The notes below the pieces were generated by a model. The model was not told the DNA's origin. It was given only the letters and a program-made list of their open reading frames with translations, and made no database searches. A stretch of DNA of 63,761 nucleotides, filler included, from Coriobacteriales bacterium (lineage in GTDB: Bacteria > Actinomycetota > Coriobacteriia > Coriobacteriales > UBA8131), in NCBI GenBank assembly GCA_031263105.1. It is 6 parts of 6 records of this genome, joined end to end, with 100 filler letters (N's around TTAATTAATTAA, not from the genome) between each part and the next. Parts side by side here need not be neighbours in the genome. Positions count along the whole stretch, not along the records: positions 1 to 14,570 come from JAISGJ010000053.1; positions 14,671 to 28,971 come from JAISGJ010000103.1; positions 29,072 to 46,517 come from JAISGJ010000109.1; positions 46,618 to 55,761 come from JAISGJ010000114.1; positions 55,862 to 60,528 come from JAISGJ010000046.1; 1 more part is not named here. One strand, given 5' to 3'. Below are positions 1 to 63,761 of this stretch, piece after piece. Positions within the stretch are counted from its first letter, which is position 1. Each line of letters begins with the position of its first letter. The position numbers were made by a program, and so were the translations under genes.

Positions 1-57
1 CGGGGGGCAGCCTCGTGTTACCACCCCCCCCCCCCTGCCGGGGACTTTCAAAAACCA

Positions 58-126
58 GAACCGTCCCCACTGACACGAAAAACAGTACCGTCCCCTCTGT
101 CACGAAAGAGCCGTCCCCCCGTGGCC
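58..126. repeat. Three tandem degenerate copies of a 19-bp motif (GAACCGTCCCCACTGACAC-like)
   Basis: GAACCGTCCCCACTGACAC 58-76, GTACCGTCCCCTCTGTCAC 85-103, GAGCCGTCCCCCCGTGGCC 108-126. Confidence 0.7.
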
Positions 127-1048
127 CGGCCTCGAAGCCGCCGACCTTCTCCCCACCTCCTGCACGCTCTGCCCCCGCCGCTGCAGCGCGAACCGCCGGG
201 CGGGGGAGCGGGGCCTCTGCGGCGCGGACGGCACGCTGCGCGTCGCCCGTGCGGCGCTCCACCACTGGGAGGAGCCGCCGGTCTCCGGCAGCAGGGGCAG
301 CGGGACGGTGTTCTTCTCCAACTGCCCGCTGCACTGCGTCTACTGCCAGAACGAGCCGCTCTCCTCAGGGCGTGTGGGACAGGCGGTCACGGCGGGGCGG
401 CTCACGGAGATCTTCCTAGAGCTTGCGGGTCAGGGCGCGCACAACGTCAACCTCGTGACGCCGACGCAGTACGTGCCGCAGATACTGCGTGCGACTGCGG
501 CGGCGCGAGGGCAGGGCTTGGCCGTGCCCGTCGTCTACAACACGGGCGGCTACGAGTCCCTGGAGACCTTGGCGCTGCTCGCCGGCTCCGTGGACGTCTA
601 CCTCACGGACCTCAAGTACGCCTCGCCCTCGCTCGCCGCACGCTACTCCCGGGCGCCCGACTACCCCGAGGTCGCCCTCGCGGCGCTCGGCGCGATGCTC
701 GCCCAGGCGGGCGACTACGCCCTCGACGAGGAGGGCATGGTGCAACGGGGCGTCATCGTGCGCCACCTCATGCTGCCGGGACGCCTCGAGGACTCGAAGG
801 CCGTGCTGGAGGCGGCCTTCGCCGTCGCGGGCAACCGTGCCTGCTACAGCCTCATGAGCCAGTACACGCCCATGCCGACGCCGCAGGGGGCCCCACGCTT
901 CGAGGAGCTCCGGGCGACGGTCACCGAGGACGAGTACAGCGAGCTCGTCGCCTTCGCGCTCGACCTCGGCATCGCCACGAGCTTCATGCAGGAGCCCGCC
1001 TCCGCCGACGACACCTTCGTCCCGCTTTTCGACCTCACAGGGGTGTAG
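122..1048 (+). CDS. PflX-like radical SAM protein (start codon unclear)
   Basis: The frame of ORF 308-1048 extends upstream as CTLCPRRC...RAALHHWEEPPVSG..GSGTVFFSNCPLHCVYCQN (CxxxCxxC). NVNLVTPTQY, YLTDLKY and RGVIVRHLMLPG are typical of PflX. In-frame stop at 71-73 and no ATG/GTG/TTG before the Cys motif. Confidence 0.8.
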   Translation, partial: WPGLEAADLLPTSCTLCPRRCSANRRAGERGLCGADGTLRVARAALHHWEEPPVSGSRGSGTVFFSNCPLHCVYCQNEPLSSGRVGQAVTAGRLTEIFLELAGQGAHNVNLVTPTQYVPQILRATAAARGQGLAVPVVYNTGGYESLETLALLAGSVDVYLTDLKYASPSLAARYSRAPDYPEVALAALGAMLAQAGDYALDEEGMVQRGVIVRHLMLPGRLEDSKAVLEAAFAVAGNRACYSLMSQYTPMPTPQGAPRFEELRATVTEDEYSELVAFALDLGIATSFMQEPASADDTFVPLFDLTGV

Positions 1049-1100
1049 GGGAATCTCCGCGTGTGGCCCTCCGACCCCTCGCTCATACATGCCTTCGACC

Positions 1101-1388
1101 TCATGGGGACTCGACGATCGTGTCGCATTCGAGGCCACGGGCGTCCCGGTAGTGCCAAACAGAGGCGTCTGCGGCTGCGAAGCGCTCCTTCGGAAGGGCC
1201 TTTCTGACACCCGAGAGCAGGGCGGTCTTGCCGGATCCCCGAATGCCGGAGACGATGGTCGTCCGATGTGGGTCATTGGGGCCTTCGAGGCTGTCGAGAA
1301 AACCCCGTATGAGGGAGTCGCGCCCGGTAAAGCAGTCGGGGCGCTTCCCGAACTGGGGGTGAAAGGGGTTGGCCGGCACCGTTTTCAT
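1101..1388 (-). pseudogene. N-terminal fragment of an AAA-type ATP-binding protein
   Basis: NPFHPQFG..P..FTGR and Walker A SGIRGSGKT, but only 95 aa; the family is normally several hundred aa. Confidence 0.7.
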
Positions 1389-1436
1389 AGTTCACCGATG
1401 CTTTCATAATCCTTCATAATCGTCTATCATTCTTTG

Positions 1437-1634
1437 GTTACTGCTCAGACCCCCACTGTCGTTCCGAGCGCAGCGAAGGTCCTTCTCTGCGCTCAGGATA
1501 AACTCCGCCGAGGAATCTTTGGACACGCAGTGTCCAACCGCAGGCCGAGAAACGCTTCTGGCCGCAGTCGACCGCTTGCGCGGTCGAAGATCCCTCGGCA
1601 GGCTCGGGACGACAGTGGGGGTGCGAACAGTAAC
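1437..1634. mobile_element. Palindromic MITE/REP-like element, copy 1
   Basis: GTTACTGCTCAGACCCCCACTGTCGTTCCGAGC...GCTCGGGACGACAGTGGGGGTGCGAACAGTAAC; flanks share only 4/8 nt. Confidence 0.9.
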
Positions 1635-1932
1635 ATTCACAACTTATGGTTCACTATGGTGTCAAAAATCTCATTCTGACACCGCCCGAACCGCGCTAAG
1701 ATACGTATGTCTGACTTTTACGTCGTCTCGAACGGGGAAGGCCGCCATGCGGTGCGCCTTTGTGAAACAGCACGATGCGACGTATGGAAGAAGCGGTAGG
1801 GCAATGCCTCCGGATACCGTCTTTTCGATGCAAGGGCTTCTTTACTTAGTGCGCTTTAGGGATGTGCTGCCATGAACGAGGCGCTGAAGGTGTTCCTGCC
1901 ACCTCCGTCTCCTTCAGGGAGGACGGCGGCGA

Positions 1933-2233
1933 CATGGCCTTCTCCCTCAACCGGGGAGAGGCCCTGCCCGGGAAGGTCGAGGTAGAGCTGGCGGATCCCC
2001 GCCTGGACAGGGCGCGCCTCTACCTCCTCAACCCGAGCACAGGGGCCTACCAGGAGCTCGCCAGCAAGACGGGCCCCGCCCTCGTGCTCGACGAGCCGGG
2101 CGAGTACCGCCTGACCGACGAGGAGATCGGCGCACTCACGATCGAGCCGCTCCTGGCAGCGGCGGCAGCCCTCGCCATCCTCGTGGGCGTCGCCCTGTTC
2201 GTCGCCTTCAGGCGGAGGTACCGGTTCTGGTAA
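1933..2233 (+). pseudogene. C-terminal fragment of a membrane-anchored protein ending RRRYRFW
   Basis: High-GC3 coding signal from ~1900, a C-terminal TM helix and basic tail, and no plausible full N-terminus. Confidence 0.5.
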
Positions 2234-2349
2234 GCTCTATAAAACCGACTGGCTCGTCGAGGCCCTTGCGAGCTTTGCAAGGGCCAAAGGCATCGTTGGT
2301 GGGCTTTGCGACTGCGGAGACAGTCTCCCATGTCGGCCCAGGTGCCGTC

Positions 2350-2517
2350 GTTACTGTTCACGCCCACTGTCATTCCGAGCGCAGCGAAGCGAAGCCGAGG
2401 AATCTTTGGGCGCGTCAGCGCCCGACCGGGCCAGTCGGGCACTGCGTGCCCGAGGATTCTCACGCTGTGCGCCCTTGCGGGCGCTCCGCTCAGAATGACA
2501 GTGGTGCGAACAGTAAC
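2350..2517. mobile_element. Palindromic MITE copy 2 (variant interior)
   Basis: GTTACTGTTCACGCCCACTGTCATTCCGAGC...GCTCAGAATGACAGTGGTGCGAACAGTAAC. Confidence 0.9.
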
Positions 2518-2642
2518 CGACAGCCGCATAGGAGGTACTGGTTCTGGTGAATGAGGGCTCGGGTGGCATCCGAAATAGTGTATCATGAGGGCACAAAGGG
2601 GCCGACGGCCCAGGTGAACGGGTAGACGGATGAGGAGGGGCC

Positions 2643-3833
2643 ATGAGAAGCGCTGTTGCAACTGTCCATGAGTTCGACGATGTGAGCGGGGCCGCGCGCG
2701 CGTTGCTCGACGCGGTCGAGGGACAGGTCGTGCTCCAGGAGCATTCCCTCGGCATCCTGTGGTGCGACGCCGATGCCGACGGGGCGGCCATAAGCGCCGA
2801 GATCGAGCGCGTGAGCGGCATCCCGGTCGCGGGCATGACCTCCTTGGCGCTGTTCTCGACGGAGGGCTACCAGGAGGGCGCCGTCGTCCTGACGGTGCTC
2901 ACCTCCGACGACGTCCGCTTCACCCTTGCGGCGACCGCACCGTTCGACGACTCCTACGAGCAGGAGATCGCCGACGTCTATCAACGGCTCCTGCCTGCCG
3001 ACGCGGCGCCCGACGAGCGCCCGGCGCTCATGTTCGCCTTCTGCCCGAACGGCATGCCCTTCTCGGGGGACAAGTACGCCGACATACTCGGTGCGCTCTC
3101 GGGCAACGCCCCCATCATCGGCGGCGTGAGCTCGGACGACTACGACTACGAGCGGGCCCGCGTGTTCCTGCGGGGCGAGGAGCACAGGGACGCGCTGGTC
3201 TGCGCCTGCGTCTGGGGCGAGGTCAGGCCGGTCTTCGCCATCCGCCACGTCACCTCGCAGTTCGCCGAGCGCATCCGGCGCGTCGCCGAGGCGAAGGACA
3301 ACCTGGTCTACCGCGTGGGCGACGAGACCTTCGTCGAGTACCTCGAGGGCTTCGGCCTGCGCACCGACGTCCCCGACCCGCTCGTGTCCTTCACCCAGTA
3401 CCCGATGATGCTCACGCAGGAGGACGGCGACGACGAGACGCCGATCATGCGCCATATCGCCGGCCTCGACCTCGAGACCGGCATGGGGACCTTCATAGCC
3501 GACGTCCCCGTCGGCGCACAGGCGAACATCTGCCTCGTGGGGCGCGACGACCTCAAGGTGTCCGCGCGCGAGTCCATGGACATCCTGCTCAAGAAGATGG
3601 GGGAGCAGACCGGGTACGAGTACTCCGCCGTCATCTGCATATCGTGCGGCGGCCGCGCCCTCATCCTGGGGAACGACGCCGATGCCGAGGGCACCATCCT
3701 GACCGGGATGCTCCCGGGGCGCATGACGCTCAGCGGCGCCTATGGCCTCGGGGAGCTGTGCCCCACCCGCTATGCCGACGGCGTGGCCACGAACCGCTTC
3801 CACAACTGCTCGATAACATTCTGCGCGCTGTAG
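2643..3833 (+). CDS. FIST N/C domain sensory protein (NosP-like)
   Basis: 396 aa with PIIGGVSSD, ISCGGR, GAYGLGELCP and FHNCSITF motifs of FIST_N/FIST_C; GAGGAGG RBS. Confidence 0.85.
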   Translation: MRSAVATVHEFDDVSGAARALLDAVEGQVVLQEHSLGILWCDADADGAAISAEIERVSGIPVAGMTSLALFSTEGYQEGAVVLTVLTSDDVRFTLAATAPFDDSYEQEIADVYQRLLPADAAPDERPALMFAFCPNGMPFSGDKYADILGALSGNAPIIGGVSSDDYDYERARVFLRGEEHRDALVCACVWGEVRPVFAIRHVTSQFAERIRRVAEAKDNLVYRVGDETFVEYLEGFGLRTDVPDPLVSFTQYPMMLTQEDGDDETPIMRHIAGLDLETGMGTFIADVPVGAQANICLVGRDDLKVSARESMDILLKKMGEQTGYEYSAVICISCGGRALILGNDADAEGTILTGMLPGRMTLSGAYGLGELCPTRYADGVATNRFHNCSITFCAL

Positions 3834-3840
3834 GGGCAGG

Positions 3841-5631
3841 GTGCGGGACGTGACGGCAGGACAGGAGACGCCGGAGGGCCGTACCGCCCCTCCCGATGCC
3901 CAGGAGGGCGCGGCCGAGCGCGAGCTCGTGAGGCTCCAGCGCCAGTACCGGAGGCTCGAGCGCAACTATAACGCCCTGGTCCTCATGCGGGAGCAGAACG
4001 AGCGCCTGCAGGCGCTCAACGACCAGGCAAAGGAGCTCTCGGACTTCTACAACCGCCTCCTGCTGAAGAACAGCTCCAGCATAACCTTCATGCTCGACAC
4101 CGACATGCTCTTTGCCCTGGGAAGCGACATGACGGCGGGCCTTTTGGGCTATGCGGACTCCCGGGAGATGGTGGGCCTGCCCTTCGCCAACGTCTTCGCG
4201 CGCTCCTTCCCCCAGGAGTGGATAGACTCGATGGCCGCACGGAGCAGGGAGGTCATGGCGACGGGGGCGGGGGTCTCCTCGGAGGGGGAGGTGACGCTCA
4301 ACGACGGGCAGGCCCTCGTCTTCCGCATGAGCGTCACGCCCGCGCAGGAGAAGGACGGCGTCTGCAGGGGCGTGGTCATCGTCATGGTGAACGTGACCGA
4401 GCTGATAGAGGCCACGAAGGCCGCGAAGGCCGCAAGCCTCGCGAAGGGCGAGTTCCTCTCCAACATGAGCCACGAGATGCGCACGCCGCTCAACGCCATC
4501 ATCGGCATGACCAGCATCGGGCGTGCGGCCGGCGACATCGAGAAGAAGGAGTACTGCCTCGACAGGATCGAGGACGCATCGCGGCACCTGTTGGGGGTCA
4601 TCAACGACATCCTCGACATGTCGAAGATAGAGGCCCAGAAGTTCACGCTCAGCGAGGCGGACTTCGCCTTTGCGAGGATGCTGCAACAGGTGATGACGCT
4701 CAACGGGCCGAGGGCGACCGAGCGGGAGCAGGTCTTCGAGGTGTCGGTGGACCCTGCGATACCAAGGTGCCTGCGGGGCGACGACCAGCGCCTTGCACAG
4801 GTCGTCACGAACCTCCTCTCCAACGCGATGAAGTTCACGCCCGAGGGGGGCGGCATCGAGCTTGGGGTGCGCCTGCTCGAGAGGGATGCGGCGCGCTGCA
4901 TGCTCGAGTTCCGGGTGTCAGACAGCGGCATCGGCATCAGCCCCGAGCAGCAGACCCTGCTGTTCGGCTCGTTCCAGCAGGCCGACACGAGCATAACGCG
5001 CCGCTTCGGCGGCACGGGCCTGGGGCTTGCCATCTCGAGGCAGATAGTCACCATGATGGGCGGCGAGATCTGGTTGGAAAGCGAGTTGGGGAAGGGTTCC
5101 ACCTTCTTCTTCACCGTCTCGCTGGGCGTGGGCGACGAGGCGGGGGCGGGCATGCGGAAAGACGCCGCCGAGGGCCACGACGGCTCCGGCGCCGCCGACG
5201 GCTCCGGCACCGCCCCTCACCCCCTTGGAGGGCCTGACGTGCAGGGCCGTTTCAAGGGCAGGACCCTTCTGCTCGCCGAGGACGTCGAGGTCAACCGCGA
5301 GATCGTGAACGCGCTTCTGGAGCCGACGGGCATCGGCATCGTCGAAGCGGCCAACGGTGCGGAGGCGGTGCGCCTGTTCTCCGGGGACCCCGGGCGCTTC
5401 GGGCTCATCTTCATGGACGTCCAGATGCCCGAGATGGACGGGCTGGAGGCGACGCGCACGATCCGTGCGATGGAGTCGCCTTGGGCACGCGACGTCCCCA
5501 TCGTCGCCATGACGGCCAACGTCTTCCGCGAGGACATCGAGCGGTGCCTCGCGGCCGGGATGGACGACCACGTGGGCAAGCCCCTCGACCTCGCCGAGGT
5601 CCTCGACAAGATGGGGCGTTATCTGGCCTGA
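3841..5631 (+). CDS. Cytoplasmic hybrid histidine kinase (coiled coil-PAS-HisKA-HATPase-REC)
   Basis: FLSNMSHEMRTPLN H-box, NLLSNAMKFT, DSGIG, GGTGLGL; REC domain LLAEDVEVN...FMDVQMPEMDG. Confidence 0.92.
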   Translation: MRDVTAGQETPEGRTAPPDAQEGAAERELVRLQRQYRRLERNYNALVLMREQNERLQALNDQAKELSDFYNRLLLKNSSSITFMLDTDMLFALGSDMTAGLLGYADSREMVGLPFANVFARSFPQEWIDSMAARSREVMATGAGVSSEGEVTLNDGQALVFRMSVTPAQEKDGVCRGVVIVMVNVTELIEATKAAKAASLAKGEFLSNMSHEMRTPLNAIIGMTSIGRAAGDIEKKEYCLDRIEDASRHLLGVINDILDMSKIEAQKFTLSEADFAFARMLQQVMTLNGPRATEREQVFEVSVDPAIPRCLRGDDQRLAQVVTNLLSNAMKFTPEGGGIELGVRLLERDAARCMLEFRVSDSGIGISPEQQTLLFGSFQQADTSITRRFGGTGLGLAISRQIVTMMGGEIWLESELGKGSTFFFTVSLGVGDEAGAGMRKDAAEGHDGSGAADGSGTAPHPLGGPDVQGRFKGRTLLLAEDVEVNREIVNALLEPTGIGIVEAANGAEAVRLFSGDPGRFGLIFMDVQMPEMDGLEATRTIRAMESPWARDVPIVAMTANVFREDIERCLAAGMDDHVGKPLDLAEVLDKMGRYLA

Positions 5632-5672
5632 CCCCCCCCCCTGCTCCCCTTACTCACAGAAGCTGTCCGCGA

Positions 5673-5781
5673 GTTACTGTACACACCCCTACTGTCATTC
5701 CGAGCGCAGCCGAGGAATCTTCATGGGACCCAAGGATTCCTCGGCTGCGCTCGGAATGACAGTAGGGGTGTGTACAGTAAC
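5673..5781. mobile_element. Palindromic MITE copy 3 (minimal form, perfect 47-bp arms)
   Basis: 47-bp perfect inverted repeat with a 15-nt loop; flanks GTCCGCGA / GTCCGTGA (7/8 TSD). Confidence 0.95.
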
Positions 5782-5821
5782 GTCCGTGAAGTGACATCTT
5801 CGTAACGCCGCGTGATAAAAC

Positions 5822-5850
5822 TTGACAGTCTATGACTTAGATTTTATGCT
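5822..5850 (+). promoter_or_regulatory. Sigma70-type promoter of the dnaK operon
   Basis: TTGACA-N17-TATGCT, ~90 bp upstream of the dnaK start. Confidence 0.7.
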
Positions 5851-5939
5851 ACATGACATGATAAGCGAATCCGTTTGCGCCGGACGTGCGAGGCAGCACG
5901 GGGCGGCAGGGTTCCTAGAGCGGAAAGGACTGGCACACT

Positions 5940-7862
5940 ATGGCAAAGATCTTGGGAATCGACTTGGGGACCACCAACTCGGCGATGGCGGTCATGGAAG
6001 GCGGCGAGCCGACCATCATAGTCAACGCGGAGGGCGACCGCACGACCCCCTCCGTCGTCGGCTTCCGCAAGGACGGGGAGCGGGTCGTCGGAAAGGCCGC
6101 CAAGAACCAGGCGGTCACCAATCCCGAGAACACGGTCTCCTCCATAAAGCGCTTCATAGGGCGCGACTACAGGGAGACCTCGGCCGAGCGCGACACCATC
6201 AGCTACAAGGTCAAGAACGGCAAGGACGGCCGCGTGCTCGTCGACATCGAGGGCAAGGACTTCACCCCCGAGGAGATCAGCGCGATGGTGCTGCAGAAGC
6301 TGAAGTCCGACGCGGAGAAGTACACCGGCTCCCCCATCAGCCAGGCGGTCATCACCGTGCCCGCCTACTTCAACGACTCCCAGCGCCAGGCGACCAAGGA
6401 CGCGGGCCGCATCGCCGGCCTCGAGGTCCTGCGCATCATCAACGAGCCCACGGCGGCGTCGCTGGCCTATGGGCTCGACAAGGCGGGCCAGGACGAGAAG
6501 ATACTCGTCTTCGACCTCGGCGGCGGCACCTTCGACGTGAGCGTGCTCGAGATATCCGACGGCGTCTTCGAGGTGCTCTCCACCTCGGGGGACAACCACC
6601 TCGGCGGCGACGACTGGGACCAGCGCGTCATCAAGTGGCTCGCCGAGAAGTTCCAGGCGGACACGGGCATCGACCTGCGCGTCGACAAGATGGCGCTCCA
6701 GCGCCTCAAGGAGGCCGCCGAGAAGGCGAAGATGGAGCTCTCCTCGACCCAGCAGACCAACATCAACCTGCCGTTCATCACGGCCGACGCGAACGGGCCG
6801 AAGCACCTCGACCTCACCCTGACCCGCACGGAGTTCGAGAAGGTCACCGACGATCTGCTCCAGCGCTGCAGGAAGCCCGTCGAGACCGCGCTCAAGGACG
6901 CTGGCCTCAAGATCGGCGAGGTCGCCGAGGTCATCCTCGTCGGCGGCTCCACCCGCATGCCAGCCGTCCAGGAGCTCGTGAAGAGGCTCACGGGCAAGGA
7001 CCCCAACATGAGCGTCAACCCCGACGAGGTCGTCGCGCTCGGCGCCGCCATCCAGGCGGGCGTGCTCGCAGGCGACGTCGAGGGCATCCTGCTGCTCGAC
7101 GTGACCCCGCTCTCGCTCGGCGTCGAGACCATGGGCGGCGTCATGACCCGGATGATCGAGCGCAACACCACCATCCCCACGCGCAAGACGGAGATATACT
7201 CGACCGCCTCCGACGGGCAGACCTCGGTGGAGATCCACGTGCTTCAAGGCGAGCGCGAGATGGCCGCAGGCAACAAGACCCTCGGCAAGTTCCACCTCAC
7301 GGACATCCCGCCCGCGCCGCGCGGCATCCCGCAGATCGAGGTCACCTTCGACATCGACGCGAACGGCATCGTCAACGTCAGCGCGAAGGACAAGGGCACG
7401 GGCAAGGAGCAGAAGATCACCATCTCCGGCTCCACGGCGCTCTCCGACGACGAGGTCGACCGCATGGTGAAGGACGCGGAGTCCCACGCCGAGGAGGACG
7501 CGGCGCGCAAGACGGAGGTCGAGGTCCGCAACAACGCGGACAGCCTCGTCTACTCCACGGAAAAGACCCTGGCAGACCTCGGCGATAAGGTCCCCGAGGA
7601 CACGAAGGCATCCGTCAACGAGGGCATCGAGGGCCTGAAGAAGGCGCTCGAAGGCTCCGACCTCGAAGCCGTCAAGTCCGAGACCGAGAAGCTCCAACAG
7701 CTCGGCTACAAGCTGGCCGAGATCGTCTACCAGGACGTCCAGGCCGCCTCCGAGGGCGGGCAGGCCGCCCCCTCCGGCACCGACGCCGGCGCGGATGCGG
7801 GGGATGTGGTCGAGGCCGACTACGAGGTCGTGGACGCCGAGCCCGAGTCCGAGGGCAAGTGA
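5940..7862 (+). CDS. dnaK: Chaperone DnaK
   Basis: [37 protein letters not shown]. Confidence 0.99.
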
Positions 7863-7864
7863 CC

Positions 7865-8605
7865 ATGGCCGCACGGAAGACGCCGGGCCCCGGCGCACGG
7901 GGCGCCGATGCCTTCTTCGAGGTCGGCCCTTTGGCCGGCCCCGGGGAGGCCGAGGCGGTCGAGGCCGCCTGGGCTGCGAAGGAGGCAACGGAGGGCGCGG
8001 CCGCCACGGACGTCGCCGACAGCGGCGCCGCCTCCGCCGACGGGCCCTCCGAGGAGCCCTGTGGCGCAGGACAGGGGGCCGCAGAGGCCCAGCCGGGCAC
8101 CGAGGGGCAGACCGACCCCCTCGCCCAGGCCCAGGCCGAGGCCCAGGACCTGCGCGACCGCCTCGCGCGCCTGCAGGCGGAGTGGGACAACTTCCGCAAG
8201 CGCACGGCAGCCGAGCGCGCACAGGAACGCGCCCGCGCGACGGAGCGGCTCGTCGAGCGCCTGCTCCCCATTGTCGACGACCTCGAGCGGGCGGCGGCGC
8301 ACTCCGGGACCGCCGACGCGGCCTCTCTCCGGGAGGGCATCGCCGCGGTCCACGCCAAGCTCTCCGAGGCCTTCGAGCGCGAGGGGGTCCAGACGATAGA
8401 CCCCAAGGGCGAGCCCTTCGACGCGAACCTCCATCAGGCCGTCGGCAAGGAGGAGGACGCGTCGGTGCCCGACGAGACCGTGACCCAGGTCTACCAGAAG
8501 GGCTACGGCATGGGCGACCGCGTGCTGCGCAGCGCCATGGTGGTCGTCTCCCAGGGCGGCCCCCGGCGCGAGGCCCAGGAGGAGGGGACGGAGGAGACGA
8601 GATAG
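7865..8605 (+). CDS. grpE: Nucleotide exchange factor GrpE with long acidic N-terminus
   Basis: [37 protein letters not shown]...[10 protein letters not shown]; follows dnaK. Confidence 0.95.
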
Positions 8606-8642
8606 ACGAAAGAGACGACACGGAAAAAGGAGGTGCGAGGCC

Positions 8643-9791
8643 ATGGTAGCGGAGAAGGACTATTACAAGGTCCTGGGCGTGAAGGCGGACGCCTCCACCG
8701 ATGAGATAAAGAAGGCCTTCAAGAAGCTCGCGCGCAAGCATCACCCCGACGCGGGCGGCGACGAGGCGCGCTTCAAGGACGTCAGCGAGGCATACGAGGT
8801 GCTCTCCGACAAGGGGAAGCGCGAGGAGTACGACAACTTCCTTAGGTTCGGCGGCATCGGCGGCGGCGCGGCCGGCGGCGGCCCCTTCCCCTGGGGCAGC
8901 GGCCCAGGTGGCCAGGGCGGCCAAGGCGGTTGGCGCACGGTCGTCACCGACTTCGCCGAGGGCGGCGGCTTCGGGAGCATCTTCGAGCGCATCCGGCAGG
9001 GGGAGGGCGCCTTCGGCACCGACTGGGAGTTCCCCCAGCGGGCCGAGAAGGGGCGCGACGTGCAGGTGACGCTCCTGCTCAGTTTCGAGGAGGCCTTCGA
9101 GGGCGTCGAGAAGTCCGTGACGGTGAAGGCGGGCGCGGGCACCGTGCAGGAGATCGACGTCAAGGTCCCTGCCGGCGCCATCGAGGGCGGCCGTCTCCGC
9201 TACAAGGGGCGCGGGGGCGAGGGCGCCCATGGCGGCGCGCGCGGCGACCTCGTGATCGTCACCTCCCTCAAGGAGCATGCGCTGTACAGCCGCAAAGGCG
9301 CCGACGTGCACCTTGTGCTCCCCCTCGGCGTGTCCGAGGCCTTGTTGGGCACGCAGGTCGTGGTGCCCGCGCCCGACGGGTCGAAGGTCAGGCTCCGCAT
9401 ACCTGCGGGCACGCAGGAGGGCAGGACCTTCGTCGTCCGGGGCAAGGGCGCGCCCCGTGTGAAGGGGAAGGGCACAGGCGATCTCAAGGTCAAGGCGCAC
9501 ATCGCCCTGCCCAAGACGCTCAACGCATCCCAGCGGGCGGCCCTCGAGGCCTTCGCGGCCGCATCCGACCCTGCGGGCGCAGACATCCGCCCGGCGATCG
9601 TCGCTGCGACCGCCGGCGCGCCTGCCGCCCCGGGCACGGCGGCGGAGGCGGCGAGCAAGGCGGGTGCTGCCGCAGCTGCAGGGGCGCCCGCGCCCGCCGA
9701 GGCACCCGCCGCCCCGGCCGGGGCGGCCGCGACAGGTTCTGCCCCGCCCTTCTCCCCAACGCAGAAGGAGGTGCCCGATGGCCCCGAATGA
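8643..9791 (+). CDS. dnaJ: DnaJ (class B, no zinc finger) with Ala/Pro-rich tail
   Basis: J domain KDYYKVLGV...HHPD, G/F-rich region and DnaJ_C domain. Confidence 0.93.
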
Positions 9792-10164
9792 CCGCGACCG
9801 CCCGCTCTACATGATCAGCGTGGCGGCCGAGCTTGCGGGCGTCCATCCGCAGACCCTGCGCATCTACGAGAGCAAGGGCCTCGTGATGCCGCAGCGCTCG
9901 GCGGGCAACACGCGCCTGTACTCGCAGGCCGACCTCGAGCAGCTCGAGCTGATAGGCCAGCTGACGAGCGAGGGCATCAACCTCGCAGGCGTCATGCGGA
10001 TAATCGACCTGCAGCGGCGGCTTGCGCGCAAGGAGGAGGAGGCCGCCGCGCTCAGGCGCCGCCTCGGCCGCCTCGAGGCGCGGCTCCACGAGTACGAGAT
10101 GCGCCAACAGATAACCGCGTTGGCCCACAGCAGCAGCCAGGCGATCCGTCTTTGGCATGGATGA
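9778..10164 (+). CDS. hspR: Heat-shock repressor HspR (MerR family)
   Basis: [22 protein letters not shown]...GNTRLYS...EGINLAGV; position after dnaJ. Confidence 0.93.
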
Positions 10165-10176
10165 GAGGGAGAGAGC

Positions 10177-13020
<2,844 letters not shown>

Positions 13021-13075
13021 AATACCAAGGAATACCGAAGACACTGTCTGCAAGACCTGATTGGAAGGGGAAGTC

Positions 13076-14570
13076 ATGGAACATGCGAGGGTCGTGTCGC
13101 GCAAGGGCCTCGTCGGCCTGCTGACGATTGCTCTGGCGCTCTCTCTGGGCGGGGCGTCTCTGGCGTTCGCCGCCGAGCCGGAGGCGGGGGCCGCCGACGA
13201 GGCGCAGAGCGGCGGCCTCTCGCTGCTCGCCCTCAAGAGCGGCAGCTGCGGCGTCAGCCTCACCTGGCAGTTCGACACCGCGACCGGCGCGCTCACCATA
13301 TCCGGCACCGGCGCGATGACCCGCTACGACACCGCATCGAAGCCGACGCCCTGGCAGGCGTGGCGCAAGGACATCAGAACGGTCGTCATCTCGGAGGGCG
13401 TCACCTCGATAGGGGACAACGCCTTCTATGGATGCACCGCGCTCTCCTCCGTCACCATCCCGCGCACCGTCACGGAGATCGGGTACTATGCCTTCTTCGG
13501 CTGCACCGCGCTCAAGGCGATCACGATCCCCAGCGGCGTCACCTCGATAGGGACCGCCGCCTTCTCGACCTGCACCGCGCTCTCCTCCATCACCATCCCG
13601 CGCAGCGTCAGGGAGATAGGGAACCATGCCTTCCAGGGCTGCCGCTCCCTCGTCTCTGCGTCCGTCCCCGGCACGGTGGCCTCGACGGGGGAGTACGCCT
13701 TCCTCGGCTGCACCTCGCTTGCCTCCGTCACGGTGGGCAACGGCGTAAGGACGATAGGGAGCTACGCCTTCTTCGGCTGCACCTCCCTTCCCTCCATCGC
13801 CCTCCCGGTCAGCGTCACCTCGATAGGCGACCATGCCTTCGAGTACTGCACCTCCTTCACCTCCTTCACCATCCCCAGCAGGGTCACCTCGATAGGGGAC
13901 TTCATCTTCTCCGGCTGCTCTTTCTTGGAGACGGTCGACGTCCCCGCCTCCGTCAGGTCGATAGGCCCCTTCGCCTTCTACTACTGCACCTCCCTCACCT
14001 CGCTCGACATCCCCAAAGGGGTCAGGTCGATAGAGGCGTCTACCTTCCGTGCCTGCACCTCGCTTGCCTCGGTCACCATCCCGAACACGGTCACGACGAT
14101 TAAGATCGACGCCTTCTCCCATTGCACGTCCCTCACCTCCGTCGACCTGCCGAGCAGCGTCACCTCGCTGCAGGGCAACGCCTTCTACCGCTGCAGCACC
14201 CTCAAGTCCATCACCATCCCGGCTTCGGTGAAGTCGATAGGGAAGGACGCCTTCTACCTCTGCGAGGAGCTCACCATCACCGGTGCGGCCAACTCGGCGG
14301 CGTCCCGGTATGCGGCCGGCGCCAGGCCCAAGATACGCTTTGCGACGATGAGCACCCAGGTCTGCACCGTGAAGTTCGATGCCAACGGCGGCACGGTGGG
14401 CGCGTCCAAGGCCGCGAGCGTCAAGCGCAACAAAGGCGCTGCGCTCGGCAAGCTCCCGGTGGCCAAGCGCACCGGCTACACCTTCCTCGGCTGGTACACC
14501 GGCAAGGCGAAGGGCTCGAAGGTCGCCGCCACCACGAAGGTGCCGAAGGACCTCGTCCTCTACGCCCGCT
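13076..14570 (+). CDS. BspA-like leucine-rich-repeat surface protein with an InlB B-repeat (3' truncated by contig end)
   Basis: Signal peptide, ~13 TpLRR repeats (IPxSVTSIGxxAFxGCTSL), then FDANGG...RTGYTFLGWYT. Confidence 0.9.
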
Positions 14571-14670
14571 NNNNNNNNNNNNNNNNNNNNNNNNNNNNNN
14601 NNNNNNNNNNNNNNTTAATTAATTAANNNNNNNNNNNNNNNNNNNNNNNNNNNNNNNNNNNNNNNNNNNN
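14571..14670. other. Artificial contig linker
   Basis: N44-TTAATTAATTAA-N44, with stops in all six frames. Confidence 0.98.
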
Positions 14671-14941
14671 TGGGGGCTTCTCCCTCCAGGGAGAGCGGCC
14701 CCGTTGCGCTCTCGTCCTCTTCTGCTGCTGGCAGGGCTTCTTGGGCCAAGGCCTCGGTGGCATCGGGAGACAGAAGGGCGCCCCAGCTGCCAAAGGTCGT
14801 TATGGCGAGCAGGCTCGCAAGGACAAGCGAGGTCGCTTGTGTCCACAGGCTTTTCGTTCTCTTTCCGTGCCGTGCCCTTGGCCTGCGGCTTGACAAGCCG
14901 TCGGCAGTGTCTGCGCTTGATATGAGTCGTTTGCCCCTCAT
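14671..14941 (-). CDS. N-terminus of a secreted/surface protein (truncated by contig end)
   Basis: Basic N-region, hydrophobic stretch and ALA cleavage-like site; AAGGAG RBS. Confidence 0.55.
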
Positions 14942-15086
14942 GTCCGCTCCCTTATGTGATTGATTGCCCAAACGGGCCTCAGTTCCTCATTACACGGCAT
15001 TTAGCATAGCAGACCTGCAAGATGCTGGGAATAGGGATAGGGACGAATTCGACCTGAACTTAAGCGAATTCGAACCGACGGTTCCT

Positions 15087-16931
15087 CTATTCCACCAAAA
15101 GCGGGGCGAAGGAGAAGGCGATGCAGTCCACGAGGCCTCGGTTGGTCAGGCGCAGCTCAGGGAGGCAGGCGAGGGGGATCAGGGCCATCGTCATGAAGGG
15201 CGACGCCATGGTGCAGCCCATGGCCTTCCAGGCGCCTTCCAGCCCTGCGACCCTCTCGGCCATCTCGGCTGCCGAGAGGTCGTCCATCAGGCCGGCGATG
15301 GGCAGGGCGACGTGTCCGAGCACCCTGCCGTCCTGCACGGCGACCATGCCGCCGCCGCTTGCTGTCAGCGTGTTGGCCGCAAGCGCCATGTCGGCGTCGC
15401 TGGAGCCGACCACCAGCAGGTTATGCGCGTCATGGGCGACGGTCGAGGCCAGCGCCCCCTGCTTGATGCCGAAGCCCTTGACGAAGCCGAAGCCGAAGCT
15501 GCCGGTGCCGTGGTGCCGCTCGAAGACGAAGGCCTTGAGCGTGTCCTGGCCGGGGTCGGCCTCGATGCGGCCGTCCGCGACGGGAAGCTCGACGTGGCGC
15601 TCGAAGGTGCCCACCCGCTCGGGGACGACCTCGATGACGCGGACGAGCGCTGTGGAGGGCGTGGGCGTGACGGGTGCGGCTCCCGCATCGGCCCTCGCTC
15701 CCCCCGCCGCAACCGCCGGCACCGCGAAGGTCGCGGGGGTGATCTGCGTGCCCACGTGCATGGAGTGGGTCACCCACTCGGGATACTCGTAAGGCGCGAG
15801 CTCGAAGCTCAGGCGACCGTCGCGGGCGACCTCGCTGCCGTCGATGAAGACCCGCGTGACCTCGAAGTCGTCGAGGTCGGCCAGCAGCACGAGGTCGGCG
15901 CATTTGCCTGGGGTCACCGAGCCGAGCTCATGGTCCATGCGGAAGCAGGTCGCCGTGTTGAGGGTCACCATCTGCAGGGCGGTGATGGGGTCGATGCCCT
16001 CCGCGACGGCCCGGCGCAGGATATGGTCGAGGTGCCCCTCGGCCACCAGGGTGTGGGGATGCGTGTCGTCGCTGATCAGGCAGGCAAAGCGGGTGTCGAT
16101 CTCGCCGGATGCGATGACAGGCGCCAGCTGCGCGAGGTCGCGCCAGGCGGAGCCCTCGCGCAGCATCGCGTACATCCCCAGGCGCATCTTTGCGAGCGCG
16201 TCCTCGGCGCGTGTGGACTCGTGGCAGCAGCGGATGCCGCTGGCGACGTAGGCGTTGAGCCCCCGGTCGGTCTCGGGGACGGAGTAGTGGCCGGTGACCA
16301 CCTTGTCGGCCTTCAGGGTCTCGGCGCACTCGTCGTGAGCGTCGGGCGCTCCGGCGAGGATGCCGGGGAAGTTCATCATCTCCCCCAGGCCGACGACGCT
16401 CTCCCATTCCATGGTCTTGCGGACGTCCTCGGGCCCTATGGAGGCGCCGGTGTCCTCGAAGCCCGGCACCGCCGGCACACAGGAGGGCGTGGTGATCATC
16501 GTCTTCAGCGGCGTGCGGCGGCTGTCGGCCTCCATCACCTTCACGCCCGGCAGGCCGAGCACGTTGCAGATCTCATGGGGGTCCATATAGATGCCCACCG
16601 TGCCGTGGGGAATGACCGCCCGCGCGTACTCGCCCACCCCGAGCATCGAGCTCTCCACATGGATATGGCCGTCGAGGAAGCCGGGGGAGAGGAACTGCCC
16701 GTCCGCCTCCGCGACCTCGGTGCCCTCGCCGATGCAGTGCGCGGCATCGCCCACATACGCGATGCGGCCGCCCCAGAGGGCGACGTCGGTGCCCTCCTGC
16801 AGCTCCCCGGTGCAGACGTTCACGAGCGTGGCGTTGCGAATGACGGTCTTGGCGGGCAGCCTGCCCTGCGCGACTGCGGCAAGCGAGGGCGCGGCCTCCC
16901 AGAGCGGCATCTTGCAGAATATGTTGAGCAT
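15087..16931 (-). CDS. ade: Adenine deaminase
   Basis: PGFLDGHIHVESSM, DPHEICNVLG, GLGEMMNFPG, ASTVAHDAHN. Confidence 0.96.
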   Translation of the reverse strand: MLNIFCKMPLWEAAPSLAAVAQGRLPAKTVIRNATLVNVCTGELQEGTDVALWGGRIAYVGDAAHCIGEGTEVAEADGQFLSPGFLDGHIHVESSMLGVGEYARAVIPHGTVGIYMDPHEICNVLGLPGVKVMEADSRRTPLKTMITTPSCVPAVPGFEDTGASIGPEDVRKTMEWESVVGLGEMMNFPGILAGAPDAHDECAETLKADKVVTGHYSVPETDRGLNAYVASGIRCCHESTRAEDALAKMRLGMYAMLREGSAWRDLAQLAPVIASGEIDTRFACLISDDTHPHTLVAEGHLDHILRRAVAEGIDPITALQMVTLNTATCFRMDHELGSVTPGKCADLVLLADLDDFEVTRVFIDGSEVARDGRLSFELAPYEYPEWVTHSMHVGTQITPATFAVPAVAAGGARADAGAAPVTPTPSTALVRVIEVVPERVGTFERHVELPVADGRIEADPGQDTLKAFVFERHHGTGSFGFGFVKGFGIKQGALASTVAHDAHNLLVVGSSDADMALAANTLTASGGGMVAVQDGRVLGHVALPIAGLMDDLSAAEMAERVAGLEGAWKAMGCTMASPFMTMALIPLACLPELRLTNRGLVDCIAFSFAPLLVE

Positions 16932-16945
16932 GGCGTCTCCAATCT

Positions 16946-18079
16946 CTAGAACAGGGGGCCGGGGCGGCGGCCGCTGGCGCCCCCTTCCTGTCCCGCTCCT
17001 TTGGCTGTGAGCAGGGCGTGTGCGAACTCGACCCAGCCGTCGGCGGTGGAGCCCTCGGTGTAGAGGGTCGCCGCTGCGGGTTCCGCCCTTCCGGGCCCTG
17101 TTTCCGCCACCGCCTCCGTCGCGGTTGCCCCGCCCCGCCCCGCCTGTTGCTCCGCTCGCTCCGCTCGCTCCGCTCGGGCGCGGAGGGCCTCCTGCACGGC
17201 GGCGGAGGGCAGGGCGTTGGCGAGAACGACGAGCGAGCCGGTGTGCTCGCCCATCTCCATGTCGGCGCGCGCGTCCCCGATGGCGAGCGTGCGCTCGGGC
17301 GCAAGGCCGCGCAGGGCGATGTCGTGGGCGACGGCGAGGGCCTTCGAGGCGCCGCGCGGCATGAGGTGGTAGATATGTATCTCAGGACAGTCGACGAGCG
17401 TGTGCGTCTGGGGGTGTATCTGCCCGTTGTCCAGCAGCGTCAACGGGAGGGCCTCGTCTGCCAGAAGGCGCACGACCTTCTCCCCATCCACGTTGCCGCG
17501 CAAAGGGTGCGTGACCATGCGCTCGCCGGGGTAGGGGCGGTGCACCTCGAGCCTGCCGGGGAAGGCGGCGGTCAGCCGGTCGAGGACACCGCTGCGTTCG
17601 ATGAGCTGGTAGGGGGTCACGCCCTCGGGCAGCACGCCGGGCGCCAGGCCGCTGTCGAGCACAGCGTGCTCCCAGTCGCCCAGCTCGTAGGAGATGCGGG
17701 CCTTGGCCCCGAAGCCGTCCATGCGCAGGCAGCCGAGCTCGCCGATGAAGGTGTCGAGGTCGAGTATGCGCAGCAGCTCGTTGCCTTGCATGCCGTTGCG
17801 CCCTGTGACGATGATCACCTCGATGCCAGTGCGCTTGCAGGCTACCAGCGCCTCGGCCGTCGCGGTGGAGGGCTCGCCCGCATGGCTGGCAAGCAGCCTG
17901 CCGCCGGGGGCGAACAGCGTCCCGTCGAGGTCGGTGTAGACGTGGGTGACGCCCTCAAGGCACGCCCGCGCCTCGGGCGAGCCCACAGGGATGAGGGGGA
18001 GCGTGGAGAGGGTCAGGCCGGTGGGGTCGGCCTGACCTGCAGAGGCGGGCAGATTCGCGGGGCTGGGATGTTGGGCCAT
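16946..18079 (-). CDS. HAD-superfamily hydrolase
   Basis: YTDLDGTL motif I, VTGR, SKA and IGDARAD motifs. Confidence 0.85.
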   Translation of the reverse strand: MAQHPSPANLPASAGQADPTGLTLSTLPLIPVGSPEARACLEGVTHVYTDLDGTLFAPGGRLLASHAGEPSTATAEALVACKRTGIEVIIVTGRNGMQGNELLRILDLDTFIGELGCLRMDGFGAKARISYELGDWEHAVLDSGLAPGVLPEGVTPYQLIERSGVLDRLTAAFPGRLEVHRPYPGERMVTHPLRGNVDGEKVVRLLADEALPLTLLDNGQIHPQTHTLVDCPEIHIYHLMPRGASKALAVAHDIALRGLAPERTLAIGDARADMEMGEHTGSLVVLANALPSAAVQEALRARAERAERAEQQAGRGGATATEAVAETGPGRAEPAAATLYTEGSTADGWVEFAHALLTAKGAGQEGGASGRRPGPLF

Positions 18080-18149
18080 TCGCTTCCTCGTCATATCCGG
18101 GGTGCTCTCCGCACCATTCATAGGTGCTGAAGCCGACCCGCATATTGTA

Positions 18150-18207
18150 TAGCAACCGGCCGTCAGACACGTTGCTGAGAACGTTGTCTCAAGTAGCAAA
18201 ACAAATT
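18150..18207 (+). repeat. Imperfect direct repeat, left copy (possible att-like site)
   Basis: TAGCAAC..AGACACGTTGCTGAGAACGTTGTCTCAAGTAGCAAAACAAATT matches 22600-22658. Confidence 0.75.
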
Positions 18208-18230
18208 ACGTGCTCACACCCCACTGTCAT

Positions 18231-18892
18231 TGCCATAAAGAAACCACAGGCTCTGCCTGTGGAGTAACAGGGGTTTACCATAAAGCAAAGTCTTCTGTCC
18301 TAAGATGTATCTGCGATGGTTTGGTCACAGACAGAAAGGACAGAAGACGATGCCGGAATCGAGTCTAGCACACACTGTGTGGGACTGTACCTATCACGTC
18401 GTGTGGACACCGAAGTACAGAAGGCGTGTCCTGTTCGGACAGTGCAGGAGACAACTGACAGACATCTTGAGGGAGTTGGCGGACAAAAAGCCCGGTGTCG
18501 AGATAGTGCAGGGCGCCATGTGTCCCGACCACGTGCACCTCTGCTTGAGGATACCGCCAAAATACTCGGTCTCGAACATCATGGGGTACCTGAAGGGCAA
18601 AAGCGCGATGGAGCTTGCGCAGCGCATACCCGAGCAGCGCAGGAACCGCGAGAAGGAGAAGTCGTTTTGGGCGAGAGGCTGCTACGTGAGCACGGTCGGC
18701 ATGAACGAGGCCGTGATCAGGAAGCACATCAGACAGCAGCAGAAGGCCGACATGATGGAGTAGGGCTGCTCGGACATGCCCCCTTTGGGGGCGGCTGGTA
18801 TACGATGCACCGAACCATCGCGGCTTTGCCGCCGCCGGTAAAGGCACTTCAGTGCCCGTTCAAAGCCCCCGGCTATGCCGGGGGATCATTAC
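18231..18892 (+). mobile_element. IS200/IS605-family element (tnpA only)
   Basis: Subterminal hairpins CCACAGGC-TCT-GCCTGTGG (18244-18262) and CCCCCGGC-TAT-GCCGGGGG (18866-18884); no TSD; precise removal restores CTGTCATTCCGAGC. Confidence 0.9.
18350..18763 (+). CDS. tnpA: IS200-type Y1 transposase TnpA (catalytic Tyr apparently mutated)
   Basis: YHVVWTPKYRR, HUH motif DHVHL, PPKYSVS..GYLKGKS, FWARGCYVSTVG, and IRKHIRQQ where Y-x-x-x-Q is expected. Confidence 0.93.
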   Translation: MPESSLAHTVWDCTYHVVWTPKYRRRVLFGQCRRQLTDILRELADKKPGVEIVQGAMCPDHVHLCLRIPPKYSVSNIMGYLKGKSAMELAQRIPEQRRNREKEKSFWARGCYVSTVGMNEAVIRKHIRQQQKADMME

Positions 18893-19157
18893 TCCGAGCC
18901 CCGCCGAGGAATCCTTGGACACGCAGTGTCCAACGGCAGGTCGGGAGGCCCTTCGACCTGCGGTCGACCGCTGGCGCGGTCGAGGATTCCTCGGCGGGCT
19001 CGGAATGACAGTGAGGCCCGGGATGGCAGTGGGACCCGGGATGCCAGTGGGGTATCCGTGGGGGTGTGAATCGTAACCCCCAAGACACCATGTACCAATA
19101 CACCATACGAGAATCGAGGGGGTCGATGCGGGTATATTCAACAACCTATGCTCCGCA

Positions 19158-19328
19158 TTAACAACTATTGGTTGTCTTTTCGTAGACAGCAGCCGCTATA
19201 CAGCGAATCTCGAAGCAGAGCGCCCTCTCGATACCAAGAAGCTCGTCTTCGGTACCAGCCCGAGACAGCAACTTGTTGGCTGCCCTGAGAACATCCCAAA
19301 ATGCTTCGTTATCGACCCAGTCTGACAT
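19158..19328 (-). CDS. Small hypothetical protein (56 aa)
   Basis: AAGGA RBS before MSDWVDNEAFW; divergent from the XRE gene. Confidence 0.45.
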   Translation of the reverse strand: MSDWVDNEAFWDVLRAANKLLSRAGTEDELLGIERALCFEIRCIAAAVYEKTTNSC

Positions 19329-19420
19329 CTGTTCTTCCTTTGCCAAAATACGGAAGCAATCTTCGATATGTGAGTTATATCCTGACATGCTGCTCTGAAC
19401 ATTATATAAGCTTTCCTGAT

Positions 19421-19630
19421 ATGGATACCAAAAAAATGCTTGGCAATCACATAAAGCAGTTGCGAATCGAGCGGAAGATGTCACAAAGGCAGTTCGCCCT
19501 TATGATAGGCATGGATCGGACATTCCTGAGCACGATTGAAAGCGGTCGCCAGAACGTCTCGATCGACACCCTCGAAAGAATCGTCAAGGGGCTGGACATA
19601 ACGGTGGTCGACCTGTTCAAGACCCTGTGA
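19421..19630 (+). CDS. XRE-family HTH regulator (69 aa)
   Basis: LGNHIKQLR...MSQRQFA...DRTFLSTIESGRQNVSIDTLERI. Confidence 0.9.
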   Translation: MDTKKMLGNHIKQLRIERKMSQRQFALMIGMDRTFLSTIESGRQNVSIDTLERIVKGLDITVVDLFKTL

Positions 19631-19639
19631 ACGTCTGCC

Positions 19640-20440
19640 TCATCCCATCATGTTCTTATGAGCCATGCGTCTCTCATCCTTCAGGGACCGGATCAGGCTT
19701 TTCTGAAGCAGCGAGATCAGTTTTTCCTTATTGCCTTTTCGCCATGCGATGCAGACAGGAACAGTGATCCGTTCGTCCTGATTGAGAGAGATGAGGTCTA
19801 CGTTGGCATATAAGTCGCTAAACGAGGACTCACGTTGCGAGGGCTCGTGTAATACGAAAACGACACCACTCTCCTCTTTGAGGAAACGGCCGCAGCTTTC
19901 GATGAAAGGCGGCAGATCGACGAAGCAGGGAGAGAAGTTGATCCTTTCGAACTGGGCCACTATTGCCTGATAGCAGCAACGAAGGTCATGGGGCTTTGCA
20001 ATGGGATAGCTCACCACGTCGCTTAGCGGAACGCAGCATCGCTTTGCCAAAGGGTGCAGCTTGTCCACGGCAATCCGCAGCTCGCTCTCAAAGAGCTTGA
20101 TGCAGGTGAACTGCTCCATCTTCACCCGCCCAAGGACAATCGAGACATCGACGACATCCTCGTAGAGGGCGGAAAGCCCTGCGCCGCTGGAACTGTAGAT
20201 AAGCTCCAGCTTAATGCCAGGGTACCGCCTTGCGAGCTTGTCGAGCAGTGCTCTCGAGATGATGCTGCCCTCATAGGGTGACGAGGCGATAGCGATACGC
20301 AGCGACCCAAAGGCACCCGTCTCGCTGTCGCAGCCCAACGCGTCCGCATACCGCTTGAGATCCTCGCAGCCCTGGATTATCTCCGTGGCCTTCGTGGCCA
20401 ACAGCGCCCCGTCAGACGTCGCTTCGATCCCCCTGCCCAC
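19640..20440 (-). pseudogene. LysR-family regulator lacking its N-terminal HTH
   Basis: Starts at RVGRGIEATSDG (end of the LysR wing), followed by the substrate-binding domain; upstream sequence is replaced by a MITE half. Confidence 0.8.
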
Positions 20441-20441
20441 T

Positions 20442-20483
20442 CTCGGCGGAGCTCGGAATGACAGTGGGGGTGTGAACAGTGAC
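20442..20483. mobile_element. MITE copy 5 (right arm only)
   Basis: CTCGGCGGAGCTCGGAATGACAGTGGGGGTGTGAACAGTGAC. Confidence 0.85.
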
Positions 20484-20607
20484 TATTCGCTTCCTCGGCA
20501 TGCCTAGGACGCTTGAGGTTAAATCGAAAACGCCCTAGACTACCCATATTCAAAGAACTGCCGACTACGTTTAAGAAGTACGTTCCGATGAAGAAAGCCC
20601 AGGCACA

Positions 20608-21500
20608 GTGAGCGCAGCCGAGATTGTCATAAGCGTACAAAACGTAACAAAGAGCTACGGTGGCTTTATCTTGGGTCCCATCAGCCTTTCGGTGAAACGA
20701 GGGGAGATAATGGGGCTTGTTGGAGAAAACGGCGCAGGCAAAACTACGTTATTGAGCATTATTCTAAACAGGCGTCTGCCTACGAGTGGAGCCGTGCTGA
20801 TCGAGGGCGCTCCTGTTCAGGCTGCCTTAGGGCGCATGGGATTTGTCATGGACTGCCATGACTATCACGGCAATTTTTCTCTTCAGGAGATCGACTCCTA
20901 TATTGACGCCATCTACCGCGATTGGAACCGTGCAGCGTTTCACGACCTGATAGAGCGCCTCCATATCGAAACGAGCAAAAAATCGTTACACGTCACACCC
21001 CCACTGTCATTCCGAGCTCCGCCGAGGAATCTTTGGACACGCAGTGTCCAACGGCAGGTCAGGGGGCCCTTCGACCTGCGGTCGACCGCTGGCGCGGTCG
21101 AGGATTCCTCGACAGGCTCGGAATGACAGTGGGGTGTGACGTGTAACAAAAAATCGACGAAATGTCACGTGGAACAAAATCCAAGGCGATGCTTGCCATT
21201 GCGCTTGTCCATAGTCCGAGCATTCTCGTCCTTGACGAAGTCACTTCTGGGCTCGATCCGTCTGTGCGTCGCGAAGTATTGGACTTGTTGCAAGACAAGG
21301 CGCACGACGAGAAAACGACAATCCTCTTTTCAACGCATCTTCCAAATGACATTGAGAAGATTGCCGACAGCGTCTGCTTTCTCAATAAGGGGCAAGAGTT
21401 GTTCAATCTGCCAATCGGACAGCTACAAGGACTGTACCGGCAGTACCGTTCGGACGATCTTGACGACCTTGTCTTTGCTCTTATGAACAAAGAAGTGTGA
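20608..21500 (+). pseudogene. ABC transporter ATP-binding subunit interrupted by a MITE
   Basis: Walker A GENGAGKTT lies before the insertion; signature MSRG, Walker B ILVLDE and STH loop lie after it. Confidence 0.9.
20985..21147. mobile_element. MITE copy 6
   Basis: GTTACACGTCACACC...GGTGTGACGTGTAAC; perfect TSD AAAAAATC (20977-20984 / 21148-21155). Confidence 0.97.
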
Positions 21501-21504
21501 CAAG

Positions 21505-22149
21505 GTGCCGGGACTCATAAAAAAGGACGTGCTGCTTCTCAAGAAGACAGTGAGCTGGCAGTACCTCCTCCCTATAGTTATATTTGCTGTCAGTTGCTTC
21601 CACAACCCGAGCTTGCTTGCCATGCTTTTGGCCATAGGCGTCTTCTTTATAATGAACACGCTGGCCGTTTCCACGCTCACCCTCGATTTTCAATACAAAT
21701 GGGAAGTGACGGTGAGGTCTCTCCCCCTTGATCCCAAGCAAGTAATCGGGTCGAAATACCTCTTCGTATTGTTGATGACTATAGGCTCTTTAATAGCCGT
21801 TGCCGCGATTGAGGTAGTATTGTCTATGACGCTCGGTGTTTCATGGGAGACAGGTTTCCTTGCGGTCACAGTGGCACTGTCCTCCACGCTGCTGTATAGC
21901 GCCGTATTGCTTCCCGTGCTGTATCGCTACGGCCTCGTCAAACTGCAAGCTGCCATACTTGCGTACACTGCTCTCATGTTCTTGGTCATGATGCTCATTG
22001 ATCCTCAACGTTTTGCCGACGTGTCCCTCCAACTCTTCTCAAATGTGGGGCCCCTCTCTTTGGGGATTAGCGTCGCGTCGCTGGCGGTCTTTGGAGCTTC
22101 CTTCTTCCTCTCCGTAAAGGCGTCAGAGGCTGCTTTCAGGTTGTGGTGA
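21505..22149 (+). CDS. ABC-2 type transporter permease
   Basis: GLIKKD start, six hydrophobic segments, SLPL....VIGSKY motif; follows the ATPase. Confidence 0.85.
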   Translation: MPGLIKKDVLLLKKTVSWQYLLPIVIFAVSCFHNPSLLAMLLAIGVFFIMNTLAVSTLTLDFQYKWEVTVRSLPLDPKQVIGSKYLFVLLMTIGSLIAVAAIEVVLSMTLGVSWETGFLAVTVALSSTLLYSAVLLPVLYRYGLVKLQAAILAYTALMFLVMMLIDPQRFADVSLQLFSNVGPLSLGISVASLAVFGASFFLSVKASEAAFRLW

Positions 22150-22191
22150 CTCCGTCGAATCCCCTTGGCGCTCTATGCTAGACTACGTACC

Positions 22192-22413
22192 ATGAACATT
22201 GTAGAGCAGAGATACGATTTCCTTGTGGACATGAGGAGCCTCCCGGAGCTTGAGGGCGTCATGTTCGAACGCCTGCTCTATAAGAGCTATCGTCATAAGG
22301 GCTGGCTCTGCAACTACCTGTACGGAACCCTTGACATCGACAGCTTCAGTCCGAGCCAGCAGGCCGTCCTCATGCGCTGTGCCCGCGAGCTCTACGGACG
22401 CGACCTCCCATGA
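22192..22413 (+). CDS. Hypothetical protein (73 aa), translationally coupled to the next gene
   Basis: ATGA overlap with 22410; plausible codon usage. Confidence 0.55.
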   Translation: MNIVEQRYDFLVDMRSLPELEGVMFERLLYKSYRHKGWLCNYLYGTLDIDSFSPSQQAVLMRCARELYGRDLP

Positions 22414-22532
22414 CCGAGCAAGAGTCCAAGCAACTGCTGCTTGCCGCCCTCTCGTTCCTGGACGGCAAGCTCGCAGAGGCGGAAAGCAACTCTGTCGAGG
22501 TGCGTATCGTGGGCGGCTTTGCCCTGATCCTT
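22410..22532 (+). pseudogene. N-terminal fragment of a nucleotidyltransferase-like (AbiEii/DUF6036-like) protein
   Basis: LLAALSFLDGKL...EVRIVGGFALIL motif, then runs directly into MITE sequence. Confidence 0.55.
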
Positions 22533-22590
22533 CCGGGCGCTCGAACCCAAAGATTCCTCGGCTGCGCTCGGAATGACAGTAGGGGTGCGC
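22531..22590. mobile_element. MITE copy 7 (right half only)
   Basis: TTCCGGGCGCTCGAACCCAAAGATTCCTCGGCTGCGCTCGGAATGACAGTAGGGGTG, matching copies 9 and 3. Confidence 0.85.
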
Positions 22591-22599
22591 TGTCACACC

Positions 22600-22658
22600 T
22601 AGCAACAGATTAGTAGATACGTCGCCGAGGAAGTTGTCTCAAGTAACCAAAACAAATT
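22600..22658 (+). repeat. Imperfect direct repeat, right copy
   Basis: TAGCAAC..AGATACGTCGCCGAGGAAGTTGTCTCAAGTAACCAAAACAAATT. Confidence 0.75.
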
Positions 22659-22707
22659 GCCCAAGGACAACTTAGAGTGGCGCGCGAGAGGCGAAGCAGT
22701 CTTTGAG

Positions 22708-22742
22708 AAGCCCCGGGCCTCCGCAAGAGGCCCGGGGCTTTT
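22708..22742. terminator. Intrinsic terminator-like hairpin
   Basis: AAGCCCCGGGCCTC-CGCAA-GAGGCCCGGGGCTTTT. Confidence 0.7.
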
Positions 22743-22792
22743 GTGGGTCGCTTCCCAGAAATCTGCGTGGGGCATTCGTTTGATTTTACGGC

Positions 22793-22835
22793 AACAAAAG
22801 GGGCTGTTGACACCTTGGGTCAACAGCCCCTTTGT
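22793..22835 (-). terminator. Probable bidirectional terminator downstream of the giant surface protein gene
   Basis: AACAAAAGGGGCTGTTGAC-ACCTTGG-GTCAACAGCCCCTTTGTT. Confidence 0.75.
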
Positions 22836-22869
22836 TATCCCGTCCAAGGAAGGTTCATTGCTTGGAGCG

Positions 22870-28971
<6,102 letters not shown>

Positions 28972-29071
28972 NNNNNNNNNNNNNNNNNNNNNNNNNNNNN
29001 NNNNNNNNNNNNNNNTTAATTAATTAANNNNNNNNNNNNNNNNNNNNNNNNNNNNNNNNNNNNNNNNNNNN
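28972..29071. other. Artificial contig linker
   Basis: N-TTAATTAATTAA-N. Confidence 0.98.
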
Positions 29072-29368
29072 CTTGGCGGCTTCGCCGACCTCCCCGTCGA
29101 CTTCCAGCCCTGTGGCGCTTTCGACCCCCTCGCTCCCGGCGCACGCAAGCAGTGCGGAGAAGAACGAGCCTGTCCCCACTGCCGGCTCCAGGAACCTGAT
29201 GGGCCGTCCCCCCATGAGCGACAAGCCGTAAGACACGATCTCCGAGGCAAGCTCGGGAGGTGTTGCGAACTGCCCGAGGTGCCGCCGGTAGTCCGTCGAG
29301 CGCTTTTCGTCCAGTTCGGCCTGGAGAGCCTGACGCCGTTGCTCCCTCTTTCTCATGCCGTCTCTCAT
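29072..29368 (-). CDS. N6-adenine DNA methyltransferase, XamI-system type (3' truncated by contig end)
   Basis: LQAELD....RHLGQFATP and SAM-binding FLEPAVGTGSF motifs. Confidence 0.85.
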
Positions 29369-29448
29369 ATTCCGAACAGTTCCAGGTCGGACAGCCCGTG
29401 CTCCCAGATCCGGTCACAGCCTTCTGCGGCTGCGTATCCCAACAGGCA
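29365..29448 (-). pseudogene. C-terminal remnant of an XamI-family restriction endonuclease
   Basis: Manual translation LLGYAAAEGCDRIWEHGLSDLELFGI* resembles the recalled family C-terminus LGYEAAEGIDWVWEHRIDDL; TGA overlaps the MTase ATG. Confidence 0.7.
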
Positions 29449-29450
29449 CC

Positions 29451-30551
29451 TCACTGCCTTTTCAGGAAGTCAGTGAGGCTTTGGAGCGTGAAGCGGAGGC
29501 CGGTGTTGCGCAGGGTGTAGAGGCCCTGGGCGACCAGGCCCAGCCAATAGGGGAGACGGGCGGTCCTTTGGGGCGGCAGGCCACGCAGTTCGAGGAAGAG
29601 GTCCTTGGACCTGGGAGGGATCTCGGCATCACTGAGCACGAGGTCGACGTCCATGCGGGAGAACATGCGCTCGGCCTCGACATGGAGGGCGGGGTCTTCG
29701 AGGGGGACCTCTGCGGTTATCCCTGCCAGATAGGTGAAGCCTCGGCTGTTCTGGGCGCGCAGGACGCCCTCGTCGGTGACGTTCAGGCGCTCCAGGACGT
29801 CCATCTGTTCGTTCCAGCGCTGGAAGGGCACGAGGGTGTGGTTGCGTGCGAACGCGGCGTAGCTTTCGGGGGTCTCCTCGCGGTAGCAGTAGTAGGGTCT
29901 GTCGAGGTAGACGATGGAGCGCGCCTGGCAGCAGGTCTCGATGAGGAAGGGGTTGTCGGCCCATCCGGCCCCGGGGATCGGCATGAAGCGGATGCCGCAG
30001 TCGTCGAGGAAGGCCTTGCGGTACAGGGCAGACCAGATGGAGGGGTGGTGGCAGAGCAGGTGCGGCGCGACGCCTATCTCGAACGGCTGGCACGGGGGGC
30101 GGATGCGGTGCCGGTAGCTGCAGTTCAGCTTCCGCTGCTGGGGGGTGTCGGGCATGAGGATGCGCCAGTACGGCGTCTTCACCATGTCGGGAGGGGAGGC
30201 GAAGCGCGAGGCGAAGGCGAGCATGTCCTCGTACATCCCCTGCTCGATCCAGTCGTCCGGCTCGACGATGGAGATGTAGGTGCCGGACGCCTCGTCTATT
30301 CCCCGGTTGCAGGTCGCCCCGTAGCCCTCGTTCGGCTTGTCCACCACGACGACGCGCACGTCCCGTTCCGCGTACTCCTGCATAACGGCAAGCGAGCCGT
30401 CGGTGGAGCCGTCGTTCAGGCAGACGACCTCGAGGCCTGTGTGGGACTGGCCCAGGATGCTCTCCAGACACTGGGCGAGGTAGCGCCCGGCGTTGTAGCA
30501 GGGGACGACGACCGAGACGTCGGGCAGCTTCTTGTCGTGCGTGTTGCTCAT
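29451..30551 (-). CDS. Glycosyltransferase family 2
   Basis: VSVVVPCYNA, NDGSTDGS, NEGYGATCNRGI, VEPDDW. Confidence 0.93.
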   Translation of the reverse strand: MSNTHDKKLPDVSVVVPCYNAGRYLAQCLESILGQSHTGLEVVCLNDGSTDGSLAVMQEYAERDVRVVVVDKPNEGYGATCNRGIDEASGTYISIVEPDDWIEQGMYEDMLAFASRFASPPDMVKTPYWRILMPDTPQQRKLNCSYRHRIRPPCQPFEIGVAPHLLCHHPSIWSALYRKAFLDDCGIRFMPIPGAGWADNPFLIETCCQARSIVYLDRPYYCYREETPESYAAFARNHTLVPFQRWNEQMDVLERLNVTDEGVLRAQNSRGFTYLAGITAEVPLEDPALHVEAERMFSRMDVDLVLSDAEIPPRSKDLFLELRGLPPQRTARLPYWLGLVAQGLYTLRNTGLRFTLQSLTDFLKRQ

Positions 30552-30692
30552 GGGCGCGTGTCTTTCGGAGTCCGTCGAGGTGGCGTCGGGGCGATCATGT
30601 TCTGTTGTGGCGTTCCATCGCACAGTATACAGCAAGCACCTGACACAAGGCTGAAGAGAGGGACGTCGTGGAGGGGAGGTGCAGGAGGAAGG

Positions 30693-30987
30693 GTTACAGA
30701 GTTCACACCCCCACAGATACCCCACTGCCACCCCGAGCCCCACTGTCGCCCCGAGCCCCACTGTCATTCCGAGCCCCACTGCCGCCCCGAGCCCCACTGC
30801 CACCCCGAGCCCCACTGTCATTCCGAGCCCCACTGTCGCCCCGAGCCCCACTGTCATTCCGAGCCTGTCGAGGAATCCTCGGCCGCGCCAGCGGTCGACC
30901 GCAGGTCGAAGGGCCCCTTGGCCTGCCGTTGGACACTGCGTGTCCAAGGGTTCCTCGGCGGAGCTCGGGATGACAGTGGGGGTGAAC
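30693..30987. mobile_element. MITE copy 8 with eight tandem 18-bp arm units
   Basis: CCCACTGYCRYYCCGAGC x8 at 30721-30864; perfect TSD GAGGAAGG (30685-30692 / 30988-30995). Confidence 0.95.
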
Positions 30988-31036
30988 GAGGAAGGCGCAA
31001 AGGAGAGCCGCCCTTTCCCCCTCGTCTTGCCTCCGC

Positions 31037-32128
31037 CTAGACGACAAGCATCGCGTCGCCGTAGCTGAAGAAGCGGTAGCGTGCCTGTATCGCGTGCTGG
31101 TAGGCGGCAAGCACCTTCTCTCGGCCGACGAAGGCGCATACGAGCATGAGGAGCGTGGACTTGGGGAGGTGGAAGTTCGTGACGAGGGCGTCCGTCATGG
31201 TGAAGGGGCGTCCGCCCGGGTAGAGGAAGATGTCGGTGGCCCCCCAGCCTGGTGCGACCGTGACCCCGCTGTCGCCATCGGGGCGTGCTGCGCTCTCCAG
31301 CGTGCGCACCGAGGTCGTCCCTACGCAGACGACGCGGCGGCCCTCGCTGCGGGCGGCGTTTATCGCCTGGGCGGCGTCCTCGTCTATGTGGTAGAGCTCC
31401 TCGTGCATCCGGTGCTCCTCGATATGCTCGCTTTGCACGGGGCGGAAGGTTCCAAGGCCCACGTGGAGGGTCACGAAGGCCGTATGCACGCCCTGTTCGC
31501 GCAGGCGGACAAGCAAGGCGTCGGTGAAGTGCAGGCCCGCTGTGGGGGCCGCCGCCGAGCCCGGCTCGCGCGCGAAGACCGTCTGATAGCGTTGTGTGTC
31601 CGAAGGCTCGGCGGCGCGTGCGATGTAGGGAGGCAGCGGAACCGTCCCCACGCGCTGGAGCGCGTCCAGGAGCGTGCCCTCGTAGACGAGACGGACGACG
31701 AGGGCGCCGCCCTCCCGCTTCTCGACGACCTGCGCCTGGAGCGCCGACGCGAAGTCCACGACATCGCCCGCCTTCAGGCGGCGCGCGGGGCGGGCAAGGG
31801 CCTCCCAGCAGTCGCCGGTGTCCCCCTGCGCCTGTCCGCCTGCCGCCCCCGCCACCCCTGGCGCACCAAGCGGCCTCAGCAGGAAGAGCTCGATGCGCGC
31901 CCCGGTGCCCTGCTTCGTGCCGATGAGGCGGGCGGGGATGACGCGCGAGTCGTTCAGGACCAGGACGTCACCCGCACGCAGGTACGCAGGCAGGTCGTGG
32001 AAGCGGCGGTCCTCACAGACGCCGCTTCCACGGTCGAGAACCAAAAGGCGGGAGGCATCGCGCTCCTCGGCGGGGTGCTGGGCTATGAGCCCAGCAGGCA
32101 ACGCATAGTCAAAGAGCTCAAGCCGCAT
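31037..32128 (-). CDS. queA: S-adenosylmethionine:tRNA ribosyltransferase-isomerase
   Basis: FDYALP..LIAQHP, PLPPYI, AAPTAGLHF, TLHVGLGTF, TNFHLPKST, YRFFSYGDAM. Confidence 0.97.
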   Translation of the reverse strand: MRLELFDYALPAGLIAQHPAEERDASRLLVLDRGSGVCEDRRFHDLPAYLRAGDVLVLNDSRVIPARLIGTKQGTGARIELFLLRPLGAPGVAGAAGGQAQGDTGDCWEALARPARRLKAGDVVDFASALQAQVVEKREGGALVVRLVYEGTLLDALQRVGTVPLPPYIARAAEPSDTQRYQTVFAREPGSAAAPTAGLHFTDALLVRLREQGVHTAFVTLHVGLGTFRPVQSEHIEEHRMHEELYHIDEDAAQAINAARSEGRRVVCVGTTSVRTLESAARPDGDSGVTVAPGWGATDIFLYPGGRPFTMTDALVTNFHLPKSTLLMLVCAFVGREKVLAAYQHAIQARYRFFSYGDAMLVV

Positions 32129-32181
32129 TCCGTGCCTCCAGTATTGTGCCTCCGATACGTTGCCCCGACGGGCACAGAGCC

Positions 32182-32511
32182 TTACTCGGTCGCCGCTGCC
32201 CTTTTGCCCTGACGGGCGATCATCTCTCCGGTCAGGCAACAGATCGCCGCAACGACCATCGCGTTGATCGACGCGATGCCCCAGGGGAGCAGGTTCGCCA
32301 CAAGGGCACCGATGACCACCCCGGCCAGCGCAGATATGTCGACCTTCCCGGTGGGTGTACAGCCTTCCTGGTAGCGATGCCTGTTGACGAAGTAGTCGAG
32401 CACCAGGATGACGCCGAGGGGCGGAAGCGTGGCGTTGAGGATGCTCGGCCAGCTCACGAAGTTATTATAGAGCCAAACCGCGAGCACCGTCCCGATGGTA
32501 AACTCCAACAA
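32182..32511 (-). pseudogene. codB: C-terminal fragment of cytosine permease
   Basis: GTVLAVWLYNNFVSW....LPPLGVILVLDYF resembles the CodB C-terminus; the N-terminal ~300 aa are absent. Confidence 0.7.
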
Positions 32512-32637
32512 AAGGAAGGCGGGGCCGCGTCATCTTTGTGCACGTGCCCAAAAGCGGCAGGCGGAGCGGGGTTTCCCTTCTCTCGGGTCTTGGAAAGCGC
32601 CGACTGGCTCGTTGCCTGTCTCCCGGCACGCGAGCAA

Positions 32638-33348
32638 TCAATCGGCGCTTCCCTTGCGACCTGTCGTCTCGAAGAGGGTCAGCAGCCCTGCGGAGTACTC
32701 GAGGCAGGACACGAGGCGCAGCGCGCCCTCCAGGCTCTCCGCCAAGGCAAAGGGGCCGTGCCCCCGCACGACGGCGAGCGGCGAGCCTGCTGCGACCTGG
32801 GACGCCATGGCGGCGGCGACCTCCTCGCTCGCGACGGTGGCCTCGCAGGAGAGCACCGTCACGCCCGCGCCGAGCGTGAGCGCGCCCTCGGAGTCGAGGG
32901 GGGCTATCACGTCCGTTATCAGCGAGTGGAAGACCGTGTGCCTCGTATGGGCATGGACGACCGCATGCGTGCCGAAGGGCTCGCCGCAGAGAGCGGCCCT
33001 GTCCGCCAGGGCATGGTACATCGCCCGGTGCACCAGCAGCTCCATGGATGCCTGCTGGTCGGCAGGGGAGGGCTCCCAGCCGACCTTTCGGATGTCGTTC
33101 GGGCCCAGATGGCCGAGCATCGAGCCCGTGCGCGTGATCCAGATGGAGCTGCCGTCGCTCTCGCTGAGGTTTCCGCCGTGGCTCGTGACGGCACCGGCAA
33201 GGAACAGGTCGCGTCCCGTCTCGATGAAGCGCTTGATGCGCAGCACATCGTTGCCGGTGTCCCGTGCCGCCGTCGAGACCGCGTCGGCTGCGTTGCCCAC
33301 GCTGTCCAAGAGGTCCTTCTTGAAGCGTTCGAAGTCGAAGTCTTCCAT
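32638..33348 (-). CDS. Class II aldolase/adducin family protein
   Basis: HGGNLS, ASMELLVH, VVHAH, VRGHG metal-binding motifs. Confidence 0.88.
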   Translation of the reverse strand: MEDFDFERFKKDLLDSVGNAADAVSTAARDTGNDVLRIKRFIETGRDLFLAGAVTSHGGNLSESDGSSIWITRTGSMLGHLGPNDIRKVGWEPSPADQQASMELLVHRAMYHALADRAALCGEPFGTHAVVHAHTRHTVFHSLITDVIAPLDSEGALTLGAGVTVLSCEATVASEEVAAAMASQVAAGSPLAVVRGHGPFALAESLEGALRLVSCLEYSAGLLTLFETTGRKGSAD

Positions 33349-33459
33349 CCCAATCCTTCCTCGGGCGTTGTGCGATAATCAAAGGATACTGGAGATGGGC
33401 TGCGCGTGCCATACCGTTACGCGCCTGTACCGCGACGATACGAGTCCCGAGGAGGACAA

Positions 33460-35595
33460 GTGGGCACGACGCCGACGACAGCAACGACCATGGCGGCCGC
33501 GACGGACATACCGGCCACGCCCCCCTTGACGAGCGACAGGGAGGACACGGAGGACGCAAGGGACGCAGAGTACGCAGGCCGTCCCCTTTGGCCCAGGCGC
33601 GCGGTGGTCACCGCCGGCATGCCCTACGGGAACAAGGGGCTGCACTTCGGCCATATCGGCGGGGTCTTCGTGCCCGCCGACGTCTATGCCCGCTTCCTGC
33701 GCGACCGCATAGGCGAGGACAAGGTGCTCTTCGTCTGTGGGACCGACTGCTACGGTTCTCCCATCGACGAGGGCTACCGAAGGCTCGTGAAGGACGGCTT
33801 CGGCGGCAGCATCGCCGACTACGTGCAGGCCAACCACGACGCCCAGAGCGCGACGCTTGCGCGTTACGGCATCTCGCTCGACATATTCGAGGGCTCCGGG
33901 ACAGGCAGGGCGAAGGCCGTCCACGAACGCATCACCGACCTCTTCGTCCGCCGCCTGTACGGCAACGGGCACCTCCATCGCGCCTCCTCGGCGCAGTTCT
34001 ACGACGAGGAGGCGCGAAGCCTCCTGAACGGCCGCCAGGTCGTCGGGCGCTGCCCCATACCGGGCTGCAAGTCGGAGCATGCCTATGCGGACGAGTGCGA
34101 CCTCGGCCACCAGTACATGCCCGCCGACCTCATCGCGCCCATAAGCACGCTCTCCGGGAAGCCCCCCGTCATGCGCGACGTGGAGAACTGGTACTTCGAC
34201 CTCCCCGCCTTCAAGGGGCTCCTCAAGGAGCACGTCGCGTCCCTCAAGGCATCCGGCACCGCCCGCAGCGTCCTCAGCGACACCATCGAGGAGTTCCTCG
34301 TCCCGCCCGTCATCTACGTGAGGTGCGGGTTCGAGGAGGAGTGCGCTGCGCTCTCCGAGGATCTGGACCCCCATCTGATGCGCCCCGCACAGAAGGGCAG
34401 GGCCTCGTTCGAGCTCGAGTTCGAGGACCTTGCCGCACGCGACCGTGCACGAGCCCTCCTCGACGCGGCGGGCATACGCTACCGTACCGGCAAGGCCCTC
34501 GTCCCCTTCCGCATCACCGGCAACATCGCCTGGGGCGTGCCCGCACCTGTCCTCGAGGGCGAGGACAGACAGACGGTCTGGTGCTGGCCGGAGTCGCTCT
34601 GGGCCCCCATCAGCTTCACGCAGGCCTGGCTCGAGAACGGCGGGGAGGGCATCGAGACCCTCAACCCCGGCCGCCTGCGGACCGAGGACGCGTCCGAGGG
34701 CTGGGAGGACTACTGGTGCTCGCCCGACTCGACGGTCTACCAGTTCATCGGCCAGGACAACATCTACTTCTACGGCGTGGCGCAGACGGCCATGTGGGCC
34801 GCCTTTCCCGCCGCGCACGGGCCGCGCGTCAACGCCGGGCCGGGCGACCTCCAGCAGTCCTGCCTCGTGGCGAACTACCACCTGCTCTTCCTCGACAAGA
34901 AGGCGTCGTCCTCCGGCGAGCTCAAGCCCCCGACGGCGGACGAGCTGCTCGAGCACTATACGGCCGAGCAGCTGCGCGCGCACTTCCTCTCCCTCGGGCT
35001 GGGGATGCGGCCGGTGAGCTTCCGGCCCAAGCCGCTCGACCCCCTTGCCAAGGAGCAGGACGCCGACCCCGTCTGCAAGGAGGGAGCGTTGCTGACGAAC
35101 GTCTTCAACCGCCTCGCACGCTCCTGCTTCTACACGGCACAGAAGGACAATGCGGGCCTCCTGCCGCTGGGCGCCCCCGCTGCGGAGCTCGTCGAGGAGG
35201 CCCATGCGGCCATACTCGAGTACGAGCGCCTGATGCACCGCCAGGAGCTCCATGCCGTCATGCACCTCATGGACGCCCTCATACGCAAGGCGAACAAGCA
35301 CTGGTCCGAGGCCATCCGCGAGGCGGGCGACGACCGCGCTCGGCGCCTGGCCGTCCTGCGCGACAGCTTCTACCTGCTGCGCGTCTGCACGGTGCTCATG
35401 CACCCCATCGTCCCCGAGGGCACACGGACGATCTTCGACCACCTTGCCTTCGAAGGGGCGGAGCGCGAGTTCTTCTCTTGGGAGCACATCTTCAAGGGCT
35501 TCGAGGGCTTCTTCACGCCAGAGGATGCGGAGAAGGGCGGGCATCCCCTCAAGGAGCTGCCGCCCCGCACCGACTTCTTCTCCTACCGCAGGTAA
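33460..35595 (+). CDS. metG: Methionyl-tRNA synthetase
   Basis: TAGMPYGN..LHFGH, CGTDCYG, Zn knuckle, FIGQDNIYF, KASSS; GGAGG RBS before GTG. Confidence 0.9.
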   Translation: MGTTPTTATTMAAATDIPATPPLTSDREDTEDARDAEYAGRPLWPRRAVVTAGMPYGNKGLHFGHIGGVFVPADVYARFLRDRIGEDKVLFVCGTDCYGSPIDEGYRRLVKDGFGGSIADYVQANHDAQSATLARYGISLDIFEGSGTGRAKAVHERITDLFVRRLYGNGHLHRASSAQFYDEEARSLLNGRQVVGRCPIPGCKSEHAYADECDLGHQYMPADLIAPISTLSGKPPVMRDVENWYFDLPAFKGLLKEHVASLKASGTARSVLSDTIEEFLVPPVIYVRCGFEEECAALSEDLDPHLMRPAQKGRASFELEFEDLAARDRARALLDAAGIRYRTGKALVPFRITGNIAWGVPAPVLEGEDRQTVWCWPESLWAPISFTQAWLENGGEGIETLNPGRLRTEDASEGWEDYWCSPDSTVYQFIGQDNIYFYGVAQTAMWAAFPAAHGPRVNAGPGDLQQSCLVANYHLLFLDKKASSSGELKPPTADELLEHYTAEQLRAHFLSLGLGMRPVSFRPKPLDPLAKEQDADPVCKEGALLTNVFNRLARSCFYTAQKDNAGLLPLGAPAAELVEEAHAAILEYERLMHRQELHAVMHLMDALIRKANKHWSEAIREAGDDRARRLAVLRDSFYLLRVCTVLMHPIVPEGTRTIFDHLAFEGAEREFFSWEHIFKGFEGFFTPEDAEKGGHPLKELPPRTDFFSYRR

Positions 35596-35600
35596 AAGCA

Positions 35601-35647
35601 TGCAGGGCCGAGGCAGGAGGCTCCAGCCTCCCAATCCCGGCCCTGCA
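35601..35647. terminator. Hairpin between convergent metG and aldolase genes
   Basis: TGCAGGGCCG...GGAGGCT-CC-AGCCTCC...CGGCCCTGCA. Confidence 0.5.
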
Positions 35648-35688
35648 GGTCGTCCCTTTGTCCTCCCGGCCCTGCGCCAGTCAACGGG

Positions 35689-36627
35689 CTAAAGGCTGAA
35701 GTCCTCTGTGCCATTGAATACGGCAAGCGCCCTCTTTGCGTCATAGCCGGCCAAGGTTATCGCGCTGATGGCCTTCGTGAGGCGCACGGCCTCGTCCAGC
35801 GGGCGTTGGTGGATGTTGCGCCCCGTCGCGTTGCCGGCGGCACCGCCGACCCGTATCTGCTCGTGAAGCTGCGTGAGGAAGCGCTCGGCGTCGACGGTCG
35901 AGCCGCCGGCGCAGACGAGGCCGGTGCGTCCTGCGGCCTCAGATGCGCGGGCGAGGAGCTCGGCCGAGTTCGCGTCCTCGGTCGGCTTGGGCGGGTTCAC
36001 CTTGACGAAGTCCGCGCCCAGGCAGAGCGCCACCCCTGCCGCCCCTGCGATGAGGTCGGCGTCCTTCTCGTCGGCCACCGCCTTGCCGCGCGGGTATATC
36101 CACAGCACGACGACGAGGCCGGCCGCATGGGCCTCGGCTATCAGCTCGCCTGCCTCGGCCATCATGGTCGCCTCGTACTCCGAGCCGAGGTAGATGGTAT
36201 AGCCGATGCCGACGATGTTCACGCCGGCCTCGCGCATCACGAGGACGGACTCGAGCGAGTGGAGCAAGGGGGAGTAGGGGTCGTCCTGCTTGACGCCGAC
36301 GAGGTTCGTCTTCGAGTTCATCTTCACGAGGTAGTTGATGCCCGGATAATCGGGGGCGTACCGCGCGATGAGCCCCCGCTGCCCCGCCAACACGCCGACC
36401 ACGCCCTGCTCCGCTATCTGGAAAAGGTGCTCGGGGTCGTTGTCCGAGGGGTCTATGCCCTCACCGAAGAAGTCGCCGTTCAGATGCTCGATCTTCTGGT
36501 CGCACGCATACAGCATGAGCCTGCCGGTGCCCCTGGTCGCGGCGAGATAGTTCTCGACATACGCATCCCGTGCCTCGGGCAGCACATCCGCAGGGACCCT
36601 TACCTGCTCTGCAGACAACCTCGTCAT
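35689..36627 (-). CDS. Class I (DhnA-type) fructose-bisphosphate aldolase
   Basis: ACDQKIEH, GYTIYLGSE, LWIYPRG, LGADFVKVN, GNATGRNIHQR. Confidence 0.88.
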   Translation of the reverse strand: MTRLSAEQVRVPADVLPEARDAYVENYLAATRGTGRLMLYACDQKIEHLNGDFFGEGIDPSDNDPEHLFQIAEQGVVGVLAGQRGLIARYAPDYPGINYLVKMNSKTNLVGVKQDDPYSPLLHSLESVLVMREAGVNIVGIGYTIYLGSEYEATMMAEAGELIAEAHAAGLVVVLWIYPRGKAVADEKDADLIAGAAGVALCLGADFVKVNPPKPTEDANSAELLARASEAAGRTGLVCAGGSTVDAERFLTQLHEQIRVGGAAGNATGRNIHQRPLDEAVRLTKAISAITLAGYDAKRALAVFNGTEDFSL

Positions 36628-36703
36628 GGTGAACCTCCTCAAACTATGGAGCGGAAACGGTGGATAGCTACCTTACAGGGTACCACAGATGCCTGCCGAG
36701 TCG

Positions 36704-37384
36704 TCAGGCGGGCCGGCCCTTCAAGTAGAAATCGAAGACCCGATGAGCGTAGTAGTCGCACTTCGCCAAGGCGGTCTCCACGTCAAGGGAGCCGAGGCGC
36801 ACCTCCTGCAGGTAGAACCTGAACACGATCCTTGTCAGGTCGTTGACCTCCTCTGCATCCTCTTCCGAGAGGAGTCCCGCCTCGACGAGCGGGGAGAGGT
36901 AGATGGCGTTGCGCTCGCCGAGGTCGTTGACCATCGACGTTCGGGACAGGAGGTCGAAGCCGCTCGGCCTCTTCTCGGGAAACAGGTCGTAGTACTGCCG
37001 GGCATACGCGTCGATTTTGTCGCTGTGGTTGACGGAGAAGCGAAGGCTGAACACCTCGGGGTTCGTATAGACATGATGCGCAAAGGTCTTTGCGGTGACA
37101 TGATAGGCCTCAAGGGGGTCGGTGACCCCCGCCAGTCTCTTCGAGAGCTCCTTGCTGTACTCCTCGTAATAACCCATGGTGGCGAAGAAGACCAGGTGGT
37201 CGAGGTTGTCGAAGTAATGGTAGAGGGTCGCGCTCGTATAGCCTGCCGCATCGGAGACCTTGCGTATGGTGACGGCCTCCAGCCCTTCCTCGCGGACGAT
37301 CTTCTCGGCAGCCTCGATGAAGTACGTCATCGTGCGCTGTTGACGGAGGCGTGTCCGCTCCTCTGGGCTCGTTGCAGCTGTCAT
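36704..37384 (-). CDS. TetR/AcrR-family regulator
   Basis: FIEAAEKIVREEGLEAVTIRKVSDAAGYTSATLYHYF. Confidence 0.92.
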   Translation of the reverse strand: MTAATSPEERTRLRQQRTMTYFIEAAEKIVREEGLEAVTIRKVSDAAGYTSATLYHYFDNLDHLVFFATMGYYEEYSKELSKRLAGVTDPLEAYHVTAKTFAHHVYTNPEVFSLRFSVNHSDKIDAYARQYYDLFPEKRPSGFDLLSRTSMVNDLGERNAIYLSPLVEAGLLSEEDAEEVNDLTRIVFRFYLQEVRLGSLDVETALAKCDYYAHRVFDFYLKGRPA

Positions 37385-37438
37385 TGCAACCCTGCCTCTC
37401 CCTTGCTCCTGTCCACGTCTTCGATCGACGGCTTCCTC

Positions 37439-37765
37439 GTTACTGTTCACTCCCTCTATTGTCATCCCGAGCCCCCACTGTCATCCCGAGCCCCCACTGT
37501 CATCCCGAGCCTGTCGAGGGATCCTCGGCCGCGCAAGCGGTCGACTGCGGCCAGAAAGCGCTTCGGCCCGCGCTCGGCTGCTTCGCGTTCCGTGGGCCTG
37601 TCGGTTCCATGGGCTCACCCGCTGCTTCGCAGCTTCGCCCCGCGACAGTCCACCGGACTGTCGCGCCGGCCTCGCTGAAAACAGCCCACTGGGCTGTTTT
37701 CCGGGCGCTCGGACCCAAAGATTCCTCGCGAGGCTCGGAATGACAGTGGAGGTGTGAACAGTAAC
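37439..37765. mobile_element. MITE copy 9 (long form with extra internal palindromes)
   Basis: GTTACTGTTCAC...GTGAACAGTAAC; TSD GCTTCCTC / ACTTCCTC (7/8); three tandem arm units. Confidence 0.93.
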
Positions 37766-37795
37766 ACTTCCTCAAAAACTCAAAAACCAATCGCA

Positions 37796-37829
37796 ATTAG
37801 TATACTAATCATGCTTGATTTGTCAATCA
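37796..37829. promoter_or_regulatory. Candidate operator palindromes in the TetR / kinase divergent promoter
   Basis: Perfect palindrome ATTAGTATACTAAT (37796-37809) and TGATT-TGTC-AATCA in an AT-rich patch. Confidence 0.5.
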
Positions 37830-37955
37830 CGATTTGATACACTGTGACAACGCCGTCCGCGAGTGGCAAAGAGAGGGGCGGCGACAGGACGTCAGGGCGG
37901 CCAGCGGGGCGACACGGAGCGGGACCCATGTCGCAAGGAATCGAGGGGAGGCATC

Positions 37956-40718
37956 ATGCCTATTCGGCTCAAGGCGTTCCTTATCATTCTTTCCATAGTC
38001 GTCCTTGTCACGGTCGCGAACACGGCCATGAGCGTCTCTTTTGCCCAGGAACGCCTGCTCAAGACCGTGGAAAGCGACATGTCGGTGGTGGCACAGGTCG
38101 CCGACGAGCTGGTCGGCAGCGAGATACGGGTCCTGAGGGCGAACGCCCGAACCCTCGCACACGACCTTTCCGATATCGACGACGTCCGCCTGCAGGAGAA
38201 GCTGTACGAGCAGGCGGACGCCTACGAGGACTTCTCGGGCCTCGCGGTGTTCGACTGCAAGGGCAGCCTCCTCGCATCCTACGGAATGACGGCACTCCAC
38301 GACGCAGGGGTCGACCGCGGGCAGCTCGAATGGGCCTTCGAAGGAACGCCGAGCCTTTCGACGACCCATCGGTACCGGGAGGGCTCGCCGTTGCTCATCT
38401 ATGGCTATGTCCCGATAGCGGGGCAGGACGCAGGGATCGACCGCGTGCTCGTCGTGAGCATACGCGGCCAGTTCTTCAGCGAGCTTCTGGACGATTTCAC
38501 GGTTTGGGAAAGCGGGAGCATCTTCATCCTCGACAACGAGGGCACCATGGTGGCCAACCGGCAGCACGAGACGGTCGAGCGCCGTGACAACTACCTCGGC
38601 ACGACGGAGGCAATCCCGATCTCTGCGGAGGGCAGCGCCCTGTTCCGCAGGATGGTAGAGGAAGGGAGGGTCACGGGGAGCTACGGGCAGGACGGCGCCA
38701 GACAGCTCTGCGTCTCCACCCCCATCACCGAGTCGAAGGTAGGCTGGGTGCTCGCCGTCACGGCGCCGCTTGCAGAAAGCCCCGCTGCCCAGGTACAGGA
38801 CGCCCTCCTGCTCTCCGCCCTGCTGTTCCTCGCCCTCGGTGCGGGTGCGGCCGTCATATGCTCCCGCATCATCGCCAGGCCCTATCGCCAGATCGAGGCG
38901 CAGAACGTCCGCCTTGCCGAGCTCAACGAGGTCGCCAAGGATGCCTCGGAGGCGAAAAGCCGCTTCCTTGCCACCATGAGCCACGAGATGCGCACGCCCC
39001 TCAATGCCGTCGTCGGCCTCTCCGAGCTGATGCTCGACACCGATGACGCCGACGAGGATGCGGCTGACGACCTCGCACGGATACACGGGGCGGGCGTGAC
39101 CCTGCTCAGGATCGTCAACGACATCCTCGACATCTCGAAGGCCGAGTCAGGGAGGCTCGAGCTGCTTCCGGTCGAATACGGCACCCCTGGCCTGGTGAGC
39201 GACGTCGTCGCCCTCAACAGCGTAAGGATAGAGGACAAGCCGGTCGAGTTCGTCCTGCATATCGACGAGGAGCTTCCATCGCGGCTGCTGGGGGACGACC
39301 TGCGGGTCAAGCAGGTATGCAACAACCTGCTCTCCAACGCCTTCAAGTACACAAAGGAGGGAAGGGTCGAGTGGACGCTCGCTGCCGAGTGCGACGAGGA
39401 AGGGGGCGCATGCCTCAGCATCCGTGTGGCCGACACCGGAATCGGCATCCACGCCGAGGACCTGGAAGGGCTGTTCTCCGAGTATGGCCAGGTCGATATG
39501 CACTCGCATAGGGCGATAGAGGGCACGGGGCTGGGACTTTCCATCACAAAGAGGCTGGTGGAGGCCATGGACGGCTCGCTTTCCGTGGAAAGCGAGTACG
39601 GGGTGGGCTCGGTCTTCACCGCACGCCTGCACCAAGAACTCGTCGATGCCACGCCCATCGGGCGCGAGACGGCACAGGACCTGCAGAACTTCCGCTATGT
39701 GGAGGAGCGGCGCAGGAGCAACGCAAGGCTGCACCGCATCCCCCTGCCCTATGCGAGCGTCCTTGTCGTGGACGACATGCAGACGAACCTCGATGTCACG
39801 CGGGGACTGATGAGGCCCTATGGCATGCGGGTCGATTGCGTGACGAGCGCAGAAGAGGCCATCGAGAGGGTGCGCAGCGCAGATGTCCGCTACGACGCCC
39901 TCTTCATGGACCATATGATGCCCGGCATGGACGGCATCGAGGCGGCACGTGTCATCCGCGAAGAGATAGGCACAGACTACGCGCGCGCACTGCCCCTTAT
40001 AGCCCTGACCGCCAATGCGCTGGTCGGGAACGAACAGTCCTTCCTCGACAGGGGCTTCCAGGCCTTCCTTCCCAAGCCGGTCGGCATCGAGCGCCTTGAC
40101 GGCATACTGCGGCAATGGGTGCGCGACGAGGAGAAGGACACGCTCCTTGCCCTTGCCGACGGCATCGACATGGTGCGCCTCCTCGGGCAGTTCGGCAACG
40201 ACATGGCGGTCGCCTTGGATGTCCTCGGCTCCTTCGTTGCAAACACCGCCCCTTTGCTCGCACGGATAGGGCGTGCGCCGGAGGGAGGCCTCGCCGACTA
40301 CGCCGTTATCGTGCATGGCATCAAGGGCTCGTGCCGAGGAATCTGCGCCGAGCGTGCCGGCGCCCAGGCAGAGCTTCTGGAGCAGGCGGCGAGGGCGGGC
40401 GACCTGTGCCTCGTCGCTGAGGGCAACGGGCCATTCGTCGCCCTGATGCACGACCTGCTTGCAGGGATCGAGAAGATGGTGGAGGGCCTTGCATCGAAAG
40501 CAGCGAAGCCCCACAGGGAGGCACCGGACTCGCACCTCCTCAAGAGGCTGGCACAGCATTGCGACGACTTCGACATGGACGGGATCGACGAGGTGATAGC
40601 CGAGCTCGGCGTCTACGAGTACACGAAGGAGTCCGAGCTTGTCGTGTGGCTGCGAAGGCGCATAGAGCTGATGGAGCTCGACGAGGTGAGCTCGCGGCTG
40701 ATGCCGTTGGCGTCATAA
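37956..40718 (+). CDS. Membrane hybrid histidine kinase (Cache-HisKA-HATPase-REC-HPt)
   Basis: Two TM helices flanking a Cache-like domain, MSHEMRTPLN, EGTGLGL, FMDHMMPGMDG, HPt VHGIKGS. Confidence 0.92.
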   Translation: MPIRLKAFLIILSIVVLVTVANTAMSVSFAQERLLKTVESDMSVVAQVADELVGSEIRVLRANARTLAHDLSDIDDVRLQEKLYEQADAYEDFSGLAVFDCKGSLLASYGMTALHDAGVDRGQLEWAFEGTPSLSTTHRYREGSPLLIYGYVPIAGQDAGIDRVLVVSIRGQFFSELLDDFTVWESGSIFILDNEGTMVANRQHETVERRDNYLGTTEAIPISAEGSALFRRMVEEGRVTGSYGQDGARQLCVSTPITESKVGWVLAVTAPLAESPAAQVQDALLLSALLFLALGAGAAVICSRIIARPYRQIEAQNVRLAELNEVAKDASEAKSRFLATMSHEMRTPLNAVVGLSELMLDTDDADEDAADDLARIHGAGVTLLRIVNDILDISKAESGRLELLPVEYGTPGLVSDVVALNSVRIEDKPVEFVLHIDEELPSRLLGDDLRVKQVCNNLLSNAFKYTKEGRVEWTLAAECDEEGGACLSIRVADTGIGIHAEDLEGLFSEYGQVDMHSHRAIEGTGLGLSITKRLVEAMDGSLSVESEYGVGSVFTARLHQELVDATPIGRETAQDLQNFRYVEERRRSNARLHRIPLPYASVLVVDDMQTNLDVTRGLMRPYGMRVDCVTSAEEAIERVRSADVRYDALFMDHMMPGMDGIEAARVIREEIGTDYARALPLIALTANALVGNEQSFLDRGFQAFLPKPVGIERLDGILRQWVRDEEKDTLLALADGIDMVRLLGQFGNDMAVALDVLGSFVANTAPLLARIGRAPEGGLADYAVIVHGIKGSCRGICAERAGAQAELLEQAARAGDLCLVAEGNGPFVALMHDLLAGIEKMVEGLASKAAKPHREAPDSHLLKRLAQHCDDFDMDGIDEVIAELGVYEYTKESELVVWLRRRIELMELDEVSSRLMPLAS

Positions 40719-40818
40719 GGGCATCCATGCTGCGTGTGCCCCAAAGCTGCAATTAGGTAGGCGGGCGCGGGCAACGGCACGGCGACAGGGAACGAAGGCA
40801 AGGAGCAGGGTGAACGCC

Positions 40819-41919
40819 ATGGCAGGAACACGACAGAAGGTCATACTGGTGGACGACAACCTCTCGAACCTCTCTATCGGCAAGAACATCCTCCGAACGT
40901 CATACGAGGTATACCCGGTTCCTTCGGCGCACAAGCTCTTCGAATGCCTGGGGCGCTTCACGCCCGACCTCATCCTCCTTGACATCGAGATGCCCGAGAT
41001 CGACGGCTACGAGGCGATCCGCCGCCTGAAGGGCGTGCAGGAACATGCCGACATCCCCGTTATCTTCCTGACGGTGAGACGCGACGAGGAGAGCGAGCTC
41101 AAGGGCCTCGCCCTCGGTGCCGCAGACTACGTCCACAAGCCCTTCTCGGCTCCGTTGCTGCTCAAGCGCATCGAGACGCACCTGTTGTTCGCCGCCCAGA
41201 AGCGCAGCCTGAGACAGCACAACGAGAACCTCCAGGGGCTCGTTGCAGAAAAGACGCGGCAGGTGCTGGAGATGGAGAACGCCATCTTCGATACCGTCGC
41301 CGAGATGGTCGAGTTTCGCGACGACGTGACCGGCGGCCATGTCTCGCGCACCCAGGAGTACCTCCGCATCCTGATAGACAGGCTCATCGAGGAGCAGATA
41401 TACCAGGAGGAGGTGTCCCGCTGGAACCTCGACTTCCTCGTTTCTTCGGCACAGCTGCACGACGTGGGGAAGATCGCCATCAGCGACGCCATCCTGGGCA
41501 AGCCCGGAAAGCTTGACAAGGAGGAGTTCGAGGTCATGAAGACGCACGTCCTCATCGGCGTGAAGGCGATAGAGCGCATGGAGCAGAACACCGCAGGCCA
41601 TGACTTCCTTCGGCATGCGAAGGCCATCGCGGGCACGCATCACGAGAAGTGGGACGGCACAGGGTACCCCTATGGGCTGCGCGGCGAGGAGATCCCCCTC
41701 GAAGGACGCCTCATGGCCATCGCGGACGTCTATGACGCGCTCATCTCGACGCGCCCCTACAAGAAGGCGCTCTCGACCGAGGAGGCCGAGCGCATCATCG
41801 AGGAGGGGAGGGGGACGCACTTCGACCCTGTGCTGGTAGACCTTTTTCGCTTGGTCGCCGACAGGTTCGCAGACACCGTGCAGCGCTATCGGGAACGCGA
41901 GGCCCTGGTAAGGGTGTGA
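40819..41919 (+). CDS. RpfG-like REC + HD-GYP phosphodiesterase
   Basis: REC LDIEMP; LHDVGKI, HHEKWDGTGYP, ADVYDAL, RPYK. Confidence 0.93.
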   Translation: MAGTRQKVILVDDNLSNLSIGKNILRTSYEVYPVPSAHKLFECLGRFTPDLILLDIEMPEIDGYEAIRRLKGVQEHADIPVIFLTVRRDEESELKGLALGAADYVHKPFSAPLLLKRIETHLLFAAQKRSLRQHNENLQGLVAEKTRQVLEMENAIFDTVAEMVEFRDDVTGGHVSRTQEYLRILIDRLIEEQIYQEEVSRWNLDFLVSSAQLHDVGKIAISDAILGKPGKLDKEEFEVMKTHVLIGVKAIERMEQNTAGHDFLRHAKAIAGTHHEKWDGTGYPYGLRGEEIPLEGRLMAIADVYDALISTRPYKKALSTEEAERIIEEGRGTHFDPVLVDLFRLVADRFADTVQRYREREALVRV

Positions 41920-41965
41920 GGACTGTCTGCCCAGTCGGAGCGCTTCCGGCGCATACGAGGCGTCC

Positions 41966-42049
41966 TGGTACCCGGGGTGGGATTCGAACCCACATGTCTT
42001 TCGACAAAGGTTTTTGAGACCTCCGCGTCTGCCGTTCCGCCACCCGGGC
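41966..42049 (-). tRNA. tRNA-Leu(CAA)
   Basis: GCCCGGGTGGCGGAACGGCAGACGC...CT CAA AA...GTTCGAATCC...ACCA, with long variable arm. Confidence 0.96.
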
Positions 42050-42152
42050 ACGTGAGGCGCGTTTGGGGCAAAGGCATTGCCGCGCCGAACAAGGCGCGCC
42101 CGATATTGTACCATAGAGCCTTCAGTGTAACCGTCATGTGAGGGAAGGCCGT

Positions 42153-42776
42153 ATGTATGTCGTCTTATTGACCGGTGGCCTCGCCTCGGGGAAGGACACC
42201 GTGAGCGCGCACCTTGCCCAGCTCGGTGCAACCGTCCTCGACCTCGACCTGATGGCCAGGGAGGTGCAGGCCGAGGAACCGGTACTGGAGGGGCTCACGT
42301 CGGCGTTCGGCAGCGACATCGTCGCCCCGGACGGCTCGCTTGACCGCCCGCTGCTCGCACGGCGGGCCTTTGCCGACCGGCGGTCCGCCGAGCGCCTCAA
42401 CGCCATCTGTTGGCCGCCGGTCAAGGAGCGTGTCGCCGACTACCTCCTCGGAAGCACCTGTCAGCCGAGGAACGAGGGGGCACTGCTCGTCGTGCAGGTC
42501 CCCCTCCTTGCAGAGGCCCCCGACCTCATCGACCTTGCCGACGAGGTGCTCGCGGTCTGTGCCGACGAGCCCCTCCGTTTCAAGCGGGCGGTCGCACGCG
42601 GGATGGACCCCGAGGACGCGCGCAACCGGATAGCGCTCCAGGCAAGCGACGAGCAGCGCCGGGCGATAAGCGACACGGTGTTCCTCAACAACGGGGGCCT
42701 CGACGAGCTGAGGGCCCAGGTCGACGCCTGGTACGCCGACCGGATCGCCGACCGGATCGAAGGCACAAAGCTATGA
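42153..42776 (+). CDS. coaE: Dephospho-CoA kinase
   Basis: LTGGLASGKDT, DGSLDR, VQVPLL; upstream of uvrB. Confidence 0.93.
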   Translation: MYVVLLTGGLASGKDTVSAHLAQLGATVLDLDLMAREVQAEEPVLEGLTSAFGSDIVAPDGSLDRPLLARRAFADRRSAERLNAICWPPVKERVADYLLGSTCQPRNEGALLVVQVPLLAEAPDLIDLADEVLAVCADEPLRFKRAVARGMDPEDARNRIALQASDEQRRAISDTVFLNNGGLDELRAQVDAWYADRIADRIEGTKL

Positions 42777-42874
42777 CGCAGATGGAAGATCCGACAGTTC
42801 GGCGAGCTGTCGGAGGCTGAGCGAGCCTGCGAGCCAGCCGGGTAGGTCGGTGAACGCAGAAAGGACACGAAACC

Positions 42875-44980
<2,106 letters not shown>

Positions 44981-45016
44981 TGCGGACGGCAGGTCCTGCA
45001 TGCCCCCGCCTGCGGA

Positions 45017-45180
45017 GTTGCTGTTCACACCCCCACTGTCATTCCGAGCTCCGCCGCGGAATCTTTGGACACGCTGTGTCCAACGGCAGGTCAGGGGGTC
45101 CTTCGACCTGCGGTCGACCGCTTGCGCGGTCGAGGATCCCTCGACAGGCTCGGAATGACAGTGGGGGTGTGAACAGTAGC
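45017..45180. mobile_element. MITE copy 10
   Basis: Perfect TSD CCTGCGGA (45009-45016 / 45181-45188). Confidence 0.97.
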
Positions 45181-45335
45181 CCTGCGGACGCGAGACGGAG
45201 ACGAGATCGTGCGTGTGTGTGGCGCATATATCCCATAACTGGTAAACTGGCGGCAGTTGTGTTCTCCCGATCGGTTCTGTCAGGGCGGGCAATACACCAT
45301 AAACGCAGTAGTGTGAGGTTCTGAAAGGACGTACC

Positions 45336-45800
45336 ATGGACGAAACCGGAGTAATGGCACTGCTCGATGAGCTCTCCGATCTTATCGAGGACGGCAAGCC
45401 GGCATTGGGCAACAGGGACAAGAGGCAGGTCGAGGTCGCACCTGCGCTGGACATCCTCGACGAGATACGCCAGTCGTTCCCTGTGGAGTTCTCGCAGGCC
45501 CGCCAGATAGTCCGTGAGCGTCAAGGGCTTCTGGAGGACACCGAGGCCGAATGCAACCGCATCCTCGAGGATGCGCGCAACCAGGCGCTGATCATAGCCA
45601 GCGAACAGGAGATCGTCCGTATCGCCCAGCAGCAGGCGGAGAACATCCTTGCGGACGCCCGCGAGATGGAGCGTGAGACCCGTGCCGGGGCCGAGGACTA
45701 TGCAGACAACGTCTTCTCCCACATAGAGAGCACGCTGGACTCCCTGAACGAGAACGTGCGGCGTTGCCGGGAGCGCCTCAACAACAAGGCCGTCCGGTAA
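45336..45800 (+). CDS. Coiled-coil DivIVA-like / ATP synthase b-like protein, typically upstream of yceD
   Basis: LLDELSDLIEDGK...QARQIVRER...GAEDYAD; gene context. Confidence 0.75.
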   Translation: MDETGVMALLDELSDLIEDGKPALGNRDKRQVEVAPALDILDEIRQSFPVEFSQARQIVRERQGLLEDTEAECNRILEDARNQALIIASEQEIVRIAQQQAENILADAREMERETRAGAEDYADNVFSHIESTLDSLNENVRRCRERLNNKAVR

Positions 45801-45864
45801 CCCTGCGACAGTGCCGACGGTCCCTCGGGGCCTGCGGCGCGGGCTTTTCCTGAAGGCGGCTCGA

Positions 45865-46401
45865 ATGGACTTCCCATGGGAGATTCCCTATAGGCTTTTG
45901 CCGGACCTGGCAAGGCCGGGCGCGTCACATGACCTGGAGGGGACACTGCCCGGCGGGCGGCTGGACATTGGCCATCGCACCCTCGGCATCGACGAGGGGA
46001 TCACCTACCGCCTCACACTTGCAAACACCGGCGGCGACGTGCTTTTGACCGGCACGGCGTCCGCCACGACGCGCACCGAGTGCGCACGCTGCCTCAGGGA
46101 GCTCCCTTTGGAGCTGCAAGGCGAGGTCGAGGGCTACTTCATCCTGGAGCCCGACGAGCTTGACCGCAGGCTCTCCGACGACGAGTTCACGGTCGTCGGG
46201 GCCGACGGCATCGTCGATCTGGCGCCTTCCGTATGCGCCGCCCTCGTCTACGAGCTGCCGCAGGCGCCATTGTGCCGCGAGGACTGTGCCGGGCTCTGCC
46301 CGACCTGCGGCGCAAACCTCAACGAGCAGCAGTGTGCCTGCGGCGACCGCCCTTCTTCCGACAGCCCCTTCGCCGCCCTCAAGCAGGCCTTTGGGGACTG
46401 A
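45865..46401 (+). CDS. yceD: YceD/DUF177 metal-binding protein
   Basis: ECARCL, PLCREDCAGLCPTCGANLNEQQCAC, PFAALK. Confidence 0.9.
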   Translation: MDFPWEIPYRLLPDLARPGASHDLEGTLPGGRLDIGHRTLGIDEGITYRLTLANTGGDVLLTGTASATTRTECARCLRELPLELQGEVEGYFILEPDELDRRLSDDEFTVVGADGIVDLAPSVCAALVYELPQAPLCREDCAGLCPTCGANLNEQQCACGDRPSSDSPFAALKQAFGD

Positions 46402-46415
46402 GGGGCAAGACCCCG

Positions 46416-46517
46416 GTTACACGTCACACCCCCACTGTCATCCCGACCCCCCACTGTCATCCCGACCCCCCACTGTCATTCCGACCCCCCACTGTCATCC
46501 CGACCCCCCACTGTCAT
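46416..46517. mobile_element. MITE copy 11, left arm with tandem 19-bp units (contig end)
   Basis: GTTACACGTCACACC then CCCACTGTCATYCCGACCC repeated ~5 times. Confidence 0.9.
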
Positions 46518-46617
46518 NNNNNNNNNNNNNNNNNNNNNNNNNNNNNNNNNNNNNNNNNNNNTTAATTAATTAANNNNNNNNNNNNNNNNNNNNNNNNNNN
46601 NNNNNNNNNNNNNNNNN
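46518..46617. other. Artificial contig linker
   Basis: N-TTAATTAATTAA-N. Confidence 0.98.
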
Positions 46618-46765
46618 GGGGGGCTCGGGATGACAGGGGGCTCGGGACAGTGGGGGCTCGGGATGACAGGGGGGCTCGGGATGGCAGTGGGGGGCTCGGG
46701 GCGGCAGTGGGGGGCTCGGGATGGCAGTGGGGAGCCGGGGCGACAGTGGGGGCGTGAGCAGTAAC
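46618..46765. mobile_element. MITE copy 12, right arm with ~7 tandem units (contig start)
   Basis: Repeated GGGGCTCGGGATGRCAGTG units ending GGCGTGAGCAGTAAC. Confidence 0.9.
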
Positions 46766-46962
46766 GACGGCAGCGCCTTCTTTGTGCGGCGGGACGTTGG
46801 GGGTGCCGTCCCCTACGGGGTGGCAGCGGGGCAACGGCAGCATGACAAAAGCAGGGTGATGCCGCCTCAGTGCTGCTTCATCTGCCATTATGGAGGGCAT
46901 TGCAAGGGTGGGAATCGCCAGGGACAGGCCGGGCTTCTTGCCTTGCGGAAGGGTGCTGTCGC

Positions 46963-49900
46963 ATGTTGCAACTCACGAAGGTCCGTAAGGCCTACAAGAC
47001 GGCGGGCTTCGAGCAGGTCGCCCTTGACGATCTGAGCGTCGCGTTCCGGGACAACGAGTTCGTCGCCATCCTCGGCCCCTCGGGCTCGGGGAAGACCACT
47101 TTGCTCAACATCGTCGGCGGGCTCGACCACTACGACAGCGGCGACCTTATCATCGACGGCATTTCGACGACCTGCTACAAGGACCGCGACTGGGACAGGT
47201 ACCGCAACAACCGCATCGGCTTCGTGTTCCAGAGCTACAACCTCATCCCCCATCAGTCCGTCCTCGTCAACGTGGAGCTTGCGCTCACGCTCGCGGGCGT
47301 CTCGCGTGCGCAACGCCGCGAGCGGGCCCTCAGGGCGCTTGAGGAGGTCGGGCTCGGGGAGCATGTGAACAAGAGGCCCAACCAGCTCTCCGGCGGCCAG
47401 ATGCAGCGCGTCGCCATTGCCCGTGCGCTCATCAACGACCCCGAGATCGTGCTTGCCGACGAGCCGACCGGTGCGCTCGACTCGAAGACGAGCGTGCAGA
47501 TCATGGCCCTGCTCACCAAGATAGCCGAGAACCGCCTGGTCGTCATGGTCACCCACAACCCCGACCTTGCCGCCCGCTACGCGAACCGCACCGTCAGGCT
47601 CTCGGACGGACGCATCGAGGCGGACAGCAACCCCTTCATCCCCACCGTAGCGGACGTCGAGGGCAAGGGCAGGCCCGCGCGCAAGACCGCGATGGGCTTT
47701 TTCACGGCGCTGGCGCTCTCCTTCACCAACCTCATGACCAAGAAGGGCCGCACCGTCATGACGGCCTTTGCGGGCTCTATCGGCATCATCGGCATCGCGG
47801 CCATCCTTGCGCTTGCAAACGGGGTGAACAGCTATATCAAGGCGACGGAGGAAAGCCTGCTCACCGTCTATCCTTTGGGGATCCAAAGCTCAGGGCTGGA
47901 TTTGACGGCGATGCTCTCCGCGTCGGTCTCTACCGGTGCGGGCGGCCCTGCCGGCCTTGGCGCGGGAGGGGAGGGAGACGCACAGGAAGGCGTCGTCATC
48001 ACCGAGCGGAAGAGCCTCACGGGCACCTTCTCAAGCATAGGGCAGAACGACCTTGCTGCGCTCAAAGCCTATCTCGATGCGGACGGAGGCGGGGTGCGCC
48101 AGTACGTCAACGCCATCGAGTATTCCTATGGCGTGACGCCCCAGGTGTTCTCCTTGAACGCCTCGGGCGACCCCATCCAGGTGAACCCCGATGCCCTCAG
48201 CAGGGGCATGGGCCTCGACCAAGGCGGCGGCTTTGGGACGCTTATGACCTTCGGGACGAGCACGAGCCTGTTCAACCCCCTGATCGAGGACACCGCCCTG
48301 CTGGAAGACCAGTACGAGGTCGTCGCCGGAAGATGGCCCGGGGGCTACGACGAATGCATCGTCGTGCTCGACAGCGGCGGTACCGTCAGCGACTACCTGC
48401 TCTACCTCATGGGCCTGCGCGACCCAAGCGAGTTCGAGACGATGGTGGAGCAGTTCCGTGACGAGAAGGAGGTCGCCGTCCCCGAGGACACGCTCGATTT
48501 TGTCCCCAGCGACCTTCTCGGCGTGAGCTTCAGGGTCGTGCCTGCGACGGAGTTTTACACCTACGACGAGGCCTATGCGGTCTGGACGGACCGGACGGGC
48601 GACAAGGAGTACATGAAGGGCCTTGTGGAGGCCGGCGAGACCCTGAGCGTCGTCGGCATCGTGCAGGCGGACCCCGACGCCACAGCCACCTCGCTCGGCT
48701 CGGGCATCTATTATCCTGCGTCGCTGACCCACCATCTGATGGAGCAGGCCGCCCAGTCCAAGATCGTCGCCGACCAGTTGGCGAACAAGGACGTCAACGT
48801 CTTCACCGGCAAGACCTTCGAGGAGGAGCGGGAGAGCGCGGCCTTTGACGGCTTTGAGATGGGCGACCTCATGACGGTGGACGAGGCGGCGATCACAGGG
48901 GCCTTCTCCGTGGACACGTCTGCGCTGAACGTCGATCTCTCCGGGGTCATCGACCCGGCCAGGGTCGCCGAGAGCCTGCCTGCGACACCCGAGGTGGACG
49001 TGGCAAAGCTCGCCGAGTCGCTGGACATCGACGTGCCCACAGAGGAGCTTACCGAGATCGCGAGCGAGGTCATGGAACAGTACCTCAGATATGCCCTCAA
49101 GCACGGCATGACGACACCCGACGCCATCCTGGACGGACTGCCTGCCTACCTCTCCAGCTCACGGGTGCAAGCGCGCCTTATAACGAAGATAGACGACACC
49201 GTCGATGTCGAGGGCATACAGGCCGAGCTTGAGGAGGCCGTCAATCAGTACATGCGACAGACGCTGGAAGGCTACCTGCTCTCGGTGATGGCGGTCCTGC
49301 AGCAGCAGATCGAGGTCGGCATGGGCTCGGCCATGCAACAGTTCGCCGCGAACATGGCAGGTGCGATGCGCGTCGACCAGGATGCCTTCATGAACGCGTT
49401 TCAGTTCAACCTGGACGAGGAGGAGCTTTCGCAGATCGTCATGACCATGATGTCGGGAGAGAGCAACACCTACGACAACAACTTGAAGAAACTCGGCTAT
49501 GCCGACGCCGCAAGGCCCTCGGGAATCGACATCTACCCCCTCGACTTCGAGAGCAAGCAAAGTGTGATCGGTGTCCTCGACGACTACAACACGCACATGA
49601 GGGAGGATGCGCAGGAGGACAAGGTCATCGCCTACACCGACTTCGTCGGGCTCATCATGACCTCTGTGACAGAGATAATCAACATGATAAGCTACGTGCT
49701 TGTCGCCTTCGTTGCCATCTCGCTGGTGGTCTCGTCGATCATGATAGGCGTCATCACCTATATCTCGGTGCTTGAGCGGAAGAAGGAGATCGGCATCCTG
49801 CGTGCCATCGGGGCCCGCAAGCGCGACATCGGCAACGTGTTCAATGCCGAGACCTTGATCGTCGGGCTCATTGCAGGGCTCATGGGCATCCTGATAACGG

Positions 49901-50088
49901 TGTTGTTGATCATACCGACGAACCTTGTCGTCGCATCCTCGTTCGGCATCGAGGCCATCGCGATCCTCCCGGTGCCCGCCGCTGTGGTGCTTGTCGTGGT
50001 GAGCATGGCGCTGACCTTCATCGCGGGGCTGATACCCGCATCGGCTGCCGCTCGTCGAGACCCGGTGGAGGCGTTGAGGAGCGAATGA
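46963..50088 (+). CDS. Fused ABC transporter ATPase/FtsX-type permease (MacB-like)
   Basis: GPSGSGKTT, LSGGQMQR, LADEPT; C-terminal SVLERKKEIGILRAIGA...DPVEALRSE. Confidence 0.93.
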   Translation: MLQLTKVRKAYKTAGFEQVALDDLSVAFRDNEFVAILGPSGSGKTTLLNIVGGLDHYDSGDLIIDGISTTCYKDRDWDRYRNNRIGFVFQSYNLIPHQSVLVNVELALTLAGVSRAQRRERALRALEEVGLGEHVNKRPNQLSGGQMQRVAIARALINDPEIVLADEPTGALDSKTSVQIMALLTKIAENRLVVMVTHNPDLAARYANRTVRLSDGRIEADSNPFIPTVADVEGKGRPARKTAMGFFTALALSFTNLMTKKGRTVMTAFAGSIGIIGIAAILALANGVNSYIKATEESLLTVYPLGIQSSGLDLTAMLSASVSTGAGGPAGLGAGGEGDAQEGVVITERKSLTGTFSSIGQNDLAALKAYLDADGGGVRQYVNAIEYSYGVTPQVFSLNASGDPIQVNPDALSRGMGLDQGGGFGTLMTFGTSTSLFNPLIEDTALLEDQYEVVAGRWPGGYDECIVVLDSGGTVSDYLLYLMGLRDPSEFETMVEQFRDEKEVAVPEDTLDFVPSDLLGVSFRVVPATEFYTYDEAYAVWTDRTGDKEYMKGLVEAGETLSVVGIVQADPDATATSLGSGIYYPASLTHHLMEQAAQSKIVADQLANKDVNVFTGKTFEEERESAAFDGFEMGDLMTVDEAAITGAFSVDTSALNVDLSGVIDPARVAESLPATPEVDVAKLAESLDIDVPTEELTEIASEVMEQYLRYALKHGMTTPDAILDGLPAYLSSSRVQARLITKIDDTVDVEGIQAELEEAVNQYMRQTLEGYLLSVMAVLQQQIEVGMGSAMQQFAANMAGAMRVDQDAFMNAFQFNLDEEELSQIVMTMMSGESNTYDNNLKKLGYADAARPSGIDIYPLDFESKQSVIGVLDDYNTHMREDAQEDKVIAYTDFVGLIMTSVTEIINMISYVLVAFVAISLVVSSIMIGVITYISVLERKKEIGILRAIGARKRDIGNVFNAETLIVGLIAGLMGILITVLLIIPTNLVVASSFGIEAIAILPVPAAVVLVVVSMALTFIAGLIPASAAARRDPVEALRSE

Positions 50089-50111
50089 CAAAAGGACGAA
50101 AGGGGATGGGG

Positions 50112-50187
50112 TGGTGCCCTCGGGCCGATTCGAACGGTCGACACCAGCTTTAGGAGAGCTGTGCTCTATCCCCTGAGCTACGAGGGC
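50112..50187 (-). tRNA. tRNA-Arg(CCT)
   Basis: GCCCTCGTAGCTCAGGGGATAGAGC...CT CCT AA...GTTCGAATC...GGCACCA. Confidence 0.96.
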
Positions 50188-50207
50188 ACAGGTACCATGG
50201 TAGCATA

Positions 50208-50687
50208 TCAGGTTTGGGGCAGGGGGGACGGGGCCTTGGCTTGGGGCTGTGCTTCGTCGGGGCCGTCAGGGGCTCTCTGCTCGTTTTCTGTTGTGAGTTC
50301 GGCGATGGTTATGTTGTCTACATAGGACTCGATGGCGGTGCGCAGGCCGAGCCAGAAGCGTGAGATTCCGCAGGAGGTCTGTCGGGGGCAGGCTTCGGCG
50401 GAGGCCTCGATGCAGGCGAGGGTGAGGAAGTCGCCTTCGGCTGCGCGTATGATGTCGCCGGCGGTGACGTCGGTCGCGGGGCGCATGAGCAGGTAGCCTC
50501 CTTGGGCGCCGCGCACGCTCTTGAGGTAGCCCGCGCGCGTGAGCGACTTGGCGAGCTGCTCGAGGTATTTGAGGGAGAGGCCCTGCCGGAGCGCGACCTC
50601 CCGCAGGGGCACGGGGCCCGCGTCCTGGCGTTGGGCGATGTCGATGATGAGGTGCAGCGAGTAGCGCGCCTTGGATGAGGCCTTCAT
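50208..50687 (-). CDS. Rrf2-family regulator (IscR/CymR-like, three Cys)
   Basis: KYLEQL....SVRGAQGGY; C-x7-C-x5-C. Confidence 0.9.
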   Translation of the reverse strand: MKASSKARYSLHLIIDIAQRQDAGPVPLREVALRQGLSLKYLEQLAKSLTRAGYLKSVRGAQGGYLLMRPATDVTAGDIIRAAEGDFLTLACIEASAEACPRQTSCGISRFWLGLRTAIESYVDNITIAELTTENEQRAPDGPDEAQPQAKAPSPLPQT

Positions 50688-51130
50688 CAGTAGTCCTCTT
50701 CGTCCTCCTCGTCCTCATGGATGTCGCTCTTGGGCTTCTTGAGCCCTTCGATGACGATGCCGTTCTTCTCGGCATAGTCCCACAGCGCTGCATGGATGGC
50801 CTCCTCGGCGAGGAGCGAACAGTGCACCTTGATGGGGGGCAGCCCGTCAAGGGCCTCACAGACGGCCTTGTTCGTCACCGTGAGGGCCTCCTGGACGGTC
50901 TTGCCTTTGACAAGCTCGGTCGCCATGCTGCTTGTGGCAACGGCGGCGGCACAGCCGAAGGTCTTGAACTTCACGTCGCGGATGATGCCGCCCTCGTCGA
51001 TGTCGAAGTACACGCGCATGATGTCGCCGCACTGTGCGTTGCCGACGGTGCCGACTCCGCTGGGGTTCTCGATCTCGCCCATGTTGCGCGGGTTGCTGAA
51101 ATGCTCCATGACTTTCTCTGAGTAGGTCAT
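50687..51130 (-). CDS. iscU: Fe-S scaffold IscU/NifU_N
   Basis: YSEKVMEHFSNPRN, CGDIM, KTFGC, LPPIKVHCS. Confidence 0.95.
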   Translation of the reverse strand: MTYSEKVMEHFSNPRNMGEIENPSGVGTVGNAQCGDIMRVYFDIDEGGIIRDVKFKTFGCAAAVATSSMATELVKGKTVQEALTVTNKAVCEALDGLPPIKVHCSLLAEEAIHAALWDYAEKNGIVIEGLKKPKSDIHEDEEDEEDY

Positions 51131-51192
51131 AGCCGGTCTCCGTTCTCTCTCTGTGTCCCTTTGCGCTCCTCTGCGCTCTTTCGCGTCCTGTG

Positions 51193-52392
51193 CTACTTCA
51201 CCGCAGAAAGCGCCTTTTTGCCGTGGACGAAGTCCTCGAAAAGCGGGCTCATCCTGCGCAGACGCTCCACGACGTCCTTGATGGCCTCGACCGTGTAGTC
51301 GATATCTTCGCGCGTGGTCTCCTCGCCGATGGTCAGGCGCAGCGAGCCGTGCGCTATCTCGTGCGGCAGGCCGATGGCCAGCAGCACGTGGCTTGGGTCG
51401 AGGGAGCCGGACGCGCAGGCAGAGCCGCTGGAGCCGAGCACCCCTTTCTGCTCAAGCGTGAGCAGAAGCGACTCCCCCTCGACGAACTCGAAGCTGAAGT
51501 TCGCGTTGTTGGGCAGCCGCAGGGTGCGGTGCCCGTTGAGGCGGACGTGCTCGACCTCGGCCAACACGCGGTCGATGAGGTGGTCGCGCAGGCCCAGCTC
51601 GTGCGCGACGCGCTCGTCGAAGCGCTCCATGCACAGGTCGAGCGCACGGGCCATGCCTACGAGGCAGGGCACGTTCTCCGTGCTGGCACGGCGCTTGCGC
51701 TCCTGTGCGCCGCCGTGCAGAAACGAGCGGGTCTTGAGGCCCTTCCTGATGTACAGGAGTCCTGCGCCCTTCGGCCCGTGGAACTTGTGGGCGGATGCGG
51801 AGAGCATGTCTATGCCGAGTTCCGCCACATCGATGGGCACGTGGGCGACCGCCTGCACCGCGTCGGTGTGGAAGAGCGCCCCGTGCTCGTGGGCGACGGC
51901 GGCAAGCTCCCCGATGGGCTGGACGGTGCCTATCTCGTTGTTTGCGAAGATGAGCGAGACCAAGGTGGTGTCGGGGCGGAGCGCGGCGGCAAGGTCGCGG
52001 GGGTGTATGATGCCGTCGGCATCGACCGGCAGGTACGTGACCTCGAAGCCTTGTTTCTCAAGCCATTCGGCCGAATGGGAGATGGCGTGGTGCTCGATGG
52101 ACGAGGTGACGAGGTGCCTGCCCTTGTCCTTGTAGGCCTCGGCGGTCGCCTTGAGCGCCCAGTTGTCGCTTTCGGTGCCGCCGGAGGTGAAGTAGATGTC
52201 CTGGGCCTGCGCCCCCAGATGGGCGGCGATACGGGCGCGGGCATCGGTGATGGCGGCCTTCGCGTCCTGGCCGAAGGCGTACAGCGAGGACGGGTTCCCG
52301 TACTGCTCGGTGAAGTAGGGGAGCATCGCGTCCACGACCTCGGGGAACACGGCGGTGGTTGCTGCGTTGTCGAGATATATCTGACGGGTCAT
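51193..52392 (-). CDS. iscS: Cysteine desulfurase IscS/NifS
   Basis: YLDNAATT, NNEIGT, SAHKFHGPKG, SSGSACAS. Confidence 0.96.
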   Translation of the reverse strand: MTRQIYLDNAATTAVFPEVVDAMLPYFTEQYGNPSSLYAFGQDAKAAITDARARIAAHLGAQAQDIYFTSGGTESDNWALKATAEAYKDKGRHLVTSSIEHHAISHSAEWLEKQGFEVTYLPVDADGIIHPRDLAAALRPDTTLVSLIFANNEIGTVQPIGELAAVAHEHGALFHTDAVQAVAHVPIDVAELGIDMLSASAHKFHGPKGAGLLYIRKGLKTRSFLHGGAQERKRRASTENVPCLVGMARALDLCMERFDERVAHELGLRDHLIDRVLAEVEHVRLNGHRTLRLPNNANFSFEFVEGESLLLTLEQKGVLGSSGSACASGSLDPSHVLLAIGLPHEIAHGSLRLTIGEETTREDIDYTVEAIKDVVERLRRMSPLFEDFVHGKKALSAVK

Positions 52393-52524
52393 CAGCGCTC
52401 CTTTCTCATAGTGCCTCGGGCCGTTGCTCGGGCCTGTTGTGCAGGTCGTCGTTGCCTCAGAGGATGTCGTCGGCGCGGGCCGTCCCAGCGACGGCGCAGG
52501 CGCGGGCGGCGCGGGCCGCTCCGG

Positions 52525-53103
52525 TCACAGGGTTCCGGCGGCGCGGGCCGCCTCGACCTCGTCCAAGGCCTCCTGCGGCGTGGCACTGCAGCTGCCGTCT
52601 CCCCATTCGAGGACCTCGATGGAGTCGCCGACCTGTACGGCCCCCTCCTTGCGCACGACGCTGAAGATGCCCTCGCGGGGGAAGATGCAGTCGCCTGCAA
52701 GGTGGTAGATGGCGCAGCGGGTGTGGCAGACCTTGCCGATCTGGCTGATCTCGAGTTCCGTCTCGCCCACGCGCAGCAGCGTTCCTACCGGGATGGAGGG
52801 CAGGTCGATGCCCTCGGTGGTGATGTTCTCGGCGAAGTCCCCCTCTTTCACGTCGAGCCCCATGTTGCGGGCCTTCTCGATGGACTCCTCGGCAAGGAAG
52901 GAGACCTGGCGGTGCCAGTCCCCCGCATGGGCGTCGCCCTCGACGCCCGAGCCGATGAGGATGCGCGCGGTGCCGCTTTCGAGGGGGGTCTTGCGCGTGC
53001 CCTTCCTCTTGGAGATGTTGAGGGATGTGACCGTGCCAGCCGCCTTGGCGCACACGGCCCCGGTCGCGTCGCATCGACGCTCGCTCCCTCGGGCTGTCGT
53101 CAT
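52525..53103 (-). CDS. MOSC domain protein
   Basis: GDAHAG.WHRQVSFL, GDFAENI, QIGKVCH..C, CIFPREGIF. Confidence 0.9.
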   Translation of the reverse strand: MTTARGSERRCDATGAVCAKAAGTVTSLNISKRKGTRKTPLESGTARILIGSGVEGDAHAGDWHRQVSFLAEESIEKARNMGLDVKEGDFAENITTEGIDLPSIPVGTLLRVGETELEISQIGKVCHTRCAIYHLAGDCIFPREGIFSVVRKEGAVQVGDSIEVLEWGDGSCSATPQEALDEVEAARAAGTL

Positions 53104-53232
53104 CTCGTCTGCCTCCTCTCGGATCTGCCACAGGACGGGCATGATGAGTTGCTCCAGAAAGCACAGTATAGAACAAGCCTCTACCAATTCCTAGAGGATT
53201 ACTATGAATTATTGGTAACGGTTGTTATGAGA

Positions 53233-53451
53233 GGTTTACTTGTATTCCGAGCCCTTCGGTTGCGCTCAAGGTGAATTTCGGGGCGCAAGCCCCGGAACCG
53301 AGGAATCTTTGAGCGCCTTAGCGTTCAACCGGGCCGGTTGGCTGCTTCGCAGCCAAGGATTCCTCACGCTCGGGCTTCGCCCTCGGTTCGGAATGACAGT
53401 AGGCCGGGCTTCGCCCTCGGTTCGGAATGACAGGGGTGCGACGAGTAAGCC
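53233..53451. mobile_element. MITE/REP variant copy 13
   Basis: ATTCCGAGC...GAGGAATCTTTG...CAAGGATTCCTC...CGGAATGACAG with duplicated right arm; divergent termini GGTTTACTTGT / ACGAGTAAGCC. Confidence 0.8.
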
Positions 53452-53467
53452 CTTGGCGACATCTGGG

Positions 53468-55549
53468 TCAGGAACCGGTGGTGGCGTCGGTTCTGCTTTC
53501 GTCTCCGGTGTTGGTTCCGCCGCCGGTGCCGCTTCCGCCGCCGGTGTTGGCGCCGTCGTCGCTCCCGCCGGTGCTGGGGCCGGGGTCGGGGTCAGGGCCG
53601 GGGTCGGGCATGGTGCCGATATAGACGGTCACGGTGCTGTTCTTGGAGACGGCGGCGCCTTTCGCAGGGTCCTGTCTGACGACCTTGTCGACCTGCGAGG
53701 CCCTTCCAACGGACTCGCTCTGGTACTCGACGAACAGGCCGAGGGCCGCAAGCTCGCTCGCCGCCTCCTCGCGGGTCTTCCCTGCGAGGTTGGGCACGGT
53801 CACGGACTCCGGCCCGAGGGAGAGCGTGAGGGTCACGGTCGTGCCCTTGTCCTGCGTGGCGCCGGACGGGGGCGTCTGGCGTATGACGACGTCGACGGCC
53901 TTGTCGCTGTGCTCGGCCTCGGCGTACTCGACCTCGAAGCCTGCGTCCTTGAGGTATTGGACGGCCTGGTCCTTCGGCTGGTCCACGACGCCGGGCACGA
54001 CGCCGGTCTCCTTGCCCTTGGACACGTAGAAGGTGACGGTCGACCCCTCGCTGATCGTCCCGCCCGCCGCCTGGTCCTGGGCGCAGACGCTGCCTGCGGG
54101 CACGGTGGCGTCGAAGCGCTCGCCGCCGTTGGAGGGCTGCAGGTTGAGGCCCTCGAGCTTCGTCTTCGCGGCGTCGGGCGAGAGGCTGTAGAGGTTGGGC
54201 ACCTCGACCTGTTTGGGCGGCTCGGGCCCCGAGGAGAGAACCAGCTCCACCGCCGTCCCCCTGTTCACCTCGGTGTCTGCGGAAGGCTTCGTCTGGATGA
54301 CGCGGTCCTTCTCCATGGTCGCGTGTGCCTCGTAGGACACCGCGCCGGTGGCGAGCTTCGCGTCGCTTATCGCCTTGCGCGCCTCCTGCTCGGTTGCGCC
54401 GACGACGTTGGGCACCCGGGCCTTCTCCTCGCCTTTGGGCATGAGGAAGTAGACGGCGGCGGCGATGGCGGCGATGCAGACTATGACGGCGATGACCGTG
54501 ATGACGGCCGCTCGCGTGCGGTTCTTTTTCTTCTTCTGTTCCTCGGCGGCGCGGGCAGACGAACGGACGTTGAGGGGAGACGCCGAGGAGACCGAGGGCA
54601 TGACGGCGGTATGGGCGGGAGGCTGTAGGCCGTCCTGTGCGCCGTCGGCGCCGATGACCGGCAGCACGCCCGCCGCCCCCATGACGCGCGTGACCGCCGC
54701 AGGCTGCTCGACGCCCGTGTCGACGGGGCGTCCTGCGAGGTAGTTGTTCAGTGCGGTGCGCATCTGCTCGGCTGTGGCGTAGCGCTCAAGGGGGTCTTTG
54801 GCCAGCGCCCTGAGGATGATCGCCTCGAGCTCAGGGTCGATGGCGGGGTTGATCTGCGCGGGCGGCACCGGCTGCTCGTTGACCTGCTTGACCGCGACCG
54901 CGACGGCATCGGGCGCGTCGAAGGGCACCTGGCCCGTCGTGGCCTCGTAGAGGACGACGCCGAGGGAGTAGATGTCGGTGGCGGAGGTGAGGGGCCTGCC
55001 CTGCGCCTGTTCGGGCGAGACGTAGTATGCGGTGCCGAGCACGCTGCCGGTCTGGGTCATCGTCGAGCCGTTGGCGCGTGCGATGCCGAAGTCCATGACC
55101 TTCGCGTTGCCGTCCGGCTGCACCATGATGTTGTGGGGCTTGATGTCGCGGTGGATGATGTCGTAGCTGTGGGCGACGCTGAGGGCCGCGCAGACCTGCG
55201 AGGCGATCTCTGCCGCCTTGTGCTTGTTGATGGCGCCGCGCTGCTGGATCGCGGTCTTGAGGTCGGTGCCGCGCACGTACTCCATGACGATGAAGTAGGT
55301 GTTGTCTGCCTCGTCGTGGCCCCAGTCGTAGATGTTGACGATGTAGGGGCTTTGCAGGTTGGCCGCAGACTGCGCCTCCTGCTTGAAGCGCGCGGCGAAG
55401 GTGGGGTCGCTCGCGTACTGCGGCAGCATCACCTTGACGGCGACCGTGCGGCCCAACACCTCGTCGGTCGCCTTGTAGACCTCGGCCATGCCGCCGATGC
55501 CGATCTTCTCGATCAGCCTGTAACGATTGCCGAACACTCTGTCTAACAC
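53468..55549 (-). CDS. pknB: PASTA-domain Ser/Thr kinase
   Basis: IGIGGMAEVY, HRDIKPHN, DFGIA, TM helix, four PASTA repeats. Confidence 0.96.
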   Translation of the reverse strand: MLDRVFGNRYRLIEKIGIGGMAEVYKATDEVLGRTVAVKVMLPQYASDPTFAARFKQEAQSAANLQSPYIVNIYDWGHDEADNTYFIVMEYVRGTDLKTAIQQRGAINKHKAAEIASQVCAALSVAHSYDIIHRDIKPHNIMVQPDGNAKVMDFGIARANGSTMTQTGSVLGTAYYVSPEQAQGRPLTSATDIYSLGVVLYEATTGQVPFDAPDAVAVAVKQVNEQPVPPAQINPAIDPELEAIILRALAKDPLERYATAEQMRTALNNYLAGRPVDTGVEQPAAVTRVMGAAGVLPVIGADGAQDGLQPPAHTAVMPSVSSASPLNVRSSARAAEEQKKKKNRTRAAVITVIAVIVCIAAIAAAVYFLMPKGEEKARVPNVVGATEQEARKAISDAKLATGAVSYEAHATMEKDRVIQTKPSADTEVNRGTAVELVLSSGPEPPKQVEVPNLYSLSPDAAKTKLEGLNLQPSNGGERFDATVPAGSVCAQDQAAGGTISEGSTVTFYVSKGKETGVVPGVVDQPKDQAVQYLKDAGFEVEYAEAEHSDKAVDVVIRQTPPSGATQDKGTTVTLTLSLGPESVTVPNLAGKTREEAASELAALGLFVEYQSESVGRASQVDKVVRQDPAKGAAVSKNSTVTVYIGTMPDPGPDPDPGPSTGGSDDGANTGGGSGTGGGTNTGDESRTDATTGS

Positions 55550-55644
55550 GTCAGTCTCCCAAAGGTCGATGCTTTGAACATAGTATACCCTACCTGAGAA
55601 AACGCCGATTCGTTCGGCGCCTTCCTCGCTCCCTCGCTCATCCG

Positions 55645-55761
55645 GTTACTGTTCACGCCCCCACTGTCATTCCGAGCGCAGCGAAGCGGAGTCGAGGAAT
55701 CTTTGGTCGCGAAGCGACCAACAGTAGGTCGGAGGGGGCCTTCGACCTACGGTCGACCGCT
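55645..55761. mobile_element. MITE copy 14 (cut by contig end)
   Basis: GTTACTGTTCACGCCCCCACTGTCATTCCGAGC...GAGGAATC. Confidence 0.9.
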
Positions 55762-55861
55762 NNNNNNNNNNNNNNNNNNNNNNNNNNNNNNNNNNNNNNN
55801 NNNNNTTAATTAATTAANNNNNNNNNNNNNNNNNNNNNNNNNNNNNNNNNNNNNNNNNNNN
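55762..55861. other. Artificial contig linker
   Basis: N-TTAATTAATTAA-N. Confidence 0.98.
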
Positions 55862-55961
55862 ACGGCGTCCTCGCCGTCCCGCCCTCGTGCCGCGCGGCGG
55901 CGGGCGCGGGACGGCGAGGCCGCCGTCCCCGACGGACGGGGCACACGAGGGCGCCCACATC

Positions 55962-56248
55962 GTTACTGACACTATGTGTCCACACCCTCACTGTCATTCC
56001 GAGCCCCGCCGAGGAATCCTTGGACACGCAGTGTCCAACGGCAGGTCGGGGGGCCTTTCGGCCTGCGGTCGACCGCTGGCGCGGTCGAGGATCCCTCGGC
56101 AGGCTCGAGATGACAGTGGGGGGTGTGAACATTTGGACACGCAGTGTCCAACAGCAGGTCGCAGGGCCCTTCGACCTGCGGTCGACCGCTTGCGCGGCCG
56201 AGGATCCCTCGGCAGGCTCGGGATGACAGTGGGGGCGTGAACAGTGAC
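55962..56248. mobile_element. MITE copy 15 with internal tandem duplication of the body and right arm
   Basis: Perfect TSD CCCACATC (55954-55961 / 56249-56256). Confidence 0.95.
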
Positions 56249-56293
56249 CCCACATCCCCGCCGCAACCAATCGGCGCTTCCTTGCCCTTGTAT

Positions 56294-56307
56294 CGAACAG
56301 ACGTTCG
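56294..56307. promoter_or_regulatory. LexA (SOS/Cheo) box upstream of uvrA
   Basis: CGAAC-AGAC-GTTCG. Confidence 0.85.
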
Positions 56308-56431
56308 TAGTACACTCTTACGCGATACGAACGACACGCGATTTAGTACAATAAGGGTTTGCGTAAAATCGTCGGGGCGCGGGGGCAGGAAAACGCCTTT
56401 CCTGCGTCCCGCTTCTTCCAAGGAGCAGCCG

Positions 56432-59284
<2,853 letters not shown>

Positions 59285-59328
59285 GCGCATGGGCGCGTCG
59301 ATCTCGCAGAGGGGGAGAGGGGCGTCTT

Positions 59329-59661
59329 TCAGCGCAGGTCGAAGACGCCCCGTATGCTCGTCATGATCGAGCGCATCGCGGCGTCGTCCGCATAGCCGAG
59401 GAGGCGGTATCCGCGCTGTCTGACGTCGAGGGTGCGCAACCCCTCCACAAAGGCGAAGCCCGACACCTCGTCCGCATCGATCCGCACATGAAGCGGATAC
59501 CCGTTGTCCGTCGAGGAGACGGGCACCACGGCAACGAGGCTCGAGCGCGAGTTGAAGCCGAATCCGCTCACGACCACCGCAGGCCGGAGCCTGGCCGGCT
59601 CATGTCCTCTGGCCGGCGTGAAGTCGATCTCGATCAGGTCTCCCTGCTCAAGGGCGTTCAC
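59329..59661 (-). CDS. PemK/MazF-family toxin
   Basis: QGDLIEIDFTPARGHEP..RPAVVVS...FN. Confidence 0.9.
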   Translation of the reverse strand: MNALEQGDLIEIDFTPARGHEPARLRPAVVVSGFGFNSRSSLVAVVPVSSTDNGYPLHVRIDADEVSGFAFVEGLRTLDVRQRGYRLLGYADDAAMRSIMTSIRGVFDLR

Positions 59662-59972
59662 GGGATCACCTCTGCCCCGACATCCTCGCCCCAGTCGAAT
59701 TCAGCGGGCTGATACGCTCCCGTATGGTTGGCGAACAGCTCGTCGATCGAGACGAACGGCGCATCACCATAAGAGCGGTGCATTCCCGTCGGGCGGATGA
59801 GGATGTACTCGCCGTCCCTGTCCGTCCCTGAAGTCATCGTGAGCCTTGAGCCGACTCCGATCCCCGCCTTGTCGCACATCTTCTTCGGGATGCGCACCGC
59901 GCGCGAGGTCCCCCAGGAACTCAGGCTCGTGTCGGCCTCCATGGGCCGAGGGCGAACTGCTGCGTCTTTCAT
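59658..59972 (-). CDS. AbrB/MazE-family antitoxin
   Basis: SWGTSRAVRIPK...EFDWGEDVGAEV; overlaps the toxin start. Confidence 0.88.
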   Translation of the reverse strand: MKDAAVRPRPMEADTSLSSWGTSRAVRIPKKMCDKAGIGVGSRLTMTSGTDRDGEYILIRPTGMHRSYGDAPFVSIDELFANHTGAYQPAEFDWGEDVGAEVIP

Positions 59973-60087
59973 GTCCGTTTCCTCTCTGGAAGATATATTG
60001 AGAGCTATCTTATCAGAGCGGAGGGGCAAAGTAAAGCCGGATTGCCCTCGCAACAGCACTCGCAACAGCACTGAATGCAAGTCGGAT

Positions 60088-60252
60088 GTTGCTGTTCACA
60101 CCCCACTGTCATCCCGAGCCTGTCGAGGGATCCTCGACCGCGCCAGCGGTCGACCGCAGGTCGAGGGGCCCTGCGACCTGCCGTTGGACACTGCGTGTCC
60201 AAAGATTCCTCGGCGGAGCTCGGAATGACAGTGAAGGTGTGACCTCAGTAAC
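60088..60252. mobile_element. MITE copy 16
   Basis: Perfect TSD AGTCGGAT (60080-60087 / 60253-60260). Confidence 0.97.
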
Positions 60253-60283
60253 AGTCGGATCCCGGTCGTGGTAGCATATCGCC

Positions 60284-60528
60284 ATGGAGAAACTGCCGAG
60301 CATACGGGAACAGGTGGATGCGGTGCCGCAGCTGCCGGGGATCTACTTCTGGAAGGGCGCCGAGGGGCAGGTGCTCTACGTGGGCAAGGCGAAGCAGCTG
60401 CGCAGCCGCATGCGCCAGTACGTCAACCTCTCCGACGAGCGCGCGATGATCCCGCGCCTCATGGAGCAGGCCACGTCCTTCGAGTACCTCGTCACGGAGA
60501 GCGAGCACGAGTCGCTCGTACTGGAGAA
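60284..60528 (+). CDS. uvrC: Excinuclease ABC subunit C, N-terminus (truncated by contig end)
   Basis: PQLPGIYFWK....LYVGKAKQLRSRMRQY...ESLVLE GIY-YIG domain. Confidence 0.9.
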
Positions 60529-60628
60529 NNNNNNNNNNNNNNNNNNNNNNNNNNNNNNNNNNNNNNNNNNNNTTAATTAATTAANNNNNNNNNNNNNNNN
60601 NNNNNNNNNNNNNNNNNNNNNNNNNNNN
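60529..60628. other. Artificial contig linker
   Basis: N-TTAATTAATTAA-N. Confidence 0.98.
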
Positions 60629-62933
60629 CGTCCTTGCGGGCCGCGACGGGCTGTCACTGGTGTGGGTGCTGGGCGTCATCCTCGTCATCACGCTCGTGCT
60701 GGGGACGGCCTTCCTCGTCACGAACGGCCGCACGGGCGCGCTTGCCGCAAGCCACGGGCGGCAGCAGGCGTACCATACGGCGCTCTCCTCCCTGGAGACG
60801 GTCTCGCAGTGGATATCCACCGGCTCGGCTCCGGGGGCCCCGCATCAGCAGGAGGCCGAGGCGCTGCTCGACGAGATACGGCTCCACGCGAATGCCGGGG
60901 GCCTGACCTGTCGGCTCGAAGGGCTTGCGGGGACGATGGGGCAGTGCAGCATCCACTTCGGGTACCTCGACAAGACGGGGGCCGAGCTGACGCTCACGGC
61001 GACGGCCACCTACGCCGCTGCGACCGAGGTGCTGTCCCTGACGATGCGGGAGGGAGAGCCCGTGCCCGTCGTCGGCAGCCTGCCGGTCTCGACCTATGAC
61101 GGCACCCGCTACGACGCGCGCGCCGCCGAGGTGGACGCGCTGGCAAGCGACGGCATCGTCCCGCTGTACGACGACAGCGCCGCCGACAACTCGCAGAAGA
61201 ACCAGGACGACCTCGCGCTCCTCGGCAAGGAGATACCGGATGCAGGAAGCACCAAGGAGGCGCGTTGGACGAACGTGAACCTGAAGGGCACAGGCAGGTT
61301 CGACCAAGAGGTGCTCGGGACGCAGCGGTACCCCCGCAACGGCCGGAACGACACGGCCACGGACAACAGGCGCTTCATGGTGCCGGTCAACGGCAGGATC
61401 ATGATCGACCCCTTGGAGGGGGGCGCATCCCTCTCCGAGTCGGCGACCGCGTCCAAGAACACGAAGCTGGCCGCGCTTGCGATAGACAACACCGCAGGCA
61501 AGGACGTCCTGTTCCGGCTCGCGTCGGACAGCGAGGCGACGGGAGGCGGCACCTACAGGATGCGTTCCGAGAAGTGCCTCAACTCCCTCATCATGCTCGA
61601 TTTCACCGACAACGCCAACCGCAGCGAGTCGTTCGACTACCAGCTCGACGGGCAGCAGAGGAGCCATACCTGGCACCCGGACAACTGGAAGACGCTCGAT
61701 CTGTACGTGCAGTCGGGGGCCAAGGTGACGTCCAACCTCGTCTTCGGGCCCTTCGGCCACAAGTACGACGACTATCTCGATTACTGGTCATGGGGCAACT
61801 TCGTCGACAACTGGAACGGCACGACGGAGCGCGAGTATGTCAGCCTCTGGCCGTACACGTCAAGCCCCAGCTCCAACGGCGGCAACTATCGGGGCCTGCC
61901 GATATTCCCCGTCACCTTCGGCAGGGATGCCTCGTTCTGGATACTCGACCGCCGCGCCGACCGCTCCTTCCGTCTGATGCAGGGGGTCGATGTCATCGAG
62001 GGCACCGTCTACTCCACGCGCCCCACCGTCATCGGCGGCGGCATCCTGCGCAGCAACACCTCGGGGAAGACCACCGACGGCATCAACTCGGACCGGAGCG
62101 GCTACTCCCACGGCTCCAGCTCCAGCCACAACCTCTACGCGGATGCGACGGTGCGCTACGACCAGCTCATCTACGACACCGACATCGTGCTGAAGGCCCC
62201 TGCCTCCGGCACCGCCCGCTCGGTCGTCCGCAGGCCGGACACCTGGGAGGACAAGACCGTCTCCTACCACAGCTTCGACCAGGGCTTCAACCCCACCATG
62301 ACCATCAAGGGCGGCACGGTCTTCGTGGGCGCGGGGCAGGCCCTCACGGTCCAAGGCGCGACGCGCGACAACATGTGGATAAGCCCGGAGCGCATCGTCG
62401 TCGAGACGGGCGGCTCGCTGACCATCCAGCCGAGCGCCCACACCAACGTCCTCACGGACGTCTACGTGGACGGGGGAGTCCTTGAGATAGAGGCGGGCGC
62501 GAAGCTCAAGGGCAACATCTACGCCTACAACGGCGGCGAGGTGCGCATCGGGGGCGGCTTCACCCTCGACAGCCCCCACGACGACCTCGACGCCTCCGTC
62601 CTGACTGCGGACGAGGCGAAGGACGGCATCCATATCTACGGGAAGGGGCTTGTGGACGTGGCCGACGGCATCCTGTCTCCCGGCGTGCTCGTCCTTCCCA
62701 AGGCGTTCGACGCGGGCGCGCTCGTGATAGGCGGCTCGGCGAACAGGGTGCACCTGCATGGCGTCCATGACGGCTCCCTGGTCCACGCCCCGGACGGCTC
62801 GTCGTTCGGCCAGGCGATGAGGGAGAGGGTACAGTCCGAGGTCCTCTGTCGGGGCAGCGACCCCAAGACCGGCATCTGCACGCACTACGGCCTCATCGGC
62901 GCCTGGCAGGCGGGGAAGTACGCCCGTGGGTAG
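60629..62933 (+). CDS. Large PilX-like minor pilin/adhesin (5' truncated)
   Basis: RDG|LSLVWVLGVILVITLVLG prepilin-like N-terminus lacking Glu5, QQAYHTALS, large beta-rich C-terminal region. Confidence 0.7.
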
Positions 62934-63669
62934 GGAGGCGGCGCGTCGGCCCCTATGGGCGCTGCCGCAGCCTGCGCACCCGTGGCTCTTGGGGAGACGT
63001 TCGGCCGCCCCCGCCGCCCCCGCTGCGGCCGCCCCCGGCGCTCCCGGCCGCCCCGGTGCCCGCAGCGCCCGCCCGCGCCCCGCCCGCGCCCTCGGCGGCT
63101 TCACGCTCGTCGAGGTCGTCGTCACCCTCGGCATCGCGCTCATCGTCCTCGGCGTGACCCTCGTCATGCTCGTGGCGAGCATGGGCATATCCGGCCGCAT
63201 CGTCAGGGACGCACAAGGGGAGCAGGTCGCCGATGCCTGCCTCGACCTCGTCGCCGACCGGCTCCTCCTTGCAGGGGCGGTCGCCCCGTCGCCCCACGAC
63301 CTCGCAGGCGCACTCGCCGGGTCCGAGGACCTCCTCTACGTCGGCGACGCGTCCGGGCAACCGAGCGCGCGCGGCTGGCTCTACCTGCGCGCCCGCCAGA
63401 CGGCGCCCACGCCCGAGAACGCCTTCGGCGAGCAGTTCTACCTGGGGCAGACGCTCTCGTTGGACGTCACGCAGACGCTCGCGGTGGGACGGCGCCCTGC
63501 GCTCACGATAGAGCTGGGGCTCTACGACCCTTACGGCGTCGCCGTGGCGCACCGACGGCGCAGCATCGTGCTCGTCAACGCGGATGCCCTCGCCCTCAAA
63601 GACGCCGCCTCCGCCGGCAGCACCCCCTTCCCCCCCGACACCATCCTCACGATAACCCCGCCCAGATAA
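62926..63669 (+). CDS. Prepilin-type N-terminal cleavage/methylation domain protein (start uncertain)
   Basis: GG|FTLVEVVVTLGIALIVLGV. Confidence 0.85.
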   Translation: MGREAARRPLWALPQPAHPWLLGRRSAAPAAPAAAAPGAPGRPGARSARPRPARALGGFTLVEVVVTLGIALIVLGVTLVMLVASMGISGRIVRDAQGEQVADACLDLVADRLLLAGAVAPSPHDLAGALAGSEDLLYVGDASGQPSARGWLYLRARQTAPTPENAFGEQFYLGQTLSLDVTQTLAVGRRPALTIELGLYDPYGVAVAHRRRSIVLVNADALALKDAASAGSTPFPPDTILTITPPR

Positions 63670-63761
63670 CCCCCCCCCCCCCCCCCGGCCCCGGACGCGC
63701 CTCCTCCCCCGGCCAAAATTGCTGTTGAAAACCCCGGCGCTCCCACCGAGCCCCGCCCGCA

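What the first reader, a model, noticed from the sequence alone, without database searches (positions are those of the whole stretch)
1437..60260. Abundant palindromic MITE family: REP-like core inside GTTAC...GTAAC termini with 8-bp target duplications
Seen: about 16 full or partial copies in 63 kb (1437, 2350, 5673, 18205, 20442, 20985, 22531, 30693, 37439, 45017, 46416, 46618, 53233, 55645, 55962, 60088). Each shares GTTAC-N-CACACCCCCACTGTCATTCCGAGC...GAGGAATC and/or its mirror image. Five copies have perfect, copy-specific 8-bp flanking duplications (AAAAAATC, GAGGAAGG, CCTGCGGA, CCCACATC, AGTCGGAT) and two have 7/8 matches. Known: TGTCATTCCGAGC...GAGGAATC resembles the CGTC/TGTC-tagged palindromic repeats, whose spreading mechanism is unclear. 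HUH/RAYT-type transposition makes no 8-bp TSD, whereas staggered-cut DDE transposases do (IS66, IS256, ISL3 and IS1595 all give ~8 bp). Inference: this is a recently active non-autonomous element that carries a REP doublet and is mobilised in trans by an enzyme not in this window. It could be an undescribed family.
Basis: partly seen in the sequence, partly recalled or inferred. Interest (0 to 1): 0.82.

Follow-up and report, generated by a model that had tools for sequence, protein, structure and literature searches.

The report
Abundant IS66-type MITE family
The repeats are a real family of small gene-less jumping DNA elements that fills about 3.5% of a termite-gut bacterial genome and carries the end sequences of IS66-type insertion sequences, so it is a striking example of an ordinary kind of selfish DNA.

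Summary
All 16 reported loci exist, and all five perfect and both 7/8 flanking 8-mers were verified.

The window is six contigs of a 250-contig termite-gut Coriobacteriales MAG joined by N linkers. Genome-wide there are 572 termini, against 0 in a reversed-genome control. Of 262 candidate pairs, 69 have 8-bp duplications with at most one mismatch, against 0 of 262 when shifted. Blocks of the family cover 3.47% of the assembly.

Paralogous uninterrupted sites carry the 8-mer once.

The outer 12-20 nt of the element match the inverted repeat of a divergent IS66-family clade:
- 20 of 20 nt lie beside an IS66 transposase gene in a genome of the same order.
- 2.1-3.0 kb metagenome elements share these ends, and nine have perfect 8-bp duplications.

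No IS66 transposase is in this assembly. The IS200-type gene inside the copy at 18205 is a secondary insertion.

Verdict: a non-autonomous element mobilised in trans by an IS66/ISBst12-like transposase. It is a new member of a known kind. This scan has reported IS66-type MITEs in several other genomes.

The parts
1437..1634 (.). MITE copy, 198 bp, both termini present, no intact target duplication (ATTCTTTG / ATTCACAA)
2350..2517 (.). MITE copy, 168 bp, both termini present, no target duplication
5673..5781 (.). Shortest MITE form, 109 bp, a near-perfect palindrome. Duplication is 7 of 8 (GTCCGCGA / GTCCGTGA).
   Evidence: DNA fold -63.6 kcal/mol, z -19.2
18205..19076 (.). MITE copy (left end ATTAC..., right end ...GTGAATCGTAAC) split by an IS200-type insertion. 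No target duplication.
18232..18893 (+). IS200-type insertion sequence, 662 bp, inserted between TGTCATT and CCGAGC of the repeat core. It has subterminal hairpins of its own. It is not the mobiliser of the MITE.
   Evidence: A second, diverged copy on contig C168 sits at the same spot of the core.
18347..18763 (+). tnpA of the IS200-type element (138 aa from the second ATG; the ORF as listed is 18305-18763)
   Evidence: Pfam Y1_Tnp PF01797, E 3.1e-33
20442..20483 (.). Solo right-arm fragment ending in GTGTGAACAGTGAC
20985..21147 (.). MITE copy of the main 163-bp type. Perfect 8-bp duplication AAAAAATC.
   Evidence: DNA fold -71.4 kcal/mol, z -14.8
22531..22592 (.). Right-arm fragment without the outer inverted repeat
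30693..30987 (.). MITE copy with an array of 18-bp sub-repeats (about 30720-30864) in its left arm and a shortened right terminus. Perfect duplication GAGGAAGG.
37439..37765 (.). MITE copy, 327 bp, with three 19-bp sub-repeats and the optional ~65-nt hairpin module. Duplication is 7 of 8 (GCTTCCTC / ACTTCCTC).
45017..45180 (.). MITE copy, 164 bp. Perfect duplication CCTGCGGA.
46416..46517 (+). Left terminus plus a 19-bp sub-repeat array, cut by the end of contig C198
46618..46765 (-). Right terminus plus a sub-repeat array at the start of contig C199
53233..53449 (.). Degenerate copy with diverged termini
55645..55761 (+). Left part of a copy, cut by the end of contig C199
55962..56248 (.). 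Composite copy, 287 bp, with two interior modules. Perfect duplication CCCACATC.
60088..60252 (.). MITE copy of the main type in the opposite orientation. Perfect duplication AGTCGGAT.

Best explanation

Each tip carries about 20 nt (GTTACTGTTCACACCCCCAC). This is the inverted repeat of a divergent IS66-family clade resembling the ISBst12 group. That clade encodes one large DDE transposase with a small ORF upstream. The rest of the MITE is a long palindrome. It consists of a TGTC-tagged core (TGTCATYCCGAGC...GAGGRATC), one to three small hairpins, optional inserts, and tandem 18-21-nt sub-repeats that expand at the junction between the inverted repeat and the core.

A transposase supplied in trans would bind the two tips and cut the target with an 8-bp stagger. 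Repair of the gaps would then leave the copy-specific 8-bp duplication.

Shown: the ends, the duplication, empty paralogous sites, identity of the ends to IS66-type elements that make 8-bp duplications, and absence of such a transposase from this assembly.

Inferred: that an IS66-type enzyme did the moving; that it sits in an unassembled part of the genome or population, or has been lost; that copy-and-paste transposition, as reported for ISDge4, explains the copy number; and that the sub-repeat arrays grow by replication slippage.
For: Numbers.
- 572 termini in 2.9 Mb, against 0 in the reversed genome.
- The family covers 100,935 bp in 551 blocks, 3.47% of the assembly, on 190 of 250 contigs.

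Target duplication.
- Among all 262 plus/minus terminus pairs 60-12,000 bp apart, 51 have a perfect 8-bp duplication and 18 have one mismatch.
- The same test shifted outward by 8 nt gives 0 of 262.

Empty sites.
- The copy at C15:8449-8610 (duplication CAGAGCTG) sits in another small repeat. The uninterrupted copies of that repeat, on C145 (100% over 67 nt) and C232 (97%), carry the 8-mer once.
- The copy at C172:7345-7507 is nested in another copy's core and duplicates ATTCCGAG, which occurs once per normal core.

Link to IS66.
- The outer 24-mer (up to 3 mismatches) was found in 1 of 400 other genomes of the order (G392). There 20 of 20 nt lie about 66 nt past the stop codon of an IS66 transposase gene (PF03050, E 1.5e-18), facing outward.
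- In G401 a contig ends in GTGAACAGTAAC upstream of a 568-aa IS66 transposase.
- In 80 metagenome loci there are 58 candidate full-length pairs, 2.1-3.0 kb, that begin and end with GTTAC-N2-3-T[ACT]CA. Nine of them have perfect 8-bp duplications abutting GTTAC. One (L042) has GTTACTGTTCACACCCC at both ends.
- The positions that are conserved in the MITE (1-5 and 9-13) and those that vary (6-8) are the same as in the IS clade.

Literature, passages read.
- ISDge4 (ISBst12 group) has ends GTAACTGCTCAGCA and an 8-bp direct repeat, and its donor copy is retained (PMC12898284).
- ISPpa5a and ISPpa7 (IS66 family) give 8-bp repeats (PMC3281130).

Relatives. A copy in G023 (genus g6) has related ends and a perfect duplication AAGCCTAT.
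Against: - No IS66-family transposase was found in this assembly, either by PF03050 or with the G392 protein. The assembly is 86% complete and has 250 contigs.
- No pair longer than 541 bp is backed by a duplication. The partner in this organism is therefore unseen.
- The best end match comes from another family of the order, and that element is cut by a contig end.
- Identity between the MITE and the IS ends stops after 17-20 nt, whereas the MITE arms match each other for about 46 nt.
- The IS transposases score below NCBIfam's IS66 equivalog cut-off (about 157 against 180 bits). They are only 27-28% identical to named ISGst1/ISGka4-type proteins.
- Only 9 of 58 candidate full-length IS pairs show an intact duplication. 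Many of the 58 are the same insertion seen in several samples.
- Of 289 core pairs, only 118 have a recognisable outer repeat on both sides, 126 on one side and 45 on neither. Many copies are therefore decayed or incomplete.
- No two copies of the main type are more than 97.5% identical.
Confidence: 0.85

Rival explanations
1. The repeats are REP-type units spread by a tyrosine (HUH, Y1) transposase, either a RAYT-like protein or the IS200-type TnpA found inside two copies.
For: - Four Y1_Tnp genes are in the genome.
- Two of them lie inside copies of the repeat, including window 18347-18763.
- The core carries a TGTC tag and forms hairpins.
- A RAYT-like gene on C191 is flanked by inverted arrays of short TGTCAA-type repeats.
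Against: - The 8-bp duplications and the single-8-mer empty sites are not what HUH single-strand transposition is known to leave. That rests on established knowledge of IS200/IS605.
- The two Y1 genes inside repeats belong to about 660-bp IS200-type elements with their own subterminal hairpins, inserted at one spot of the core.
- The RAYT-like genes on C191 and C165 are not flanked by this family. The C191 flank repeats are local: 6 of 8 matches to its 20-mer lie on C191 itself.
- The tips match IS66 inverted repeats.
Confidence: 0.04
2. The element is a MITE, but it is moved by another DDE family that also makes 8-bp duplications (IS256, ISL3, IS1595, IS6 and the like).
For: The 8-bp duplication alone does not single out IS66. 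The true partner in this organism has not been seen.
Against: - PF00872, PF01610, PF12762 and PF13610 give no match in the assembly.
- The only DDE genes found are three IS5-type ones, and the repeat does not flank them.
- The termini match IS66-clade ends over 12-20 nt, with the same conserved positions.
Confidence: 0.05
3. It is a two-layer element. The IS66-type tips account for only part of the spread, and the palindromic core and its small modules also multiply by a separate, unknown route.
For: - 45 of 289 core pairs have no recognisable outer repeat and 126 have one on a single side.
- Related cores occur in relatives with different or no GTTAC tips.
- An optional ~65-nt module recurs: 73 exact copies of a 13-nt anchor.
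- Tandem duplications of tip plus flank exist.
Against: - Many of the 'tip-less' cases are arrays or variant tips that my criteria missed, or simple truncations.
- No second kind of duplication or boundary was found.
- Decay of old copies explains the same counts.
Confidence: 0.06

Closest known systems
IS66 family, single-transposase (ISBst12-like) elements such as ISDge4, ISGst1 and ISGka4
   Same: - 8-bp target duplication.
- Terminal inverted repeat of the form GT(A/T)ACTG(C/T)TCA. The ISDge4 end GTAACTGCTCAGCA matches the MITE tip at 9 of 14 positions.
- A DDE_Tnp_IS66 transposase lies beside identical tips in relatives and in metagenomes.
   Different: - The MITE has no transposase.
- The cognate IS clade is divergent: 27-28% identity to ISGst1/ISGka4-type proteins and below the NCBIfam equivalog cut-off.
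- It starts GTTAC rather than GTAAC.
- It carries a conserved small upstream ORF with no Pfam or NCBIfam match.
Bacterial MITEs in general
   Same: Short, gene-less and palindromic, with inverted-repeat tips shared with an IS, a fixed-length duplication, hundreds of copies, and a mostly intergenic position. By a crude gene call, 43 of 69 have both flanks non-coding.
   Different: - A high share of the genome (3.47%).
- A modular interior with three covarying hairpins.
- Expanding 18-21-nt sub-repeat arrays inside the arms.
- Sequence unrelated to any family in Rfam or to any record in the plasmid collection.
CGTC/TGTC-tagged palindromic repeats (Di Nocera et al. 2013, PMC3733652)
   Same: - A TGTC tag directly before a stem that starts AT.
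- Units paired head to head.
- No dedicated tyrosine transposase flanked by them (for the published features).
   Different: - Published units have 8-9-bp stems, 4-5-nt loops and a CCA-like tail within one unit. Here one arm gives only about 5 Watson-Crick pairs, and the pairing is between arms.
- The paper's text has no occurrence of 'duplication' or 'target site'.
- Here the units lie inside IS66-type tips with 8-bp duplications.
REP/RAYT systems (REPtrons)
   Same: Abundant hairpin repeats, and Y1 (HUH) genes present in the same genome.
   Different: - No RAYT gene is flanked by this family.
- No GTAG tag.
- An 8-bp duplication is present.

Membership tests
MITE (IS-derived non-autonomous element) | Small size and no transposase gene | tested here: met
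   The 69 duplication-backed copies are 109-541 bp. That is too short for the roughly 535-568-aa transposases of the cognate IS.
MITE (IS-derived non-autonomous element) | Terminal inverted repeats | tested here: met
   572 termini against 0 in the control. GTTAC is exact in 361 of them.
MITE (IS-derived non-autonomous element) | Target-site duplication of fixed length, made on insertion | tested here: met
   51 perfect and 18 one-mismatch 8-mers among 262 pairs, against 0 of 262 in the shifted control. Paralogous empty sites carry one 8-mer.
MITE (IS-derived non-autonomous element) | An autonomous IS with the same ends exists | tested here: met
   This holds in other genomes and metagenomes only: G392 (20 of 20 nt), G401, L042 and others. 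It does not hold in this assembly.
IS66 family as the mobiliser | DDE_Tnp_IS66 transposase encoded between such ends | tested here: met
   PF03050 is above its cut-off for G392 (E 1.5e-18), L042 (1.7e-17) and L105 (6.8e-22).
IS66 family as the mobiliser | Score above NCBIfam's IS66 equivalog model NF033517 | tested here: not met
   Scores of 122-159 bits against a cut-off of 180, though E is down to 2.4e-46. The clade is divergent.
IS66 family as the mobiliser | 8-bp direct target repeat | tested here: met
   MITE. Full-length IS in metagenomes: 9 of 58 candidate pairs are perfect. Literature.
IS66 family as the mobiliser | Transposase present in the same genome | tested here: not met
   There are 0 matches to PF03050 and to the G392 protein in G000. 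The assembly is 86% complete, and at least 130 termini face a contig end within 600 bp.
REP/RAYT system | RAYT gene flanked by the repeats in inverted orientation | tested here: not met
   The two Y1 genes inside repeats are IS200-type insertions. The RAYT-like genes on C191 and C165 have no copy of this family at their sides.
REP/RAYT system | Insertion without target duplication | tested here: not met
   An 8-bp duplication is present.
CGTC/TGTC-tagged REP superfamily | Unpaired CGTC or TGTC tag before a stem that starts AT | tested here: met
   TGTC followed by ATTCC or ATCCC is seen in the sequences.
CGTC/TGTC-tagged REP superfamily | 8-9-bp stem, 4-5-nt loop and CCA-like tail within one unit | tested here: inconclusive
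   By reading the arms, one arm gives ATTCC/GGAAT (5 pairs) around a 12-13-nt stretch. The predicted folds pair arm with arm. A single arm was not folded on its own.

The most novel reading that the evidence does not exclude
The TGTC-tagged palindromic core is a true relative of the 'orphan' CGTC/TGTC repeats, for which no transposase is known. On this reading, such repeats spread as cargo between IS66-type inverted repeats. That would give a testable mechanism for a repeat superfamily whose propagation was left open in 2013. The ATTGC-for-ATTCC variant of the core occurs in a neighbouring genus with the same kind of tips and a perfect 8-bp duplication. This shows the core-plus-tip design is older than this genome.
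Probability: 0.12. Interest if true: 0.6.

Novelty: new member of a known kind. Interest (0 to 1): 0.35.

Why it matters
- One repeat family makes up about 3.5% of this termite-gut Coriobacteriales genome. At least 130 of its roughly 500 contig ends lie within 600 bp of a terminus of the family. The element therefore largely explains why the assembly is so fragmented.
- The work ties the family to a concrete enzyme class. It also brings to light a divergent IS66 clade with GTTACNGTTCA ends and a small upstream ORF that is common in metagenome assemblies.
- It adds one more phylum to the IS66-type MITEs that this scan keeps finding.
- The covarying three-hairpin interior and the IS200-type element that twice landed at the same base of the core are useful material for studying how hairpin DNA attracts or aids transposition.

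Tried and rejected
- A fuzzy-regex scan of the genome timed out. I replaced it with ungapped scans.
- I looked for an autonomous copy among ORFs just inside unpaired termini. The only recurrent real-looking proteins were membrane proteins with a C-terminal helix-turn-helix. I read these as LuxR-type by eye and did not test that.
- The genome self-comparison gave 112 non-self hits of 350 bp or more. The 60 longest that I listed are all at or below 91% identity, so no multi-copy IS is assembled.
- Pfam searches of the genome for IS256, ISL3, IS66, IS1595, rve and IS240-type transposases found nothing. The three DDE_Tnp_1 hits are IS5-type and are not flanked by the repeat.
- The genome-collection scan with the 24-nt core found one record outside this genome.
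- The Rfam gathering search found only two tRNAs. blastn against plasmids found nothing.
- Only one run (X1, termite gut, probably the source sample) holds the stretch. Laying its contigs gave no clean joint that skips exactly one element among the 15 joints listed (38 more were not shown). Polymorphic empty sites were therefore neither shown nor excluded. Depth in element-bearing bins was about 2,000-2,900 against about 20 elsewhere. That figure sums all contigs and is not a copy number.
- The first IS end search used a 3-nt anchor on 43 of the 80 loci and mis-set several boundaries. A motif-anchored scan of all 80 loci replaced it.


Full report
**What the window is.** The window is not one stretch of DNA. 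It is six contigs (C196, C197, C198, C199, C202, C212) of a 250-contig, 2,905,931-base assembly with 64.5% G+C. The contigs are joined by N runs with a TTAATTAATTAA linker. The genome search gives the assembly as 86% complete and 6.5% contaminated. The only outside record with the 24-nt core is titled a Coriobacteriales MAG. The one public run that holds the stretch is labelled termite gut metagenome.

**The observation.**
- The core 13-mer occurs 30 times in the window against 0.09 expected. The 24-mer occurs 20 times against 0.00 expected.
The five perfect and two 7/8 flanking 8-mers sit exactly against the termini.
- Three loci are cut by contig ends, two are one-armed fragments, one is degenerate, and one (18205-19076) is interrupted by another element.

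**Genome-wide picture.**
- Ungapped scans with four variants of the outer 24-27 nt (up to 5 mismatches) give 572 distinct termini, and 0 in the reversed genome. GTTAC is exact in 361.
- The 16-nt core (up to 1 mismatch) occurs 1,191 times, against 8 for the reversed pattern.
- A BLAST with the 69 validated copies covers 100,935 bp in 551 blocks. That is 3.47% of the assembly, on 190 of 250 contigs.
- Of 284 termini without a nearby partner, 130 face a contig end within 600 bp. The family is therefore a main cause of the fragmented assembly.
- Adjacent pairs of 600 bp or less number 144. Their length mode is 160-169 bp, with 50 pairs.

**The 8-bp duplication is real and arises on insertion.**
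- Among all 262 plus/minus terminus pairs 60-12,000 bp apart, 51 have identical flanking 8-mers and 18 differ at one base. With both 8-mers shifted outward by eight bases, the count is 0 of 262.
- In six of 67 in-silico empty sites, something elsewhere in the genome spans the junction. I read three of them through.
- The copy at C15:8449-8610 (duplication CAGAGCTG) lies in another small repeat. Copies of that repeat on C145 and C232 are uninterrupted and carry the 8-mer once.
- The copy at C172:7345-7507 is nested in another copy's core. It is flanked by ATTCCGAG, which occurs once in a normal core.
Orthologous empty sites could not be tested, because the nearest genomes belong to other genera.
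- The 51 perfect duplications show no strong consensus, apart from C or G at the last position in 43 of 51. The 50-bp flanks average 57% G+C, against 64.5% for the genome.
- With a crude GC3-based gene call, 43 of 69 copies have both flanks non-coding, 20 are mixed and 6 are coding on both sides. Divergent gene pairs (19) outnumber convergent ones (4).

**Anatomy.**
- The shortest form (109 bp) is a near-perfect hairpin (-63.6 kcal/mol, z -19.2).
- The main 163-bp form is a long stem closing three small hairpins (-71.4 kcal/mol, z -14.8).
- In an alignment of 43 oriented copies of this type, 97.7% of cells in 59 predicted pairs are standard pairs. Thirteen pairs show changes on both sides. These include tip positions 9-10 against 162-163, so the two ends vary together. 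Relatedness of the copies can produce much of this, so it is not proof of selection.
- Longer copies carry tandem 18-21-nt sub-repeats at the junction of tip and core, with up to 10 core units in one array.
- Some also carry an optional insert of about 65 nt. A 13-nt anchor of that insert occurs 73 times.
- Pairwise identity of the 43 copies has a median of 88.4%. Nearest-neighbour identity has a median of 94.5% and a maximum of 97.5%. The family is not brand new.

**Which enzyme: what this genome holds.**
- Searches of this genome with Pfam models for IS256, ISL3, IS66, IS1595, rve and IS240 found nothing.
- Three IS5-type genes are not flanked by the repeat.
- No pair longer than 541 bp has a duplication.
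- No long near-identical repeat is assembled.

**Which enzyme: the link to IS66.**
- The outer 24-mer (up to 3 mismatches) was then sought in 400 other genomes of the order. One match came up, with no match to the reversed pattern in any genome.
- In that genome (G392), 20 of 20 nt (GTTACTGTTCACACCCCCAC) lie about 66 nt past the stop of a gene fragment that matches DDE_Tnp_IS66 (E 1.5e-18) and face outward. This is where the right inverted repeat of the element should be.
- A 36%-identical transposase in G401 sits on a contig that ends in GTGAACAGTAAC on its upstream side.
- A metagenome scan with an alignment of three such proteins kept 80 loci. A motif-anchored scan of all 80 found 58 candidate pairs, 2.1-3.0 kb, that begin and end with GTTAC-N2-3-T[ACT]CA.
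- Nine of the 58 have perfect 8-bp duplications directly against GTTAC (L045, L060, L091, L105, L107, L112, L113, L115, L116). L042 has GTTACTGTTCACACCCC at both ends.
- Many of the other pairs are one insertion seen in several samples, or show swapped flanks. That is as expected after recombination between copies.
- Two full-length transposases pass Pfam's IS66 cut-off. All four tested fall below NCBIfam's equivalog cut-off. The nearest annotated proteins, ISGst1- and ISGka4-type, are 27-28% identical.

**Which enzyme: published support.**
- Passages of PMC12898284 report ISDge4 of the ISBst12 group with ends GTAACTGCTCAGCA, an 8-bp direct repeat and retention of the donor copy.
- A table in PMC3281130 lists 8-bp repeats for two captured IS66 elements.
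- The MITE tip matches the ISDge4 end at 9 of 14 positions. Its conserved and variable positions are those of the IS clade.

**The tyrosine transposases.**
- Four Y1_Tnp genes exist in the genome.
- Two belong to IS200-type elements of about 660 bp, one at window 18232-18893 and one on C168. They are diverged from each other, yet both are inserted between TGTCATT and CCGAGC of the core. Each has its own subterminal hairpins. They are guests in the repeat and not its engine.
- Two longer RAYT-like genes (C191, C165) are not flanked by this family. The one on C191 has local inverted arrays of short TGTCAA-type repeats.

**Distribution.**
- In 33 other genomes of the family, the core (up to 1 mismatch) is seen in 9 genomes at 1-14 matches each, including 5 of the 6 genomes of genus g6.
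- One g6 copy has related tips, a core with ATTGC in place of ATTCC, and a perfect duplication AAGCCTAT.
- The design is therefore older than this genome. The expansion is specific to this genome among those searched.

**Comparison with what is known.**
- The element works like, and qualifies as, an IS-derived MITE of the IS66 family. Its sequence family was not found in Rfam, the plasmid collection or the papers searched.
- It shares the TGTC tag and the AT-first stem with the CGTC/TGTC repeats of Di Nocera et al. (passages read). It does not show their 8-9-bp stem within one unit.
- This scan has reported IS66/ISBst12-type MITEs with 8-bp duplications in at least seven other genomes of other phyla. 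I read those notes after reaching the same conclusion here, and I did not test them.

**Verdict.** The family is a new member of a known kind. Its abundance and modular hairpin interior make it a good specimen, but not a surprise.

Noticed in passing
window 18232-18893; also G000 contig C168 about 12400-13290: Two diverged IS200-type elements (about 660 bp, tnpA of about 138-152 aa) are inserted at the same position of the MITE core, between TGTCATT and CCGAGC. This suggests the element targets this abundant hairpin motif.
   Followed up: partly
G000 contig C191 2500-4300: A 264-aa RAYT-like Y1 gene is flanked by inverted arrays of short repeats (GCGTGACAAAG on one side, CTCTGTCAA with CAGTACCGTCCC on the other). 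Nearly the same ~130-nt stretch is found on both outer sides, as if a cassette had been inserted with a long duplication.
   Followed up: partly
window 13061-14570: Eleven tandem 69-bp repeats (13397-14263) lie in an ORF that runs to the contig end. It reads as a signal-peptide protein with leucine-rich-type repeats (IP.SVTSIG..AF.GCTSL). The family label is from reading the translation and was not tested.
   Followed up: no
G000 contigs C215, C144, C96/C114, C216, C22, C14, C78: The outer 21-32 nt of the tip are duplicated in tandem, sometimes together with 35-65 nt of adjacent unique DNA (tip-spacer-tip). The break is always right after CACTGTC. No explanation was tested.
   Followed up: no
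G000 C15:8333-8666, C145:18915-19078, C232:3-125: A different small palindromic repeat (about 180 bp, GATTGCCCC...GGGGCAATC) is present in at least three copies. One of them hosts a MITE insertion.
   Followed up: no
L038, L039, L042 (upstream of the IS66-type transposase): The IS clade carries a conserved small ORF of about 100-128 aa (M.IVYQ.DKRSGITY.YES...). It ends at or just before the transposase start and has no Pfam or NCBIfam match.
   Followed up: partly
window 37439-37765 and 73 places in G000: An optional ~65-nt hairpin insert sits inside one of the interior hairpins of the MITE.
   Followed up: partly
G000 contig ends, e.g. C160:1-114, C220:1-121, C53:1-181: Long G or C homopolymer runs lie directly beside repeat copies at contig ends. 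They are probably assembly artefacts.
   Followed up: no
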